From: Blastocatellia bacterium
Lineage (GTDB): Bacteria > Acidobacteriota > Blastocatellia > UBA7656
NCBI GenBank assembly: GCA_963765495.1
Contig: CAVXWP010000007.1
Span: forward strand, 544,001-608,000
Direction of reading: 5' to 3'
DNA: 64,000 nt
Positions 1 through 64,000 of this stretch are shown here, in pieces. Numbering within the stretch: position 1 is the first letter of the stretch; each line of letters begins with the position of its first letter. The notes beneath the pieces are model-generated. The model was not told the origin of the DNA. It saw only the letters and a list, made by a program, of their open reading frames with translations, and ran no database searches. The translations under genes were made by a program, and so were the position numbers.

Positions 1-973
1 CAGAGACATAGCGGTGCGGGGTCACATCGAAAGCCGGGTTGGCCACTTCAACTCCATCCGGCGAGATCTGATTGCCCTTTATATGTGTGACCTCTTCATC
101 GGAACGCAGTTCGATAGGAATCTGCTCGCCGGAATTCAGCTTCAGATCCACGGTTGAAAGCGGCGCGGCCACGTAAAACGGGATGTTGTTTTCGTGCGCG
201 GCGACGGCAACCATATATGTGCCGATCTTGTTGGCCACATCGCCGTTTGCGGCTATGCGGTCAGCGCCTACGACAACGCAATCGACCTCGCCCGACTTCA
301 GGAAATGTCCGGCCATCCCGTCCGTGATTACGGTGACAGGGATATTATCCTTATTTAGTTCCCAGGCCGTGAGGCGAGCGCCCTGAAGAAAGGGGCGCGT
401 TTCATCGGCTATCACCCGCACGCGCTTGCCCGCTTCGACCGCCGCGCGAATCACGCCAAGCGCGGTGCCGAACCCGGCTGTCGCCAGCGCGCCCGCGTTG
501 CAATGTGTCAGCACCGTTGCTTCGTCGGGTATTAGCTCGGCTCCGAACCCGCCCATGCGGCGATTGCTTTCGATGTCTTCGCGGTGAACCGCGCGAGCCT
601 CTTCGATGAGTCGCTCTTTGATCTCTTCTACGGAAGCGCCTTCGCGTTTTGCCCGGCTAAAGATCCAGCGCATACGCTCCACGCCCCAGAAGAGGTTGAC
701 CGCCGTGGGCCGCGTCCTGAGAATCCGGTCGCATATCTGTTCGAATTCGGGTTCGAAATCTTCTATCGAGGCGGCGGCGGAATTCTTTGCGCCGATGGCG
801 ACTCCCATCGCCGCTGCCACTCCTATAGCCGGCGCTCCGCGCACAACCATGTCTTCTATTGCGCGGGCCACTTCTTCGTGGGACTTGAAGACCGGGTATA
901 ATTCCTCTGTAGGCAACAGGCGCTGATCAATCATCACTACGCCTTCGTCTGTCCATTCAATAGTTTTTATCAT
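1..973 (-). CDS. mtnA: S-methyl-5-thioribose-1-phosphate isomerase (3' end runs off the window)
   Basis: Not in the ORF track. Manual translation from CAT at 971-973 gives [21 protein letters not shown]...[10 protein letters not shown]...TRPTAVNL...[11 protein letters not shown]...[17 protein letters not shown]...[18 protein letters not shown]...NPAFDVTP, which are MtnA/eIF2B-family motifs. Confidence 0.95.
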
Positions 974-1348
974 CGTCGCAAAGGATAATAGCCAATGGCA
1001 GCGCAGATTGGCAACAAATTGGCAGCGATGTCTTTTGTCGGGGAGGGAGAAGACAGAGGCGTTAACTTCTCGGGAAACTCCTGGCGTGCTCCGGGTACTT
1101 GGCGTATGGGCGAGAAATAGTTGCGCGCAAAGTCGCACAGTCGCACAGCACAAAAAGCTTTTTCACAAGCCAATCAGTCGATTCCTGCGACGCGGCTATG
1201 GATGTTGCCGGGTGGGTTGCCATCAACGGTGAAAAAGAATTTTGCCCGGGCTGTTATCAAGGTTATTATCACAGTGAACGGTTCGAATTTGAGATCTCGA
1301 ATCTCAGAGCCGATAACGTACTAATCTGAATAATGAGGTCAGCCGGTT

Positions 1349-1792
1349 ATGAGCATGATTTCCGCAAGCCACGAAGACGCGCAATTGATACTGAGACTCT
1401 ACGAGTTGCGCCGCGAAGAGAAGATGCGAGAGGCCCGCGAATGGTATGGAAAGAGCTTCTCTCCGCGTTCCATAGATGATTTAAAGGCGCTTTTCAGCAC
1501 TCCCGGCCAGGAGAACGCCTACTTCAGAATGGTTGTATCCTACTGGGACATGGCCGCCTCCTTTATAGTTCACGGAGTTCTCAACGGCGAGCTTTTTCTT
1601 GAATCAGGCAACGAGATGCTTTATGTCTGGGCAAAGATCGAACCCCTGATTCCCCAGATACGAGAGGTGATCGGTCTTCCGAGCTTTCTATCGAACATCG
1701 AACAGGCCATCGAAATCATCCCCGGCGCGCCCGATAGAGTGCACTTCCTCCGCGAGCGCATCGAGCGAAGCAAGCTCTCGTCAACCGAGTAG
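1349..1792 (+). CDS. Conserved hypothetical protein, DUF4760-like
   Basis: 147 aa. The DAQLILRLYELRREEKMREAREW...YWDMAAS pattern resembles an acidobacterial DUF4760-type family (recalled, not searched). Confidence 0.6.
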   Translation: MSMISASHEDAQLILRLYELRREEKMREAREWYGKSFSPRSIDDLKALFSTPGQENAYFRMVVSYWDMAASFIVHGVLNGELFLESGNEMLYVWAKIEPLIPQIREVIGLPSFLSNIEQAIEIIPGAPDRVHFLRERIERSKLSSTE

Positions 1793-1932
1793 TCCGGGAA
1801 ATCATTTCTCTTGCGCCTCCCGCCTTCGCAATTGTATATTACGAGGCGGGCAGGGACCCCTTGCCTGACCTCCCCCTACAGAATACGGCCCCTCTGATAA
1901 TCGTCCAAAATATCGAGCCAGAGGATTCAGTA

Positions 1933-2706
1933 ATGAGATCAGTAGCAGTCGCCTTGTTGACAGTTGTTTTGCTGACCGCCGCCGTGTCAGCCGGAACCGC
2001 CCAGGCGCAGAAAGCGCCCGCCTCACCTGCCGAAACAGTGATCAATTTTTACCGCGCTCTCAAACAGAAGCATTACCAGGAAGGGTTCCGCCACTCGGTC
2101 TACAGGGGGGCCGTCGAGGGGCTGACCGCTGCGGAGCTAAAGGACCTGGAAGATGATTTCGCCAGCACCTTTTCGGCAATCCCGGAAAAGATCGAGTCGC
2201 GCGGCGAGCAGATAACCGGAGAGACGGCTGTCGTCTTCCTGAAATTCGAAGGGATCGAAGAGGCGCAGCCGGTGGGACTGATTCGCGCAAACGGCGAGTG
2301 GCTCGTAGGCGATAAGGCGGCGCTCGATATGGTCAAGGCTCAGGGCACGGCCTTCTTTTTCAACACGCGAATGCAGGTTAATGAACAAGAGGCGTTTCAG
2401 ATGCTCCAGCGAATGATCGGCGTGGAATTGCTTTACTCTCGAAAATTCGAGGGCCGCGTTGCCACGATTGAAGAACTGGTAAAACTCAACGGCCTGCCCG
2501 CAGACATACAGGGCGGCGAATCGAGCGGCTACAGATTCACATTGACGGTGAGCGCGGACGGGAAATCATTCTTTGCGACCGCCACGCCGATGGTCTACGG
2601 CAAGAGCGGGCGAGTATCGTTTTACGCAGATCCGAACGGCGTGCGCGGCGAAGACATGCGAGGCCAACTGGCCGGCCTTAACTCACCGCTTTACCAGCCG
2701 AAATAG
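1933..2706 (+). CDS. Secreted protein with an NTF2/DUF4878-like domain and a pilin-like/DUF2950-like C-terminal domain
   Basis: ATG at 1933 follows GAGGA and gives a signal peptide (MRSVAVALLTVVLLTAAVSAGTAQA). SPAETVINFY...NGEWLV is DUF4878-like. SGYRFTL...ATATPMVYGKSGRVSFYADPNGVRGED resembles a pilin globular domain. Confidence 0.6.
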   Translation: MRSVAVALLTVVLLTAAVSAGTAQAQKAPASPAETVINFYRALKQKHYQEGFRHSVYRGAVEGLTAAELKDLEDDFASTFSAIPEKIESRGEQITGETAVVFLKFEGIEEAQPVGLIRANGEWLVGDKAALDMVKAQGTAFFFNTRMQVNEQEAFQMLQRMIGVELLYSRKFEGRVATIEELVKLNGLPADIQGGESSGYRFTLTVSADGKSFFATATPMVYGKSGRVSFYADPNGVRGEDMRGQLAGLNSPLYQPK

Positions 2707-2824
2707 CCCGGGCGAGGGCCGGTTGGCGATGCTACTATCAGTTCTAAAATCGACCGCCGGGACAACCTGCAAAATTCCTGATCTCTGTTGCCTGCAAGTC
2801 AAAAACTCAACGGCCCTGAGTGTC

Positions 2825-2854
2825 TTGACTCAATGTTCATAAATAAGCTAGATT
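2825..2854 (+). promoter_or_regulatory. Putative sigma70 promoter for the 1718-aa gene
   Basis: TTGACT-18 bp-TAGATT; GGAGG RBS before the ATG at 3003. Confidence 0.45.
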
Positions 2855-3002
2855 TCGTGCCGCTCTAAGTGGGGATAAACCGTTTTATTTCTTTCAGGTG
2901 AAATAAAGATAGTCAGGGGGGAAGAATCTGCTATTGCCGGGTTTTATAGCCACCTGAGCGGCTCTCTACATTTAAGTTTCAGTATTCAGTCGGAGGATCA
3001 AA

Positions 3003-6000
3003 ATGAAACCGCATTCACGCTCGCTTTGGATTGCTTTGTTTCTGGTAGCTTTATTTACAATGGTATCGATGGGCGGAGTTGTTCCCGTACGGGTTAGCGC
3101 TCATGGCCCTCAAGGTCAGTCAACCAAACCAGCGCCGCAAAAGGGCGTCGCACCAAAAGAAGATTCCGATGAAGGGGAAGACCCCGACTTGCCCCGTTTC
3201 GCAAACGGCAAGGTGGATAAAGAGGCTTATATGAGGGCCAGACAGGATAATATAAGCCTGATTCGGGGAGTTGATCTGAACGGCAAATTCGATCCGTCCC
3301 TGCGCGTCAAGGCCATACGCCAACTGGAATTGCAGGCAGCGGCAAATGCGCCTGTAATCACCACGGCGGCGTGGACACAGATCGGCCCGGCTCCTATCCC
3401 CAACGGACAGACACAGACGACGACGACCGCCGTGAGCGGGCGCGTCACGGTTGTGGAGATTGATCCGACAAATTCAAGCCGGCTTTATGTAGGCACGGCT
3501 CAAGGCGGCGTCTATCGCTCGCTTGACGGCGGCACGACATGGGCTGCGATATTCGACGGCGCTCAATCGCTCGCCATCGGCGCGCTTGCGCTTGTTCCTA
3601 CCGACCCGACCACGCTTTATGTAGGCACGGGCGAAGCAAACGGCTCGTGCGACAGCTTTGCCGGTGTCGGGTTGTATCGCATAGATACTGTGACGACCAC
3701 TCCTGTGCTTGTAGGCCCGATAAACCCGGTTCGCAACTACAACGATGCCGGGGGCAATCCGCAGAGCGTACCCGCTTTCAACGGGCGCAGCATAAGCAAA
3801 ATACTTGTAAACCCGACCGATCCCGGCTCGCTTCTTGTCGGGACCGCTGGCGGAGTCATAGGAATCGGTTGCGACTCACCGCTCGGCGGCGCGGTTCCGC
3901 CTCTTTCAACGAGAGGGCTTTATCGGCTGGCGAATGCGGACGGCGACCCCGCAGGAGTAACGGTTGAGAAGATACCTGTTGCCACGACCGCGGTTGCGGG
4001 CGGATGTTTCGATCTTCCCTGCACGGCAAATCGCAGCGTAAACGATATGGTCTATGATCCGGCGGACACCAATATCCTGACGCTGTGGCTGAACGGAATA
4101 AACGTATCGGGTGACGGAGGCATATGGCGTTCGACAAACGCGCAGTCCGCCTCTCCGACCTTCACGCAGGTCTTTACCACGACGGCCACAAGCACCTCGA
4201 ACGGCAGAGGGGTCTTTGCCATTTACAAGCAGGGCGCAAACCCTACGGTCATTTATGAAGGAAGCGGGGAAGCAAGCACGGGCGGAACGCTCTGCAACAG
4301 TTCCGCAAACCAGGGGGCGCTCAGAAGATCGACCGACGGCGGCGCTACGTGGTCTGCAAAGCTTCCGGGCGGCGGCGGTTTCTGCGGCGGGCAATGTTTC
4401 TATAATCTCGGCCTCGCGGTAGTTCCCGGCGCGACCACCGCTACGGATACGGTTTATGTGGCAGGAAACGTGCAGAGCGCAAACTGCGCGAAGCTGCTGG
4501 GGAAATCGCTTGACGGCGCTGCGACCGTTTTTGCCAATCTCGATAACGGTCTGCACGCCGATACCCATGTGGTTAAGATCGATCCCAACAACTCTTCGGT
4601 TATCTATCACGGCAATGACGGCGGGATATACAAATCAACAAACGCCGCAGCTTCGTGGACCAGCCTCAACAACACAGGCTTTCACGCCACGCAGTTTCAG
4701 AGCATAGCCACGCATCCTACTGATCAGTTTTATACCATCGGCGGCACGCAGGATAACGGGACGGAATTTCTACAGCCGACCAATATCTGGACGCGCGCCG
4801 ATGCCGGGGACGGCGGCTTTGCCATGATAGATCAGAACGCGGTCAATACGACCAATGTGACGATGTATCACACCTACTTCAATCAGGCCGGAACTCAGAT
4901 AGGCTATGCCCGCGCTACGACAGCGGGCGGAGCCTGGTCGTTTCTCGGCTGCTCAGGGTCGGGAACCACAAGAGGCATCAGTTGCACAAACACGGTGAAT
5001 TTCTATGCGCCGACGGCTCTTGGGCCGGGAAGCCCGAACGTAGTCTATCTCGGCACCGACCGCCTCTATCGCTCTACCGATACGGGCAACAACAACACAA
5101 TAGTCAGCCAGGCGCCGCTTGTGAGCGGCGTGCCCATAAGCAGCATAGCCATTTCGCCGTTGAGCGACCTTGTGCGCGTAGTGGGTCTCAACGACGGCTC
5201 GCTTTTTTACACGACTACCGGGTCATCTACGCTGACAAATTTAGACCCGTCAAACATGATCCCGAATAAATATGTGGGGCGAATAAAAGTCGATCCGAAT
5301 AACAGCAACACGGTTTATATCGCGCTCGCTGGCTACACGGGCGCTACTACGCCGGACAACTCGCATGTGTGGAAGGTGACAAACCTGAGCACGACCCCTG
5401 TGATAACCGCGATCAACGGATCGGGACCTGACGCCCTGCCCGATGTTCCTGTGAACGGCTTTGTGGTTGACCCGGTCAACTCGAACGTGCTCTATGCCGG
5501 GACCGACATAGGTGTTTACAGATCAACGGACGCGGGGGCCAACTGGATGCCGTTTGGCACGGGGCTTCCGATAGTCGCTGTTTTCGATATGGAAATAGCG
5601 CAGAAGGGGACCACCTCTGAAATCCTGCGAATCGCAACGCACGGTCGCGGAATGTGGGAGATTTCGCTTGCCCCGACGCTTGCCAAAGTAGTCGATATAA
5701 ATGCCAGCCGCTTTGATGACGGGCGCGTGCTCGTAGAGTGGCAGACCGGCAGCGAGGTGAACAACCTCGGCTTCAATATTTATCGCGAGCAGGACGGCCA
5801 GCGCATTCGCGTGACTCCGCAACTCGTCGCAGGCGCGGCGCTCGTAACAGGTGCGGGAAGGTCACTGCTTTCAGGCCATACATATCAGTGGGCGGATATC
5901 CCGCCCGCAAATGCCAGAAAGGTGAGCTACTGGCTTGAAGACGTAGACCTCAACGGCCAGAGTTCGTGGACCGGGCCTATTGAGATAAAGCTCGCTCACG

Positions 6001-8159
6001 GCAAGAAATCCGACATAGATCTCAGGTCGGTGACGTTGGGCAGCCTCGGTATGCATCAGGCGCAGGTGACGGGCGGGGTCGGAACCGAGATAGCAGAGCG
6101 AGCGGCGGAAGTTCGAACGCTCACCCCGGCAGCTCAGGCTTCTCAGACCGCGATTGCTTCCGCCCCAGCCGTAAAGATCGGTGTGAAGCAGGAGGGCTGG
6201 TACAGGGTTAGTATGGCCGAACTCCTCGCGGCGGGGCTCAACCCGAATGCCGATCCTCGCAATCTGAAGGTTTTTGTAGACGGTCAGGAAATCCCAATCG
6301 TAGTCAAGAACGCGCCGTCCGGCTCGCCCGATGCGGTTGAATTTTACGCAGTAGGTCTGGATTCCGTCTCATCCAATATCCGCACCTACTGGGTAGTGGC
6401 GACAGATACCCCGGGGCTGAGGATCAGTCCTCAATCGGGCAAGGCCGGGACAATTACGGCGGGAAGCTTCCCCTACACCGTTCAAAGAAAGGATCGGACC
6501 ATATACTTTTCGGCGCTAAAAAACGGCGAGAAAGAGAATTTCTTTGGCCCGGTCGTTTCATCATCACCAATAGACCAGACGCTCACGCTCACGCATGTAG
6601 CTCAATCCGACGCTTCGGCCACGCTCGAAGTAGCTATGCAGGGCGTGACCCGACTGGCGCACGCGGTTACGATAACGCTCAACGGTGAGGCTGTGGGAAC
6701 GCTGAATTTTGCCGGGCAGGCTGCCGGGGTTGCCCGCCTCTCGATTCCGCAATCGAAACTGAAGGAAGGAAGCAACATCGTTCGGTTGACGGGCGGAAGT
6801 TCCGGCCAGGACGTGAGCCTCATCGATTCGATCAGCATCACCTATCAGCACAGCTATATCGCCGATAGCGATGCGCTTCAGCTCACGGCTGAGGCCGGTC
6901 GCCAGATTACTATAGACGGGTTCACGAGCGCATCGGTACGGGTCGTGGATGCCACCAACCCCGATTCCGTTCAGGAACTGGCCGCAACGGTCAAATCCGG
7001 CAAGTCGGGATTTTCCGTCACGGCCACTGCTCAAGGGTCGGGGGATCGCACTCTTCTGGCCTTTGGCGATTCGCAGGTAAGGCATCCGGTCTCGATTGTT
7101 TACAACCAGCCCTCGAACTGGCGGCAGTCAACTACAAGCGCTGACCTGATTATCATCACACGTCAGGATTTCATGACGAGCGTGCAGCCGCTTGTCAGCG
7201 CAAGACAGAATCAGGGGCTTTCTGTGGCTGTCGTCGATGTCGAGGACATCTATGATGAATTCAGCTTTGGCCATAAATCGCCGCAGGCGCTCAAGGATTT
7301 CATACTCTACGCGAGAAATTCCTGGGCAACGCCCGCTCGTTTTGCGCTGCTTGTCGGCGACGGCAGCTTCGATCCGAAGGACTATCTCGGCTATGGAAAT
7401 GCGGACCTCGTGCCGAGCAAACTCATAGACTCTCAGTTTGTAGAGACTGCCTCCGACGACTGGTATGCCGACTCAAACGAAGACGGTCTGGCGGAAATAG
7501 CCGTGGGACGTCTGCCGGTTCGCACCGCTCAGGAGGCCGCCGTTATGATTTCAAAGATCGTAGCCTTTGACCGCCAGGGAGTCACAAATTCGGTGTTGCT
7601 GGTCTCCGACAGCAACGACGGCTATAACTTTGAAGCCGCCAGCGCGCAGGTTCGAGGCATCATACCCGCCGGGATCAATGTGGAGCAGATTGACAGAGGG
7701 CAGGTGGGAACCCTTACGGCAAAGAGCCAGTTGATCGACGCAATAGCGCGAGGACAGAAGATAGTCAATTACACGGGGCACGGAAACGCGACCATTTGGA
7801 GAGATAATCTTCTGACGGCAGCAGACGCCAGAAAGCTGACCAACCGCACCCATCTGCCGCTGTTTGTTACGATGTCGTGTTTGAACGGGTATTATCAAGA
7901 CCCGGTGCTCGACTCGCTGGCCGAATCGCTGATGAAGGCCGAACGCGGCGGAGCCGTTGCCGTGTGGGCTTCATCGGGACTGACCGAGCCAAGCGGTCAG
8001 GTGGTTATGGATCGTCAGGTATTTCAGTTTATCCTGAACTCCACCGGCTCAGGGATGCGTCTGGGAGAAGCCGTTCTTGGAGCGAAGGCTTCCGTATATG
8101 ACGGCGATCTTCGCCGTACGTGGATACTTTTCGGCGACCCGACGATGAGGCTAAGATAA
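3003..8159 (+). CDS. Giant secreted protein: BNR/Asp-box beta-propeller passenger (VPS10/GH74-like), Ig-like domain and PorU-like C25 cysteine peptidase module
   Basis: N-terminal signal/TM segment. Asp-boxes YRSLDGGTTW, RRSTDGGATW and YRSTDAGANW. Junction APTLAKVVDI...EWQTGSEVNNLGFNIYR. C25 motifs DIYDEFS, LLVGDGSFDPK, AVGRLPVR, NYTGHG, MSCLNG and LFGDPTMRLR. Confidence 0.85.
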   Translation: MKPHSRSLWIALFLVALFTMVSMGGVVPVRVSAHGPQGQSTKPAPQKGVAPKEDSDEGEDPDLPRFANGKVDKEAYMRARQDNISLIRGVDLNGKFDPSLRVKAIRQLELQAAANAPVITTAAWTQIGPAPIPNGQTQTTTTAVSGRVTVVEIDPTNSSRLYVGTAQGGVYRSLDGGTTWAAIFDGAQSLAIGALALVPTDPTTLYVGTGEANGSCDSFAGVGLYRIDTVTTTPVLVGPINPVRNYNDAGGNPQSVPAFNGRSISKILVNPTDPGSLLVGTAGGVIGIGCDSPLGGAVPPLSTRGLYRLANADGDPAGVTVEKIPVATTAVAGGCFDLPCTANRSVNDMVYDPADTNILTLWLNGINVSGDGGIWRSTNAQSASPTFTQVFTTTATSTSNGRGVFAIYKQGANPTVIYEGSGEASTGGTLCNSSANQGALRRSTDGGATWSAKLPGGGGFCGGQCFYNLGLAVVPGATTATDTVYVAGNVQSANCAKLLGKSLDGAATVFANLDNGLHADTHVVKIDPNNSSVIYHGNDGGIYKSTNAAASWTSLNNTGFHATQFQSIATHPTDQFYTIGGTQDNGTEFLQPTNIWTRADAGDGGFAMIDQNAVNTTNVTMYHTYFNQAGTQIGYARATTAGGAWSFLGCSGSGTTRGISCTNTVNFYAPTALGPGSPNVVYLGTDRLYRSTDTGNNNTIVSQAPLVSGVPISSIAISPLSDLVRVVGLNDGSLFYTTTGSSTLTNLDPSNMIPNKYVGRIKVDPNNSNTVYIALAGYTGATTPDNSHVWKVTNLSTTPVITAINGSGPDALPDVPVNGFVVDPVNSNVLYAGTDIGVYRSTDAGANWMPFGTGLPIVAVFDMEIAQKGTTSEILRIATHGRGMWEISLAPTLAKVVDINASRFDDGRVLVEWQTGSEVNNLGFNIYREQDGQRIRVTPQLVAGAALVTGAGRSLLSGHTYQWADIPPANARKVSYWLEDVDLNGQSSWTGPIEIKLAHGKKSDIDLRSVTLGSLGMHQAQVTGGVGTEIAERAAEVRTLTPAAQASQTAIASAPAVKIGVKQEGWYRVSMAELLAAGLNPNADPRNLKVFVDGQEIPIVVKNAPSGSPDAVEFYAVGLDSVSSNIRTYWVVATDTPGLRISPQSGKAGTITAGSFPYTVQRKDRTIYFSALKNGEKENFFGPVVSSSPIDQTLTLTHVAQSDASATLEVAMQGVTRLAHAVTITLNGEAVGTLNFAGQAAGVARLSIPQSKLKEGSNIVRLTGGSSGQDVSLIDSISITYQHSYIADSDALQLTAEAGRQITIDGFTSASVRVVDATNPDSVQELAATVKSGKSGFSVTATAQGSGDRTLLAFGDSQVRHPVSIVYNQPSNWRQSTTSADLIIITRQDFMTSVQPLVSARQNQGLSVAVVDVEDIYDEFSFGHKSPQALKDFILYARNSWATPARFALLVGDGSFDPKDYLGYGNADLVPSKLIDSQFVETASDDWYADSNEDGLAEIAVGRLPVRTAQEAAVMISKIVAFDRQGVTNSVLLVSDSNDGYNFEAASAQVRGIIPAGINVEQIDRGQVGTLTAKSQLIDAIARGQKIVNYTGHGNATIWRDNLLTAADARKLTNRTHLPLFVTMSCLNGYYQDPVLDSLAESLMKAERGGAVAVWASSGLTEPSGQVVMDRQVFQFILNSTGSGMRLGEAVLGAKASVYDGDLRRTWILFGDPTMRLR

Positions 8160-8193
8160 GGTCTCCGCTCATATCCGGCGGTTAAACGATCTG

Positions 8194-8235
8194 GGGCTGA
8201 AAATGCGGTTTTAGCTGCATTTTCAGCCCTTTTTT
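8194..8235 (+). terminator. Rho-independent terminator
   Basis: Stem GGGCTGAAAATGCGG / CTGCATTTTCAGCCC followed by a T-run, 35 bp after the stop codon. Confidence 0.85.
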
Positions 8236-8331
8236 ATTCGAGTCGAAAACCCTTGAGGGGCTTTCTATCTATGCCGCCTCAAAAAGAGCCCAATAAAAAG
8301 CTTTCAACAGGGAAAACCGGGGATTTTCTGC

Positions 8332-8360
8332 TTGACTTAAATTTACGACAAGCATAAATT
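8332..8360 (+). promoter_or_regulatory. Putative sigma70 promoter for the 2017-aa gene
   Basis: TTGACT-17 bp-TAAATT, about 410 nt upstream of the ATG at 8772. Confidence 0.55.
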
Positions 8361-8771
8361 AGCCTCCATCAAGGGGAAGCAGTAACCAATTCAGTATGAG
8401 TATTCAAGAGCGAACAAGGGTCTTCTTGCTGAGGGCGGCCTTTCAGCCTCAGCTTACGGGTTGAAGACTAAGACACACCTTATTTTTAGTCGGTCATGAA
8501 AGACCGGCTTGAAGTTTGATTCAACTTAACAATCTGTTTTTGTAAGGCAGCTTTGCGCTGCGCCTGATACGTCAGTTTCTCGTTTTGAGGCTCCGGCTTG
8601 GCATCGGTTTAGCCCGACAGCCACAGGCAACACGCCGGGTGATGATCAGCCGCTGGCCGCGATGTAGAAACTGTATATCGGCGAGTTGGGTGGTGGCGTT
8701 CCTTATCAAATGGGATAGGAGCTAACTGCTAATGAATAACATATCGAGAAGAGATTAATGGAGAGTCCCCA

Positions 8772-11700
8772 ATGAAGATATCAAAGAAGAATTTGACACT
8801 GAAAAAATCGAGTGGACGGCTGATCGTCGCCACAACATTGATGTTTTTCTTATCAGTCATATTTTATCCAGTGACGCAGGGCCAGAATGGGTCGCAGGGC
8901 CAGAATGTAATCGAGCGCGCAACTGCGACGCTTGATGGGTCCGCGCTTGAAAGTGGAAAGAAGGCCCAGGCCTCAAGGGGACTGGGTGAAAGCGGCGCTA
9001 AAGGCTCGGGGGTCTCCGGCTCCGGCTCCGGCTCAGCCACTAAGCAGTCTCCAAACGTGGGCGAAGTTGCCAGTAATTACACCTTTGCCACAAATACCAC
9101 CGCGTCGCTTACCGATATGAGCACCGGCACAACTCAATTGCTCGGGCCAAACATTGACGACACCGCTTCGGCGCTCACCAATATCGGGTTTGACTTCTAT
9201 TTTCAGGGGGCGCGCTTCAGCCAGTTCTCGATCAATGAGAACGGCGTGTTTCGTCTAGGCGCAACCGCGCAGAGTTCTACTCCCTACAAGCCGCTTGCGC
9301 AGGCCGGTATTCCGATCATCACCGCTTACGGCGCAGACCAGCGGACGCACGCCGGAGACGGCAAAGTGCATTTCAAGGTGACCGGCTCGGCCCCGAACCG
9401 CGTGCTGACGGTTGAATGGCTCAACAACCAGGCCAATTTCAACACGGGCGGGACGGCAGACCTCACCTATCAGGTCAGACTCTATGAAACGACCGGCGTG
9501 ATCGAACTCGTCTACGGCAGCATGACGATGAGCGCTGCCGGGGCGGCCGATGCCAATTCAAGAGACCCGAACATCGGGTTTTCTTCGAGCAACACGGTCG
9601 GGACGGTCGGCTCTGTGACCGCCGCGCAAAGCGGCACACCCGCGCCGACATTCGACGGGACATCGGCCACAGCGGTGGCGAATCTTTATACGGCTGGCGC
9701 GATCACGGTGCTTACCTCTGCTACTAACGGCTCAAGGCGGATTTTTAGTTTCACGCCACCGACACCGACCGCGCCGACCGGCTTAAATTTCACCGGCGTC
9801 GCCCCGACCGCGATGATGCTCAACTGGACGGATTCACCAAATGAAACCATCTATGCCATATACCGCTCAACCGATGGCACAAACTTCACCTTCGACGGCA
9901 CGGCGGCACAGAACGCGACCTCATACGCGGCGTCGGGTTTGAATCCCAGCACGACTTATTTCTGGCGCGTGTTTGCCGTATCCGAAGGCGCGTTGAGCAC
10001 GGCGCTATCGGGCAGCCAGATGACATCGCCTGCCGGAATCGTTATGTCAACGGCTGCCGGCGGCAATTGGAGCAACCCGGCGACGTGGGTCGGGGGCAGC
10101 GTTCCTATCGCCAGCGACAATGTGACGATAGTTGACGGCGCGACCGTAACGATTGACACGGCGGCCGTAGCTTTGAACGTCACCGTAGGGCAGGGATCAT
10201 CCGGCATCTTGCAGTACGAGACTACGACGGCCCGCACGCTCACCGTTGGGCAGTCAGTGGTGGTATCGGCAGGAGGCACTTTCCAATCAGCCGCGACCGG
10301 CACCGTTACCACGCACGTTCTTTCGGTCGGAACGGATTTGACAAACAACGGCAATATTGATTTCAGCACCAACAGCAACACGGCGGGCGCGGGCATCACC
10401 TTTACCGGCGCAAACGACGCATCCTTTACCCTCGGCGCTGCCAGCACTACCGACTTCAAACAGACCGCTGGCGTCACCTTAAATAAGGGAACCAACAACA
10501 CGCCGGTTCTGACCTTCCTGCCCGGCGGCACAGTCACCGTATTGGGCGCTAATGCGGTCGGTTTCCTCACTATCACAAACGGCACGTTCAAGCTGTCGGG
10601 TGCCAATACATTCAGTAACCCGGTCTTTAACGCGGCGGCTTATTCGATTCCCGCGACGGGCGGATTCTGGATGAACAATGCCAACGCCACCGTCGTCGGG
10701 CTGAACGGCACGTCCACCCTTACGGGTATGTTCAGAATGTCGCAAGGCACGTTCAACATAGGCATCGCCACAGGCAACTCGATGGGCTTTGCTACGGGCA
10801 GTAACATTCTTGTGGAAGGGGGCGCAATAAACGCCACAGGCCGATTCGCCGTGTCGGCTTCAACCAGTGTCATTACCTACAATCAATCCGGCGGTACGAT
10901 CACTGTTTGCACCATCGGTAATGCCTCGACCACTCTCGCCAATTTCGACCTGGGAACCGCCATCGGGTCTACCGTTAACATAACCGGCGGCACGATCATC
11001 GTTCAACTCGCGAACACGGGAGGGTCCGGCCCGCGCGATTATCGCCATCAAGCCGGTACGACCGGGATTTTGAGCGTGACGGCGGGGACATTGCAACTGG
11101 GCAATGCCGCGTCAGGCGCAGCAAAGGCGTTCAACATCGCCGGTGTGCTTCCGAACCTTGTACTGAATAATGCCTCGGCCAATCATTCGGCGACCTTCCT
11201 GGCCCCGGTAGCCTTCAACAACATCTCGCTCGACATCACAATCAACACGGGCAATACGCTGAACATCGGCAACAATGTGTTTCTGATGAACGGGGCTACG
11301 TTAACCAATAATGGAACCTTGACCGCGAACGGAGCGAGTTCCAATTTTGTCTGGTTTCTGACGACGGCTCCGCAGATGTATACCGGCAGCGGCACGGTCA
11401 CAGCGCCGGTGACCAATTTCGCCATACAGTCAGACATGGGGCTGACCATTGACCCGGCCTCGTCCAACATCGTGGTCGGCGCAATCCGATTGTTCAGCGG
11501 CAATCTGATCAATTCCAACAAGATCACGCTAGGCAACGGCGGCGCTACCACAGGCATAGTGCAAATCGGCAATACGACTACGCCGACCGCAGCCGGAACT
11601 TTCGATGTGCCGTTTACCTTCAACCTCGGCACGGGCGGCGAAACGGTATCCTACTTGAGGACGACCTTGACCAGGACTACAGGGCCGGAGATCAATCCGA

Positions 11701-14700
11701 CCCGCACGCTCACGAGCATGACCTATGACGACAACGATGTTACCCATAGTCTGACCATCGCGGGCGGCGATCTCACGCTTGCAAGCGCCGCGACGGCGCT
11801 GACTTTGACAAACGGGCATATCCTCACCGGGGCCAATACTTTGATCCTGTCTTCCGGCACGGCCACTGTGACGCGAACAAACGGTTTCGTAGACGGCAAT
11901 TTCAGAAAGACCTACGCGGCGGCGGTCAACAAGACGTTCGAGGTGGGAACGGCCAACGGATTTTCGCCCGTAGCGGTCAACGCAACGGCCGGGACGTTCC
12001 CGGCTACGTTTACCGTAAAGGCGGTGCAGGGGCCGCAGCCCAATATCCTGTCGCCTCAACTGGCGCTGCAAAGATACTGGGTCCTCGACACCGCAGGAAT
12101 TACGACCGCCGATTTGACGTTCAACTATCTCGACCCGACCGACATCCCTGTCTCGGCTACCGAGGCGAATTTCGTCATCTTCAAGTATGACGGCGCGTTT
12201 ACAATGCCCGGCGGCACGGTCAACACCGCGGCCAATACGGCAAACATTACCGGCGTCATGTCGTTTTCAGACTGGACGCTTGCCGAACCGACCGCGCCTA
12301 CCGCTATCCAACTGGCGAGCTTCAGGGCCAGCAGCTATGACGCGGAGACGACCGGCGGCGGCGCTTCCGCTTCGAAGCGGAAATCGGGCGTCCTCATCGA
12401 ATGGAGAACCGGATTTGAGGTCGCCAACCTCGGCTTTAACATCTACAGACAGGAAGGCGAGAACCGCGTGCGGGTCAACCCCGATCTGATAGCGGGCTCG
12501 GCGCTGTTTGTAGGCGGCTCGACCGCATTGACCGCCGGACGCAGCTACAATTGGCGCGATCTCGGGTCGCGTGCCGGAGCAAACACCGATTACTGGCTCG
12601 AAGAGATCGACCTCAACGGCCAGAGCATCTGGCACGGTCCTGTAAGACCGACGCCTTCATCGGGCAGGCAGTTGTCATCGCTCGCCTCAGGCGACTCGAA
12701 GACGATGAGCGAGGTAAGCACCGAAACGGCCCGCTCGGGCGTGACCCGCCCCGTCGAGCAGTTCGCGCAATCGAGTAAATTCACAACCGCCCAGAAGAAG
12801 GCGCAACTTACCCTCGCGGGACAATCTGCGGTTAAAATAAGCGTGAGGCAGGCGGGCTATTACAGAGTCGGCCAGCCTGAATTGATCGCGGCCGGAATCA
12901 ACCCTTCGGTCGATCCGCGCCTGTTGCAGTTGAGCGTCAACGGGCAGGAAGTGCCGATCAGAGTGAGCGGAGAAAGTGACGGTCACTTCGATGCCGAGGA
13001 CGCGGTCGAGTTTTACGGCACGGGCGTAAACACGGCCTCAACGGATGCCCGCGTTTACTGGCTTGTGGCGGGGGCTCAGGCGGGCCGCCGCATTCAACCC
13101 GTGAGCGACGAGGGGACGGTCGAGTCGGGCAGCGGCTTTGCCTATACGGTTGAGCGCAGAGACCGCACGGTCTATTTCTCGGCGCTCAGAAACGGAGAGG
13201 CCGAGAACTTCTTTGGCGCGGTCCTTGCGCGCGATGCCGTGGATCAGACGCTCGCAGTCGAGCATCTGGACGGAGCGGGCGAGCAGGCGACGATTGAGGT
13301 CGCAGTGCAGGGAGTCACGCAGGTTCCGCACCGTGTCGGTGTCGAGATCAACGGCGAGTATGCCGGAGAAATGCTGTTTTACGGGCAAGCGGAAGGCAGA
13401 GGCACGTTTGCCGTATCGCATTCCTCGTTGAAAGAAGGCGATAACACGGTCAGGCTCGAATCGCGCGGCGGCCAAAATGATGTGAGCCTTGTGAATTACA
13501 TCAGGCTCACCTATCAGCACACCTTCATGGCTACGGACAATCTGTTGCGCGTGAATGCTTCGGGCAATCAGGAGGTGAGCATCAATGGATTCAGCACGTC
13601 AGATATTCGAGTGCTTGATGTCACCGACCCCGATAACGTTCAGGAAGTGCAGGGAAGCATAAAACGGGTGAAGGCGACTTATCAGGTGACCGTAGGCGTA
13701 CCGGGCGCGGGGGCGCGAAGTCTGCTTGCGATTGCCGAAGATCGGTTCGACGCTTCGGCGGCGGTTGTAGCAAATCAGCCTTCGAGCTTGCGGCAGCCGA
13801 AGAATGGAGCCGACCTGCTTATCATTACGCGAGCGGAATTCATCCCCGCCCTCGATCCGCTGGTTGCGCTGCGCCAGAGCCAGAAACTCGCCGTGGCGGT
13901 CATAGATATAGAAGACATCTATGATGAGTTTAGCTTCGGGCAGAAGTCGCCCGAGGCGGTCAGAGATTTCCTTGCCTATACGCGGGCAAGCTGGAAGAGG
14001 AAGCCGCAATATCTGCTCCTGGCAGGAGATTCCAGCTTCGATGCGAAGAATTATCTTGGGCTGGGAGATTACGATCTGGTTCCGTCGAAGCTTCTCGATA
14101 CTGTCTATCTCGAAACGGCGTCGGATGACTGGCTGGCGGATTTTGACGGAGACGGGCTGGCCGATATGGCCGTAGGCCGTTTGCCTTTCCGCTCTGTGGA
14201 TGAGGCGACCAGACTGGTATCAAAGATAGTCGGATATGAGAAGAAGGGAAGCTCGGCCTCGGTGCTGCTTGTAGCCGACCTGCCCGACGGGTACAACTTC
14301 GGGGAAACCAACGATCAGTTGAAGACGCTTGTTCCCGGAAACATTCGCGTTGTGGATGTGCGGCGCGGCGTAGACGATGATGCGACTACGAGGCAAAGGT
14401 TGATTGATGCTATCAACCAGGGTCAGAAGGTAGTCAATTACGTCGGGCATGGTTCGGTGACACTGTGGAGGGGCGACCTTCTGACATCGGATGATGTGAA
14501 TCAGTTAACAAACGCCGACAGATTGCCGTTGTTTGTGACGATGACGTGTCTGAACGGATACTTCCAGGACCCGACGCTTGATTCGTTGGCCGAGACCCTT
14601 TTGAAGGCCGAGCGCGGAGGAGCTATAGCCGTGTGGGCATCAAGCGGAATGACGATACCGGGAGATCAATCGTTGATGGATCGCGAGATGTTTAGAACGT

Positions 14701-14825
14701 TGTTTGGCACACCCGCCGGGCAGCGTCTGGGCGACCTGACGGTTAAAGCAAAGGCGGCGACCGGAGACAAAGACGTTCGGCAAACGTGGATACTGTTTGG
14801 CGATCCAAGCATGAGATTGAAATAA
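8772..14825 (+). CDS. Giant secreted protein: adhesin-like passenger (Fn3, G8-like, Gly/Thr/Asn-rich beta-helix), Ig-like domain and PorU-like C25 peptidase module
   Basis: Signal/TM segment. Fn3 (PTAPTGL...LNWTD...GLNPSTTYFWRVFAV). G8-like GGNWSNPATWVGGSVP...DNVTI. Junction FSDWTLAEPTAPTAIQLASF...EWRTGFEVANLGFNIYR. C25 motifs NYVGHG, MTCLNG and LFGDPSMRLK. Confidence 0.85.
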   Translation: MKISKKNLTLKKSSGRLIVATTLMFFLSVIFYPVTQGQNGSQGQNVIERATATLDGSALESGKKAQASRGLGESGAKGSGVSGSGSGSATKQSPNVGEVASNYTFATNTTASLTDMSTGTTQLLGPNIDDTASALTNIGFDFYFQGARFSQFSINENGVFRLGATAQSSTPYKPLAQAGIPIITAYGADQRTHAGDGKVHFKVTGSAPNRVLTVEWLNNQANFNTGGTADLTYQVRLYETTGVIELVYGSMTMSAAGAADANSRDPNIGFSSSNTVGTVGSVTAAQSGTPAPTFDGTSATAVANLYTAGAITVLTSATNGSRRIFSFTPPTPTAPTGLNFTGVAPTAMMLNWTDSPNETIYAIYRSTDGTNFTFDGTAAQNATSYAASGLNPSTTYFWRVFAVSEGALSTALSGSQMTSPAGIVMSTAAGGNWSNPATWVGGSVPIASDNVTIVDGATVTIDTAAVALNVTVGQGSSGILQYETTTARTLTVGQSVVVSAGGTFQSAATGTVTTHVLSVGTDLTNNGNIDFSTNSNTAGAGITFTGANDASFTLGAASTTDFKQTAGVTLNKGTNNTPVLTFLPGGTVTVLGANAVGFLTITNGTFKLSGANTFSNPVFNAAAYSIPATGGFWMNNANATVVGLNGTSTLTGMFRMSQGTFNIGIATGNSMGFATGSNILVEGGAINATGRFAVSASTSVITYNQSGGTITVCTIGNASTTLANFDLGTAIGSTVNITGGTIIVQLANTGGSGPRDYRHQAGTTGILSVTAGTLQLGNAASGAAKAFNIAGVLPNLVLNNASANHSATFLAPVAFNNISLDITINTGNTLNIGNNVFLMNGATLTNNGTLTANGASSNFVWFLTTAPQMYTGSGTVTAPVTNFAIQSDMGLTIDPASSNIVVGAIRLFSGNLINSNKITLGNGGATTGIVQIGNTTTPTAAGTFDVPFTFNLGTGGETVSYLRTTLTRTTGPEINPTRTLTSMTYDDNDVTHSLTIAGGDLTLASAATALTLTNGHILTGANTLILSSGTATVTRTNGFVDGNFRKTYAAAVNKTFEVGTANGFSPVAVNATAGTFPATFTVKAVQGPQPNILSPQLALQRYWVLDTAGITTADLTFNYLDPTDIPVSATEANFVIFKYDGAFTMPGGTVNTAANTANITGVMSFSDWTLAEPTAPTAIQLASFRASSYDAETTGGGASASKRKSGVLIEWRTGFEVANLGFNIYRQEGENRVRVNPDLIAGSALFVGGSTALTAGRSYNWRDLGSRAGANTDYWLEEIDLNGQSIWHGPVRPTPSSGRQLSSLASGDSKTMSEVSTETARSGVTRPVEQFAQSSKFTTAQKKAQLTLAGQSAVKISVRQAGYYRVGQPELIAAGINPSVDPRLLQLSVNGQEVPIRVSGESDGHFDAEDAVEFYGTGVNTASTDARVYWLVAGAQAGRRIQPVSDEGTVESGSGFAYTVERRDRTVYFSALRNGEAENFFGAVLARDAVDQTLAVEHLDGAGEQATIEVAVQGVTQVPHRVGVEINGEYAGEMLFYGQAEGRGTFAVSHSSLKEGDNTVRLESRGGQNDVSLVNYIRLTYQHTFMATDNLLRVNASGNQEVSINGFSTSDIRVLDVTDPDNVQEVQGSIKRVKATYQVTVGVPGAGARSLLAIAEDRFDASAAVVANQPSSLRQPKNGADLLIITRAEFIPALDPLVALRQSQKLAVAVIDIEDIYDEFSFGQKSPEAVRDFLAYTRASWKRKPQYLLLAGDSSFDAKNYLGLGDYDLVPSKLLDTVYLETASDDWLADFDGDGLADMAVGRLPFRSVDEATRLVSKIVGYEKKGSSASVLLVADLPDGYNFGETNDQLKTLVPGNIRVVDVRRGVDDDATTRQRLIDAINQGQKVVNYVGHGSVTLWRGDLLTSDDVNQLTNADRLPLFVTMTCLNGYFQDPTLDSLAETLLKAERGGAIAVWASSGMTIPGDQSLMDREMFRTLFGTPAGQRLGDLTVKAKAATGDKDVRQTWILFGDPSMRLK

Positions 14826-14831
14826 GATAAC

Positions 14832-14908
14832 CCGGTTTGACAGGACTTACGGGATTAAAAAGATCAGGAGAAAATCTTTTTGAATCCCCTACGTCCTGTC
14901 AACCCCGG
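14832..14908. repeat. Long imperfect inverted repeat between convergent genes (bidirectional terminator or REP-like)
   Basis: TTGACAGGACTTACGGGATT...AATCCCCTACGTCCTGTCAA with an inner AAAAAGAT/ATCTTTTT pair. Confidence 0.65.
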
Positions 14909-14959
14909 ATTTCATTTACGCATTCCCAATAAACGGAGGTTGGTTTAATCTCTACGGGT

Positions 14960-15367
14960 TTAATGGGGCTGGATGCCGGAAGGGTTACAGGTCATCTCGA
15001 TGACGGTGTATTGCTTCTTTAGCCTTTCAAGCTCTTTACTCTGCTGATCCAGAATCTCCAAATAATCGGCGGGTGGATTGCCCCAGCATCCCGCGAGCCT
15101 GTAAAAGCGAATCTCTCTGCCGGTCCGGTCAACGAGTTTGCCAGGATCGCATCGCGCTTTCATCTCCGTCAATTTGTCTCGGACGGATATCTGTTTGATC
15201 GCGCCCGTCTCTTTCCCGGGCTTTGCGTCTTCGGTCGAGACGATGTCGGAAAGTTTTATATCAGGCGGAAGACAATCCTGGAGCGACTCCTGATTTTTGT
15301 GGCACGTCGTCATAGGAAGGCTCAACCCGAGCCAGAGCGCGAAACTGAGAGCGGCAAACAATTGCAT
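14960..15367 (-). CDS. Small exported Cys-containing hypothetical protein
   Basis: 135 aa with a hydrophobic N-terminus and a GGAGG RBS upstream on the minus strand; five Cys including GCWGNPP. Confidence 0.7.
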   Translation of the reverse strand: MQLFAALSFALWLGLSLPMTTCHKNQESLQDCLPPDIKLSDIVSTEDAKPGKETGAIKQISVRDKLTEMKARCDPGKLVDRTGREIRFYRLAGCWGNPPADYLEILDQQSKELERLKKQYTVIEMTCNPSGIQPH

Positions 15368-15595
15368 GATATTCCTCCCGGCGTGCTGGTCATGTGTCTT
15401 TATATATGCCAGGGTCGGGCGCGGTCAATGTGCGGTCAATTTCTTGTGGAAGGGGGTAAATATATTCGACGCGGAAATACATGCGAGGAGCTTTGAAAGA
15501 CAAAGGCTCACAGCGAAAGCTATAGATTTTTGATGGCTGCATGCCTTAGTGATAAATCATCCTTTTTGTGGTGCTGAAATCCTTACTATATACCC

Positions 15596-15625
15596 TTGAC
15601 GAATGGCACAGGCTGGAAGTAGGAT
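15596..15625 (+). promoter_or_regulatory. Putative sigma70 promoter for the 1915-aa gene
   Basis: TTGACG-18 bp-TAGGAT. Confidence 0.4.
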
Positions 15626-15919
15626 AGCGCCACACCAGTGATTGTTGAGTTGAGGAGGCTTTTTCAAGACCTGTAACCTGGGATTATGCTCTGCTGATTA
15701 CAATACAAAAGCAAATCGCGTCGGTTTTGAAATGCTAAATAAATATCTGTGAGTTTTGCGGGCCGGAAATGCGCTGGTTTTACTTGAATCCATCAGTGGA
15801 AATAGCTCTGATAGGTATAACCGAGGATTTGCTCGGATTGAGCGCGAATCCTTCGAAGAACTGGCGCTGAATCTTCCGGGTTTCGTTAAGGCATAAATAG
15901 CATCAAGAGGAGACATAGA

Positions 15920-18900
15920 ATGAGGGTTTCAATAAAGCGCGCAAGGCATTTGGGAAGTCTGGCAATTATTGTTGTTGGATTGGCAGGCTGGCTGGTTTTG
16001 CCGGGACTTTTAGGCCGGGCTACAACATCCGCTCATATCGGCGAACAGGGGTTGTCAAAGGGAGCACAGGTAGAGGCCGGACTCGACCCCCAACGCCAAA
16101 AAGCGCTTGAGAACCTCTATGCTCAATTTACGGCAGGCGCACCTTTTTCAAGAGAGGAATCCAATATCCTGACCAGATTTGGCGCAGGTGAGAAGATATA
16201 CGATCTTGAGGCCGATATAGTAATCTCTCGCGCGCTTTACGCTTATTACATTCTGGGCAAGGCATTGACGCGTGATCAGCAGGTTTTGCTCGACAGGTAC
16301 AGTTCAGCCGTTGCGCACCGAAACACCGATATAGCCGACCTGAAAGAACAGCTACAGCAGCGGCGCAAGGCTGCCGCCGCAAATGCGCCGCCTCGGACGA
16401 CACCCGAAGTTGCGCCCGCAAATGACACCTGCGCAGGCGCTCAGGTTGTTCCCGCCGCCGGGCCGTTTCCTTTTCTGACTACAACCGTCGATATCACCGA
16501 CGCGACAGGCACAAATGAACCGGCGCTCCCTACGTGCACGTCACCGGCATCGCCTCCCGATCCGACCGTTGTCACGCGAGGCGTCTGGTACACCTTTACT
16601 CCGTCAGCGACGGCAACCTACACCCTGGCCACCTGCGCGGAAGCGCCCACCGCTACGACGGTTGACGATACGGTTATGGCAATCTACACCTCCACGGGAG
16701 GTTGCGCCGGTCCGTTCACTCAGTTGGCGAATGATTCCGGGGATATTGACGGGTGTAACGACGACAGTTGCGTCACTTTACAATCATCATTGCAATCGCA
16801 AATAACGACGCGTCTCAATGCGAGCACTACATATTACATCGTGATCTCGCTTTATGGCTCAGACCCACCAATAACGGGCATGACAAATGTCCAGATGAGA
16901 ATTACCAAAGAGAACCCTCCTGTAAATGACACATGCGCGACAGCGCCTTCGCTATCGCTCAATACGCCTGTCACAGGGTCTTTAATAGCAGCGCAAAATG
17001 ATTATCAACTAAATAATTCAGGTTGTTTTTCAGGCGTAGGGCAGACGCCGTCAACCGCAGCGGGTCGCGATGTGGTCTATTCTTTCACAGCGCCTTCGGC
17101 GGGTACCTACTCATTCAGAGTTACAAAATATAACGGCAGCGAGAGCGATCTGGTTATGTATGCCGCAAGCACCTGTCCGGCGGCAACGCCCGGAACCCCT
17201 GTAACCGTTAGCGGTTGTCTGGGCGCATCCAATCGGTTCGTTTCCGATTTCTTTGGAGGCCCATTCTCTTCGGAGGAAATTACTTGTCTTTCGCTTACTG
17301 CGAGCCAGCAGATCTTCATATTCGTAGACCAGGATAGTTTGAGCACGGGCAGCACTTTTACCATCGAAGCGAACCAGTGTGTTCGCGAAACCGAGGCGAA
17401 TAATACTCCTGCCACAGCCAATCCTTTCGTATGCGGTATAGAAGGAAGTATTACTCCGGCAGGAGATGCGGATTTTTATTCTCTGGGGACATTTACGTCC
17501 GGCTCGCGTCTGTTTGCGCTGGTTGATGGCGTGGCCGCCAACGGGGACGATTTCGATCTGCGCGTGACCACAACCACCGACACACTTGAGTACGACGATA
17601 TAGATTCAACCGAAGCCTTTGGCGATAACTCGGGAACCGTTGCGGGTACGCCTCTAACGAGCGCGGCAACGTTTCTGAGGGTGAGCTATTTCGATCCCTC
17701 AACGGCGAGCGAGCCATATCGTGTGTACGCGGCGGTGCAACCTCCAATCGCTTCGGCTACTTCGGAAACCGAGCCGAACAACACAATAGGAACTGCCAAT
17801 TCGGCTGCGAATAACTATTTCACTGGAACGTTGAGCGGCCCGTCGCCATCGACCGATATAGACATCTATAGCTTCACGGGGCAGGCCGGAGACCTGGTAT
17901 TCATCGGTCTGGATGGCGACCCGCTTCGAAACAACACTCCGATCAATGCCAGGCTGGCATTGCTGGACTCGTCCGGCAACTTAATACTTGAAGTCAACAA
18001 CAACAATTCTTTTTCAAATACGACTTCGGGTGCGGGCAGCCTGACATCAACGACACCAAATTCGCCTGCCGAGTCTATCGTATTTCGGGTGATGACAGGA
18101 GGCACTTATTACGCGAGAGTAGCAATTGATTCATTCGCCACCGGAGCGGTTGCAAGCGGAGATTATCTGCTTTCGATAGCAAAGAATTGTACGACAGGCC
18201 CTTCGGTCAGCAATTCAATATCAGGGACGATCTCTTATTGCATCGACAACTCAAAGAAAGTCCCCAACGCCACCGTCCAGACTACCAGCGGTTCCCCTTC
18301 CGCTTCCACTACTACTAACGCCTCCGGCTTCTATCAACTCGATAACCTCGGCACTGGCCCTTACACCGTTGCTCCTTCCAAAACCGGTGCCGTCTCCGGC
18401 ATCTCTGCTCAGGATATCGGTATCCTCCGCCGCCTCGCCGCTGGCATCGATACCCCCACTCCCTGTCAATCCATCGCTGGCGATACAGATAACAACGGCT
18501 CGCTCGGCGCCCAGGACATCGGCTTCCTTCGAAGATTTGTCGCTCAACTTACTACCACTGGCATCACTGGCTCCTGGAAATTCTCTCCCGCCTCTAGGAG
18601 TTATCCCTCGCTTGTTTCAAATCAAACAAACCAGGATTACGATGCCTTGCTGATCGGAGATGTTGACGGCAACTGGACCCCCGCTGCTCCTGATCCTGCT
18701 TCATTTCAGAAGAGTCAGGCTCCTTCGGCCACTAACCTTGCCCTCTCTTTGCCCAGTGTCGTTGCTCCTCCCGGTTCTACTGATGTCTCTATCCCGGTCA
18801 TGGTTAACGGCACTCTCACAAACGGCGATTTCGTTTTGGGCTACACAATCGAGATCAGTTTCGATCCCAGCGTGCTGGTTCCACATTCGCCCTCATTCAA

Positions 18901-21667
18901 CACGACAGGGACGGTCTCATCGACCGGGGTCGTCACAGAGAACACGGGTGTGTCGGGGAGGCTCCGACTTGTGGTCGATTTCCAGAATCCGCTGATATTC
19001 ACAGGGCAGCAGACGCTGATAATATTGAGGTTCGATGTGGTAGGGACACAGGGACAGATGAGCGGGCTCAACTGGTTCTTCACGGAATTTGGGAGCGGCC
19101 CACCTGCCGTCACCACCACGACTACAAACGGCAACTTCACCGTCACAAGCCCCACTGCCGTAAAAGTCGATGCCTTCAAGGCCACGGGCTTTGACAAGGG
19201 CGTATATCTCCAGTGGCAGACCGGGTTTGAATCTACTAACCTCGGCTTCAACATCTATCGCCAGCAGGCGGGCAAACTCTCTCTTGTTACGCCTGAAATA
19301 TTGGCCGGGTCGGCGCTTTTGACAGGTGACACGCCCTTGCTTGCCGGGCGGAAATATTCGTGGTGGGATAATTCACCCGATAGTAAACAGGACGCGCTCT
19401 ATTATCTGGAAGACATTGACCTCAACGGCACAAGGAGCCTGCACGGGCCGATAGTTGCAACCAGAGCATCAGGCAATCCGCCTGCTGGCTCTCGGGCCGA
19501 GTTGTTGAGCCGGATGGGCAGAGGCAAGGCTACAATCAGCGACTACGTCGCTTCCTCCTCCCCTGGCAGCGCCCAACTGGCAACCGTTTCCTCAAAGAAA
19601 GGATTACAAAACTCCAGGCGAGAGACAGTGCCTGTTGATCTGGCGACCTCCTCTGCCATAAAGATGTGGATAGGCAATAGCGGGCTCTATCGCCTCACTC
19701 AGCCGCAACTGCTGAGCGCCGGCCTCGATTCCGGGATAGATCCGCGACTCTTGCAGATGTATGTCGACGGGCAGGAGGTTCCAATCCTTGTCACTGGCCA
19801 GGAGGACGGAAGATTTGATGCCACGGACACAGTGGAATTCTACGCTTCGGCAATCGACAGCCCGTTCACCTCGAAGCGGGTCTACTGGCTTGTGGCAGGG
19901 ACAGTGGCGGGAAGACGGATAACAAAAGTGACGAGTCCCGGGAAGGGGCAGAGCAACGCTAGTTTTACCTCGACCCTGGAGCGACGAGACAAGACGATCT
20001 ACTTTTCGAGTTTGAGGAACGGGGATGAGGAGAACTTCTTTGGGCCGGTCATAGCCTCGCAGGAAGTCGATCAGTCGATAGATGTGAAAGATATGGCAGC
20101 GGGAGGAGGAACTGGGGCAGTGCTTGAAGTGGGATTACAGGGAGTAAGTGCGGTCAACCATCGAGTAAAAGTGAGGTTGAACGGGACGGAGTTGGGAGAG
20201 GTAGATTACAGTGGGCAGGGAGCAGGAGTAGGGAGATTCACACTCTCAAGCGGGCAACTGGTGGAAGGAAGAAACGACATCAAGATGGAGGGGGTGGGAA
20301 CAGGAGGAGATGTGAGCCTGGCCGAGTATGTGAGAGTGAGCTATGAGAGGAGGTACAAGGCGGAAGGAGATGAGTTGAGATTCCGAGCAGAGGGGGGCCA
20401 GGAGGTAAAGATAGGAGGGTTCACAAGCGAACGGATACGAGTATTTGATGTAACGGAGGAAGGGAATGTAGTGGAGATAGGAGGAGCGATAGAAGAGAGC
20501 GGGAACGGGTATGAGATAGGGATCAAGGTAGGAGGAGCAGGAGAGAGAGAGATGATGGCGATAGAGGAAGGGGAGGTGAGAGAGGTAGGAGAGATGAGAA
20601 AGAACGAGGCGTCGAAGCTGAGAGCGACGAGCCAGGGAGCGGACCTGTTGATAATCACGACGGGAGAGATGGGAGGAAGTCTGGAAGGGTTGAAGGCGCT
20701 GAGACAGAGTCAGGGGATGGCGGTAGCGATAGTGAAGGTGGAAGACATCTATGACGAGTTCAGCCAGGGAGAGAAGACGCCGTATGCGATAAGAGAATTT
20801 CTGATATATGCGAAGAGGAACTGGAAGAGGAAGCCGGGATATGTGTTGATGGGAGGGGATGCGAGTTACGACCCGAAGAATTATCTGGGAGCGGGGGAAT
20901 GGGATCTGGTGCCGACGAAGTTGGTGGACACGGCGTATCTGGAGACGGCCTCAGATGAATGGATGGTGGACGAGGATGGAGACGGGATAGGAGAGATGGC
21001 GATAGGGCGACTGCCGATAAGGAGCGAGGAAGAAGGGATGAGGATGGTAGGGAAGATAATGAGTTATGAGAGAGGAGTATCGAGGAGGAGTGTGTTATTG
21101 GTATCGGATGCGAATGATGGATACAACTTTGAGCAGGCGAACGAAGAGTTGAAGGGGATGATACCGAAGGGGACGAGGATAGAAGAGGTAAAGAGGGGGC
21201 AGATGAGCGAGGAGGAAGCGAGGGCGAGGGTGATAGGAGGGATAAACGAAGGGCAGGCGATAGTGAGTTATGCAGGGCACGGGTCGGTGGATATATGGAG
21301 AGGAGAGATATTGAGGAGCGAGGATGGAGAGATAATGAGGAATGGTAATCAGTTGAGTGTATTTCTGATGATGACGTGTTTGAACGGATATTTTGAGGAT
21401 CCGATGTTGGAGAGTTTGGGAGAGGCGATGATGAAGGCGGAGAGGGGAGGAGCGGTAGCGGTATGGGGGTCGAGCGGGATGTGTGAAGCGGGAGAGCAGG
21501 CGGCAGTGAGCAAGGAGATGATGAGGGAGCTAAACAGTGTGGAGGGGTTGACGAAGAAGAAGGTGACGATAGGAGAAGCGGCGAGGAGGGCGAAGGGGAG
21601 GATAGGAGATGTGGATGTAAGGAGGACGTACGTGTTGTTGGGAGACCCGACTATGCGCCTCAGATAA
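15920..21667 (+). CDS. Giant secreted protein: Cys-rich NDTC repeats, PPC-like ETEPNN domains, dockerin-like and cohesin-like domains, Ig-like domain and PorU-like C25 peptidase module
   Basis: GAGGAG RBS and signal/TM segment. PANDTCA and PVNDTCA repeats; ETEANNT and ETEPNNT repeats. Duplicated AQDIG(I/F)LRR with GDTDNNG. Cohesin-like ISFDPSVL...LRFDVVG. Junction SPTAVKVDAF...QWQTGFESTNLGFNIYR. C25 motifs SYAGHG, MTCLNG and LLGDPTMRLR. Confidence 0.85.
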   Translation: MRVSIKRARHLGSLAIIVVGLAGWLVLPGLLGRATTSAHIGEQGLSKGAQVEAGLDPQRQKALENLYAQFTAGAPFSREESNILTRFGAGEKIYDLEADIVISRALYAYYILGKALTRDQQVLLDRYSSAVAHRNTDIADLKEQLQQRRKAAAANAPPRTTPEVAPANDTCAGAQVVPAAGPFPFLTTTVDITDATGTNEPALPTCTSPASPPDPTVVTRGVWYTFTPSATATYTLATCAEAPTATTVDDTVMAIYTSTGGCAGPFTQLANDSGDIDGCNDDSCVTLQSSLQSQITTRLNASTTYYIVISLYGSDPPITGMTNVQMRITKENPPVNDTCATAPSLSLNTPVTGSLIAAQNDYQLNNSGCFSGVGQTPSTAAGRDVVYSFTAPSAGTYSFRVTKYNGSESDLVMYAASTCPAATPGTPVTVSGCLGASNRFVSDFFGGPFSSEEITCLSLTASQQIFIFVDQDSLSTGSTFTIEANQCVRETEANNTPATANPFVCGIEGSITPAGDADFYSLGTFTSGSRLFALVDGVAANGDDFDLRVTTTTDTLEYDDIDSTEAFGDNSGTVAGTPLTSAATFLRVSYFDPSTASEPYRVYAAVQPPIASATSETEPNNTIGTANSAANNYFTGTLSGPSPSTDIDIYSFTGQAGDLVFIGLDGDPLRNNTPINARLALLDSSGNLILEVNNNNSFSNTTSGAGSLTSTTPNSPAESIVFRVMTGGTYYARVAIDSFATGAVASGDYLLSIAKNCTTGPSVSNSISGTISYCIDNSKKVPNATVQTTSGSPSASTTTNASGFYQLDNLGTGPYTVAPSKTGAVSGISAQDIGILRRLAAGIDTPTPCQSIAGDTDNNGSLGAQDIGFLRRFVAQLTTTGITGSWKFSPASRSYPSLVSNQTNQDYDALLIGDVDGNWTPAAPDPASFQKSQAPSATNLALSLPSVVAPPGSTDVSIPVMVNGTLTNGDFVLGYTIEISFDPSVLVPHSPSFNTTGTVSSTGVVTENTGVSGRLRLVVDFQNPLIFTGQQTLIILRFDVVGTQGQMSGLNWFFTEFGSGPPAVTTTTTNGNFTVTSPTAVKVDAFKATGFDKGVYLQWQTGFESTNLGFNIYRQQAGKLSLVTPEILAGSALLTGDTPLLAGRKYSWWDNSPDSKQDALYYLEDIDLNGTRSLHGPIVATRASGNPPAGSRAELLSRMGRGKATISDYVASSSPGSAQLATVSSKKGLQNSRRETVPVDLATSSAIKMWIGNSGLYRLTQPQLLSAGLDSGIDPRLLQMYVDGQEVPILVTGQEDGRFDATDTVEFYASAIDSPFTSKRVYWLVAGTVAGRRITKVTSPGKGQSNASFTSTLERRDKTIYFSSLRNGDEENFFGPVIASQEVDQSIDVKDMAAGGGTGAVLEVGLQGVSAVNHRVKVRLNGTELGEVDYSGQGAGVGRFTLSSGQLVEGRNDIKMEGVGTGGDVSLAEYVRVSYERRYKAEGDELRFRAEGGQEVKIGGFTSERIRVFDVTEEGNVVEIGGAIEESGNGYEIGIKVGGAGEREMMAIEEGEVREVGEMRKNEASKLRATSQGADLLIITTGEMGGSLEGLKALRQSQGMAVAIVKVEDIYDEFSQGEKTPYAIREFLIYAKRNWKRKPGYVLMGGDASYDPKNYLGAGEWDLVPTKLVDTAYLETASDEWMVDEDGDGIGEMAIGRLPIRSEEEGMRMVGKIMSYERGVSRRSVLLVSDANDGYNFEQANEELKGMIPKGTRIEEVKRGQMSEEEARARVIGGINEGQAIVSYAGHGSVDIWRGEILRSEDGEIMRNGNQLSVFLMMTCLNGYFEDPMLESLGEAMMKAERGGAVAVWGSSGMCEAGEQAAVSKEMMRELNSVEGLTKKKVTIGEAARRAKGRIGDVDVRRTYVLLGDPTMRLR

Positions 21668-21783
21668 CGGCTCTGACATTTTGAAAAGAGCGGATTATGC
21701 AAAGCAGGTTTGTATTTTGACGAATGGGGGATGTGGTATTGTCTGTTCTGGATTTACCTCGGCATAAAGTGAGAACCACCTGA

Positions 21784-22608
21784 ATGGAGAAAATTGACCG
21801 CCTGGGCTGGGCGGATGGGATCTCTTTTACCTCCTATGGTGTGCGGATAGGTATTAGAGTAAACAGGACCGAAGCTCTTGAGCGCATAAAAGAGCATTTG
21901 CCTCCGGGATGGAAGTTCTCGCGGGCAAAGATCGTTGATCGGTTGTATTCGCTCATAATTGGCGGCTCGGGAGCGAAGCCTAATGTCCGCCGCTTCAATA
22001 TACTTTATGCCGATCTGTTAAAGATCGCTCGAACGCTCGATCTGGATGCTGTGCTTGATACGCTCGAATCGGATTTGCAGCTTTATGTTGCAGAAGAGGC
22101 GCGTCGGAGAGTCTTTGTGCATGCGGGCGTCGTCGCATGGGACGGGCAGGCCATAGTAATCCCCGGACGCAGCCATTCGGGGAAGACCACTCTGGTGACG
22201 GAATTCGTGCGAGCCGGAGCAGTTTATTATTCGGATGAATATGCAGTACTCGATCAACAGGGGCGCGTCCATCCTTATCCTCGCCCGCTTGGAATAAGGG
22301 AAGGCGACTCCAGCAAACAGACAAAATATCCTGTGGAAGAGATAGGCGGTAGGGCCGGGATTAAGCCCTTGCCAGTTGGAATGGTGGTGGTAAGCAAGTA
22401 TAGAAATGGGGCGCGGTGGCGGCCTCGTAAACTGACTCCCGGGCAGGGGGCGCTGGCTTTACTCGACAATACGGTCTCTGCCCGCAGACAGCCGGAAAAG
22501 GCCCTTTCAGCCTTCAAACACATAGTGCCTCAGGCGGTTGTGCTTAAGGGCGAAAGAGGTGAAGCCAGCGAGGTTGTTAACTCGATATTAACTAGGATAA
22601 TGGCTTGA
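21784..22608 (+). CDS. HprK-related (HPr kinase-like) P-loop kinase
   Basis: FVHAGVV...IPGRSHSGKTTL (Walker A)...YYSDEYAVL...PYPRPL. This is the HPr kinase-like signature of kinases in PqqD-associated cassettes. Confidence 0.8.
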   Translation: MEKIDRLGWADGISFTSYGVRIGIRVNRTEALERIKEHLPPGWKFSRAKIVDRLYSLIIGGSGAKPNVRRFNILYADLLKIARTLDLDAVLDTLESDLQLYVAEEARRRVFVHAGVVAWDGQAIVIPGRSHSGKTTLVTEFVRAGAVYYSDEYAVLDQQGRVHPYPRPLGIREGDSSKQTKYPVEEIGGRAGIKPLPVGMVVVSKYRNGARWRPRKLTPGQGALALLDNTVSARRQPEKALSAFKHIVPQAVVLKGERGEASEVVNSILTRIMA

Positions 22609-22625
22609 ATTATTAAAGGTTTTGA

Positions 22626-22655
22626 TTGACTTTTTCAGGCATTACGTTGTATAAC
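22626..22655 (+). promoter_or_regulatory. Putative internal sigma70 promoter for the PqqD-peptide gene
   Basis: TTGACT-18 bp-TATAAC; GGAG RBS before the ATG at 22709. Confidence 0.55.
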
Positions 22656-22708
22656 CCAAGCACGTGAAAAACGATGCTTATAGCTGCTTTTAAGCTCATG
22701 GAGAGTAT

Positions 22709-23188
22709 ATGAAGAATACAGATCAAGTTTTACCGCTCGCTCGGAAGGACGGACTGGTTGTTCAAGAGTTACCTGATGAAGTATTAATCTATGATTTAGA
22801 TCGACATAAAGCTCATTGCCTCAATCCAACTGCTGCTCTTGTCTGGAATCATTGCGACGGCCAGATGACTATGACCGAGATGATAGGTATCCTGAAGGAA
22901 GAAACACACTCTCCAATAGATGAGGATGTGGTGTGGCTGGCTCTTGATCAATTAGCCAAAACCCATCTGTTATCTGAGCAGGTAATCCGGCCTACAGGAA
23001 GCGGGAAACTCAATCGAAGAGACGTGATGCGACGCATAGGCTGGGCAGCGGCAGTGGCACTTCCACTGGTCACAAGCATCGTCGCCCCATCTGCGGTTCA
23101 GGCCGTGACCTGTAGAGCACCCGGACAACCCTGCACTACAGGCGTGCAATGCTGTTCAGGTGTGTGCAACACTACAACGTGCGCGTAG
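22709..23188 (+). CDS. PqqD/RRE-domain protein fused to a twin-arginine leader and a Cys-rich peptide (putative RiPP precursor)
   Basis: Residues 1-90: ELPDEVLIYDLDRHKAHCLNPTAALVWNHCDG...LDQLAKTHLL (PqqD fold). Then NRRDVMRR, a hydrophobic stretch, AVQA and VTCRAPGQPCTTGVQCCSGVCNTTTCA. Confidence 0.85.
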   Translation: MKNTDQVLPLARKDGLVVQELPDEVLIYDLDRHKAHCLNPTAALVWNHCDGQMTMTEMIGILKEETHSPIDEDVVWLALDQLAKTHLLSEQVIRPTGSGKLNRRDVMRRIGWAAAVALPLVTSIVAPSAVQAVTCRAPGQPCTTGVQCCSGVCNTTTCA

Positions 23189-23257
23189 TCCGAATACGCC
23201 GTCTATCAACTGACATTATCGGCTGCTGCCTCTATCGGTGAGTGAAGGTCTATCTTC

Positions 23258-24328
23258 ATGGTCGAGGCCGACGCAGATAATTCACTTGGAGAACAGGTTT
23301 CAGCCGTCCTTACTGGAGCCTGGCGTTGTGATCCTCCTGTTCCCGACTTTTCAGTTCGAGAATTGAGTGAAGTCGCTCCCCTGCTTTTAGGGTCCGGGGG
23401 AGCGGCTTTGGGCTGGTGGCGAGTTCGCCTATCTCATCTTAAAGACTCTCCTGCGGCGCTGGAACTGCAACACGCCTATCGCATTCATACGTTGAATTCC
23501 TTTGTGCACGAACGGGCGATAAAAGAGGTTTTCGCGCTCTTGCGCTCGGCGGGGATCGAGCCTGTGCTCGTTAAAGGCTGGGCGATTGCCCGCCTCTATC
23601 CTGAAAAATGTCTCCGCCCTTACGGAGACCTCGACCTTTGCTTTCGGCCCGAACAATACGAGCAGGCTTCGGATGTGCTGGAGAGTCCCGAGGGCAGGCA
23701 TTACAACGTAGACGCGCACGAAGGGTTTGCCAAACTCGACGATTACAGCGTAGACGAATTGTACAGTCGTTCCGAGTTGATAGCTCTGGATAACATCGAA
23801 GTGCGCGTGTTGGGGCCTGAAGATCATCTTCGCATTCTGTGCGTGCACCTGCTCAGGCATGGGGCGTTTCGGCCTTCGTGGTTGTGCGACATCGCGGTGG
23901 CGCTCGAAAATCGACCCGCCGACTTCGATTGGAATCGATGTCTTGGAAAAGAGACCCGAAAGGCCGGCTGGGTTGTCTCATCGCTCGCTCTTGCCCATAG
24001 ATTACTGGGCGCGAGAGTGGATGATACTCCGGCAGCGGGCGCAAGCGCGCGGCTTCCGTCCTGGCTGGTTGCGCACGTCCTCAAGCAATGGGAAGCCCCC
24101 TATCCGGCGCTCTACCCGCCGATGAGTTATTATCCCCCGTTGATTACTTACTTCCGTCATCCGGCTGGATTTCTGAAGGCTCTTCGCAAGCGATGGCCCG
24201 ACCCGCTTGAGGCTACGATAAGATTGGAAAGACCGATAGATGAAGCCCCGCGGCTCCCTTATCAGATAGGTTATTGTCTCTTGCGATTAAAGAACTTTCT
24301 GGCGAGCCTGCTGAAATCATCCGAATGA
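23258..24328 (+). CDS. Nucleotidyltransferase family protein (NTP_transf_5-like)
   Basis: GIEPVLVKGWAIARLYP...RPYGDLDL...VDAH...PEDHLRILCVH...WLCDIA motifs. Confidence 0.8.
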   Translation: MVEADADNSLGEQVSAVLTGAWRCDPPVPDFSVRELSEVAPLLLGSGGAALGWWRVRLSHLKDSPAALELQHAYRIHTLNSFVHERAIKEVFALLRSAGIEPVLVKGWAIARLYPEKCLRPYGDLDLCFRPEQYEQASDVLESPEGRHYNVDAHEGFAKLDDYSVDELYSRSELIALDNIEVRVLGPEDHLRILCVHLLRHGAFRPSWLCDIAVALENRPADFDWNRCLGKETRKAGWVVSSLALAHRLLGARVDDTPAAGASARLPSWLVAHVLKQWEAPYPALYPPMSYYPPLITYFRHPAGFLKALRKRWPDPLEATIRLERPIDEAPRLPYQIGYCLLRLKNFLASLLKSSE

Positions 24329-24331
24329 TGC

Positions 24332-24434
24332 GTAAAGAGTGAAGAGTGATGCGTGCCTTTCAGGCAATCAACTGTTAACCATCTCATCGCTGACTTCATA
24401 AATCACGAATCACGTATCGCTCCTCACTCTTTAC
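24332..24434. repeat. 24-bp imperfect inverted repeat between convergent genes
   Basis: GTAAAGAGTGAAGAGTGATGCGTG (24332-24355) and CACGTATCGCTCCTCACTCTTTAC (24411-24434), 3 mismatches. Confidence 0.65.
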
Positions 24435-24441
24435 ATTTCAT

Positions 24442-25758
24442 CTAATCTGCCGCGCTTGCCTTCTCCGTGATTATTGATGTCGATTCGAACAGAAGCGACT
24501 GCAAGAGGAGCGAATCGTGGAAGGATGAGTATATATCCTCAAACTCATCCTGCAACTGAGTGGCATATTCTGCCGGATATGATCTTTCGACCTCCTGTTT
24601 TATCTGCTCAATCGAAAGACCCCGCAAAAGGCACCGGAGTATGAACAAACAATCCTCATCGAAGTAGTCCATACCGAGTATATTTGGCTCTGCCGATCCC
24701 AGCACTTTCGTGGTTGAAAACTCCATCACCCAATCGGCAACCGTGTCGACAGAATCCTTTTCGGGAAAGCGTTGCTTGACCAGATCGAGGATCATCTCTC
24801 TTTGCGGCACGTTCAGCAGCAACGCCATAAAGAATCGGTGGTCGCTTTCGGTCAAATAGGCCCTTCGTCTCGACATATTTAACTGTCTCTGGAGTTCGGC
24901 AAAGACCCGGGGAACAATATCCATCAACTGCCCATGCTTGAGGCGGGCCTTTTCGAGCAGCTTATTGAAGCGTTCTCTGCCGGTCGAAAGCTGAAATATG
25001 CGTTCCATCTCGTCGGAGGTCAGGTGTTGAAATGCCGTATAGAGTATCGAAAAAGAGGTGTGAAAATCTGAGTGAGCGATCATCTCACTGATCATGGAAT
25101 CGGCGTCCTGATGCTTCATCCTGAGGAGCAGGGCGGCGCTCTGAACCTTCTTTGTGGATGAGATTTCAGCAAAGAAAGGATTCGAGGCAATATAAGGTTT
25201 CAGATATTCAAACTGCGGCAACACGCCGGGGGTTTGATAGGTTCTGATTGTGATAGTCGTCGATGGTCTGTCAAGATGAAACAGCGAGTGTATGTAGCGG
25301 TCGCCGGGCAATATCTTTCTGATCTGGCCCTTCTTCAGCAACTCGACCTCCTTAAAAACAGTCTGCCCGACCTGAAGATGAGAGTTTATCTCAACCTCCC
25401 GGTTGAATCCGTACTGGCTGTGGATGCTCGACCCGGAGAGCACCTGAAAGGCCCCTGAAAAGGCGTGCTGATGGATGCTTGTGGTTCCATCGAGCCAGTA
25501 ATAGATATCTATATAAAACCGTGGTCCGCTATAGAGCGTGATCGGGGGGTCGCCGAAACGGGCGTCAATGTCTTGCTGCGGAGGAATCTGTATGGCTTTG
25601 CCAAGCCACTCGATTATGTTCCAGGGGTCGACCTGCTCGCTCGGATTGGTTTCGGCGAGCGCCTGCGCAGCAATGTCGGGGAATATATCTTCGTTATAAT
25701 TTTTGTCTCTCCATCGCTGTTCTACAAGCGATCCGAGTCTCTGAAAAAAGTCCATCAT
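24442..25758 (-). CDS. Hypothetical protein with an N-terminal cupin-like (cysteine dioxygenase-like) domain
   Basis: 438 aa with a GGAGG RBS. TSIHQHAFSGAFQVLSG and YIHSLFH fit the HxH...H cupin metal site; the C-terminal half looks helical. Confidence 0.65.
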   Translation of the reverse strand: MMDFFQRLGSLVEQRWRDKNYNEDIFPDIAAQALAETNPSEQVDPWNIIEWLGKAIQIPPQQDIDARFGDPPITLYSGPRFYIDIYYWLDGTTSIHQHAFSGAFQVLSGSSIHSQYGFNREVEINSHLQVGQTVFKEVELLKKGQIRKILPGDRYIHSLFHLDRPSTTITIRTYQTPGVLPQFEYLKPYIASNPFFAEISSTKKVQSAALLLRMKHQDADSMISEMIAHSDFHTSFSILYTAFQHLTSDEMERIFQLSTGRERFNKLLEKARLKHGQLMDIVPRVFAELQRQLNMSRRRAYLTESDHRFFMALLLNVPQREMILDLVKQRFPEKDSVDTVADWVMEFSTTKVLGSAEPNILGMDYFDEDCLFILRCLLRGLSIEQIKQEVERSYPAEYATQLQDEFEDIYSSFHDSLLLQSLLFESTSIITEKASAAD

Positions 25759-25856
25759 CCTACCTCCAGAAGTTCCTTTGGCTGAGGAAGAATATCTCTA
25801 ATCTCGATTGCTGGCAACAAGGCGATGAGTATTGGCCGGGCGATTTTTTTATGGTA

Positions 25857-25886
25857 TTGACAATTGGGAAATGCCCACATTATGCT
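25857..25886 (+). promoter_or_regulatory. Putative sigma70 promoter of the polysaccharide locus
   Basis: TTGACA-18 bp-TATGCT. Confidence 0.55.
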
Positions 25887-26295
25887 TTTTCGCGCTTTAG
25901 GTTTCCGAACAAGATGAGGTCGCCAGGAGCGATCAGGGGTGCAGATAAGATCAAAGCTTTTGGAGAAGTATTGTTCGTCTCACCTTAGGAAGCGCGCGCG
26001 GAGAAATCCAGGAAAATTGAAGAGAATGGAGACTCGCAGATTGTGCTTGTCTGTCGAGCGTCCTTGATGATTCCAGAATTTGCTCGTAACATCTCAGCAT
26101 CAAACTCCCCCTTAAGAACTCATAAGGATGCTGTTTTGACAAACTGAATTGCCGTCGTGTCGGCTTCCCTCGCGGGCTTACCTTTCAAAGGGCGTAGCCT
26201 GCTCAAAACGCCGCAATACGAAGGGTAATTTTCGACTGCCCCCAGGCCCGGCCCATTCGATCAATGATCAGGTTCCTCAGGAAATCGTAATACTA

Positions 26296-27582
26296 ATGAC
26301 CCTGGAAATATCTCTAAAAAAGGCGACAGCCAGGATTGCCCTGATGGGGGCCGCCGCCGCTTTGTTTTGTCTGCTTTCCGTATTGATAATTTCCAATTTC
26401 ATTACGGGAATAATGGCCGACGAGCGTATCAAGGTGAATCGCGGGCTTCTGGCCTCGACAATCATATATTTTCCGAATTCGGCCCGTTTGCAGGCCCGGC
26501 TTGCGCAGGTTGAGCTGGCGGAGCCTGACCGCGATCTTTCCGTAGCCGAAGCTCACGCCCGGCGTGCAATCGCGCTTTTGCCGGATAATTACAAGCCCCG
26601 GCTTTTACTTGCTTCAATCGAAGAATTGAAGGGGGATCGCGACTCCGCCGAGCTCTCCTTGCGCGAGGCGGTTCGGCTCGCACCACACAATCGAGAGGTC
26701 CACTACCGACTGGCTAATCTGCTGCTGAGAGAAGGCAAACTTGACGAATCGGTTGAAGAGTTTCGCCTGACGACCGAAGCCAATCCCTCTCTTCTTCCCG
26801 CGACGCTCGATCTCGTATGGCGGGCCACGGGTGGCGATACGGAAGCGGTGAAAAAGATCGCGGGCACAGATGTGAAAGCGAGGCTCGCGCTCGCTCAATT
26901 TCTCGTCAATCAATCGCGCGCAGATGACGCGGCAACGGTTTTCGACGGCCTCGACCGCTCGACGCAGATGGATGCGCCAGAGACCGCTCCTTTCCTCAAT
27001 TCGCTCATCGCAAAGGGGGAGGGAGGGGTTGCGCGAAGGATTTGGGGTGAATTGCTGGGAGGCAGCCGCACAGGCGCGCTCGTTTCAAACGGCGGATTTG
27101 AAGACGACATCCTCAAGAACTTCGATCAATTCGACTGGGCTATTTCGCGCAGCGAATACGCACGCATTCTTATAGACACTCGCCTGGCGCACGGCGGGAC
27201 GCGTTCGCTTAAGATAGATTTCACAGGCCGGGATACGACCCGACTCGATAACGAGATTCGCCAGCTTGTAATGGTCAACGCGGGAGTCCGATACAGATTG
27301 GAGTGCTACGCAAGAACAGAGGAGCTTGTCACGCCCGAAGGACCGCGCGTGGTTGTGACAGACAAGTCGAACAACTGGCTGGCCTCTTCCGCGCCCCTTG
27401 CTTCGGGGACGAGCGACTGGCAGCGAATCGCGATTGAGTTTGCCGCTCCATCAGGCGACATAGGGGATAAACCCGGCGGGCAGATGGTTTACATCTCGAT
27501 CAAACGAAAGCCTGAATTCAGCTATGACGATCCTACACGGGGAAGCGTCTGGTTTGACGATTTCTTAATCAGTAGGCAGTAG
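26296..27582 (+). CDS. Membrane-anchored TPR protein with a C-terminal carbohydrate-binding (CBM4/9-like) domain
   Basis: Likely start MTLEISLKK at 26296, followed by a TM helix. TPR motifs such as AVRLAPHNREVHYRLANLLLREG. LVSNGGFE...GSVWFDDF is a CBM-type beta-sandwich. Confidence 0.75.
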   Translation: MTLEISLKKATARIALMGAAAALFCLLSVLIISNFITGIMADERIKVNRGLLASTIIYFPNSARLQARLAQVELAEPDRDLSVAEAHARRAIALLPDNYKPRLLLASIEELKGDRDSAELSLREAVRLAPHNREVHYRLANLLLREGKLDESVEEFRLTTEANPSLLPATLDLVWRATGGDTEAVKKIAGTDVKARLALAQFLVNQSRADDAATVFDGLDRSTQMDAPETAPFLNSLIAKGEGGVARRIWGELLGGSRTGALVSNGGFEDDILKNFDQFDWAISRSEYARILIDTRLAHGGTRSLKIDFTGRDTTRLDNEIRQLVMVNAGVRYRLECYARTEELVTPEGPRVVVTDKSNNWLASSAPLASGTSDWQRIAIEFAAPSGDIGDKPGGQMVYISIKRKPEFSYDDPTRGSVWFDDFLISRQ

Positions 27583-27704
27583 GCAGTAGGCAGTTATAGG
27601 AATCGGGTACCAACTACTCATATTCATATCCGGCTTCTACCTCTATCTGATCCGGTTTAACTTGATTTACCGCTTTATAACTGCCTACTGCCTACTGCCT
27701 ACTG
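27570..27704. repeat. Palindromic element with (CAGTAGG)n heptamer arms, copy 1
   Basis: Perfect 29-bp inverted repeat at 27570-27598 and 27676-27704. Confidence 0.9.
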
Positions 27705-27722
27705 CTTATAGCGGCTCTGATT

Positions 27723-28910
27723 GTGATCGGCCTTGCGCAGAGCGTGGCATTTACGGACGGCGACGGCCGCAGGGTGAGCCTCTCGATGAATGTAGATGCT
27801 ACTCGCCCGGCGGTGATGGTGATGTTTTTTCTGCTGGTTTCGTTTATAATTGCTCGGAACTTTGTTGCTACACGCGAGCGGGTAGGTTCACTGGCCAGCT
27901 TCCTCGTATTCTACGGACTGGCCATGTCGGTATTTGCGCTGATTCAACATTTTGCCTGGGATGGTCGGTTCTATTGGTTGAGGCCGACCGATCAGGGAAC
28001 GGTATTCGGACCGTTTGTCAATCGCAATCACTATGCCGGCTACATAGAGATGCTGGCCCCGATTCCGGTTGCGCTCATAATCACTCGCGGCGTGAGCCGG
28101 GAATCGTGGGCGCTCTACGGTTTTGCAGCCGCGATCATGGGTATATCGGTGATTGTTACCCTCTCGCGAGGAGGCACAATCAGCCTAATCTCAGGAATGG
28201 TGTTTCTGGCGATTGCGAGCGCCCGGCTCAATAAAAGGAACGAAGGTAAAACAGTGACGGACGCAAAAGCGCCTGCAAAACGGCACTTTTCATCCTTCAA
28301 GCGCGTCGGGGTTGTTGCTTTCATCAGTATTGCGGTCCTTGCGGGCGTGATCTGGATAGGAGCCGAAGCGGTTCTGAATCGCGCGGTCGAGACTCTGAAT
28401 ACGGTTCGGAAAAGCGAAACTCAGATCCTGAGCCGCACAGGGATTTGGAAAGATACGTGGGCGATGATTCGCGCCAATCCGGTTATGGGAGTAGGTATCG
28501 GCGCTTACGAAGCAGTTTACCCTATGTATGGTCGCGGCGACGGCACTATGATAGTAGATTATGCGCACAATGATTATTTGCAGGTGCTCTCGGATACGGG
28601 CATCATTGGCGGATTTGTCGCGCTCTGTTTCCTCGGGCTGATCTTTCGCGCGATCAGGCGAGGGGCTGAAAATAATGATCCTCTTCTGAGAGGAGCAGCG
28701 CTTGGCGGCGGCGCGTCCATTTTTTCGATCCTCGTTCATAGTTTATTTGACTTCAATCTGCAAATACCATCTAATGCTTTGCTGTTTCTGGTTCTTGCTG
28801 CCGTGGTCTCGTCAGTCGGCGCGCTTGAAGGCGCGAGCGAACTGACGAAGGCGGGGCAGCCGGCTGTCGCGATTGATACGACCGGCCTTCATACAGGAGT
28901 ACGATCATGA
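27723..28910 (+). CDS. O-antigen ligase (WaaL/Wzy_C)-like membrane protein, possibly 5'-truncated
   Basis: Multi-TM protein. GPFVNRNHYAG, TLSRGG, RTGIWKDTW, GVGIGAY and AHNDYLQ are ligase-family motifs. Confidence 0.8.
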   Translation: MIGLAQSVAFTDGDGRRVSLSMNVDATRPAVMVMFFLLVSFIIARNFVATRERVGSLASFLVFYGLAMSVFALIQHFAWDGRFYWLRPTDQGTVFGPFVNRNHYAGYIEMLAPIPVALIITRGVSRESWALYGFAAAIMGISVIVTLSRGGTISLISGMVFLAIASARLNKRNEGKTVTDAKAPAKRHFSSFKRVGVVAFISIAVLAGVIWIGAEAVLNRAVETLNTVRKSETQILSRTGIWKDTWAMIRANPVMGVGIGAYEAVYPMYGRGDGTMIVDYAHNDYLQVLSDTGIIGGFVALCFLGLIFRAIRRGAENNDPLLRGAALGGGASIFSILVHSLFDFNLQIPSNALLFLVLAAVVSSVGALEGASELTKAGQPAVAIDTTGLHTGVRS

Positions 28911-30016
28911 GATTTAGAACTGAAAGAATGCCGACACAAGTTTTCCGGTTATTTGTTTTGTCAGTAATTTTGTTTGCGCCCGCAGGCGGCATATCCTTTT
29001 CTCAACAGCGCGAGCACCCTCAGCAGATGCGGCCCCCGTCTCAGTCGATCACCGATCCCCTGCCTGCGCCAAGCATCCTTGTCTCTCCCGACGAGGATTA
29101 CCGCATAGGCCCGGCCGATGTGATCGAGATACAGATAGAGGATGCGCCGGAGCTTTCTAATACCTGGCGCGTGAGCGCAAACGGCACCGTCTCGATGCCT
29201 TATCTGGATAGCGTGAAGGCGGAAGGCAAGTCGCCCGTGGAGCTTGAGAAATTCATAGCCGACGGATTGCGCGGTCGCTATTTGAAAGACCCGCAGGTCC
29301 ACGTTCTGGTCAAACAGATCAACAGCCGGTCATTTTTTATTCAAGGTTCTGTTCGGCGTCCGGGCGTATATCAGATAGAGGGTCGCCCGTCGCTGCTAAA
29401 GCTCATCACAGTCGCCGGAGGACTGGCCGACAGTCATGGCTCTACCGCTTTCATCATCAGCGAGAAAAAGCCAAAGAGAGACGAAGGCGCAGAAACCGTT
29501 GATGCGGCTCCGGCAAAAGAGATATTGCAGACATCCGGGCAGAGATCCGACGGTAAGATTGAAAATGCTGATGCAGGCGCGGATTATGATCTCAAGACCG
29601 TAAACATCAGCGGGTTGCTCAGAGGCCGTTTCAATCAGAACATGTATCTTGATCCCGGAGATATAGTAAATATCCCGCCGCTCGATGTCTTTTTCGTGGC
29701 GGGCGAAGTAAACGCGCCGGGGTCGTTTCCCCTGAAAGAAGGCACGACCTTGCGGCAGGCGGTCTCTCTGGCTCAAGGCACGACTTTCAATGCTGCCGGA
29801 AGCGAGGGAGTCATCTTCCGCGAAGACCTGGCCACCGGGCAGCGCAACGAAATCAAGGTTGATATCGGCGAAGTTATGAGAGGCAAAAAGGAAGATATAC
29901 AGATACAGGCAAACGATATAATCATAGTCCCAAACAGCCGGTTCAAATCCGTAGGCAACGCATTGCTCAGGGCCTTCGGACTCGGAACGGCTCAACGCGG
30001 GCCTTATCGTTATTGA
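28907..30016 (+). CDS. wza: Polysaccharide export protein (Poly_export plus SLBB domains)
   Basis: DYRIGPADVIEI...GTVSMPYL...YLKDPQV; GSVRRPGVY and GEVNAPGSF SLBB repeats. Confidence 0.9.
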   Translation: MRFRTERMPTQVFRLFVLSVILFAPAGGISFSQQREHPQQMRPPSQSITDPLPAPSILVSPDEDYRIGPADVIEIQIEDAPELSNTWRVSANGTVSMPYLDSVKAEGKSPVELEKFIADGLRGRYLKDPQVHVLVKQINSRSFFIQGSVRRPGVYQIEGRPSLLKLITVAGGLADSHGSTAFIISEKKPKRDEGAETVDAAPAKEILQTSGQRSDGKIENADAGADYDLKTVNISGLLRGRFNQNMYLDPGDIVNIPPLDVFFVAGEVNAPGSFPLKEGTTLRQAVSLAQGTTFNAAGSEGVIFREDLATGQRNEIKVDIGEVMRGKKEDIQIQANDIIIVPNSRFKSVGNALLRAFGLGTAQRGPYRY

Positions 30017-30120
30017 TGCTTGCGGGACTGTTATTTTCGAGAGCGCGGGCAGAGGTGCGCGCTCTCGTATCCACTTAACACAATCATTTTAGTAATGAGC
30101 GGTCATATCGGAGAACCCCG

Positions 30121-32523
30121 ATGGATAAAGAAAGATTCGAATTAGAAAAGCTCCCAATAGATACGGAACACAAAGAGATAGGCGGGCTGCGCCCGCGCTA
30201 CGCGAGCGCAGGTTATGGTTACGGAAGTAATTACGGCGTGGACGAAGGCAAAATCCATGTGCGCGAACTGTGGCGAACAATCCGCAAGCGCAAATGGATG
30301 ATCCTCACGCTGATCCTCGTCATTACTACGCTTGTAACTATCGAGATGTATCGGACCAGGAATACCTATCAGGCAAGCGCCTTGATAGAGATAGGCAAAG
30401 ACAGCGCCTCGCTTGGAAAGACCGGCAGCCTCTTCGGAGACGATTACGACCCGTATTATATGGTCAATATAAAGACGAAGATGCTCTCGCTACAGAGCCG
30501 GTCATTGATGGAAAGCGTGGTCACAAGTCTCAATCTCGACCAGAACCCGAAATTTCTGGAAGCGGGTCGAAAGAAATCCTTCTGGGGGGGGATAAAATCA
30601 ATAGCCGCCAGAGTGGGTCTCGGAAGCCCGGAAGACAACAAAAATCTTGATGATGAGAAGTTCGACGTTCAATCCGACATGACCGAACAGGAGGCCGAAG
30701 AGAAACGACGCGAAGCCTGCGTCACTATACTTCAGGCAACCTTGAACGTAGAGCCGATTCGCGAGACGAAAGCCATCAGAATTTCATACACGCACGCCGA
30801 CCCTGAGATCGCGCAGGCGGTCACAAACAGCATCGCCGAAAACTTCCTGAACAACAATTTCCAGTCCAAGACCGAGAAATTCACGAGGACGGCCAAGTGG
30901 CTTGACGAACAAACGAACCGCCTCAAGGCTCAGGTCGAAAAGGCCGAACAGGCGCTTGCAAACTACACTCGCGAAAGAGGAATCTTTTCGACCGACGGGA
31001 AAGATGCGACCCTGACTACCGACAAGCTTTCGCGTCTGCACGAGCAGGCTATGCGGGCCGAAACCGACCGCATGCTGAAGCAATCGCTTTACGAAGAGGT
31101 CAAGCAGGGCCGCGTTCAGCAACTCCCCGAAGCCTTCGCCGACATGGTTTACAAATCGTCTCCGAAGATGGCCGAGCTTCAAAGACAACTCGGAGAACTT
31201 GAAGCCAACGCCGCCGAACTCGGCGTAAAGTTTGGTCCCGACAACCCGCAGGTCAGAGAGGTGAAGGGGCGAATAGAGGCCATCAAAGAACAGATAGCTC
31301 AAAACAGCACCTCGCTCGAAGCGAAGGTTCGAAACGATTATGAGCGTGCCTTGCGCGACGAGCAGATGCTTAAAAACGCCCTGACGCAGGCAAAAGGCGA
31401 AGCCATACAGCAGAATCAGGATGCTATTCAATTCAATATTCTGAAGCAGGACGTAGACACGGCTAAGACGCTTTACACGGAATTTCTGGGCAAGACCAGC
31501 CAGGCAAACGCCCAGATAGCCGAGCAGTACAACAACCTGAAGGTGATCGAGCCCGCGCAGTTGCCTCACTCAGCGGTCGGCCCCCGGCGTATGCTCATGA
31601 TTATGGCCAGTTTTATGTTGAGTCTGGCCGTCGGCGTGGGGCTGGCGTTCTTCCTCGAATATCTGGACAACACAATCAAGACGGTCGAAGACGTGAGCCG
31701 CTACACGCAGCTACCCGCCCTGAGCGTAATACCGGCAGCGACCGGAAACGGCATTCGCCGCCTTTCATCCAAAGGGAGAAAGCGGATCGCCACCGCGAAT
31801 CTTGAGAATGCGGGCGGCAACTCTCAACTCGTGGCGCTCGATACCCGATCATCTGCCGCCGAAGCCTATCGCGTATTGCGTACGTCGGTGCTGTTGTCGG
31901 CTGCCGGGCACCCGCCAAAGACCATACTCGTCACAAGCGGGCAGCCGGGCGAGGGCAAGACCACGACCGTAGTCAACACGGCCATCTCGCTTGCGCAACT
32001 CGGAGCGTCGGTCCTGCTGATAGACTGCGATCTTCGAAGACCTACTACGCACAAGGTTCTCGGCGTAGACCACGCGCAAGGGCTATCGACCTATCTTTCG
32101 CGCGACGTTGATATTGACGATGTGATACAGAAGTTGCCCATAGCGAACCTGTCGTTGCTGCCCTGCGGCCCGATCCCTCCGAACCCCGCCGAGTTGATTA
32201 GCTCCGACAAGATGAAAGAGATGTTAGAGATGCTCGCCGAGCGGTACGATCATATTTTGATCGATTCGCCGCCGCTGATAAACGTGACCGATCCGGTGAT
32301 TTTATCCACGATGGTCGACGGCGTGATGCTTGTAGTGCATGGCGGAAAGAGCACTCGCGACATTGTGAGGCGCGCGCGCCAGGAGCTTTCAAGCGTGGGA
32401 GCCAAGATATTCGGAGTGGTGCTCAATAACGTAGACCTCCGCCGCGAAGGATACGATGATTACTACTATTATCGTTATTATTCGGGCTATGGTGAGGAAG
32501 AACAGAAAGCGGCTAAAGGCTAG
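30121..32523 (+). CDS. wzc: Polysaccharide co-polymerase / BY-kinase
   Basis: Two TM segments and a coiled coil; Walker A GEGKTT, IDCDLRRP, IDSPP; C-terminal Tyr cluster YDDYYYYRYYSGY. Confidence 0.95.
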   Translation: MDKERFELEKLPIDTEHKEIGGLRPRYASAGYGYGSNYGVDEGKIHVRELWRTIRKRKWMILTLILVITTLVTIEMYRTRNTYQASALIEIGKDSASLGKTGSLFGDDYDPYYMVNIKTKMLSLQSRSLMESVVTSLNLDQNPKFLEAGRKKSFWGGIKSIAARVGLGSPEDNKNLDDEKFDVQSDMTEQEAEEKRREACVTILQATLNVEPIRETKAIRISYTHADPEIAQAVTNSIAENFLNNNFQSKTEKFTRTAKWLDEQTNRLKAQVEKAEQALANYTRERGIFSTDGKDATLTTDKLSRLHEQAMRAETDRMLKQSLYEEVKQGRVQQLPEAFADMVYKSSPKMAELQRQLGELEANAAELGVKFGPDNPQVREVKGRIEAIKEQIAQNSTSLEAKVRNDYERALRDEQMLKNALTQAKGEAIQQNQDAIQFNILKQDVDTAKTLYTEFLGKTSQANAQIAEQYNNLKVIEPAQLPHSAVGPRRMLMIMASFMLSLAVGVGLAFFLEYLDNTIKTVEDVSRYTQLPALSVIPAATGNGIRRLSSKGRKRIATANLENAGGNSQLVALDTRSSAAEAYRVLRTSVLLSAAGHPPKTILVTSGQPGEGKTTTVVNTAISLAQLGASVLLIDCDLRRPTTHKVLGVDHAQGLSTYLSRDVDIDDVIQKLPIANLSLLPCGPIPPNPAELISSDKMKEMLEMLAERYDHILIDSPPLINVTDPVILSTMVDGVMLVVHGGKSTRDIVRRARQELSSVGAKIFGVVLNNVDLRREGYDDYYYYRYYSGYGEEEQKAAKG

Positions 32524-32533
32524 AAGCATCAGA

Positions 32534-32755
32534 ACCAGGGCCATTCATTTTTCCAAAATGTAGCATAGGAAAATAGAAATAGACCAGGACGGACGCGGAT
32601 CTGACAATTTATGATCTAATCCGCGTAAATCCGCCGCATCCGCGTTATCCGCGGCCTATTTCAACACGCCTTTGCTTGAACTCAACTTTTAACATTTCTT
32701 CCGCCTCTTGTCCGCTACTCAAAAACTGAATGGCCCTGGTCCGTCCCGGTCTATT
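32534..32755. repeat. Intergenic element with two interleaved inverted-repeat pairs and internal ATCCGCG repeats (MITE-like)
   Basis: ACCAGGGCCATTCA (32534-32547) pairs with TGAATGGCCCTGGT (32727-32740). AATAGACCAGGACGGAC (32578-32594) pairs with GTCCGTCCCGGTCTATT (32739-32755). Confidence 0.7.
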
Positions 32756-32864
32756 AATCATTGTCTTTCGCTCAAATGAACCTTTAATACTCTTGCCGTC
32801 TATATAGATTCAAAGGCGATGAAGCGAGAAACGCACCGCTAGAGAGAAACCCGATCAAAACGAG

Positions 32865-34445
32865 ATGAATGACAGCCCCGTAGTCAGAGAGATAGATGTC
32901 TCTGCCGCTACAATTGTGCCTCCTGTGCCCGCCGTCGGCATGACCACGCGAGTGATGCGGGGAACGATGTGGGGCGTGGGCGGACATGGGGTGATATTTC
33001 TTACTACGTTTATCGCGACCCCGTTTGTCATCAGACTTCTCGGTGCGGAAGGCTACGGAGTGCTGGCGCTTATCAATGTCTTGATCGGTTATCTGGCATT
33101 TGCCGATATGGGCATGGGAACGGCATCTACCCGGTTTGGAGCAGATGCCCATGCAAAAGACGATGATTGCGAAGAAGCGAGCGTGATCTGGACCTCGCTT
33201 CTTATCGCGTTTGTGCCCTCTGCATTGTTTGCCCTGGCGTTGTTTTTTTTTGCCGGGTTTCTTGTAGAACAGATTCTGCAATTGCCGGTCTTTCTGCAAG
33301 AAGAGGCTATCCTGGCATTGCGACTCGCCGCTATAGCATATGTAGCGCGGACTATTGCAAATGTGCTCAATACCCCGCAACTCGTACGCCTGCGCCTGGA
33401 TTTGAATATTCTGATTACCGTGGGAACCAGTGTTTTGCAAATAGCACTGGTTCCCGTCGTGCTGGTGCTTGGCGGAGGGCTGGTATCGGCAGTAGCCGTT
33501 ATGATGGGCGCTACGCTTGCGAATATGATAATTCACGGAATAGTCTCTCAACGATTGCTCCCGAGCTTATCGCGGCCTCGAATCTCTTCGAGCCTGTTGC
33601 GGCCCCTGATGATCTTCGGAGGCGGGCTTGTAGTTTCGACCTTAGCCGATGTGCTGCTTGTAAATTCGGAAAAGATAATGTTGCCGCGTTTTGCTTCGGT
33701 GACGGCGCTGGCGCACTATGCGGTTGCCTTCAACGTCGCCGGAATGCTGGCGCTTTTGCCCAGAGTTATGTGTCAGGTTCTATTGCCTGCTTTCAGCCAG
33801 TTGCAGGCAAAGCCTGATCGTGAGCCGCTTCAACGACTCTACGTGCGAGCATTGCGGGGAACATTGCTCTGGATCGCTCCGGTTGTCCTTTTGCTCTGCG
33901 TAGCGGCCAGGCCGTTTTTTACATTGTGGGCGGGCGCTGAATATGGCCGGGAAAGCACCTTACCGTTTTATGTGCTCATAGTCGGTCTTATATTCAACAT
34001 AATGTCAAATGTCCCCTACACTCTGCTCATGGCTTATGGCAGAAGCGATCTTATAGCGCGGTTCCATCTGGCCGAATTATTGCCCTACTTATTCTGCGCG
34101 GCCCTCTTTGTTTATTTGTGGGGAGCGGTCGGTGCCGCGCTGGCCTGGAGTTTGCGCGTGATCGCAGACGCCTTGCTGTTTATAGCGGCGGAACGACGAA
34201 TTTCAGCCTTCTCCTTCTCGCTGGTTCCGATCAATCGCGGCAGTTATATGGCCGCGATTGCGATCCTGTTTTTACCTCTGTTGCTGACATGGAATTCCGT
34301 CCTTGCTCCGGGGTTATTGTTCAGTCTGGTTTTTCTCTGCGTTCTTTCATATTGCGGGCTGGTTTGGGCGCGGGTGCTTACCGATGAAGAGCGAAACTGG
34401 GCTCTGGGTCAGTGGCCGCTTTATGGTCTTAAAAGGTCTGATTGA
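32865..34445 (+). CDS. wzx: Flippase
   Basis: Many TM helices; IRLLGAEGYG...ADMGMG and LLPAFS are MOP/Wzx motifs; locus context. Confidence 0.9.
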   Translation: MNDSPVVREIDVSAATIVPPVPAVGMTTRVMRGTMWGVGGHGVIFLTTFIATPFVIRLLGAEGYGVLALINVLIGYLAFADMGMGTASTRFGADAHAKDDDCEEASVIWTSLLIAFVPSALFALALFFFAGFLVEQILQLPVFLQEEAILALRLAAIAYVARTIANVLNTPQLVRLRLDLNILITVGTSVLQIALVPVVLVLGGGLVSAVAVMMGATLANMIIHGIVSQRLLPSLSRPRISSSLLRPLMIFGGGLVVSTLADVLLVNSEKIMLPRFASVTALAHYAVAFNVAGMLALLPRVMCQVLLPAFSQLQAKPDREPLQRLYVRALRGTLLWIAPVVLLLCVAARPFFTLWAGAEYGRESTLPFYVLIVGLIFNIMSNVPYTLLMAYGRSDLIARFHLAELLPYLFCAALFVYLWGAVGAALAWSLRVIADALLFIAAERRISAFSFSLVPINRGSYMAAIAILFLPLLLTWNSVLAPGLLFSLVFLCVLSYCGLVWARVLTDEERNWALGQWPLYGLKRSD

Positions 34446-34533
34446 GCAAAGCGACAGGCAGGATATTTGAGTTGTTTTGATTTGAGGCCCGGAATATCAA
34501 ACCCTCAGATAAAGAGAGGACCCTGATTTTTAT

Positions 34534-36690
34534 TTGATGAGAGGACGGTTAGGATTTTACATCAAAGAGTCTTACAGAAGCGTGCAAAGACGCAAAGCTG
34601 ATTTGCGGGTTTGGGCCGGGACGTTTTCCCTTGGTCGCAAAGCTCTGGAAATCAGAGCCGGTCTCAAAGGCCGCGCTCTGCCTCGCCTTTCAACCGAACC
34701 GCCGGTTCGCTTTGTAAGACACTCGTTGAAAGAATTTGCGGCTGCAAATCGCAGGATCGAATTTCCTCACTCCGTATCCCCGGAAGTCAGCATAATCATT
34801 TTCGAATCGAAAAACACCGAACTGACCCTGAATTGTCTTTATTCGATTTCGCAAAGCAGTCTGAGTCAATACGAAGTCATCATCTGTAACAACGGCGATT
34901 CGGAATTACCGCTTGGGCAGATCAAAGGGGCTGAAATAATTGAAAGCGCCGGAAATTTGAGTGTGGCGCGGGCATACAACCTCGCCGCGCGACAGGCAAA
35001 GGGCAAGCAGCTGTTGTTTTTGAATGACACTGCGGTAGTTCTGCCCGACAGTATCTCGTCCGCTTTAAGGGCTATTAAAGAGTCGGATGTGATCGGCGCT
35101 GTGGGCGGCAAAGTCATCTCGGCAGATAATGTCTTGCAGGAAGCAGGCGCGATCATCTGGCGGGATGGGACCCGAACCGCCTATGGAAAAGGAGACACGC
35201 CCTTTGCTCCGATGTATATGTTCAGGCGGAAAGTTGACTGCTGTCTGGGCAATTTGCTGCTGACAAGAAAAGATGTCTTCTCAGAACGCAGGGGATTTGA
35301 CGAGACGCTCAAGAGCGCATGGTGTCAGGATTATTGCGTCAGGCTCTGGAAAGTCGGCAGGGAAGTGATCTATGAGCCAGGGGCTCTGGCCGTAAGTTTC
35401 GAACACACAAATCTCGAACAGAGGCAGAGGCTTTCAGTAGATGCTGATTCGGTCGAATCGGAAGAGGCGGACCTCCTGACCGAGAAACATAAGGAATGGT
35501 TGAAATCGAGATACCCTGCTTCTCAGAAGAGTATTTTATTTGCCCGCGCCCACACGCCTCGCAACAAACGGATTCTTTTTATTGATGACAGGGTGCCGCA
35601 TTCCTTTTTAGGGGCAGGCTTCCCGCGAAGCAATCTGATGCTTTCGGAGATGGTCAGGCTTGGATATTCAGTAACCTTCTATCCGATGAACATTCATGCG
35701 GAAACGTGGGAAAACGTCTACGCGGATATTCCTGATGAAGCGGAAGTGATGCTTGATTATGATTCTGTGAAACTGCCGCAGTTTTTGAGACAGAGAGAAG
35801 GATACTATGACCTGATCATAGTAAGTCGGCCGTCAAATATGGCGCTGGCCAAATCGTTTCTCTTTGGCCGGAGAGACAGAGGCGGGAAACCCAAGGTCAT
35901 CTATGATATGGAGGCTCTTGCCAGCCTGAGAGACATCGAGCGATTGCGCCTTGATGGAGAAGACCCGCCCCGCCATTTTGAGCGGAGATTATGCGGGAAG
36001 GAGATGGCGCTGACACGGGGAAGCTCGGCGGTGATTTCCGTCTCTGAGGCCGAGCGGCAGAGATTTACCGAGCTTGGGATCGAGCCTACTTATATACTCG
36101 GCCACGCTGTTGAACCGCGCCGGACCGACAATCCTTTTCACTCGCGCGAAGGGATACTCTTTGTCGGGCCTGTAGGCAGTTCCCGCTCTCCCAACGAAGA
36201 TTCTATAACCTGGTTTATAGAGGAGATATTCCCAACCATTCAAATGAGACTGGGCAGAGAGGTGAGCTTTATGATAGCGGGCACAAATCGCCCGGATCAG
36301 GTGAGTCGCTATTCGAGCAAATCAATCAGGTTTTTCGGCAGGGTGGATGATCTCGAGCCGCTATATAATCAGGCGCGCATATTCGTCGCCCCTACCCGTT
36401 TTGCGGCCGGTATCCCGCTCAAAATTTACGACGCCGCGAGTTTCGGCGTTCCTGCTGTTACCACGCGCCTGCTTGAAGCCCAGCTTGGCTGGCGCGATGA
36501 GGTGGAGTTACTTACGGCTACTGATGCCGCAGGCTTTGCCGATCAGTGCGTGAGGCTCTATAGCGACGAGAGGCTCTGGACTCGAATCAGAAACAGTGCG
36601 CTTAAACAGATCGAAAGTCAGTGCGCGCCGGAAAGCTTCTCATCAAGTTTGGAAGCCATCATTGAAGAAACGCTTGGGTCAACCCGATAG
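34534..36690 (+). CDS. Two-domain glycosyltransferase (GT2 plus GT4-like)
   Basis: N-terminal half PEVSIII...LLFLND...LQEAGAIIWRDG (GT2). C-terminal half ILFVG...RIFVAPTRFAAGIPLKI (GT-B). Confidence 0.85.
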   Translation: MMRGRLGFYIKESYRSVQRRKADLRVWAGTFSLGRKALEIRAGLKGRALPRLSTEPPVRFVRHSLKEFAAANRRIEFPHSVSPEVSIIIFESKNTELTLNCLYSISQSSLSQYEVIICNNGDSELPLGQIKGAEIIESAGNLSVARAYNLAARQAKGKQLLFLNDTAVVLPDSISSALRAIKESDVIGAVGGKVISADNVLQEAGAIIWRDGTRTAYGKGDTPFAPMYMFRRKVDCCLGNLLLTRKDVFSERRGFDETLKSAWCQDYCVRLWKVGREVIYEPGALAVSFEHTNLEQRQRLSVDADSVESEEADLLTEKHKEWLKSRYPASQKSILFARAHTPRNKRILFIDDRVPHSFLGAGFPRSNLMLSEMVRLGYSVTFYPMNIHAETWENVYADIPDEAEVMLDYDSVKLPQFLRQREGYYDLIIVSRPSNMALAKSFLFGRRDRGGKPKVIYDMEALASLRDIERLRLDGEDPPRHFERRLCGKEMALTRGSSAVISVSEAERQRFTELGIEPTYILGHAVEPRRTDNPFHSREGILFVGPVGSSRSPNEDSITWFIEEIFPTIQMRLGREVSFMIAGTNRPDQVSRYSSKSIRFFGRVDDLEPLYNQARIFVAPTRFAAGIPLKIYDAASFGVPAVTTRLLEAQLGWRDEVELLTATDAAGFADQCVRLYSDERLWTRIRNSALKQIESQCAPESFSSSLEAIIEETLGSTR

Positions 36691-36729
36691 AGAGAACTAT
36701 CATAAAAGATAGTTAGAGGGGAGTAATAA

Positions 36730-37746
36730 ATGAAACCAGGGAAGATGCCTCGAGTTTCTATTGTTGTGCTGAACTGGAATAATTACGAAGACACCAGAAA
36801 GTGTTTGGAGTCTTTGCGAAAGGTTATCTACTCTGAGTTGAGAGTTCTGGTTGTAGATAACGGATCGAGTGACGGCTCGGGCAGACGTTTGGTGTCTGAA
36901 TTTCGGGAGTTTGAATTTATTTTTAACGATAAGAACCTGGGCTTTTCCAGAGGCTGCAATGTTGGGATACGCGCTGCTCTGGAAGATGAAGGATGCGGCT
37001 ATGTGCTGCTGCTAAACAACGACACGATAGTCACTGCCAATTTTCTGGATAAGGCAATCGAGCATGCTGAGGCAAATGCATCTGCCGGTTTGATCGGCGG
37101 TAAAATTCTTACCCTGTCCGATCCCAGTAAGATATGGTACGCCGGGGGCTCGGTGAATTGTTGGAAAGGACGAATGGTTGTCCGCGGTTATGGCGAGAAA
37201 GATTGTGGCCAATATGATGAGCCGGTTGAGGTTGGATTCGTTACGGGCGCGCTCATGATGATCAAAAGAGAGGTGATTGAGAAGGTCGGGCCGCTCCCGG
37301 AAGAGTATTTCTTCGGGGTAGAAGAGATGGATTATTCGGTCAGTGTGATGAAGGCCGGTTATAAGCTCTATTATGTGCCTGAGTTCTTCATATACCATCT
37401 GGCCGACGGCAGTCACTATAACTCTGATCCAAAATTCGTTTATAACAGCTATCGCAACAAGCTGATATTTGCAGAAAAATTTCTTCCCAAAGGACTGTTT
37501 CCAATATGGAAGCTGGTCTTTTCTATATATGCAAAATACCTGGCGCAAAGAGTCTGGCGCGGTCTTATAAAGAAATATGACTACGATGAGTTAGCCACTG
37601 CCAGGGGCAAAGTAATAAATATGAGTGAAATGAAATATGCTCTGGACAAAGCGATCAAAGATCATGGGAGAGACGCTCTTTCCGAAGAGACCCTCACGCG
37701 CTTTGACGAAGGATTGAAAAAAAGAAGAAGAGTTATGGCCGAATGA
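36730..37746 (+). CDS. GT2 glycosyltransferase
   Basis: VSIVVLNWN, VVDNGSSDGS, NLGFSRGCN, LLLNND, EEMDY. Confidence 0.9.
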   Translation: MKPGKMPRVSIVVLNWNNYEDTRKCLESLRKVIYSELRVLVVDNGSSDGSGRRLVSEFREFEFIFNDKNLGFSRGCNVGIRAALEDEGCGYVLLLNNDTIVTANFLDKAIEHAEANASAGLIGGKILTLSDPSKIWYAGGSVNCWKGRMVVRGYGEKDCGQYDEPVEVGFVTGALMMIKREVIEKVGPLPEEYFFGVEEMDYSVSVMKAGYKLYYVPEFFIYHLADGSHYNSDPKFVYNSYRNKLIFAEKFLPKGLFPIWKLVFSIYAKYLAQRVWRGLIKKYDYDELATARGKVINMSEMKYALDKAIKDHGRDALSEETLTRFDEGLKKRRRVMAE

Positions 37747-37813
37747 ATCGAAGCGCTTTCAAAGCAGCGATAGCTCCGTATCACTGGAATGCGCTATTTG
37801 ATGAAGTGACGGC

Positions 37814-38779
37814 ATGAGTTCTGAAATAAAGATTGCCTATATTGTTTCGGCGCACAGATACCCTGACCAGTTGATTCGCCTCATTGACAGACTTAACACC
37901 GAAACGGACTCTTTTTTTATTCATGTTGATAAGAAAACCGATGATGAGACATATCGCCGTATCGTTGATGGATTGAGCCGTTTCCCGAATATATATCTTC
38001 TTAAAAGGCATAACAGCCCCTGGGCAAGCTTTGGCACTGTGGAGTCGAGCATCAAGGGGATAAATAAGCTTATCGAGCGGAAAATCGCTTTTGATTATGC
38101 CGCGTTGCTTACGGGGCAGGATTATCCGATAAAGACTAATGATTATATAAAAGAGTTTCTCAGCAGAAATAAGGGCAAATCCTTTATCGACTATTCCGCC
38201 TTGCCTGCCCGACCTCTGCGCCTTGAAAGAGGCGGGTTTGACAGGATCGAGCGCTGGCACTTTCGTCTGTTTGGCAAGCGCCATTGCTTTCCTGCGATGC
38301 GGCAATTTCAGAACCCGGTAATCTCAATCTTATACTCGGCGCTGGCCGGTCTATTGCCCGAACGGCGTAAATTTATTGCCGGGCATACTCCTTTCTTTGG
38401 CTTTGCATACTGGTGCCTGACGAAAGAGCGTGTGGAGTATTTGTATGATTTCATAAGAAAGAATCGCTCTTTTGTCAAATATTTCAAATATGTTCATATT
38501 CCCGACGAGATGTTCTTTCAGACCGTGCTTTTGAACTCTTCTGAAACAGACAATCTGGTCAATGATGATTTGAGGCACATAATCTGGCCCGAAGAAGGCT
38601 CGCATCACCCCGCGATCCTGCGCGAGCAAGACCTCGATAGCTTAAAGAGATCGCCAAAGCTTTTTGCCAGAAAATTCGACGCGACCGTAGCCCCGGTCAT
38701 ACTGGATTTGATCGATAAAGAAATCCTGATGCGGGACGCGGGACAAGGATCGGCTTACAAAGGGTCGGCTTACAATTGA
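37814..38779 (+). CDS. GT14 (core-2/I-branching-like) glycosyltransferase
   Basis: IAYIVSAH, IHVDKK, LLTGQDYPIK, PDEMFFQT, FARKFD. Confidence 0.9.
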   Translation: MSSEIKIAYIVSAHRYPDQLIRLIDRLNTETDSFFIHVDKKTDDETYRRIVDGLSRFPNIYLLKRHNSPWASFGTVESSIKGINKLIERKIAFDYAALLTGQDYPIKTNDYIKEFLSRNKGKSFIDYSALPARPLRLERGGFDRIERWHFRLFGKRHCFPAMRQFQNPVISILYSALAGLLPERRKFIAGHTPFFGFAYWCLTKERVEYLYDFIRKNRSFVKYFKYVHIPDEMFFQTVLLNSSETDNLVNDDLRHIIWPEEGSHHPAILREQDLDSLKRSPKLFARKFDATVAPVILDLIDKEILMRDAGQGSAYKGSAYN

Positions 38780-38786
38780 GGAACTG

Positions 38787-39653
38787 ATGGAAATGGCTGC
38801 CGGAACCCTGGTTGAAATCGGCATCACAACCAGGAATCGCTGGGACGATTTGAAAGACACGCTTCAGAAGATACGCGATTTTGGACTCTCCGATTTGCGT
38901 GTCCTGGTCTTTGATGACGGCTCTGAGCAGAAATGCCCATACGATATTTTCTCCTTTTGCAAGCGCCTGACATTCAAGAGATTTTCCGAATCAAGGGGCC
39001 TGATAGTTCGTCGCAATCAACTGGCCAGGGCTATGACCTCAAAATACTATTTGAGCCTCGATGACGATTCTTATCCTGTTTCAGGGTCTCTGGAGAAGGC
39101 AGTCGAACTGGCTGAAAGTCTTGAGGATTTGCTCGGGTTGAGTTTTCCGATCTATAACCCCGTCACAAAGAAGCATCAGGTCAGGTCTTTGAAAGAGGAA
39201 CCTTACAGGGTTCGGTCGTTTATAGGGTGCGGCCATTTGCTTCACCGAGAGAGGTTTTTGCAGATTGGCGGATACCGCGAAGAGCTTGTCCACTTTGGCG
39301 AAGAGGTGGATTTGACTGTTCGCGGATTTCAGCAGGGCCTCTATTGCTATCACTATCCCAATCTGCAAATTCATCATACGGCATCGAATGCCGGTCGTAA
39401 CTGGGAGAGGATGGATTTTTACGGGGCGCGCAATGCCGTTTTGTGGAACGACTGGTTTATGCCGTCGGGACTGAGGAGCGTAAAACAGGTTCGCACTGCT
39501 GTTTCAAGAGTTATTCAGGTTGTAAAAAACAGGCGATTGGGCCAGGCAAAAGGGGAGCTTGCCGGATTGAAACAGGTTGGAAGCTACAAACATAACCGCC
39601 GCCCCATGAGTCGCAACCTCTATAGAGAGTGGATAAGACTCCCCCAGGGTTGA
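38787..39653 (+). CDS. GT2 glycosyltransferase
   Basis: ITTRNR, VFDDGS, LSLDDDS, GEEVDL. Confidence 0.85.
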   Translation: MEMAAGTLVEIGITTRNRWDDLKDTLQKIRDFGLSDLRVLVFDDGSEQKCPYDIFSFCKRLTFKRFSESRGLIVRRNQLARAMTSKYYLSLDDDSYPVSGSLEKAVELAESLEDLLGLSFPIYNPVTKKHQVRSLKEEPYRVRSFIGCGHLLHRERFLQIGGYREELVHFGEEVDLTVRGFQQGLYCYHYPNLQIHHTASNAGRNWERMDFYGARNAVLWNDWFMPSGLRSVKQVRTAVSRVIQVVKNRRLGQAKGELAGLKQVGSYKHNRRPMSRNLYREWIRLPQG

Positions 39654-39669
39654 TAGCGGAAAAAGCGAT

Positions 39670-40389
39670 ATGAGCGCTCATCATAAGAATGAAGAGGAAC
39701 TCCAGAGGGCTTATTACAGCAGAACGGCTCAAGCATATAATGAAATGCAGGTTCACGAGAAAGACGGGCATTTTCTCGCCCTGTGCTTTCTGGTCGGCGT
39801 TCTGGAACATCTTGAAATCGGATCCGTTCTCGACATCGGTTCAGGCACAGGCAGGGCGCTGGCTTATATCAAAAAGCAAAAGCCGGGTATTCGCGCCATC
39901 GGAATAGAGCCTGTTGATGAATTGAGAAAGGTTGGATATGACTCCGGCATTGATGAGAATGAGCTTCTGGCGGGCGACGCTACAAGGCTGCAATTTAAGG
40001 ACAAAGAGTTTGATCTGGTCTGCTCATTTGCGGTCCTGCACCACATCAGAAAACCGGATGATGTGATCGCCGAGATGCTGAGAGTGGCAAAAAAAGCGAT
40101 CTTTGTCTCCGATGCGAATACTTTCGGGCAAGGCTCGGCGGGCTTAAGAGTTGTGAAGCAGGCAATAAACTTTTTCGGATTGTGGAGGGTGGCCAATTTT
40201 ATAAGAACCCGGGGAAAGGGCTATACGATCTCAGAAGGTGATGGATTGGCTTACTCATATTCTGTGTTTGATAATTACAAGCAAATCAAAGAGCATTGCG
40301 GGCGCATTCACCTGCTAAACCTAACCGGCGACTCGATCAATCCATATAGAACCTCGGATCAGGTCGCTCTACTTGGAATCAAGAAATAA
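39670..40389 (+). CDS. Class I SAM-dependent methyltransferase
   Basis: VLDIGSGTG, GDATRLQF, FDLV, VLHHI. Confidence 0.9.
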   Translation: MSAHHKNEEELQRAYYSRTAQAYNEMQVHEKDGHFLALCFLVGVLEHLEIGSVLDIGSGTGRALAYIKKQKPGIRAIGIEPVDELRKVGYDSGIDENELLAGDATRLQFKDKEFDLVCSFAVLHHIRKPDDVIAEMLRVAKKAIFVSDANTFGQGSAGLRVVKQAINFFGLWRVANFIRTRGKGYTISEGDGLAYSYSVFDNYKQIKEHCGRIHLLNLTGDSINPYRTSDQVALLGIKK

Positions 40390-40425
40390 GAGCGGGGAAG
40401 AGATCAACAGTGATCAGTCTTTTTT

Positions 40426-41676
40426 ATGAGTGAGTCGAATTCATTGCCCCGGGCAGTTGTTGCTCTTGCCGGAGCCAGAGATTATTACCAGCTACCTCTG
40501 GCGCTCTGCGAAGCCGGCTTGCTGCAAAAGCTTGTGACGGATGTTTACTGGCCTGCCGACAGGGCGTGGTTCAGGTCTTCGATAGGCGCATTCCTGCCTG
40601 AGAAGATCATAGCTTCCAGATTTTGCGCGGGGCTATCGAGCGAAAAGGTCGAAATATCCGGGGGGGCTTTATCCGCTTTTGCCTTGATGAAAATGGTTCC
40701 CTCGTGGAATCTCAATAGAATCAAGGACCGCAATCTTGCGCGAAGAGCCAGACGACTGGCGCTGCGTGATGATGCCGCGCTTTTCTGCTACAACTACTAT
40801 GCGTCAGAGGCCTTTTTGGACAGGCCGGACCGCCCGCGATATAGATTCCTGTTTCAAATTCAGGCAAGCCCGGATGTTGCGCGCCAGATTTTGCTAGAAG
40901 AGATCGAGCGAACACCCGCCGCGCATGCCTCGCTTGCGGCAGAGTATGAAATTTTGCTCCCTCAGGAACAACTCCAGGCGCTACGTGATGAGCCGCATCT
41001 GGCCAACGGATGGGTGACCACCTGTGGCTTTGCGGCAGATTCGCTCGTTAAAAGCGGCATTTCATCCGACGCAATACGGATTGTTCCTTACGGGGTTGAT
41101 TCAACGGTGTTTATCAAGCGTCCCTCCGCTCCCGATCCGCGAAAAGCATTCAAGATAATCTATGTGGGCAGCCTTATACAGAGAAAGGGCATATCTTATC
41201 TGCTTGAAGCCGCGCGGTTGTTGAAGTCTTCCAATATTCGCCTTGTCTTTTGCGTTCGCGGTTTTATTGACAGGAATCTGCTTGCCGAATACTCAGACAT
41301 TGCTATAGAAATCAAGGTGGGTCTTTCGGGCAGGCAACTGGCGTATGAACTGCACAGCAGCGACGTATTCGTTTTCCCCTCCCTCAGCGAAGGCTTTGGG
41401 CACGTCATACTTGAAACGATGGCGTGCGGAGTGCCGGTCATCGCCACCCCTCATACTTGCGCGCCCGATGTGATGGTGGATGGAAAGCACGGTTTTATCG
41501 TCCCCATTCGCGATAGCGAAGCGATAGCCGAAAAGCTGGCCTGGGGGATTGATCACAGGGCCGAGCTTGCTGCAATGGGCGAACTGGCCGCCGAGCAGGC
41601 GCGCCATTTTACATGGCGGCGCTTTAGAGACGGTGTTAGAGATGCTTACGGGCAAATGATCGCTGCCGTAGGCTGA
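40426..41676 (+). CDS. GT4 glycosyltransferase
   Basis: VPYGVD, YVGSLIQRKG, FVFPSLSEGFGHVILETMACGVPVI. Confidence 0.9.
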   Translation: MSESNSLPRAVVALAGARDYYQLPLALCEAGLLQKLVTDVYWPADRAWFRSSIGAFLPEKIIASRFCAGLSSEKVEISGGALSAFALMKMVPSWNLNRIKDRNLARRARRLALRDDAALFCYNYYASEAFLDRPDRPRYRFLFQIQASPDVARQILLEEIERTPAAHASLAAEYEILLPQEQLQALRDEPHLANGWVTTCGFAADSLVKSGISSDAIRIVPYGVDSTVFIKRPSAPDPRKAFKIIYVGSLIQRKGISYLLEAARLLKSSNIRLVFCVRGFIDRNLLAEYSDIAIEIKVGLSGRQLAYELHSSDVFVFPSLSEGFGHVILETMACGVPVIATPHTCAPDVMVDGKHGFIVPIRDSEAIAEKLAWGIDHRAELAAMGELAAEQARHFTWRRFRDGVRDAYGQMIAAVG

Positions 41677-41714
41677 ATCTTTGTGAGAGTAACTGGAAGA
41701 GCAGGTATATTATT

Positions 41715-43099
41715 TTGTCCTACATATTCTCAATTATAGATATACCCGTCGCATTATTGATAGATTTGGTGGTCCTGGCGGCTTCGACGACCGTTCTCCT
41801 GCGTTACGGGCGGTTGTCGCATTCTCACCCGGCTACTATCTATCTCTTCTTTCATCTCTATACTTTTACGACCCGGCTGATAGGGCTTGCCTTCGGCGCT
41901 CCTACTCTGTTCAGCGAGTATCTGGTCTTCTTTGAGCCTATCAGGGATTCTGAAATTGTGAGGGCCGCATTTATCGGTGATCTCGCCCTGCTCGTCATGA
42001 CGATTGCCTGGATAAAGGCCTCCCGCGATGAGTATAAGCGTGAAAAGCGGGCAAGCAATGAGGATGAGAATTATCGAAGGCTTTCATTGAGACATATCTG
42101 GGCAGTTGTATTTATCGCTTTTCCGTTAGGGATTCTGGGGCTTCTGGCATTTTCAAATTTACCCGGATTTGACGGCGACCCTATAGAACTGGGCGAATGG
42201 CAAACCTCAAGCTGGTTCTTTGTTGTGCAGGTATGGGCAGGGCTTTCGATACTGGCCCTTATCTACTGGTACGGTTTCCGGTGGTGGCTTATGGTGCCGA
42301 TGAGCCTCTATTTATTGATTATGTCCTATCAGGGATATCATCGTTTTCGCGTTGTTATTCCGGTTATTCTGTTGATCCAGATATATCTGGACAGGCATAG
42401 ACTGCGCTGGCCGCCGCCCTACGTTATGGCGCTTGCTTCTTCTCTTAATCGTCGATCTTTTTCCCGCTCAAGCAGATCGGTAAAATGGCTCAGGAAGGGG
42501 AGGGGGTCGAAGAGATAGCCGATGTCACCCGGCAGTCGGTCAATAAGGCGCTTGTGGCCAAGGCTCCCGATCAGATGTTTCTCGATGAGTTTGCCTGCGC
42601 GCTTACGCTTTCAGATGATGCGGGCCATTTTTATTACGGGGCCACCTATTTGCCACTGATAACTCTGCCCATACCCAGACAGTGGTGGCCCGAAAAGCCC
42701 GGGCTTGCCGATTACATGAATGAGATTTCAAAACCCTGGCGTCCGATGGGAGAGATGGGGATGATCGTGACTTTTCTGGGCGAGTCATATATCAATTTCG
42801 GTTATCTGGGCATCTTCCTGATCTCCTTCTTACTGGCCTATGGGTTGGGACGAATCTATTTCGTTGCCTATCGCAACCCGTACCTTTCAGTCGTCAGAAT
42901 GGCTTATCTGCTGATAGCCTGCAATCTGTTGCAAGTGTATCGCGATGGACTTGCCTCGATAGTTGTATTTACCTGGGTCAATATGATGCCTTTGATGGTT
43001 ATCATAGGACTTCATTATGTCCTGCCGGGCAAGACCGTAAAGAAACGCGCTTCTTTGACGGCTCGGGTGAGCCTTTCCGAAGGGCAGGCGCAGCCTTAG
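41715..43099 (+). pseudogene. wzy: Wzy-like polysaccharide polymerase split by frameshift(s) at about 42432-42455 (pseudogene or sequence error)
   Basis: Two overlapping multi-TM ORFs (41715-42518 and 42485-43099). The second has PIPRQWWPEKP and GESYINFGYLG, typical of Wzy. Coding sense continues across frames. Confidence 0.7.
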
Positions 43100-43139
43100 C
43101 GTTTTCCGTCTTAGCGTTTTCCGTCCGCCGGTTTTTATA

Positions 43140-44288
43140 ATGCTTCCAGTCACCGTTTGGATGAATTATCCATCTTTCTACCAGGGAGACCTGTATAGAG
43201 AACTGGTTTCGTCGGGAGAGGTAGATATAGAGGTGGTCTTTGCCAAGAATCTGACCCCGGACAGGCTGGAACTCGGATGGCAGGACGATCTGGCGGGATA
43301 CCCGCATCGGTTTATCGACCGGAGCATTTCGGCGGCCGTGCGGCTGGCGCGATCACAGCGCGACCGTATACATATTGTCAACGGGCTTTGGGCCGAACCT
43401 TCTTTTGCCGCCGCCCTTCTCACGCTCGCTTTATCAGGAAGCGCATACGCGATCTATTCCGAAGCGCCCGACCCCTGGCAGCACCGATCAGCCGGAAAGA
43501 GACTGCTGCAAACATCATTTGGAAAGACCCTCGTAGGGAGGGCTGTCGGCGTCTTACCCGTCTCTTCTCTGGCGGTTGATTTCTATAAGAGGCTGGGCGT
43601 GCCTGATAAGGCCATCTATCCTTTCGGCTACTTTCGATCCGGAGAGCGATGGGTCAGCCGCTCGACACATTCCGATGACAGGGCGAAGATTGAGATAATC
43701 TTTGCAGGGCAGATTGTTTACAGAAAAGGGCTTGATCTTCTGATTGATGCGACCAAACCGCTCTTTGAGCAGCACGGCAACCTGTTTCTGACCATAATCG
43801 GCACGGGTGAAATGAAATCGAAACTTCAAGATCAGGCAGAAGCCTGTGGCCTGACGGATCGAATACTTTTCGAAGGAGTGATACCGCCCGAAAAGATACC
43901 GGCTCGGCTGGCGAAAGCTGACCTGCTGGTTTTACCCTCGCGCTGGGATGGGTGGGGAGTGGTTGTGAACGAGGCATTCTCTGTAGGTTTGCCGGTTATC
44001 GTTTCAGATAGTTGCGGAGCATCGGACCTCGTCAATAGTGATCTGAACGGATATGTTTTTAGGAGCGGAGATGCGGATGATCTGCGCGCCTGTTTGAGTA
44101 GTTTTCTGAGCAGAAAAGCCTTCTGGCCGCATCTGCGAGCTGGTTCGCTCGAGACGGGCGCTAAGATTTCTACCGAAGAGGCGGCCCCCTATCTGATCGA
44201 ATGCATAAGACATATGATGGGGCTTCGCAGCCAACAGCCTGCCCCGCCGTGGATGCGGATGAGTGTCATCGAAGGTGCGGACCTCTAA
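43140..44288 (+). CDS. GT4 glycosyltransferase
   Basis: FAGQIVYRKGLD, LVLPSRWDGWGVVVNEAFSVGLPVI. Confidence 0.9.
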   Translation: MLPVTVWMNYPSFYQGDLYRELVSSGEVDIEVVFAKNLTPDRLELGWQDDLAGYPHRFIDRSISAAVRLARSQRDRIHIVNGLWAEPSFAAALLTLALSGSAYAIYSEAPDPWQHRSAGKRLLQTSFGKTLVGRAVGVLPVSSLAVDFYKRLGVPDKAIYPFGYFRSGERWVSRSTHSDDRAKIEIIFAGQIVYRKGLDLLIDATKPLFEQHGNLFLTIIGTGEMKSKLQDQAEACGLTDRILFEGVIPPEKIPARLAKADLLVLPSRWDGWGVVVNEAFSVGLPVIVSDSCGASDLVNSDLNGYVFRSGDADDLRACLSSFLSRKAFWPHLRAGSLETGAKISTEEAAPYLIECIRHMMGLRSQQPAPPWMRMSVIEGADL

Positions 44289-44289
44289 A

Positions 44290-45561
44290 ATGAGAATTGT
44301 CTTTATAGCAGATGCCCGCAGCCCCATCGCCCTCGGCTGGATCAGCCATTTTGTAGATAGCGGGCATGATGTTCACATCATCTCAACTTATCCTTGCTCG
44401 CCGGAGGTTTTGCCTCGGGCGGATATTCATCAGTTCCCGACAGCTTTTTCATCCTTTGCCCGAGCCACAAACAATAATTTATCAAAGCCTGATCTAAAGC
44501 CTTCCACAAACTCGAAAAGACTGGTGAATCTGCGAATTCCGGCGCGGTCGAGTCTGTCAATGACCGTACTGCCCTGGCTTGGGTCGGTGGATTTATACAG
44601 ATATGTTTCGCGCGCGCGCGCGTTGATAAACAGCCTGGCCCCGGATGTCGTACATGCAATGCGCATCCCTTTTGAAGGCTTGCTCGCAGCCAAAGCGACA
44701 CCTGCTCGCTTCCCTCTTATGATTTCAGTGTGGGGCAATGACTTCACATTGTTTGCCAGCCGCTATCGCGTGATAGCGCGGCAGACAAGACAGGCGATGC
44801 AAAGAGCAGACGCATTGCACTCCGATTGCCGTCGCGACATAAATCTGGCAATTCGGGATTGGGGATTTGAGGCAAAGAAACCGACTATTGTGCTGCCAAG
44901 CTCAGGAGGGATTCGCCTCTCAATATTTCATGCGGAGAATGCCGATTCTGCGATTCGAGATGATCTGGGCATCGCGCGCGACGCGCCCGTTATAATCAAC
45001 CCGCGCGGCTTTCGCAGTTATGTGCGCAACGATATCTTTTTTCAGGCGATTCCGCAGGTGCTCGGTTCGTTTCCAAAAGCCGTCTTCATTTGCAGCGCGA
45101 TGCAGGGGAATCCAGTCGCCGAAAAGTGGGTCAGACGGATGCGGATTCGAGAAAACGTGCGGTTGCTGCCCCCCGTGCCGCACGAACAGATGGCGGATTT
45201 GTTTCGTCTGGCACATGTAGCCGTATCCCCCAGCCTGCATGACGGGACTCCGAACACTCTGCTTGAGGCGATGGCCTGTGGATGTTTCCCCGTTGCGGGC
45301 GATATCGAATCCGTGCGCGAATGGATCACCGATGGAGTGAACGGATTGTTGTGCGATCCGAACGATGTTGAATCGCTCGCCGGGGCGGTTGAGTGTTCCC
45401 TGAGTGACGGCGCGTTGCGTGCAAGAGCAAAAGAGCACAACGCCGTGTTGATACGCGAGCGGGCCGAATATTCTCAGGTGATGTCGCGTGCAGAGATCTT
45501 CTATTTTGATATTGCGAAAGGCTTTGCCCGCAGCGGAGTCTCTCGATCAGTCGAGGCTTGA
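44290..45561 (+). CDS. GT4 glycosyltransferase
   Basis: Likely start MRIVFIAD at 44290; SPSLHDGTPNTLLEAMACG. Confidence 0.88.
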   Translation: MRIVFIADARSPIALGWISHFVDSGHDVHIISTYPCSPEVLPRADIHQFPTAFSSFARATNNNLSKPDLKPSTNSKRLVNLRIPARSSLSMTVLPWLGSVDLYRYVSRARALINSLAPDVVHAMRIPFEGLLAAKATPARFPLMISVWGNDFTLFASRYRVIARQTRQAMQRADALHSDCRRDINLAIRDWGFEAKKPTIVLPSSGGIRLSIFHAENADSAIRDDLGIARDAPVIINPRGFRSYVRNDIFFQAIPQVLGSFPKAVFICSAMQGNPVAEKWVRRMRIRENVRLLPPVPHEQMADLFRLAHVAVSPSLHDGTPNTLLEAMACGCFPVAGDIESVREWITDGVNGLLCDPNDVESLAGAVECSLSDGALRARAKEHNAVLIRERAEYSQVMSRAEIFYFDIAKGFARSGVSRSVEA

Positions 45562-47120
45562 GCATCTGGAAAATTATGGATCCTCGGAGTGTTGCCGCAT
45601 ACGTTGGCGAAAGCAAATCATATCCGCGCCAACCGCCTTTTCACCCGGATCAGCGATATGCTGAGTATGAGTTTGGCGAAACGGGGTCGGAGCCAAACCA
45701 GGCCTACGGGGCGGTGCGTGCCTGTTTGCGGGAAGCCGGGCTCGATTATGAGCGATTCGACACGCAGCAGTGGAACCCATTGAGCGGTCTCATAAATCCC
45801 GGGGAGACGGTCCTGCTCAAGCCGAATCTGGTCAAAGAATCCCACCCTCGCGACCCCGAAGGCTGGCGCTATGTGCTCACGCACGGCAGTATCATCCGCG
45901 TTGTTGCCGACTACGTCTGGAAAGCGCTCGCTGGTCGGGGCAAAGTCATCATAGCCGATGCGCCTCAAACCGATTCTTCCTTTGCGGAGATAGCGCGCCT
46001 GCTCGGGCTTGCGGAGTTGCGCGAATTTTACAGGTCTCGCGGGTTGGATTTTGAACTGATCGATCTTCGACAGGAAGAGTGGGTCAACAAAGACAATGTC
46101 ATAATCAGTCGCCGGAAACTTTCAGGCGACCCTTATGGCTCGGTCGCATTCGATCTGGGTGAGAAAAGCGAATTTTCTTCTCATAAAGGCAGCGGCAATT
46201 ATTACGGGGCTGATTATGATATGGGCGCGGTCAATTATCACCACAGCGACGGCCGCCACGAATACCTGATCGCAGGGTGCGCCATAAAATGCGATGTCGT
46301 CTTCAGTCTGCCCAAACTGAAGACGCACAAAAAAGCCGGGATCACCGTGAGCTTGAAGAACCTCGTGGGCGTAAACGGCGACAAGAACTGGCTCCCTCAT
46401 CACACGGAAGGCCACCCCTCCGAAGGCGGAGACGAACATCCGAATCCCGACACCAGGCATAAAGCAGAGCGAAAGCTGGCCTCATACTTTCGCCGGATGT
46501 CGCTCAGGCTGCCCGGCGCAGGGACATGGCTTCATCGCCACGCGAGGCGCGTAGGCGCTCACATCTTTGGCGATACGGAAAAGGTGATTCGCAGCGGGAA
46601 CTGGTGGGGCAACGATACTATCTGGCGAATGTGCCTCGATCTTAACAAGATAATTCTTTACGGCGATCAGGATGGAACTATGCGGCAGGCCAAGCCTGAA
46701 AACAGAAAGCGCCATTTTGTGCTTGTAGACGGCCTGATTGCGGGCGAAGGGCGCGGGCCTGCAAATCCTGACCCGATTGAGGCGGGTCTTATAGTCTTTG
46801 GCACGCATCCGGCAAGCGTCGATGCCGCGTGCGCCTGCTTGATGGGTTTCGATCCTGAACGAATCCCCATCGTGCGCCAGGCCTTTAAGTGTCTTCACTA
46901 CCCGCTTGCCGAATGGCGCTGGACCGATGTGCGCCTCGTAAGCAATCGCGCGGAGTGGAGCCGAAATATTTCTGAGATTACCGATAAAGATACTTTTCAC
47001 TTCCGCCCCCATTTCGGATGGAAAGATCATATCGAACGCGCGACGAGCGGGGCGGGCTCAGATTACCAGCACAATGCCTTTATTCAGGATACGGAAAGTG
47101 ATGCGATATCTCACAGATGA
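45558..47120 (+). CDS. DUF362 domain protein
   Basis: PGETVLLKPNLV, LPKLKTHKKAGITVSLKNLVG, VDGLIAGEGRGP. Confidence 0.85.
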   Translation: MSIWKIMDPRSVAAYVGESKSYPRQPPFHPDQRYAEYEFGETGSEPNQAYGAVRACLREAGLDYERFDTQQWNPLSGLINPGETVLLKPNLVKESHPRDPEGWRYVLTHGSIIRVVADYVWKALAGRGKVIIADAPQTDSSFAEIARLLGLAELREFYRSRGLDFELIDLRQEEWVNKDNVIISRRKLSGDPYGSVAFDLGEKSEFSSHKGSGNYYGADYDMGAVNYHHSDGRHEYLIAGCAIKCDVVFSLPKLKTHKKAGITVSLKNLVGVNGDKNWLPHHTEGHPSEGGDEHPNPDTRHKAERKLASYFRRMSLRLPGAGTWLHRHARRVGAHIFGDTEKVIRSGNWWGNDTIWRMCLDLNKIILYGDQDGTMRQAKPENRKRHFVLVDGLIAGEGRGPANPDPIEAGLIVFGTHPASVDAACACLMGFDPERIPIVRQAFKCLHYPLAEWRWTDVRLVSNRAEWSRNISEITDKDTFHFRPHFGWKDHIERATSGAGSDYQHNAFIQDTESDAISHR

Positions 47121-48580
47121 CAAGGTTTGCCATGTCTGATTTGAAGGAGAGAATATACCCTCATCTGCCGATATTTTTGCAGAACATAGCCTGCGGAATT
47201 CAGGGGGCTTCGCAGCGAAAGCTCCGCTACGGAGGCGCATTTCAGGAACTGCTCGCGTGGCTTGGCGAAAGCGAGTGGTGGCCCGCCGAAAAGATTCGGG
47301 AATACCAGGAAGAACAACTGGAAAAATTGCTCGCGCACGCATACCGAACGGTTCCTTATTACCGGCGAGTCTTCGATGAGCGCGGGCTGAAACCGGCGGA
47401 CATAAGATCAATAGAGGACCTGCCGAAGTTGCCCGTGCTTACCAAAGAAGATGTGCGCGATCATTTTGATGAGATGGTCTCTACCGAGTTTCCCCGCAAC
47501 CGGATGGTCTCTTGTCATACGAGCGGGACCATGGGCAAGAGCCTGCAATTTTACATGGAGCCGCGAGCCTTTCAATTTCGGTGGGCCGTATGGTGGAGAC
47601 ACCGCGGGCGATTCAAAATCAAATTCGATGAGCCTTACGCCACCTTCACAGGGCTTGCGGCTGTTCCGCTCCATCAAGAAAGCCCGCCCTTCTGGCGCGA
47701 GAATCACCCCATGCATCAGACAATTTTCACGATGCATCATATCGTGCCTTCCAAGGTGGAAGCGATTGCCAAACGGCTGAACGCCGGAGGTTTCAAATAC
47801 TATTCCGGCTACCCCTCGATACTCGCCGTGCTTGCCAATTTCATCGAAGAGAGCGGGCTCGAAATCAAAAAAACTCCCGCGATGATCTTTACGGGAGCTG
47901 AGAATCTGTATGAGGATCAGCGGCAATTGATCACAAGGGTTTTCAAGGCTTTTGTGACTGACGAGTACGGCTTTTCGGAAGGGTGCGGAAACGCTTCGCG
48001 TTGCGAGGCAGACTTGTTTCATGAAGATTTCGAATACGGTATTCTTGAATGCTCTGAGCCGGAAGCGATTGACGCTGAAACCACGCAGGGGCGAATTCTC
48101 GCCACCGGTTTTGCAGGGTACGGCATGCCTTTTATCCGCTATGACGTTGGAGATATGGGCATGTGGAAATCTAAAAGATGCGCCTGCGGGCGAAACACGC
48201 GGGTGCTTTCAAAGATAAACGGCAGGGTCGAAGATTATGTCATCACGCCGGAAGGCCGCAAGATACTGCGCTTCGATTATATTTTCAAGGATACGCGGAA
48301 TGTGCGAGAGGCTCAGGTAGTTCAAAAAGAACTCGGCCGTATCTGTTTGCGAATCGCGCGGCGACCCGATTACTCCGAGGCCGATGAAGAGTTTCTCAGA
48401 CGCGAGGTCAAGGCCAGAGTCAGTTCACACCTGCTTGTAGACTTCGAGTATGTCAGCGAGATAGAGCGCGAATCTAACGGAAAGGTCCGGGCCGTGAAAT
48501 CGCTCATCAAATCAAAAGGCGCAGAAAATGATAGGCAAAGCCCGTCAAATCCAACAACTGTGGCAACACTTCGGCCCTGA
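47117..48580 (+). CDS. Phenylacetate-CoA ligase family (CapK-like) adenylating enzyme
   Basis: HAYRTVPYY, LPVLTKEDVR, TSGTMG, EYGFSE, MPFIRYDVGD, GRVED. Confidence 0.85.
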   Translation: MTRFAMSDLKERIYPHLPIFLQNIACGIQGASQRKLRYGGAFQELLAWLGESEWWPAEKIREYQEEQLEKLLAHAYRTVPYYRRVFDERGLKPADIRSIEDLPKLPVLTKEDVRDHFDEMVSTEFPRNRMVSCHTSGTMGKSLQFYMEPRAFQFRWAVWWRHRGRFKIKFDEPYATFTGLAAVPLHQESPPFWRENHPMHQTIFTMHHIVPSKVEAIAKRLNAGGFKYYSGYPSILAVLANFIEESGLEIKKTPAMIFTGAENLYEDQRQLITRVFKAFVTDEYGFSEGCGNASRCEADLFHEDFEYGILECSEPEAIDAETTQGRILATGFAGYGMPFIRYDVGDMGMWKSKRCACGRNTRVLSKINGRVEDYVITPEGRKILRFDYIFKDTRNVREAQVVQKELGRICLRIARRPDYSEADEEFLRREVKARVSSHLLVDFEYVSEIERESNGKVRAVKSLIKSKGAENDRQSPSNPTTVATLRP

Positions 48581-50717
48581 GTGGCTGGCCTATCGCCTCA
48601 CCTATGCTACTCGCCTGCGCACCGGCATGCTGCGCAGGAGCATCCCCGCGACCGACTGGCCCTCTCAACCTCTGGGCGGCTTTCTGAAAAACCCGGCTCT
48701 CAAAGAGCCGGAGAGCTATTTGAATTATCGCCGAGAGCAAGCCCCCTCTTTTTTTTTCACACCTTCCAGTCGCAGTCTTTATCAACCCTGTTTCGCCCGA
48801 TGGGATAAAGAGAACACGGGGCCGCTCGATCTGAGCGACGAGATAGCGCGGGGGACTCTCAGGTATTTCGATCACACCCCGGTGCAGACGGGCTTTCCTC
48901 CCGACTGGCATCTCAATCCTTTCACAAAAGAGCGAGCGCCCGCCGACCGTCACTGGAGCGAGATAAATGATTTCGACCACGGCGACATAAAGATCATCTG
49001 GGAGGCGTCACGCTTCGGATTCGCCTTTACGCTTGTGCGCGCATACTGGCGCACGACGGATGCGCGCTACGCCGAAATGTTCTGGCAGGCGGTCGAAGAC
49101 TGGCGAGAGAACAATCCGCCGCAGCAGGGGGCTAACTGGAAATGCGGTCAGGAGACGAGTCTGCGTTTGATGGCGTGGTGTTTTGCGCTCTACGGCCTTC
49201 TGGACTCTCCTGCCACGACCGCCGGTCGCGTTCGAATGCTTGCGCAGATGATAGCCGTATCCGCTTGCCGCACAGAGGCCAATTTCAGCTACGGGCTCTC
49301 GCAACGCAACAACCACGGCATCAGCGAAGCGGTCGGGCTTTACACGGTCGGTCGGTTATTTCCCGAATTCTATCAGGCCCCGAAGTGGAAGCGGATGGGC
49401 GCGGAGGCGCTGGAATCTCAAGCGCGCCAGTTGATCTACGATGACGGGGCCTTTTCGCAACACTCGGTCAATTACCATCGGTTGATGTTGCACGATTATC
49501 TCTGGGCGATCAGGCTCGGCGATTTGCAGGACTCGCCCTTTAGCGAAGAAGTGAAAGATCGCGTAAGGCGAGCGGGCGAGTTTCTTTACCTGATTCAAGA
49601 CGCTGAGACGGGTCGCCTGCCCTGTTATGGTCAAAACGACGGGGCGCTCATTCTGCCGCTCAACAACTGCGACTATCAGGATTTTCGGCCCGTCATTCAA
49701 TCCATCAATTATCTCTCGACCGGCGCTCGTTGTTATGACGACGGAGCTTGGGATGAAGACTTGCTCTGGCTGTTTGGTCCCGACGCTGTGAGCGCAAAGG
49801 TAGCAAAACCGCTCCAATCTGATCTCAATGCTGAGACTGGCGGATACTATACGATGCGCTCCGGGTCGGGCTTTGCTTTTATCAGGTGCGCCACTTTCCG
49901 CGACCGTCCGAGCCAGGCCGATATGCTCCATTTCGATCTGTGGTGGCGAGGCCGGAATATAGCTATAGACGCGGGAACCTACAGTTATAACGCTCCTGAT
50001 CCGTGGAATAATCCTCTTGCTCATACGGCTTACCACAATACTGTGAGCGTAGACTCGCTTGATCAGATGGAGCGCGTGAGCAGGTTTTTGTGGATGCCCT
50101 GGCTCAAGGGGCGCGCGGGTTACGCCGAGAAATCTATCGGCGGTAGACTGGCTTACTGGGAAGGCGGGCACAACGGTTATCAGAGATTGAAAACGCCGGT
50201 CAATTACAGGCGCGGCGTATTGCGACTCGGCGATGAGTGGTGGCTTGTGCTCGATGATCTGACAAGCGGCGCGGAGCATCTTTACAGATTGCACTGGTTG
50301 CTTGCAGACGCTCCCTGCGAGTGGAAACAGGATCGGGGGAGACTATCGCTTGAGACTGCTGCCGGAGATTATGGAATCGAAATTGGGACTTTCTCAGGCA
50401 GCGCCGACAGTTCGCTTGTGCGCGCCGATGAAGAGAGCCCGCGAGGCTGGCGCGCTCCATATTACAATTATCGCGAGCCTGCGTTGTCTCTGGACCTGAT
50501 TCAGAAAGCCGCCTCCATCCGGTTCTGGACCCTCTTCGGGCCGGGCAGCGCGCACGTGATTATGGATGAGGCAAGTTTCAGGATAGAGGCAGAAGAGTGG
50601 CAGGCGAGAGTTCAATTGCAGACTGATGATCGGGGGCCGCTGATAAACTCGGTTATGTTAAGCTCGGTTATTTCGACCGGAGCGATTGCAGACGAATTGA
50701 GGATTTCAGGATATTAG
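48528..50717 (+). CDS. Heparinase II/III family protein
   Basis: DIKIIWEASRF, NNHGISEA, SVNYHR, DAGTYSY, TAYHNTV. Confidence 0.85.
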   Translation: MIGKARQIQQLWQHFGPEWLAYRLTYATRLRTGMLRRSIPATDWPSQPLGGFLKNPALKEPESYLNYRREQAPSFFFTPSSRSLYQPCFARWDKENTGPLDLSDEIARGTLRYFDHTPVQTGFPPDWHLNPFTKERAPADRHWSEINDFDHGDIKIIWEASRFGFAFTLVRAYWRTTDARYAEMFWQAVEDWRENNPPQQGANWKCGQETSLRLMAWCFALYGLLDSPATTAGRVRMLAQMIAVSACRTEANFSYGLSQRNNHGISEAVGLYTVGRLFPEFYQAPKWKRMGAEALESQARQLIYDDGAFSQHSVNYHRLMLHDYLWAIRLGDLQDSPFSEEVKDRVRRAGEFLYLIQDAETGRLPCYGQNDGALILPLNNCDYQDFRPVIQSINYLSTGARCYDDGAWDEDLLWLFGPDAVSAKVAKPLQSDLNAETGGYYTMRSGSGFAFIRCATFRDRPSQADMLHFDLWWRGRNIAIDAGTYSYNAPDPWNNPLAHTAYHNTVSVDSLDQMERVSRFLWMPWLKGRAGYAEKSIGGRLAYWEGGHNGYQRLKTPVNYRRGVLRLGDEWWLVLDDLTSGAEHLYRLHWLLADAPCEWKQDRGRLSLETAAGDYGIEIGTFSGSADSSLVRADEESPRGWRAPYYNYREPALSLDLIQKAASIRFWTLFGPGSAHVIMDEASFRIEAEEWQARVQLQTDDRGPLINSVMLSSVISTGAIADELRISGY

Positions 50718-50747
50718 GCGAGGAGGCCGCGCCCTGAAAGGGCGCAG

Positions 50748-50784
50748 ATCACTGGCCACTGATCATTGATCGCTGATCACTAAA
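50748..50784. repeat. Degenerate heptamer tandem repeat (TCACTGA-like)
   Basis: tcactgg-ccactga-tcattga-tcgctga-tcactaa in intergenic DNA. Confidence 0.55.
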
Positions 50785-50853
50785 CGCTGGTCCGGCTATC
50801 ATTCTTCGCCCCTTCCACCGTCAGGGATTTTGCGTAACTTGAGCGGGAATTTC

Positions 50854-52746
50854 ATGATGCGTGTTCTTCTCATCCATCAGGCATTCGCCTCGCCCGGAGA
50901 GCCGGGCGGGACTCGCCATTTCGAACTGGCTCGCCATTCGATGGCCCGTGGGATTGACTTTACTATAGTCGCCTCAAACCTGAGCTATTTGACCGGCGAG
51001 CGTGTTGCCTCAGACGAAGGGGCCACACCCGAACAAGACCTTGATGGAGTGCGGGTACTCAGGGCTTACGTCTATCCTTCGCTCCATCGCAGCTTCTTCT
51101 GGCGCGTCGTTTCCTTCCTGAGCTTTATGCTCACCTCGATCAAAGTGGCTCTCGGAGCCGGGCCTGTAGACATAGTGATGGGAACTTCGCCTCCGATTTT
51201 CCAGGCTGTTTCGGCCTGGATCGTAGCCGTTATTCGTCGTCGGCCTTTCCTGCTTGAGATACGCGATCTCTGGCCCGAGTTCGCAATAGACATGGGGGTG
51301 CTGACCAATCCGATTCTTATAAAATGCTCTCGCCTGCTTGAACGATTCCTTTACCGGCGAGCCGCGCACCTCGTAGTCAACTCTCCGGCCTATCGCTACT
51401 ATCTTCTCGAAAGAGGGGTGGCGGAATCGAAAATCAGCCTGATACCAAACGGCGTAGACCCGAATATGTTTGACCCTCGGGCAAGAGGCGAGCGCGTAAG
51501 GCAGGAGTTGAATCTGCGAGACCGATTCGTAGTGACATACGCCGGGGCGCTTGGTATGGCCAATGACATCCCTACTATTTTGAGGGCGGCAGATCGTCTG
51601 CGCGATCACACAGAGATTCACTTTTTACTTGTAGGCGACGGCAAAGAGCGCGCCAATCTGGAAGCATTAGCCGACCGGATGCAACTTCATAACGTGACTC
51701 TGGCAGGCCCGCGCCCAAAGGCGGAGATGGCCGATATACTGGCCGCAAGCGATGTCTGCGTCGCTACCTTGAAAGACATTCCGATGTTTCGCACCACATA
51801 CCCCAACAAGGTTTTCGATTATATGGCTGCCGGGCGGCCCACCATTCTTGCGATAGACGGCGTTATCCGCGAGGTGGTTGAAGCCTCATACGGAGGGATA
51901 TTCGTGCCGCCGGGCGATGACGCCGCTCTTGCCGCTGCCGTGGTTGCGCTTGGCGAAAATAAAGAGATGTGTGCGGCAATGGGAGAGGCAGCCCGGGCCT
52001 ATGTGGTTGAGCGTTTCAGTCGAGGGCGGCAGGCAACCGATTTCGTAGAACTGCTAAATAGGCTTGCGCAGTCTAAAAAGACACAACCTAAAAAGACACA
52101 GCCTGAAAATAAACATATCGCCGCCGGGTTCTATAGCCGCGCGGGCAAGCGCCTCTTCGATCTAATAGTGACAATCCCGGCGGTCATCCTGCTTTTGCCT
52201 GTATTTGCGATTGTCGCGCTGCTTGTGCGAATCAAACTCGGTTCGCCTGTTCTGTTTCGGCAGCAAAGACCGGGTCTCGACGGAAAGCCTTTCGTGCTGT
52301 TCAAGTTTCGCACCATGACGGACGGGCGCTCGGCAAACGGGCAACTGCTGCCCGATGCAGAGAGACTGACGCCGTTCGGATTGTTTCTACGCAGCACAAG
52401 TCTTGATGAATTGCCCGAACTCCTGAACGTCTTGAGAGGGAAGATGAGCCTTGTCGGCCCGCGCCCGCTCCTGATGGAATATCTCGTTCGCTACACTCCC
52501 GAACAGATGAGGAGGCACGCCGTAAAGCCGGGAATCACGGGCTGGGCGCAGATCAACGGGCGCAATGCAATCACCTGGGAAGCGAGATTCAAGCTCGATG
52601 TCTGGTATGTTGACAGATGTAGTCTGTGGTTGGACATCAGGATTCTATGCTTGACGTTTATTAAGATGCTGAAGCGCGAAGGCATCAGCGCGGAAGGGCA
52701 CTCGACTATGCCGGTCTTTATGGGATCTGAGGGAGAGGAGCGATGA
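50854..52746 (+). CDS. Fusion of a GT4 (WbuB-like) glycosyltransferase and a PglC-like phosphoglycosyl transferase (Bac_transf)
   Basis: N-terminal part: TSPP, EIRDLWPE, YPNKVFDYMAAGRP. C-terminal part: KRLFDL, FRQQRPG, KFRTM, LRSTSLDELPEL, SLVGPRP, KPGITGWAQING. Confidence 0.9.
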   Translation: MMRVLLIHQAFASPGEPGGTRHFELARHSMARGIDFTIVASNLSYLTGERVASDEGATPEQDLDGVRVLRAYVYPSLHRSFFWRVVSFLSFMLTSIKVALGAGPVDIVMGTSPPIFQAVSAWIVAVIRRRPFLLEIRDLWPEFAIDMGVLTNPILIKCSRLLERFLYRRAAHLVVNSPAYRYYLLERGVAESKISLIPNGVDPNMFDPRARGERVRQELNLRDRFVVTYAGALGMANDIPTILRAADRLRDHTEIHFLLVGDGKERANLEALADRMQLHNVTLAGPRPKAEMADILAASDVCVATLKDIPMFRTTYPNKVFDYMAAGRPTILAIDGVIREVVEASYGGIFVPPGDDAALAAAVVALGENKEMCAAMGEAARAYVVERFSRGRQATDFVELLNRLAQSKKTQPKKTQPENKHIAAGFYSRAGKRLFDLIVTIPAVILLLPVFAIVALLVRIKLGSPVLFRQQRPGLDGKPFVLFKFRTMTDGRSANGQLLPDAERLTPFGLFLRSTSLDELPELLNVLRGKMSLVGPRPLLMEYLVRYTPEQMRRHAVKPGITGWAQINGRNAITWEARFKLDVWYVDRCSLWLDIRILCLTFIKMLKREGISAEGHSTMPVFMGSEGEER

Positions 52747-53381
52747 GCGCAGGCGGTTCCAGATGGGTGGCGGTCATTGGGGCGGGTGGGCACGCCAAAG
52801 TAGTAGTCTCTGCTTTGCAGGCTGCCGGGCACAATGTGTCGGCCGTCTTCGATGATGATCCCGGCAAACTCGGAACATCATTATTAGGCGTTTCCGTCGT
52901 GGGGGGGGTCGCTGATTTACCGGAATCTGGTTTCAAAACTGCTGTGATCGGCGTGGGAGATAATTCCATCCGAGAAAAACTTGCCCGACAGTTTGCCGAT
53001 ATCGAATGGCTCACCGTAATTCATCCCTCGGCTTATGTCCATCCATCCGTTTGCGTGGGGGAAGGAACGGTCATCTTTGCCGGGGCTGTGATTCAGCCTG
53101 ATACCCGCCTTGGAGCGCACGCGATAATCAATACCGGAGCCACCGTAGATCATGACTGTGTGATTGCAGACTACGTTCACCTGGCCCCGGGAGTGCATCT
53201 GGCCGGAGGCGTGCAGGTAGGGCGAGGCGCTTTTATGGGAATCGGGGCAATCGCATTGCCATACAAATCCATTGGGCAAAGGGCTATCGTTGGAGCGGGA
53301 GGGGTCGTAAGTATTGATCTACCGGATGGAATTACCGCTGTTGGAATGCCTGCAAGGCCTGTTGAGAAGCGAGATATATGA
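52743..53381 (+). CDS. PglD/NeuD-family sugar acetyltransferase
   Basis: IGAGGHAKVV, IGVGDNSIR, hexapeptide repeats, VDHDC. Confidence 0.9.
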   Translation: MSAGGSRWVAVIGAGGHAKVVVSALQAAGHNVSAVFDDDPGKLGTSLLGVSVVGGVADLPESGFKTAVIGVGDNSIREKLARQFADIEWLTVIHPSAYVHPSVCVGEGTVIFAGAVIQPDTRLGAHAIINTGATVDHDCVIADYVHLAPGVHLAGGVQVGRGAFMGIGAIALPYKSIGQRAIVGAGGVVSIDLPDGITAVGMPARPVEKRDI

Positions 53382-54496
53382 TAGAGAAAATTCCTATGTC
53401 GTCGGAAGACCTGGACGAGTCGGATGTTGAGGCCGTGCTGGAAGTGCTACGCAGCGGCCGACTGGCGCTCGGTCCGCGAATGGTCAAATTCGAGCAGATG
53501 ATGGCCGACTATATCGGCGTAAAGCATGCCGTTGCGGTCAGCAGCGGCACGGCCGCGCTTCACCTGATAGTAAAGGCGCTCGGCATCAGCGAGGGCGATG
53601 AGGTGCTCGTGCCTTCGTTCACTTTTGCCGCAAGCGTCAACGCGTTTCTTTATGAGGGCGCGAAGCCCGTCTTTATTGACATAGAGCCCGATACTTACAA
53701 CCTCGACACGGAAGACCTCAGGCGAAAAATCACCGCTCGCGCAAAGGCTGTTATGGTGGTCGATGTATTCGGGCATCCGGCCGAATGGGATGAGATTTTG
53801 TCTGTCGCAGACCTCCACGGATTGAAAATAATCGACGACTCGTGCGAGGCGCTTGGAGCCGAATACCGTGGCCGCAGGATAGGACAGTTTGGCAATGCCG
53901 CCGCGTTTGCCTTTTATCCAAACAAACAGATGACTACGGGCGAAGGCGGCATCATCGTGACAGATGATGCGGAAATAGCCTCGTTGTGCCGCAGCCTTCG
54001 CAATCAGGGCAGGGGCGAGATGGGCGCGTGGCTCGAACACGAACGACTTGGCTACAATTATCGGCTCGATGAGATGTCGGCGGCGCTGGGCTTATCGCAG
54101 CTCAAGCGACTCGAGCAGTTCCTGGCGAAGCGAGAGCAGGTGGCCCGAATGTATACCGAAAGCCTCAAAGAGTTCGATTGGGTCCGGCCTCCCGTCACAA
54201 GACCTGATGTGCGTATGAGCTGGTTTGTCTATGTCGCCACACTTGCCGAAGGTCTGAATCGTGATCGGGTTATGCAGGCTATGGAGGAGCGTGGCCTTCC
54301 CGTTCGAGGCTATTTCTCGCCGGTTCATTTGCAGCCGTATATAAGAGAGCGCTTTGGCACGGGGCCAGAGGAACTCCCCGTCACCGAAGCCGTGGCGCGG
54401 CGCACTATCGCCCTGCCTTTCCATAATAATTTGACCGGGGCGCAGGTCACTCGCGTAGTAGAAACGCTTGCCGAATCTGTGAGCCGTTTTCTCTGA
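53378..54496 (+). CDS. DegT/DnrJ/EryC1/StrS sugar aminotransferase
   Basis: SSGTAALHL, DDSCEALGA, FAFYPNKQMTTGEGG, GYNYRL. Confidence 0.95.
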   Translation: MIEKIPMSSEDLDESDVEAVLEVLRSGRLALGPRMVKFEQMMADYIGVKHAVAVSSGTAALHLIVKALGISEGDEVLVPSFTFAASVNAFLYEGAKPVFIDIEPDTYNLDTEDLRRKITARAKAVMVVDVFGHPAEWDEILSVADLHGLKIIDDSCEALGAEYRGRRIGQFGNAAAFAFYPNKQMTTGEGGIIVTDDAEIASLCRSLRNQGRGEMGAWLEHERLGYNYRLDEMSAALGLSQLKRLEQFLAKREQVARMYTESLKEFDWVRPPVTRPDVRMSWFVYVATLAEGLNRDRVMQAMEERGLPVRGYFSPVHLQPYIRERFGTGPEELPVTEAVARRTIALPFHNNLTGAQVTRVVETLAESVSRFL

Positions 54497-54767
54497 CTCC
54501 AGGCGGGACCATTTAGTTTTCAAATTAGTCTGTTGAGACAGTAGAAGACCTCTCATCCCTTGATGAACAGTCTTTTTCGAGAATTAATGGCGCTGGATTG
54601 CAAGAGAGACAGCATAGGGTTTTAGCAGTCGTAACTGGTTTTCAAGCGTCCGTCGTGGTATGCTGCAAGCCTGTTTTGGGCTTTCTAAAATCGCTTTCTA
54701 AAGATCGGATGCAATCAATGGAACAAGGGGGGCTGTTTGCGTCTCGGCGGGTCAGGGATTTGCAATT

Positions 54768-56741
54768 ATGAGTTCATTAAAGCGAGAGCAAAATTTCAGG
54801 TCGCGGATCTGGTGGTCGCGCCTTTTGACCAGAAAGACTCAACTGGGGATGGATATCTCCATACTGGTTATAGCCTTCTGGGTGGCTTATCTGCTCAGAT
54901 TCGATTTTCAAATCCCGCGCGAGAATTTCTTTCAGGCCCTCAGGCAATTTCCTTATGTGGTTATGATTCAATTCGCCGCGCTTGTCTTCGCAGGCGTTTA
55001 CACATTTATCTGGCGCTACATAGGAATGGCCGAGATAAGAACCTTTGTCAATGCTTCCTTCTGGTCTATATTGCCGGTCCTGCTTATCCGAATAGGGCTG
55101 CCTACTATGTTTCACCAGTGGAGGGTTCCGCTTTCTATAATAGTCGTTGATGCGATTCTGGCTTCGGGTGGGGTTTTGGGGCTGCGTGTTTTGAGACGCG
55201 CTCTGTATGAACAGTTTGAGAAGCAGAACCGCGCTTCCCGAAACGGCGACAGTCATAAGAAACCCGTGCTGCTGATAGGCGCGGGCCGCGCAGGCGTACT
55301 GGCTGCGAGAGAGATACGCGGACGAGGCGATGCCGACCTCGACATAAAGGGCTTTATTGATAACGATCCGCAAAAACAGGGTTCCGTCATCTACGGGGTG
55401 GAGGTGCTCGGCACGATCGAAGACCTCTCGGCCCGTGTGCATGAACTGAACATTGATCACGTAGTCATAACCATAGCCGAAGCTTCCCGCGACGTTATCC
55501 GCCGGATCGTGACCGTATGTGAACAGGTGCCCGTCAAGGTTCGCATAATCCCCGGCTTGTACGAAATACTTCAGGGCGATGTAGAGGTGACTCGTTTCCG
55601 CGACATACAGGTCGAAGACCTTCTGGGGCGCGAACCTGTATGTCTCGATCAGGAAGGCGTCAGCGAGTTTCTTGCGGGGCGCACGGTGATGGTGACGGGC
55701 GCGGGCGGTTCTATAGGCGCCGAGCTTGCCCGTCAGGTGGCGCGGTTCAACCCTTCGAGATTATTGCTGGTCGAGCGAGCCGAGTTCGCCCTTTTCAATA
55801 TAGATCGAGAGTTGCGCGAAATGCGGCCCGGCATTTCAATCGTGCCGCTTGTAGCAGACATTGGCGATGAGGGCCGTCTGCGCTCGCTCTTTGCCCTCTA
55901 CCGACCACAGGTGATACTTCACGCGGCGGCTCACAAGCATGTGCCTATGATGGAGCGCAACGCGCCGGAGGCGATAAAGAACAATGCGCTTGCCACTCGA
56001 TTGCTCGGAGAGATCGCCGGGCAAAGCGGCGTCGAAGCCCTGGTGCTTATCTCAACGGACAAGGCCGTGCGTCCTACCTCTGTGATGGGGGCTTCCAAAC
56101 GTGTCGCCGAGCTTGTGATACAGGATCTGGACCGCCGCTACCAGACCCGTTATGTTGCCGTGCGATTTGGAAACGTGATCGGCTCGGCCGGGTCGGTGAT
56201 ACCAATATTTCGCGAGCAGATAAAAAAGGGTGGCCCGGTGACGGTCACACATCCCGACATGGTGCGCTATTTCATGACGATTCCCGAAGCCGCGCAACTG
56301 GTTTTGCAGGCCGGAGCTATGGGAGAAGGCGGTGAGATTTTTATCCTCGATATGGGCGAGCCTGTGCGAATACTGGACCTGGCAAAAGATACGATCAGGC
56401 TTTCAGGATTAAAACCTTATGAAGATATCGACATAGTGTTTACGGGTGTAAGAGAGGGAGAAAAGCTCTTTGAAGAACTCGAGATCAGCGAAGAGCGAAT
56501 GGCCAAGACGCGGCATCCGAAAATCTTCATAGGCAAGATAGCGGCTTATCCCGAAGAGGTTGTGCACGAAGCGCTCGATCAACTCATTACGCTTTCGTCG
56601 AACGGACACGAGCGCGAGTTGCGCCTTTATCTGAGCAAACTGTTGCCGGAGGCGAGGCTCGAGGAGGGAACTGAGTCGAAAGATTCCTCTGCTCTGGGCG
56701 AGCCTTCCGTGGCTCCGCGACGCGCGGAGGCTACCTTCTAA
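54768..56741 (+). CDS. CapD/PglF/WbpM-type UDP-GlcNAc 4,6-dehydratase
   Basis: N-terminal TM segments; EDLLGR, TGAGGSIGAEL, HAAAHKHVP, ISTDKAVRPTSVMGASKR, VRFGNV. Confidence 0.95.
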   Translation: MSSLKREQNFRSRIWWSRLLTRKTQLGMDISILVIAFWVAYLLRFDFQIPRENFFQALRQFPYVVMIQFAALVFAGVYTFIWRYIGMAEIRTFVNASFWSILPVLLIRIGLPTMFHQWRVPLSIIVVDAILASGGVLGLRVLRRALYEQFEKQNRASRNGDSHKKPVLLIGAGRAGVLAAREIRGRGDADLDIKGFIDNDPQKQGSVIYGVEVLGTIEDLSARVHELNIDHVVITIAEASRDVIRRIVTVCEQVPVKVRIIPGLYEILQGDVEVTRFRDIQVEDLLGREPVCLDQEGVSEFLAGRTVMVTGAGGSIGAELARQVARFNPSRLLLVERAEFALFNIDRELREMRPGISIVPLVADIGDEGRLRSLFALYRPQVILHAAAHKHVPMMERNAPEAIKNNALATRLLGEIAGQSGVEALVLISTDKAVRPTSVMGASKRVAELVIQDLDRRYQTRYVAVRFGNVIGSAGSVIPIFREQIKKGGPVTVTHPDMVRYFMTIPEAAQLVLQAGAMGEGGEIFILDMGEPVRILDLAKDTIRLSGLKPYEDIDIVFTGVREGEKLFEELEISEERMAKTRHPKIFIGKIAAYPEEVVHEALDQLITLSSNGHERELRLYLSKLLPEARLEEGTESKDSSALGEPSVAPRRAEATF

Positions 56742-56802
56742 GCGCGACTCTTTTTGAAATCGCGCTTGATAAATCCGGGCTATATGTTGTTATAAAAAGG
56801 TA

Positions 56803-56831
56803 TTGACTTTGCATTATTTATTTCATATTCT
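56803..56831 (+). promoter_or_regulatory. Putative sigma70 promoter
   Basis: TTGACT-17 bp-TATTCT. Confidence 0.55.
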
Positions 56832-56903
56832 GGGGTTGCCGGGAGCGGGAACGAGTGGACCTTTAGGAAAATGCGTCCCGACAGATCCGAGCCAGGAGGA
56901 GCA

Positions 56904-57560
56904 ATGAAATCATCTAGTCCGAGTCTCAGAGTATTAATCAGTTTTACTCTGGTCATAACGCTCACCACCGTCTTCACATTCCGCTCATTTGCTGCGGCTG
57001 AAAAGAGGGTGAAAGCCGAACCGGGTCCGCTGCTTCAAGAGCCTACCGGGACCGTCACAGTAGAGGGAAGCGTAAATGTAAACGGCAACGCGATCCAGAC
57101 CGGCGCGACCCTTTTGTCCGGCAGCATAATATCGACAGGCTCGGGCGGCAGGGCTACGATTGATCTTGGAACGCTCGGACGCATTGTCGTAGGCGACAGC
57201 ACGACCGTCACTTTGATATTTTCGCCCGGCAGCCTGCAGGTAACGTCGCAATGCTCGCAAACCGAGATCGAGGTGATGAGCGGCGAAGTTCGTGTGTCGT
57301 CTCCGAGCGTAGAGACGCTCACTGGCGGCAAAGAAAAGACTTATAACGGCAACGTAGTAGCCATGACAAACGGCGGCACGGATTTCGAGATTGATTGTAA
57401 GAGCAAAAAAGGCGCGGCTGGTGCCTTCACAGACGCGGGACTTCTGGGTCTGCTCGCGCTGATCGGAGTCGGTGCGGCAATTGCCGCCGGAATAGCGATT
57501 GGCGACGAAGGCCCGGTAACGCCGATCAATCAGCCGCCGGTCAGCCCAAGCGTGCCTTAA
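56904..57560 (+). CDS. Exported FecR-like beta-rich protein with a C-terminal TM helix and Pro/Ser tail
   Basis: AGGAGG RBS and ATG at 56904; signal peptide; VNGNAIQTGATLLSGSIISTG (FecR-like); C-terminus LLGLLALIGVGAAIAAGIAIG...PPVSPSVP. Confidence 0.65.
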   Translation: MKSSSPSLRVLISFTLVITLTTVFTFRSFAAAEKRVKAEPGPLLQEPTGTVTVEGSVNVNGNAIQTGATLLSGSIISTGSGGRATIDLGTLGRIVVGDSTTVTLIFSPGSLQVTSQCSQTEIEVMSGEVRVSSPSVETLTGGKEKTYNGNVVAMTNGGTDFEIDCKSKKGAAGAFTDAGLLGLLALIGVGAAIAAGIAIGDEGPVTPINQPPVSPSVP

Positions 57561-57619
57561 CGAGAAGCGGACGGTTTTATAGAGAGCCTTAGCAGCTAAA
57601 TTTCAGCGAGTTCATTGTC

Positions 57620-57654
57620 AGCGCCCCGGAAGTCTTTCGACACCGGGGCGCTTT
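57620..57654 (+). terminator. GC-rich hairpin, probable terminator
   Basis: AGCGCCCCGG...CCGGGGCGCT followed by a short T-run. Confidence 0.6.
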
Positions 57655-57722
57655 GCTTATCACTTAAATTTGCCTGTCACTTAAAAGGGGTTGCGCAAAA
57701 GAGTATTTGCTGGAGGTCTGAT

Positions 57723-57977
57723 TTGGCCGAGACGTTTTGCCCTGAATGCGGAGACGATCTGCACCGCTCGCATAGTCGAGGGCTCAACGAAAAACTGATC
57801 AAATCCTTTACCTCTTACAGAGCCTACCGATGTCTCGACTGCGGATGGCGCGGATGGCTGCCCAAGAGCCAGCGTCCGTTGCTTGCAAACCGGATGGCTA
57901 TCATCCAGGCCATCATAGTTTTTGTCGCTACTATCCTCATCATCCTGATTGCCCTCTTCGTCGCGCACCGCGCCTGA
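57723..57977 (+). CDS. Small Zn-ribbon membrane protein
   Basis: GGAGG RBS, then TTG at 57723; CPEC...RCLDC; C-terminal TM helix. Confidence 0.7.
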   Translation: MAETFCPECGDDLHRSHSRGLNEKLIKSFTSYRAYRCLDCGWRGWLPKSQRPLLANRMAIIQAIIVFVATILIILIALFVAHRA

Positions 57978-57988
57978 AGGCGACCAGA

Positions 57989-58113
57989 GCAGTAGGCGGT
58001 AGGCAGTAAGCAGTAGGCAGTAAATACTGAACTGACGGCTACTGCTAAAGAGAGCACGGCATATGAATAGGTGGTACCCAACTCCGTTACTGCCTACTGC
58101 CTACCGCCTACTG
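57989..58113. repeat. Palindromic element with (CAGTAGG)n heptamer arms, copy 2 (inverted relative to copy 1)
   Basis: GCAGTAGGCGGTAGGCAGTAAGCAGTAGGCAGTAA...TTACTGCCTACTGCCTACCGCCTACTG. Confidence 0.85.
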
Positions 58114-58243
58114 TCTACACTTAGCTCTTGCTTCGCCGGTCTGTCTTTGTCACAATGTTAAACCATCATATCCCCGATGGGTTTTGTGTTTATTTCTGCG
58201 CGGTCCTGTACCGCCGGGTCAGCGTTAAACTTAGGAGGCGAGA

Positions 58244-59257
58244 TTGAAAGTCGCAGTAAAGATCGCTCTTTTTGTTTTATCTATTTCAGCATCAGTTGCG
58301 TGGGGCCAGTCACCCATAACAAGCCTTGCGCTCGGACCGGATCAGATAGGACAGGTCAAGGCAGCGGTAGGCATCTCGACCAGGATTTCATTTCCTGAAC
58401 CTGTACAGGAAATCATTTGCGGAGACCTGTATGACCCTGGCAGCGGCAAAGGGACTTTTGTCGTCCAGCGTAGCGGCACAGATCAGCGCCCGGGCAATGA
58501 CGTTTTCCTCAAGCCCGTGGCCTCCAAAGGTATGAGCAACATGTTTGTCAGAACAGGAGAGGGCGGCGAGCATGTCTATAACTTCGACCTTGAGATCGTT
58601 CCGACATCCCAGGCGCAAAGAGTTGTCAATATTACCTATACTCCCAAGTCTCGCTCAAAAGAGGGAGAAGACTCCTCGATGGCTCAACCCAACGGCGAAA
58701 ATCCGGGTGACCTTGAACAGCGAAAGACTCAGGTGCTGGAAGCTGCTCGCCGCCAGGCCGACGATATAGTTCGCAATGCCCGGCAGCAGGCCGACCGCAT
58801 AGCCGCCGAGGCCGAAGCCAAAGTCGCCGAAACTGAGCGGCAGTCTACAGAACGGCTCCAGCAGGAACGCTTTCGCTCCTTCATGAGGGCCTATATGCTT
58901 GGTGTTCGCGAAACCAAAATCAAGAACTCCCGCGTGGCCGTCAACAAAGTAGTGCTGGCGCTTGATCCAAAGATTTTCACCTTCGACGATAAAGCCTTTG
59001 TGCGTTACACGATTCAAAATGGGGGCGATCAGCCTTTTAGCTTTGTCTCTTTGTCGCTTGAAACGACCTACGGCGATGAGACTCGCCCCGTCACATCTGA
59101 GTCGGTTCAGACAAAGACGGAAAACAAGCTTGACCCGGGCGAATCGCTCACAGGCGTTATAGCCTATGATCCGAAACAGATCGGGGCAAAGGACAAGCTG
59201 GCGCTTGTGATGCGCGGAGAGGAAAAGGCCGAAATCCTGCGCGTTAATATTCAGTAG
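58244..59257 (+). CDS. Secreted protein with a VirB9/TrbG/TraK-like N-domain, coiled coil and beta-sandwich C-domain
   Basis: AGGAGG RBS and signal peptide; STRISFPEPVQEIICGD...NDVFLKP...SNMFVRT...VYNFDL. Confidence 0.5.
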   Translation: MKVAVKIALFVLSISASVAWGQSPITSLALGPDQIGQVKAAVGISTRISFPEPVQEIICGDLYDPGSGKGTFVVQRSGTDQRPGNDVFLKPVASKGMSNMFVRTGEGGEHVYNFDLEIVPTSQAQRVVNITYTPKSRSKEGEDSSMAQPNGENPGDLEQRKTQVLEAARRQADDIVRNARQQADRIAAEAEAKVAETERQSTERLQQERFRSFMRAYMLGVRETKIKNSRVAVNKVVLALDPKIFTFDDKAFVRYTIQNGGDQPFSFVSLSLETTYGDETRPVTSESVQTKTENKLDPGESLTGVIAYDPKQIGAKDKLALVMRGEEKAEILRVNIQ

Positions 59258-59263
59258 ATATCT

Positions 59264-60019
59264 ATGAAGAAGCTAGCTGCACTCATTATTTTATTGGTTG
59301 CGCACGGGCTTGCAGAGGCGCAACAGCAGAGCATGTCTGCGCCTTCCCATTCCCCTATACCTATGCGTGTTACCAGCCAACAACCGGCTGATTCCAGGGA
59401 GAAGGTTGGGCAGGCTGAAAGCGAGAAGTCTCCTGCGCCCCCGACCGTGCAAATTAAGGCGATCACGGGCCGTCATATATCTACGAATAACCCGGCCCTT
59501 GATCAGATGGTGAAAGAGGCCGCCGCTCAGTACGGGATCGACCCCTGTTTGATAGTTTCCGTGATGAAGGCCGAGTCGTCATTTCACCTCGGAGCCGTAT
59601 CACCGAAAGGCGCTTCCGGGTTGATGCAGTTGATGCCTGCAACAGCGATCAGATTCGGAGTCCGAAATATATTTGATGCGCGAGAGAATGTCTTTGGCGG
59701 CGCGCGGTATTTGCGCTGGCTTCTGGATCGCTTTAACGGCGACGTGCGGCTCGCGCTCGCCGGATACAACGCGGGCGAGGGTGCCGTAGAGTTTTACGGT
59801 TATCGCATACCGCCTTTTCTCGAAACGCAGAATTATGTGCGAATGATCTATGCGCGCTACAGCGGTATTCACCTTACCTCGCCGCCCGAAGCGCCTGTAA
59901 CCGTTCAACCTGCGCCATCTGAGGTCGCCGAGGAAAAGACTCCTACCTATAACTACAACCAGGTCGTCAAGGGCTCTTCTTCGAGTCTGCCGGACGCGGA
60001 TGTAAAGGTTAAGCAATGA
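59264..60019 (+). CDS. Lytic transglycosylase (SLT domain)
   Basis: VMKAESSF, SPKGASGLMQLMPATA, LAGYNAGEG, ETQNYV. Confidence 0.92.
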   Translation: MKKLAALIILLVAHGLAEAQQQSMSAPSHSPIPMRVTSQQPADSREKVGQAESEKSPAPPTVQIKAITGRHISTNNPALDQMVKEAAAQYGIDPCLIVSVMKAESSFHLGAVSPKGASGLMQLMPATAIRFGVRNIFDARENVFGGARYLRWLLDRFNGDVRLALAGYNAGEGAVEFYGYRIPPFLETQNYVRMIYARYSGIHLTSPPEAPVTVQPAPSEVAEEKTPTYNYNQVVKGSSSSLPDADVKVKQ

Positions 60020-60128
60020 AGCTTTCATCCGGGCTGCCGGTCTGTTAGGCTGCCTGTCTGTCATCGCAGACACCATTGATGAGACCGGAATATTGATTGA
60101 GGAAGCCTGCCCCGCTTATTCCTGAGAG

Positions 60129-60548
60129 GTGGAAACATTGGATGTTAAACTGGAAGTGGCTCTCAAAAAGCACAGACAGTGGTTTGGGTCGTATAAGAAA
60201 TCGGGCGATTTGAAAAAGGTCCAGGTATGGCTCACAGTCAATGAAGGGCGGATTGAATTTATGTCTGCGGCTGAATCCTACAAGGTAAAACGCGCCCGCA
60301 GAAATCCACAGGTCGTCTGCTTCATTGGCAGCGAGAACGGTCCTTCGATTTCGGGAACCGCAGAGATCGTCACAGACAAACAGGCTTTGTGGCGCACCTA
60401 TCGCGCATATTGGAAGACTCATCCCTTGGGTATGCTCCTTTTATTTCTGGTGCTTCGCAGCCGTATAAAATCCGGCACGCAGGTGCAGGTTCGCGTGCGC
60501 CCGGATGAGCCTAACCCGCTTGCGGGGGTCTCTGATCCTGAACTGTGA
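60129..60548 (+). CDS. Pyridoxamine 5'-phosphate oxidase (PPOX)-like split-barrel protein
   Basis: SYKKSG...VW...SYKVKRARRNPQV...GTAEIV. Confidence 0.7.
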   Translation: METLDVKLEVALKKHRQWFGSYKKSGDLKKVQVWLTVNEGRIEFMSAAESYKVKRARRNPQVVCFIGSENGPSISGTAEIVTDKQALWRTYRAYWKTHPLGMLLLFLVLRSRIKSGTQVQVRVRPDEPNPLAGVSDPEL

Positions 60549-60676
60549 GAGATGCACCCGCGTTTTGTGTTCCGGGTATTTAGCGCCTCAACATATACTG
60601 TTGATACGGCGCACGCATAGGCAGGCGTTTGAGTCGGTAGAGGATCGAAGTTAAATCTGGGAGGAAGATCGAGCAA

Positions 60677-62128
60677 GTGAATATTTGTATTATAGGAACC
60701 GGGTATGTGGGTCTGGTTACCGGAGCGAGCCTGGCTTATCTGGATAACTCTGTCTGCTGTGTTGATATTGACAGGCAGAAGATAAGCAGACTGAAGGCGG
60801 GCCAGTCCCCGATCTTTGAGCCGGGCATAGAAGAGTTGATAGAGTCGGGAATAAAGGCCGGGCGATTGTCGTTTACCACCGATCTGGATGAAGCGATGCT
60901 TAATGCCGAGGTCATCTTTATCGCGGTAGGCACTCCGCCCCTGGCCGATGGAAGTTCCGATCTGAGTTATGTGAAATCGGCGGCACAGGGAATCGGGCGC
61001 GGCATTCTGGCAAATCACGGCAGCGGCCTTTTCAAGATCATAATAAATAAATCCACCGTCCCCGTCGGCAGCGGCAACTGGGTCGAGATGATCGTGCGAG
61101 AGCAGGTTCGCTCGCTTATCGCCACATCCGTCTTCAAAACGGATATACCAAACAATGACCGATCACAGAAAGTGCGCGAAATGGTCGATGAGATTTCGTC
61201 TACTTTTACCGTAGTCAGCAACCCGGAATTCCTCAGAGAAGGAACGGCGATCAGCGACACTTTTTATCCCGACAGGATTGTCATAGGCGCAAACGACGAG
61301 CGCGCTTTTCAGGTGCTTGAACGGCTCTACCGCCCGCTGCTCGATCAGAGCTTCGATCCTCCTCCCTCGATTTTGTCCCGCCCAAAGAATTTCGGGGCTG
61401 TGCCTCTTGTGACTACCGATCTGACGAGCGCCGAGATGATAAAATATGCGGCCAATGCTTTTCTGGCCATGAAGATCAGTTTTGCAAACGAGATCGCAAA
61501 TGTCTGCGAGCAGACCGGAGCAGACATCCTGCGAGTGATGCAGGGCATAGGGCTTGACGAGCGCATAGGAACCGGCTTTCTGAACGCCGGAATAGGCTGG
61601 GGCGGTAGCTGCTTTGGCAAAGATATATCAGCCCTGATACAGATCGCCCGCGAATATAACTATCACCCGCAGTTGCTCGAAGCGGTGAGCGCGGTCAACC
61701 GGCGACAGCGATCCGTGCTTATTCAAAAGCTTCAGGGAGCACTCAAGATAATCAAAGGTCGAACCATAGGGCTATTGGGACTCTCCTTCAAACCCAACAC
61801 GGATGATGTTCGCGATGCGCCGAGTTTCGACATCGCATCGGAACTGGTCAAGATGGGTGCGCGTGTAAAAGTCTATGACCCGGTAGCGATGGACTCATTC
61901 CGGGCGCAGCATCCCGATCTCGATCTGATCTATGCCCCAAACGTCACAGAACTGGCCGATGATTGCGATGCACTGGTCGTGGTCACCGAGTGGGAAGAGT
62001 TTCGTCAGCTTGACCTGAAATCGCTGCACAGGGAGATGACCGGGTGCGTACTTGTGGACGGGCGGAACGTTTTTGATGCGGCGGCTGCGACCGCAGTCGG
62101 ATTCAATTACATCGGAATTGGCAGATAA
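60677..62128 (+). CDS. ugd: UDP-glucose 6-dehydrogenase
   Basis: IIGTGYVGL, IAVGTP, KSTVPVG, SNPEFLREG, GWGGSCFGKD, FKPNTDDVR, DGRN. Confidence 0.95.
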   Translation: MNICIIGTGYVGLVTGASLAYLDNSVCCVDIDRQKISRLKAGQSPIFEPGIEELIESGIKAGRLSFTTDLDEAMLNAEVIFIAVGTPPLADGSSDLSYVKSAAQGIGRGILANHGSGLFKIIINKSTVPVGSGNWVEMIVREQVRSLIATSVFKTDIPNNDRSQKVREMVDEISSTFTVVSNPEFLREGTAISDTFYPDRIVIGANDERAFQVLERLYRPLLDQSFDPPPSILSRPKNFGAVPLVTTDLTSAEMIKYAANAFLAMKISFANEIANVCEQTGADILRVMQGIGLDERIGTGFLNAGIGWGGSCFGKDISALIQIAREYNYHPQLLEAVSAVNRRQRSVLIQKLQGALKIIKGRTIGLLGLSFKPNTDDVRDAPSFDIASELVKMGARVKVYDPVAMDSFRAQHPDLDLIYAPNVTELADDCDALVVVTEWEEFRQLDLKSLHREMTGCVLVDGRNVFDAAAATAVGFNYIGIGR

Positions 62129-62146
62129 ACCCCAGGCGACTCGATT

Positions 62147-62752
62147 ATGGTTGATACTCTCATAGAAGAAAAGATCGAATCTGGAACGGAGCATTTACCC
62201 GCTCCGCGCAAGTTTACCGTCGAAGAGTATTACCGGATGGGTGAGGCAGGCGTATTTCAGCCCGGAGAGCGAGTCGAACTTATCGAAGGGGTGATTCTAC
62301 GAATGAGTCCTAAAGGTACGAGACATGCCGCAAGCACAACATGCGCCGCCGTTTACTTTATCAAGACGCTCGGCGATCAGGTTGTCGTAAGAATACAAGA
62401 CCCCATCGACATCGGTCGCCATTCAGAGCCGGAACCCGATATAGTGCTCGCCGTCCCGCAGGAGAAAAAGTATTTCGATCATCACCCTCTCCCCTCAGAG
62501 ATTCTGCTTGTCCTCGAAATAGCTGACACGACCATTCCATATGATCGAGTGAAGAAGGGGCGTATCTATGCCCGCGCCGGGATTGCTCAGTATTTGATCC
62601 TGAATGTAAACACGAGAGAGCTTGAAGATTATACCGACCCCGATGAAGACGGGTATCGCGCTCGACAGACTTACCGAGCCGATCAAAGTTTTACCCTCCT
62701 TGCCTTCCCTGACATCGCCGTAGCGGTTCACGAACTGCTCCCACCCGAATAG
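62147..62752 (+). CDS. Uma2 (DUF820) family endonuclease-like protein
   Basis: FTVEEYYRM, VELIEG, SEPEPD, LVLEIAD, YARAGI. Confidence 0.9.
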   Translation: MVDTLIEEKIESGTEHLPAPRKFTVEEYYRMGEAGVFQPGERVELIEGVILRMSPKGTRHAASTTCAAVYFIKTLGDQVVVRIQDPIDIGRHSEPEPDIVLAVPQEKKYFDHHPLPSEILLVLEIADTTIPYDRVKKGRIYARAGIAQYLILNVNTRELEDYTDPDEDGYRARQTYRADQSFTLLAFPDIAVAVHELLPPE

Positions 62753-62867
62753 AGGCTCTCTTCCCACCCGTTCATATCAATAGCGAACCTGCGGGCGCAG
62801 TTCTCCTAATATGTCTTTGCCATCAGTGTCCGGGGCAGGCTAATATGCTTTTTCAAAAATTTAACCT

Positions 62868-63923
62868 GTGGAGTATTCGATGAATGATCAAGCCGGGGGC
62901 GTTGAACTTTCAACGCCGGTCAATGTAGCGGTGGTTGGATGTGGTTACTGGGGCAAAAACCTTGTGCGAAACTTTTCCCAGCTTCGCGCGCTTCGATGGA
63001 TATGCGACAGTAACCCGGCGTTGTTGCAATCGCAGGCTCTGGCTTATCCAAACGTCCGTTTGACCGACAGCATCGAAGAGGTGCTTGATGATGCGAGCGT
63101 CCAGGCGCTTGTGATCGCAGCGCCGGCGGCCCTGCATTACGACCTCGCAAAACAGGCGATCTCAAAAGGCAAAGATGTGTTTGTCGAAAAACCTCTGGCG
63201 CTCAGATACCACGAGGGCCGCCAGCTTGTAGAGATGGCCGAAGCCGGAGGCGTCATCCTTATGGTCGGCCACATTCTGGAATACCATCCGGCCATTGTGT
63301 TGCTCAAAGACCTGATAAGCCGGGGCGAACTGGGCCGCGTGCGTTATATTTATTCCAACCGTTTGAACCTGGGCAAGGTACGCCAGGAAGAGAACATTTT
63401 GTGGAGCTTCGCGCCGCACGATATTTCAGTCATATCGAGCCTTGTCGGAGCCGACCCCGAAGTGGTCAGCACTTCCGGCGGCAGCTATCTTCAATCCGGC
63501 ATAGTGGATGTGACAGTAACCGATCTGTTGTTCGACGATGGAGTGAGGGCGCACATCTTCGTAAGCTGGCTGCACCCTTACAAGGAGCAGAAACTCGTGG
63601 TAATCGGCGACCGCAAGATGGCGGTCTTTGATGATACGGCTCGCGAAGGCAAACTGAAATTATATGACAAGGGCATCGAATGGCGGGCCGGGCTTCCCGT
63701 CCCCCGACAGACGGCCGAGACGACGCTCTTTTTTGAAGAGACCGAACCTCTGCGGCTTGAATGCGAGCATTTTCTCAGTTGCGTCGGCGCTCGCCGCCGA
63801 CCTCTGACCGATGGAGAAAACGCATTGCGGGTGCTCAAGATTTTGGAGGCCAGCCAGTTGTCTCTTGAGCGAGGCAACGTTCCCGTAGCCCTTGCCGAGA
63901 TCGAAAAAGGAGGCGAGGCATGA
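62868..63923 (+). CDS. Gfo/Idh/MocA oxidoreductase (WbpB-like); likely ATG at 62880
   Basis: VVGCGYWGKNL, VFVEKPLA, FAPHDIS; overlaps the start of a WbpD-like gene. Confidence 0.85.
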   Translation: MEYSMNDQAGGVELSTPVNVAVVGCGYWGKNLVRNFSQLRALRWICDSNPALLQSQALAYPNVRLTDSIEEVLDDASVQALVIAAPAALHYDLAKQAISKGKDVFVEKPLALRYHEGRQLVEMAEAGGVILMVGHILEYHPAIVLLKDLISRGELGRVRYIYSNRLNLGKVRQEENILWSFAPHDISVISSLVGADPEVVSTSGGSYLQSGIVDVTVTDLLFDDGVRAHIFVSWLHPYKEQKLVVIGDRKMAVFDDTAREGKLKLYDKGIEWRAGLPVPRQTAETTLFFEETEPLRLECEHFLSCVGARRRPLTDGENALRVLKILEASQLSLERGNVPVALAEIEKGGEA

Positions 63924-64000
63924 CCGATTATTTTGCCCACGAATCGAGCTTTGTAGACGAGGGCGCGCGCATAGGGCAGGGCACGAAAATCTGGCATTTC
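63920..64000 (+). CDS. Hexapeptide-repeat N-acetyltransferase, WbpD-like (partial)
   Basis: Manual translation MTDYFAHESSFVDEGARIGQGTKIWHF; AGGAGG RBS and ATGA overlap with the previous stop. Confidence 0.8.
   Translation, partial: MTDYFAHESSFVDEGARIGQGTKIWHF

Follow-up and report, generated by a model that had tools for sequence, protein, structure and literature searches.

Sortase-like anchoring in Gram-negative bacteria has been described for the T9SS of Bacteroidota (PMC4560394), in which PorU removes a folded CTD and the cargo is either released or linked to A-LPS (PMC11285876, PMC10202324). PorU is reported to cleave by the rule T/E/D/N|G/A/S (PMC10202324), with its cut in HBP35 at EPT|AT (PMC4560394); a conserved Arg at Cys+32 has been proposed as the sortase feature (PMC4560394), and PorU and PorZ are reported to retain their own CTDs (PMC11285876). 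A Pseudomonas protein that binds O-antigen is reported to contain DUF4214 (bioRxiv 10.64898/2026.09.02.748959).

The window analysed here is the whole 64,000-nt stretch at forward-strand positions 544,001-608,000 of contig CAVXWP010000007.1 (assembly GCA_963765495.1) from a soil bacterium of the Blastocatellia, the genome of which (G000 below) comprises 7.3 Mb with a completeness of 97.9%. It encodes three large proteins in which the first-pass annotation had seen a candidate for a self-acting, PorU-like surface display system. The feature is real, and our best reading is that it represents sorting of the CTD-plus-sortase type outside the T9SS. New here are two layouts, a stand-alone enzyme accompanied by tagged cargo, and a split one with cargo-tag and enzyme in separate genes. 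No account of such a C25 sorting system was found in the literature searched, in which subscription journals were thinly covered and absence from print is unproven.

Three genes with a common C-terminal module

The features of the locus are as follows:

3003..8159, + strand: gene A (1718 aa), with an N-terminus resembling a signal peptide, a beta-propeller passenger of Vps10/BNR-like type, and the putative sorting/C25 module
5673..8159, + strand: 828-aa module of gene A, which starts with the junction PT|L (5673) and has its catalytic codons at 7779 (His) and 7878 (Cys)
8193..8238, + strand: terminator-like hairpin after gene A, 17 pairs and then a T run (consensus scan)
8772..14825, + strand: gene B, 2017 aa; Fn3 and a weak G8 match in a beta-rich passenger, and the putative sorting/C25 module
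12297..12305, + strand: Pro-Thr-Ala junction of gene B, candidate cleavage site PT|A, suggested by junction conservation and a coil in the model
12297..12659, + strand: PT-Ig of gene B, putative C-terminal sorting tag; AF2 models it as a beta-sandwich, and at split loci it is the end domain of cargo proteins encoded separately
12801..13805, + strand: N-terminal domains of gene B that resemble those of PorU by profile and structure alignment, among them a CBM-like jelly roll (about module residues 278-411)
13806..14825, + strand: catalytic C25 domain of gene B, with the His codon at 14448, the Cys codon at 14547 and Gly where PorU has its conserved Arg
15920..21667, + strand: gene C (1915 aa), matched weakly by PPC and CarboxypepD, with a cohesin-like part and the putative sorting/C25 module
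19151..21667, + strand: 838-aa module of gene C, which starts with the junction PT|A (19151) and has its catalytic codons at 21278 (His) and 21377 (Cys)
18206..21669, + strand: segment of gene C duplicated elsewhere, 99.5% to a second gene on contig C1 with a different N-terminus
21784..24328, + strand: downstream cassette of an HprK-like kinase, a PqqD-like protein with a Cys-rich tail and an NTP_transf_5 nucleotidyltransferase; frequent, non-obligatory neighbour of the module

By BLASTP, the three proteins resemble one another in the C-terminal module alone, with identities of 41-47% across about 843-890 columns, and the N-terminal passengers gave no mutual alignment. The co-oriented genes, the common module of about 830-840 aa and the unrelated passengers reported in the first-pass annotation were thus confirmed, the module of gene B, which starts at 12297, being 842 aa long. 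The catalytic His (GHG) and Cys (CLNG) are kept in all three proteins at the codons given above, as had been stated, and all three terminate at GDP.MRL(R/K) with the catalytic domain last. The passenger labels held in part: the fn3 match in B passes the Pfam threshold, those to Vps10/BNR (A), G8 (B), and PPC and CarboxypepD (C) are sub-threshold, and the dockerin and cohesin read in gene C received no Pfam call. The genes of this "array" are three of the 11 module loci of the genome, and a single operon is improbable because of the intergenic gaps (612 bp between A and B, 1094 bp between B and C) and the strong terminator-like hairpin after gene A. The terminator scan gave 24 sites against 18.1 expected, of which only the one strong site after gene A was recorded.

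Domain composition and predicted structure of the module

Each module opens with the Pro-Thr junction and an Ig domain, continues with N-terminal domains like those of PorU, and ends in a C25 domain whose His and Cys are intact. Pfam Peptidase_C25 (PF01364) covers the last ~335 residues with 252-286 bits against a cut-off of 23 (E 1e-74 to 1e-85), and the dyad, aligned to RgpB and PorU, is present in 82/82 aligned C25 domains. By Pfam score and dyad the proteins are assigned to the C25 peptidase family (clan CD), and from the dyad the C25 domain is predicted to be catalytically intact. The NCBIfam PorU model (NF033707) is matched at positions 2-733 of 1095 over ~670 residues, with 252-272 bits and thus below its cut-off of 420; the stand-alone forms described below score 205-221 bits. 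Since the match covers these profile positions, the likeness to the PorU N-terminal region noted in the first-pass annotation proved to be real. The module aligns with PorU through the N-terminal domains, beyond the catalytic domain alone.

The AF2 model of module B (pLDDT 89.8, pTM 0.89) had PorU 6ZA2 as its top Foldseek match (E 2e-29, 817 columns). VIA-align superposed 548 residues on 6ZA2, a crystal of the latent form (model 168-842 to chain 32-788, Z 21.6, rmsd 5.8). For the catalytic domain the best fit was RgpB (Z 41.3, rmsd 2.0 over 311 residues), a better one than to latent PorU. This closer fit to RgpB counts against the PorU-like interpretation of the first-pass annotation. The first ~120 residues of the module form an Ig-like beta-sandwich in the model, named PT-Ig here, and the linker behind it is the least conserved part of the module (0.40), with pLDDT 56-73 at residues 121-150. 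Residues ~278-411 resemble carbohydrate-binding modules (CBM36/GH86 matches, Z ~10).

The conserved Arg of PorU (Cys+32) was present in 2/2 PorU domains and in 0/80 of the others, all 80 carrying a replacement, mostly Gly, Ala, Ser or Thr. The S1 position, acidic in Arg/Lys gingipains, lies in a gapped region and is placed differently by two alignments. In quick trees the acidobacterial enzymes form a group of their own far from PorU, and this, together with the missing Arg, speaks against an identification with PorU. The trees contain two PorU sequences and no gingipains; one was built minus two partial rows and the other on 38/82 rows. Stand-alone forms are nested among the fused ones in them, and because the AU test leaves the alternative topology unrejected (p 0.121), no order of events between fused and stand-alone forms is claimed.

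T9SS components and export machinery

The T9SS CTD (TIGR04183) and PorV gave no matches in G000 and in three other genomes per search, while the control record was matched. This agrees with the first-pass statements that the proteins stop without a T9SS CTD and, as regards CTD and PorV, that they are independent of the T9SS. Searches for SprA, GldM and PF18962, run without a matching control, likewise gave no matches. LpxC and two secretins are present in G000, and one of the secretins lies in a cluster that, read by eye, we take to be type II secretion-like.

Copy number, distribution and recombination

Of the 11 module loci in G000, two are frameshifted and three lie in the window; their passengers differ and include nuclease/phosphatase, PKD/Fn3, SBBP propellers and FG-GAP/beta-helix. 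The 3464 bp of gene C listed above recur at 99.5% behind another N-terminus in the contig C1 gene, and 1230 bp (18205-19430) recur at 93% in a third gene, ahead of a different module. At 18206 and at 19430, both borders of recurring segments, contigs from run X1, which may be the source sample, show loose ends. As read from these sequences, the passengers are shuffled by recent recombination.

Of 7999 proteins scored in a search with module B, 2054 reached E<=1e-20; those that carry names are from Blastocatellia or Acidobacteriota, and 65/77 genome loci with the module belong to Blastocatellia. All 120 matches listed contain one PT-Ig each and the module at the C-terminus. In f1, the family of the window, fused copies were found in 23/26 genomes, with up to at least 14 copies (PF01364, among the matches listed). 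Many passengers are enzymes (S8 peptidase, exonuclease/phosphatase). The survey across genomes that had been proposed thus returned fused copies with varied passengers, and also stand-alone and split layouts. Shorter PT-Ig carriers, searched with a distant query, gave three matches, two of which were examined and look like frame-broken fused genes. No PorU homologs were found in viral contigs.

In the neighbourhoods of loci L001-L106 and of the window, NTP_transf_5 recurs at 16 loci, PqqD at 15, HprK at nine, and a Wzc/ParA-like cluster at 10; polysaccharide export genes also recur near the module. An obligate link of the module to the nucleotidyltransferase cassette was considered and rejected, NTP_transf_5 being present in 105/121 genomes of the class; since it is near-universal there, it names no acceptor. 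No acceptor gene travelling with the module was seen among the neighbours surveyed.

Swapped tails and stand-alone enzymes

The passengers of the window have relatives with other C-terminal ends. Passenger A shares 59% identity over 860 aa with a protein of genome G132 that bears PTAA-Ig-DUF4214 instead of the module, passenger B shares 56% identity over 1191 aa with another G132 protein, continuing as PSAA-Ig-DUF4214, and the last 308 aa of passenger C are 38.5% identical to a third tail-bearing protein. For all three passengers, similarity stops at the junction, and the relatives continue with PTAA or PSAA into the tail.

A sister family of the same class (f3, presumably Pyrinomonadaceae) has the module directly after the signal peptide, with a length of 860-1050 aa and no passenger (11/11 loci so classed); in genus g6 this stand-alone enzyme occupies a conserved genomic site. 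Genomes of f3 encode many exported proteins ending in P[TS]AA and a 90-aa CarboxypepD-like Ig, and in genera g9 and g13 the PTAA-Ig tail is followed by DUF4214. A model of the tail matched 23/31 f3 genomes and none in families other than f1 and f3 (121 class genomes, among the matches listed), and PF01364 matched the identical 23 genomes of f3 (among the matches listed); the genomes behind this 23/23 agreement are related, one genus supplying 16 of them. Genus g13 splits both ways, G216 and G377 being positive and G189 and G285 negative for enzyme and tail. Tagged proteins number 7-41 per genome in g6, g12 and g222 (among the matches listed). In f1, f3-type tails were found in 2/26 genomes with one match each (among the matches listed), and the one inspected is without the motif. 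G000 showed no trans cargo: each of its 11 PT-Ig matches is part of a fusion with the module, and tails of the f3 type are absent. Enzyme-free f3 genomes have DUF4214 proteins as well; the PTAA-Ig insert was found in none of the 18 examined, which suggests that the insert depends on the enzyme.

The tail adopts a transthyretin/Cna-B-like fold of the CarboxypepD/transthyretin-like kind, with PTAA in a coil before the first strand of the tail model, and T9SS CTD structures are absent among the Foldseek matches listed for it. It has no detectable relation to PT-Ig (hhalign probability 0.5%), yet both domains start after P[TS].

Split loci in other Acidobacteriota

In the split layout, a C25 gene with PorU-like domains and without PT-Ig is found together with a separate exported cargo that ends in PT-Ig. 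At 11 such loci (L094, L097, L098, L241, L242/286, L244, L283, L284, L285, L299 and L302) the cargo gene adjoins the enzyme gene or lies within ~4 kb of it, several of the regions having been chosen for coordinate closeness. Among 31 distinct enzyme-free PT-Ig proteins, 13 end at most 50 aa past the domain and 18 at 51-150 aa. In the 301 phylum genomes sampled, C25 occurs in 130, only some of them with the present type; it is found in 92 of the 101 genomes with PT-Ig, and nine of the 171 C25-free genomes have PT-Ig, including the unpublished G023, a co-occurrence that is partly trivial where both domains sit in one protein. The 117 homologs collected comprise 78 with NTD or C25, 33 with the Ig only (many apparently truncated or frame-broken), and six unrecognised by the model. 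The Ig-only group includes two Chloroflexota proteins with what we take to be short or membrane tails, and one protein with a presumably T9SS-CTD-like end.

The swapped tails on homologous passengers, the identical distribution of enzyme and tagged cargo, and the split operons support the sorting role proposed in the first-pass annotation. Two points go beyond it: the tag is probably the Ig with which the module begins, and the system probably exists also in trans.

Junction motif

Conservation at the junction is 0.84, against 0.28 in the preceding eight residues, and PTA of gene B forms a coil ahead of the first strand in the AF2 model. The junction of fused proteins reads PT or PS in 225/251 cases, T/S only in 24 and neither in two; the background for PT/PS is 384/2230 windows (17%). 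In an alignment of 26 rows with a mean identity of 39%, conservation of the Thr is 90% or higher. P1' is highly variable in distant fused proteins, as read with anchored regexes that pass over proteins with insertions.

In the motif census P[TS] was present in 19/27 terminal f3-type tails, 24/25 Ig+DUF4214 tails, 2/2 open-ended tails, 2/33 other Ig domains of the tail kind, 0/17 domains in C25-negative genomes and 2/26 in G000; these counts are partly circular, because the first tails were selected by Pfam PF13620 irrespective of the motif and later loci by a model that contains it, and the terminal tails come from 20 hand-chosen regions among 129 PF13620 matches in f3. The top PF13620 matches in f3 were rejected as terminal tails, being by eye mostly N-terminal domains of TonB-receptor-like proteins. 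Split-type cargo tags are mostly without the Thr, starting with PT/PS in 3/31, with PL/PW in 13/31 and otherwise in 15/31. In homolog P0379, PLPVTL-Ig is followed by what we take to be a T9SS CTD, and therefore the Pro-Thr motif may be merely the first strand of the Ig. Since split tags mostly do without PT/PS and P1' varies in the distant fused forms, the motif may be partly structural.

Proposed mechanism and alternatives

On balance we favour, though not by far, the reading that each gene would encode cargo, a sorting tag (the Ig) and a sorting peptidase (C25) in one chain; the Ig as tag and the PorU-like part as its peptidase give the simplest account of all three layouts. Processing at the junction is predicted with slightly better than even confidence. 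After Sec export, the protein would cross the outer membrane, perhaps via the type II-like cluster. The peptidase would then recognise the Ig tag and cut at its N-terminal border, most likely at Thr|X, on its own or a sibling chain. By analogy, PT|A is the likely site, as it fits the PorU rule given above. The Cys would form a thioester with the passenger, to be resolved either by water, with release, or by a surface amine, with anchoring as for PorU, and the CBM-like domain might bind the glycan acceptor. The released C-terminal half would then have the layout of the stand-alone f3 enzyme. Given processing, the chances of covalent anchoring are about even. The fullest version of the proposal, namely that Acidobacteriota possess a T9SS-independent, PorU-related C25 sorting system whose three layouts can convert into one another (fusions that sort themselves, a stand-alone enzyme with dozens of cargoes tagged by PT|AA, and operons with cargo-tag and enzyme split), with the cargo covalently joined to surface glycan, is possible but rather doubtful.

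The modular proteins might instead be uncleaved surface proteases, gingipain-like C25 enzymes with a degradative or maturing function that are aimed by interchangeable N-terminal binding domains. The nearness of the catalytic fold to active RgpB, the absence of the PorU Arg and the recent shuffling of passengers would all be expected of such proteins. Many passengers are, however, themselves enzymes (the S8 peptidase and exonuclease/phosphatase noted above), the same passengers occur protease-free but tagged exactly where a stand-alone enzyme exists, and the PorU-type N-terminal domains, which are absent from the gingipain matches, are kept. We regard this explanation as unlikely, if the least so of the three considered here. 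Slightly less probable again is a sorting peptidase that cuts after the Ig, in the variable linker (residues ~1297-1343 of gene B), leaving the Ig on the passenger like the T9SS pre-CTD Ig and making the Pro-Thr motif structural. It would fit the linker, which combines the lowest conservation with the lowest model confidence, the 18/31 split tags that continue for another 51-150 aa, and a T9SS-CTD protein as the nearest named Atlas cluster of the Ig (score 0.85, a lead only). But many f3 cargoes and 13/31 split cargoes end with the Ig, so that there is nothing behind it to remove, and an unrelated Ig is preceded by the same P[TS]A solely in genomes that have the enzyme.

The least probable of the three is that the Ig is never removed and serves as a tag for export or non-covalent docking, the C25 part tethering the cargo or trimming propeptides or envelope proteins. 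The DUF4214 behind the tails of g9 and g13, a domain of the Pseudomonas O-antigen-binding protein (bioRxiv 10.64898/2026.09.02.748959), could anchor uncut cargo, and PorU and PorZ also keep their CTDs (PMC11285876). Against this stand the invariant dyad and the absence of the PTAA-Ig insert from the DUF4214 proteins of enzyme-free genomes.

If the preferred reading, a tag cut off by a PorU-like peptidase, is true, it would provide a second sortase-like system of Gram-negative bacteria, in the abundant soil Acidobacteriota, and would explain the surface display of kilo-residue adhesins and enzymes. It would also supply a sequence tag predicting the surface proteome and a single-chain, partner-free model for PorU-type chemistry, in which the need for the conserved Arg in transpeptidation could be tested. 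A self-cleaving or self-ligating module of 90 kDa could, moreover, serve protein engineering.

Comparison with known systems

Several cis-acting processing domains fused to variable cargo are known, namely the MARTX cysteine protease domain, the FrpC self-processing module and Hedgehog/Hint, which differ from the present module in fold or chemistry. To our knowledge, none of these has a trans-acting form together with free tagged cargo.

T9SS CTD cargo (TIGR04183/PF18962) resembles the acidobacterial cargo in comprising diverse Sec-exported proteins with a terminal beta-sandwich of ~90-110 aa and in co-occurring with C25. The acidobacterial proteins differ from it in lacking a match to the CTD model in the genomes tested, and the f3 tail in its CarboxypepD/transthyretin-like fold. 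The gingipains RgpB and Kgp (1CVR, 4IEF, 4RBM) share with the module the catalytic fold, the dyad and the lack of an Arg at the PorU position. The resemblance is limited to the catalytic domain, at ~21-24% identity, whereas the module has, in addition, domains like those at the N-terminus of PorU and an Ig in front of them; no Pfam match to the gingipain propeptide was obtained in the window proteins. The order of domains also differs, being propeptide, catalytic domain, IgSF, adhesins in some cases and CTD in gingipains, whereas in the module the catalytic domain comes last, behind a passenger and without a CTD.

PorU (PG0026 of Porphyromonas gingivalis; 6ZA2, NF033707) is similar in the order of N-terminal domains and C25, in the His/Cys dyad, in the fit of the proposed PT|A junction to T/E/D/N|G/A/S, and in having partner cargo that ends in a small Ig-like tag. 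Unlike PorU, the module scores below the family cut-off, has neither a C-terminal Ig nor a CTD, carries an additional Ig in front and is without the conserved Arg; CTD proteins and PorV are absent from the genomes tested. It is, moreover, usually fused to cargo, occurs in one to at least 14 copies and occupies a separate branch of the tree. Tag-bearing proteins of Chloroflexota and Bacteroidota give a hint that PorU may have been recruited into the T9SS from this older module. Judged by cut-off, Arg, CTD and partners, the proteins are not PorU orthologs, and by architecture they are not gingipains. By analogy, the module most likely works like PorU without being PorU.

Module composition and duplicated copies

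The 3' part of gene C, the third of the three giant genes (window 20000-22000), has a strong purine skew, with one kilobase containing 413 G and 299 A against about 290 and 230, respectively, elsewhere; the gene therefore encodes a Glu/Gly-rich version of the C-terminal module. A copy in this genome (G000), located on contig C1, matches the skewed stretch at 99.5% identity. On the same contig, a giant module gene was duplicated in tandem together with its neighbours (C1:125741-158513, loci L001 and L002; 93-98% identity), one of the two copies being frameshifted, and another frameshifted module copy was found at C1:608934-613793.

Gene neighbourhood

The following features were identified in the window:
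22709-23188, PqqD-like protein that carries a Tat-like RR segment and has a Cys-rich tail at its C-terminus
26149-56741, large exopolysaccharide/O-antigen cluster, immediately downstream of the three giant genes
58244-60019, CagX/VirB9-like protein (weak match), followed by a lytic transglycosylase

The PqqD-like gene lies between genes for an HprK-like kinase and a nucleotidyltransferase. Its product could be a fusion of a recognition element and a precursor peptide, and its homologs adjoin module genes at 15 loci (among L001-L106 and the window). The polysaccharide cluster encodes a TPR protein, O-antigen ligase, Wza, Wzc, a flippase, many glycosyltransferases, a heparinase II/III-like protein and DegT. 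Besides the weak CagX/VirB9-like match, no type IV secretion genes were found in the window.

Possible variant tags and N-terminal extensions

In three homologs (P0362, P0364 and P0368, two of them named Chloroflexota proteins), the module's Ig domain, the proposed sorting tag, is close to the C-terminus. Behind it comes either a short tail or a hydrophobic stretch that includes basic residues, pointing to a version of the tag that is anchored in the membrane. Many exported proteins of the sister family f3 end in a different common tail with FG-GAP-like repeats and a VPVPNAFVR-like close (L137, L149, L151, L156), which may be another tail used for sorting or anchoring.

At two loci (L103:3640-12801; L093:12163-12588), passenger-module genes apparently include a signal-peptidase-I-like (S24/S26) domain as a fusion or overlap with it at their start; radical SAM and PqqD-like genes adjoin them. 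PF08126 is present in several fused homologs. Split-type enzymes, which lack the Ig tag, carry about 200 additional N-terminal residues at L095:8643-11411, L096 and L097, presumably resembling the gingipain propeptide.

Follow-up and report, generated by a model that had tools for sequence, protein, structure and literature searches.

RREs read leader peptides in trans, and lasso kinases act on a C-terminal Ser. The Tat proofreading chaperones TorD, DmsD, and NapD each bind their substrate by its twin-arginine signal, and the alkaline protease AprA with AprI forms a secreted-protease/periplasmic-inhibitor operon. Knottins, which to our knowledge are regarded as eukaryotic, are highly valued as scaffolds for drugs and bioinsecticides. 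In lasso pathways, a pair formed by an HPr-kinase-like enzyme and a nucleotidyltransferase phosphorylates Ser and then glycosylates the phosphate (PMC8498205, in the sections accessible to us). DUF2282 precursors of the bufferin type bear a signal peptide, contain Cys, and are paired with DUF2063 RRE proteins, and 21% of PF05402 proteins are larger than a discrete RRE and carry no other annotation (accessible sections of PMC12710340). Our literature search returned no description of an RRE-leader-knottin fusion or of such bacterial knottins, although the supplements of PMC12710340 might list the family, and no passage on such a fusion was found in the accessible part of the RRE-Finder paper (PMC7470986).

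A fusion of this kind is predicted in the window, i.e., the whole stretch of 64,000 nucleotides that was analysed. The ORF at 22709..23188 (+ strand) encodes a protein of 159 aa made of an RRE domain, a twin-arginine leader, and a knottin-pattern core. Its translation was identical to the reading used for the original prediction, and the three-part anatomy proposed there was borne out by Pfam, by AF2 models, and by the conservation of the motif and of the Cys residues. Unlike lasso B1 proteins, which are stand-alone RREs, this protein unites its RRE with the presumed substrate in one chain. We give roughly an even chance to the reading in which the gene specifies a precursor whose own RRE handles the leader and whose product is an exported, cleaved, and disulfide-knotted peptide.

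The RRE/PqqD-like domain (aa 12-90, 22742..22978, + strand) was delimited by Pfam, AF2, and Foldseek. The Pfam family PqqD (PF05402) matched aa 24-75 with an E-value of 5.4e-7 (30.3 bits for a cut-off of 23.4), and the only NCBIfam matches of the protein, ScmD and PqqD, were both far under their cut-offs. AF2 predicted, with a pLDDT of about 90, a bbb-aaa fold composed of strands 16-20, 25-29, and 34-38 and of helices 40-48, 55-66, and 72-84. The best PDB match of this domain in Foldseek was TbiB1 with a leader (5v1v, E 9.4e-4, TMt 0.74, rmsd 2.6), followed by 6jx3 and 5sxy, and the top matches were lasso B1 and PqqD RREs in structures with leader peptides. By its sequence and its modelled fold, the domain is a lasso-B1-type RRE/PqqD. 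It has its RRE fold in common with lasso B1 proteins such as TbiB1, and adjoining it are genes for the two enzyme types of the lasso tailoring pair (paeninodin, pseudomycoidin).

These likenesses would also be expected if the gene were a remnant or a satellite of a lasso-peptide cluster, encoding a B1 protein with an incidental tail, as lasso B1 proteins are its nearest structural matches and lasso clusters are known to encode a kinase-plus-NTase pair (accessible sections of PMC8498205). However, no B2-type protease gene adjoins the ORF: the two PF13471 hits of the genome, C1:1270609 and C2:544915, are separated from its three family copies by tens to hundreds of kb. Moreover, thousands of relatives have kept the tail, and the cores are predicted Cys knots, not lasso cores. 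This explanation was rejected on these grounds as extremely improbable. Unlike lasso precursors, the protein has a twin-arginine export signal as its leader and a six-Cys knot pattern as its core, and the tails of the family lack a conserved terminal Ser.

At E <= 1e-3, 1483 relatives of the ORF were found, and its family comprised 6200 clusters (50% identity, E <= 1e-3). The counts of tails and architectures given below rest on 270 inspected relatives out of these 6200 clusters, and the per-region entropy and invariance were computed on 130 aligned orthologues. All six Cys, R103, R104, P119, and P127 were invariant in 130 of the 130 orthologues; given this invariance and the RR and even-Cys counts in the 270 relatives, the RR/Cys pattern is not due to chance. 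The mean column entropy was lowest in the leader (0.89 bits), intermediate in the RRE (1.28 bits) and in the non-Cys positions of the core (1.79 bits), and highest in the variable linker (2.77 bits; aa 91-101, 22979..23011, + strand). A conserved leader followed by hypervariable cores, which had been proposed as a test of the original prediction, was thus observed, and more than 25 Cys patterns were present among 269 tails. A word-based search found no stand-alone leader-plus-core proteins of 30-86 aa; because of the nature of this search, the result is weak evidence for the absence of split forms.

The twin-arginine leader or signal (aa 102-132, 23012..23104, + strand; aa 101-132 read LNRRDVMRRIGWAAAVALPLVTSIVAPSAVQA) starts with the motif N-R-R-D-V-M-R-R and continues with a hydrophobic stretch. 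It has the invariant P119, a conserved V-T-S-I at 121-124, P127 at position -6 relative to the predicted cut, and V-Q-A at -3 to -1. The family consensus is S-R-R-E-V-M-R-R-L-G (motif form S-R-R-x-V-M-R/K). An RR followed by a hydrophobic stretch was found in 269 of 270 relatives, and the RR in 268 of 269 in the consensus tally. Among 269 relatives, position -6 was Pro in 78%, position -3 was A, V, S, or T in 85%, and position -1 was A, S, or G in 87%; the spacing from the first Arg to the first Cys was 32 residues in 167 of them. TatC is encoded in the same genome (E 1.2e-64). The leader has the motif, the hydrophobic stretch, and the AxA site of a Tat signal, but not its N-terminal location, as the motif begins at residue 102, behind a folded domain. 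A Tat signal behind a folded domain of 100 aa is unusual, and Tat is not obviously required for a peptide with three disulfides; both points count against an exported and cleaved peptide.

The leader being the most conserved region, a specific partner probably reads its sequence. The most likely reader would be the RRE of the protein itself, pairing with P-x-V-T-S-I as a beta strand. The full-length AF2 model contains a strand of five residues at 121-125 (pLDDT about 67) that the tail-only model does not explain, and this moderate-confidence feature hints at a contact between the RRE and the leader. A predicted complex between the RRE (aa 1-95) and aa 96-159, run without controls, scored 0.28, under the mark of 0.32, and speaks neither for nor against binding. 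The leader also has an invariant Pro at -14 and a Val at -12 from the predicted cut, which we take to resemble the lasso leader motif. The Tat proofreading chaperones and the arrangement suggested here share the idea of a dedicated cytoplasmic domain retaining a Tat signal as long as its cargo is not yet ready. Unlike TorD, DmsD, and NapD, the putative binder would be an RRE fold acting in cis, and its cargo would be a peptide of 27 aa and not a cofactor enzyme.

The core (23105..23185, + strand) is a 27-aa segment, VTCRAPGQPCTTGVQCCSGVCNTTTCA, with the spacing C-x6-C-x5-CC-x3-C-x4-C and with 6 Thr and 1 Ser, as had been described before. This ICK-type framework (C6C5CC3C4C) was the commonest Cys pattern of the family (107 of 269 tails). 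The order C-C-CC-C-C with loops of 6, 5, 0, and 3 is common to the core and to ICK peptides such as omega-hexatoxin/atracotoxin-Hv1a, the U3-scytotoxins, and the O-superfamily conotoxins. In an alignment with omega-atracotoxin-Hv1a, C-[LI]-P-S-G-x-x-C (loop 1 in the family consensus) and the CCS behind it matched. The 44 PDB matches of the tail profile were all knottins (best E-values 9.4e-5 and 1.1e-4), and in a Pfam scan of 50 tails only knottin-type families matched (UPF0506 in 32, Conotoxin in 30, and Omega-toxin in 17). Unlike members of the named toxin families, the tails remained below the curated cut-offs in all these Pfam matches; the tail of the window scored 19.9 for Toxin_29 (cut-off 25), 18.9 for UPF0506 (23.2), and 18.6 for Conotoxin (25.1).

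The AF2 model of the tail alone (pLDDT 77.9) overlaid a U3-scytotoxin with an rmsd of 0.5 A over 25 columns, and solved ICK peptides were overlaid at 0.5-1.1 A. By their entry titles, at least 13 of the 16 Foldseek matches of the tail were knottin toxins or inhibitors; the best of them had an rmsd of 0.5-1.3 A and a TMt up to 0.75, and all had E > 0.4, owing to the very small size of the peptide. The modelled knottin fold may stem from the Cys pattern alone. Unlike the animal ICK peptides, the core is of bacterial origin and is preceded by a 132-aa RRE plus Tat-like prepro region, not by a eukaryotic signal and propeptide.

The number of Cys in the tail was even in 262 and odd in 7 of 269 relatives, which supports export to an oxidising compartment. 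The high Cys density could also point to a metallothionein- or bufferin-like metal-binding peptide with no disulfide knot, and copper-binding RiPP precursors with signal peptides are known (DUF2282/DUF2063; accessible sections of PMC12710340). The ICK spacing, the profile matches to knottins only, and the even Cys counts argue against metal binding, and no MNIO or DUF2063 genes adjoining the ORF were detected in Pfam and NCBIfam scans. We therefore rejected a metal-binding tail, which we regard as very improbable. As proposed here, precursors of the bufferin type combine Cys, an export signal, and an RRE-dependent pathway (PMC12710340, accessible sections), but in their case the signal is an N-terminal Sec signal, the RRE is on a separate protein, and the Cys are enzymatically modified for metal binding.

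Several features of the tails are those of a released product. They are hypervariable, some have tandem modules, and self-cleaving domains, a rare addition in the family, were present behind the knottin in the longer relatives, of which seven were found and six were read (P0272 was left out). A Peptidase_S74 domain followed the knottin in P0273 (E 6.8e-10, above cut-off) and, according to precomputed annotation, in P0199. Four scanned longer relatives had a Hint/intein-like domain, with E-values of 5e-4 to 8e-4 that were below the cut-off, and with a Cys at the start and SHN at the end. Together, the hypervariability, the tandem modules, and the fusions to self-cleaving domains support a released product.

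These features also bear on another explanation, according to which the protein would be an uncleaved bitopic membrane protein, with the RR-hydrophobic segment as a signal anchor between a cytoplasmic RRE-like winged helix and a Cys-knot ectodomain. It would then be a ToxR/CadC-like or anti-sigma-like sensor or adaptor that couples periplasmic events (C25 activity, EPS assembly, or redox) to the kinase and the NTase. The hydrophobic segment is indeed far more conserved than ordinary signal peptides, as expected of a transmembrane helix with specific partners, and the RRE fold is a winged-helix derivative. Furthermore, the gene heads an EPS locus with TPR, Wzy-like, Wza-like, and Wzc-like neighbours, a placement that recurs in relatives, and the tails of some family members have few or no Cys. 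However, a conserved SPase-I-type site, with Pro at -6 and small residues at -3 and -1, is located right before the Cys-rich part, and hypervariable modular tails, tandem knottins, and self-cleaving additions fit a released product better than a sensor. The presence of several paralogues in a genome, with a separate protease gene next to each, also counts against a sensor. We thus consider a bitopic protein unlikely.

The gene is flanked by two candidate tailoring enzymes on which the original prediction was silent. An HprK-related P-loop kinase, also a candidate for gating, is encoded upstream (21784..22608, + strand; TIGR04352, E 2.8e-16); it scored 59.4 bits for a cut-off of 200 and thus does not qualify as HPr-rel-A. 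A protein with the NTP_transf_5 nucleotidyltransferase fold is encoded downstream (23258..24328, + strand; PF14907, E 2.6e-28). Because the same pair tailors lasso peptides, these are the best candidates for tailoring enzymes. Both proteins are without signal or transmembrane segments in the sequence as read. Of 83 family copies, 38 had a kinase homologue immediately upstream, and an NTP_transf_5 homologue was found at most 2 kb downstream in 48 of 84. The window's genome has three family copies, and its second kinase copy adjoins the paralogue on C2. Further downstream, a 438-aa ORF (24442-25758, - strand) matched no family in Pfam, NCBIfam, PDB sequences, or Atlas.

C25 is the gingipain family, and the C25 peptidases that had been noted as adjacent in the original prediction are genomically linked to the ORF's family according to neighbourhood counts across its copies. 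Three giant C25 peptidases with signal peptides are encoded upstream, all on the + strand: a secreted protein of 1915 aa with a C-terminal catalytic domain (15920..21667; PF01364, E 1.6e-74), and proteins of 2017 aa (8772..14825) and 1718 aa (3003..8159), both with an N-terminal signal peptide. Among 69 copies, 23 had a C25 catalytic domain encoded no further than 1.5 kb upstream, and 26 of 44 copies had one within 6-7 kb. Eight of the 44 well-flanked copies had neither kinase, NTase, nor C25 nearby. C25 is common throughout the phylum (161 of 401 genomes, a tally that includes one unpublished genome). Of the 33 genomes with the family, 25 had C25, and of the 368 lacking the family, 136 did, only a mild enrichment according to a hand count in which related genomes are not independent.

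The pairing with proteases would also be explained by a plain secreted disulfide peptide, unmodified, in which the knottin inhibits the co-encoded proteases in the periplasm or outside the cell. The RRE would then be only an intramolecular chaperone of the export signal, in the style of Tat proofreading, and the kinase and NTase would serve another process, e.g., a polysaccharide pathway. In line with this, seven C25-then-pqqd pairs with gaps of 17-56 bp lacked an adjoining kinase or NTase, and other family members adjoin an S8 subtilase or a CHAT-TPR protein. Knottin trypsin inhibitors were among the PDB matches of the tail, and the residue after Cys I was variable among relatives (L 26%, R 15%, I 9%). 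The order kinase-pqqd-NTase is, however, kept across distant Acidobacteriota families, including at loci without C25, which is hard to explain if the enzymes are unrelated to the protein. We therefore regard an unmodified peptide as quite improbable. The AprA/AprI type likewise has a small exported protein encoded beside a large secreted protease, but without RRE, kinase, or NTase; its inhibitors are not knottins and its proteases are not C25.

In the preferred reading, that of an exported and cleaved peptide, the N-terminal RRE domain would remain in the cytoplasm, and the RR segment would combine the functions of a twin-arginine export signal and a RiPP-style leader. The RRE would hand the precursor to the adjoining cytoplasmic HprK-like kinase and NTP_transf_5 enzyme, by whose action the peptide may be tailored or its export gated. 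Next, the leader would insert as a hairpin (through Tat, possibly Sec), signal peptidase I would cleave after the AxA site (A132), and the 27-aa core would be released outside the cytoplasm and oxidised to a cystine-knot fold with a putative I-IV, II-V, III-VI disulfide pattern. Its role may be tied to the giant C25 peptidases, which it would most plausibly inhibit or regulate as a cognate partner. Three observations on the enzymes count against this reading. The kinase or the NTase was absent beside many copies, and the eight well-flanked copies mentioned above lacked C25 as well. Among the candidate phospho-sites, T122/S123 (TS) was kept in 26 of 40 copies with an adjacent kinase and in 26 of 45 without, i.e., with no difference, and CCS was kept alike in both groups. 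Lasso kinases target a C-terminal Ser, but Ser or Thr was the last residue in no more than 43 of the 130 orthologue tails.

It is conceivable, although doubtful, that the family represents a new large class of self-RRE cystine-knot peptides with a dual leader, kinase/NTase tailoring or gating, and C25 partners. If so, prokaryotes would have their first large ICK family, possibly with an ancestry in common with omega-hexatoxin-like animal knottins. With an RRE inside the precursor, peptide maturation would follow a new logic, and RiPP-type recognition would be coupled to export by Tat or Sec, a coupling not found in the literature searched. Genome mining would gain a simple handle, namely PF05402 proteins that are about 160 aa long and contain an RR motif. 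The thousands of bacterial knottin variants with hypervariable loops, some in tandem and some fused to self-cleaving domains, would constitute a natural library together with a bacterial production route. Acidobacteriota are abundant in soil, and the pairing with C25 at EPS loci may explain how very large secreted proteases are controlled in soil members of this phylum.

Finally, the gene had been thought to have its own promoter, but this was not supported by a consensus scan of 21600-24500, in which the number of promoter-like sites was at the level of shuffled sequences (3 versus 2.6 +/- 1.7) and none fell within the 100-bp gap before the ORF. By eye, a TTGACT-18-TATAAC arrangement (22626-22655) was seen in this gap, together with a GGAG at 22700-22703. 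RNA sequencing runs carrying the sequence were not listed in the run search; one soil-metagenome DNA run contained 0.70 of the words sampled from the sequence.

The studied gene, pqqd (22709-23188, + strand), encodes a protein of 159 aa, and re-reading of the sequence yielded exactly the ORF, leader, core, and cysteine spacing described in the original prediction. An N-terminal domain matched by PqqD (PF05402) at aa 24-75, with 30.3 bits against a gathering score of 23.4 in a Pfam scan, is followed by the leader LNRRDVMRRIGWAAAVALPLVTSIVAPSAVQA (aa 101-132, + strand) and by the 27-aa core VTCRAPGQPCTTGVQCCSGVCNTTTCA (23105-23185, + strand), which contains six Thr and one Ser and has its cysteines spaced as C6C5CC3C4C. 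In the same scan, the spider knottin family Toxin_29 matched the tail below threshold (E 1.3e-3). A GGAG lies 5 nt upstream of the ATG. The gene had also been proposed to have its own promoter, and a TTGACT-18-TATAAC was found by eye in the 100-bp gap before it, but a consensus scan of the region gave no excess of promoter-like sites over shuffles, and this promoter is thus putative.

In a word-indexed search, 1483 relatives reached E<=1e-3. Among them, the 120 top-ranked were mostly about 160 aa long and 55-67% identical across nearly the full length; where named, they carried the sole label 'PqqD family peptide modification chaperone', and their named sources were Blastocatellia, Pyrinomonadaceae, or Acidobacteriota. 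When cluster representatives were searched exhaustively with HMMER, 6200 clusters passed E<=1e-3, of which 3966 also passed E<=1e-10 and 325 passed E<=1e-30. Of the 270 relatives inspected (120 + 150), 269 carry RR with a hydrophobic stretch after it. The family was detected in 33 of 401 sampled genomes of the phylum and was concentrated in the window's own taxonomic family (2/2 genomes) and in one sister family (21/27).

In an alignment of 130 orthologues sharing the common tail C6C5CC3C(3-7)C, R103, R104, P119, P127, and all six Cys were invariant, and V121, T122, S123, I124, A132, and S150 were kept at 90% or more. Mean column entropy was 0.89 bits in the RR-to-AxA segment (aa 102-132), 1.28 bits in the RRE domain, 1.79 bits at the non-Cys positions of the core, and 2.77 bits in the linker; the leader thus exceeds every other region in conservation, unlike an ordinary signal peptide. 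The tails of 269 members displayed more than 25 Cys patterns and lengths from 9 to 163 aa (median 31), some with tandem modules, and their Cys count was even in 262 and odd in 7, with six Cys in 191. The proposed test for a conserved leader joined to hypervariable cores was thus positive. Over the same 269 members, the motif was [LIVM]-S-R-R-E-V-M-R-R-[LI]-G, with RR in 268, Pro at +16 and at +24 (78% each), V-T-S-I at +18 to +21, A/V/S/T at +27, A at +29 in 81%, and the first Cys at +32 in 167. The leader sequence can be read as a twin-arginine consensus with a classical signal-peptidase-I site behind it, marked by Pro at -6 and by a small residue at each of -3 and -1. TatC is encoded in the window's genome. 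Two distant members with an RRE and RR-leader are nearly tail-less (L091 in G009:C61 and L085 in G199:C1): one stops a few residues past the AxA site and has no Cys, and the other has two Cys and a long polar tail.

An AF2 model built from the 130-sequence alignment had a mean pLDDT of 82.8. Its N-terminal domain (pLDDT about 90) comprises strands 16-20, 25-29, and 34-38, then helices 40-48, 55-66, and 72-84, and this bbb-aaa order defines the RRE; the domain passed all RRE membership tests that were run. The best PDB matches of the model were the lasso B1 protein TbiB1 with leader peptides (5v1v, E 9.4e-4, TMt 0.74, rmsd 2.6), the B1-leader complex 6jx3, and PqqD 5sxy. The leader was modelled at a pLDDT of about 65-70 as helices 103-117, strand 121-125 (V-T-S-I-V), and helix 129-134. 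A five-residue DSSP strand needs a similarly long partner, and the tail, in a tail-only AF2 model, offers just one- and two-residue bridges; with moderate confidence in this region, strand 121-125 is thus predicted to pair with the RRE sheet, like the leaders in solved complexes.

The predicted knottin scaffold of the tail is well supported. A profile of 50 tails from related loci retrieved 44 PDB sequences at E<=10, all of them knottins, led by U3-scytotoxin-Sth1h (9.4e-5) and omega-atracotoxin-Hv1a (1.1e-4), of which loop 1 (C-I-P-S-G-Q-P-C) and the next CCS align with the bacterial consensus. When the 50 tails were compared with Pfam, knottin-type families alone were matched (UPF0506, 32; Conotoxin, 30; Conotoxin_I2, 18; Dickkopf_N, 18; Omega-toxin, 17; Toxin_29, 7). 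The window's own tail had four Pfam matches, all under their cut-offs; it has the knottin framework but stays under the score cut-off of every named toxin family. Tail pLDDT was 81-91 in the full-length model and 77.9 in the tail-only model. When overlaid, the tail-only model deviates by 0.5 A from U3-scytotoxin-Sth1a (25 columns, TMt 0.74), by 0.8 A from omega-atracotoxin, and by 0.7 A from nemertide alpha-1; the Foldseek E-values were all >0.4 because the peptide is so small. The likeness to animal toxins may reflect homology or convergence. A tail whose cysteines would bind metal is very improbable given these knottin matches.

Seven members carry two tandem knottin-like modules with 10-14 Cys in total (P0122, P0136, P0185, P0190, P0213, P0232, and P0238). 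Seven longer relatives (292-339 aa), six of which were read (P0272 was left out), share the RRE, leader, and knottin(s) and extend beyond them with an extra domain. Peptidase_S74, the self-cleaving chaperone of endosialidases, directly follows the knottin in P0273 (E 6.8e-10, above cut-off) and follows it in P0199 according to precomputed annotation. In four metagenome proteins (P0271, P0274, P0275, and P0276), a Gly-rich linker joins one or two knottin modules to a domain of about 140 aa with Cys first and S-H-N last; the matches of this domain to Intein_splicing or Hint are weak (E 5e-4 to 8e-4, below cut-offs). A natural knottin-Hint fusion could give the knottin a C-terminal thioester. C-terminal self-cutting domains, together with an N-terminal signal-peptidase site, fit a mature free peptide.

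Upstream of pqqd, three tandem paralogues at 3003-21667 (+ strand) encode giant C25 (gingipain-family) peptidases of 1718, 2017, and 1915 aa. All three start with a signal peptide and end in the catalytic domain, and their N-terminal binding-type domains vary (BNR/sortilin, fn3, PPC, CarboxypepD_reg). An HprK-related P-loop kinase (TIGR04352, E 2.8e-16, below cut-off) is encoded between this trio and pqqd, and an NTP_transf_5 protein (NTase; PF14907, E 2.6e-28) after it, neither of them with a signal or TM segment. This locus does not represent a lasso cluster and stays under the NCBIfam cut-offs for an HPr-rel-A system. A 438-aa ORF (24442-25758, - strand), located before the exopolysaccharide (EPS) locus, had no match among Pfam, NCBIfam, PDB-sequence, or named Atlas families; versions with 53-57% identity to it lie beside the NTase in three related loci (L032, L036, and L039), and the ORF may thus belong to the module.

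Neighbours were counted over 92 gene copies in 80 related loci, with denominators that differ per neighbour. The kinase was found within 400 bp upstream in 38/83 copies, the NTase within 2 kb downstream in 48/84, a C25 catalytic domain within 1.5 kb upstream in 23/69, and a C25 within 6-7 kb in 26/44; 8/44 copies had none of the three nearby. In five of these eight loci, which were viewed, the neighbours include a TPR-CHAT protein, an S8 subtilase, a 2608-aa DUF4214 protein, and a sigma-54 activator. C25 genes occur in 161/401 sampled genomes of the phylum (a tally that counts one unpublished genome, G152). Single loci with repeated C25-pqqd pairs separated by 17-56 bp were observed, and the C25-pqqd and kinase-pqqd-NTase orders are both kept in distant high-GC Acidobacteriota families with quite different tails.

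The window's genome holds three copies, with a different Cys-rich tail in each, and the tails of the two paralogues are unrelated. The second copy (G000:C1:1218455-1218889, L002/L092; 6-Cys tail C5C6C4C2C7C) is followed after 57 bp by a 1095-aa C25 protein, and the third (G000:C2:233676-234065, L003/L093; 11-Cys tail of about 65 aa) is flanked by its own kinase and NTase. A lasso remnant, which the B1-like fold might bring to mind, is most improbable, since no B2-type match in the genome lies near any of the three copies. One B2-type gene (Transglut_core3, G000:C1:1270609-1270902) is separated from the C1 paralogue by about 52 kb; it may belong to an ordinary lasso cluster and is not linked to the family.

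From the anatomy, conservation, predicted folds, and linkage, we infer a mechanism to which, as a joint reading, we give about an even chance. The protein would be made in the cytoplasm, where the RRE would hold its own leader and the kinase and NTP_transf_5 enzyme would act on the precursor. One report describes such a pair in lasso pathways as phosphorylating Ser, with hexoses then added to the phosphate (PMC8498205). The twin-arginine leader would then insert, the RRE remaining inside, and signal peptidase would cleave after A132; the released 27-aa core would fold outside the cytoplasm into a three-disulfide knot and would act on the secreted C25 peptidases or together with them, the most plausible role being that of a cognate inhibitor. 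Several observations count against this mechanism. Just 43/130 tails end in Ser or Thr, so that lasso-type C-terminal Ser chemistry cannot be general; candidate sites are equally retained with and without an adjacent kinase; and the enzymes are missing beside many copies. An alternative is a plain secreted protease inhibitor, whose RRE would do no more than chaperone its own signal and whose kinase and NTase neighbours would serve the EPS pathway. The large EPS locus (26149-57560, + strand) begins right after the module with a TPR protein with a CBM-like end and Wzy_C/O-antigen-ligase-like, Wza-like, and Wzc-like genes, and contains about eight glycosyltransferases, a PaaK-like ligase, a heparinase-like protein, a NeuD-type acetyltransferase, and PseC/PseB-like enzymes; TPR and Wzy genes accompany the module in many relatives. 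With the kinase-pqqd-NTase order kept in distant families, we regard the plain inhibitor as improbable. The proposed mechanism faces a further objection: by sequence the leader conforms to a Tat signal, yet it is not N-terminal, and Tat signals placed internally, behind a folded domain, are unusual. The protein might instead stay uncleaved, as a bitopic sensor or adaptor in the manner of ToxR; set beside the conserved AxA site and the self-cutting domains of the longer relatives, this appears possible but unlikely.

In full-text literature searches, we found neither fusions of an RRE to its own substrate, nor Tat-type RiPP leaders, nor a comparable bacterial knottin family. The available text of a 2025 RRE survey states that 21% of PF05402 proteins exceed the discrete RRE length without other annotation, and its supplements may list the family (PMC12710340). 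We rate the family as a very large one that combines known modules in an unreported way; should the proposed maturation logic prove right, it could represent a new peptide class.

Six loci (L006, L014, L016, L062, L075, and L082) come from MAGs labelled Nitrospinota, Clostridia, Binatia, or Methylomirabilota, and their genes are 50-66% identical to Blastocatellia genes; these odd labels may be due to mis-binning or lateral transfer. Two family copies appear broken (G069:C9:451175-451622 and G125:C53:282-743), one being split over two frames and one carrying an in-frame TAG.
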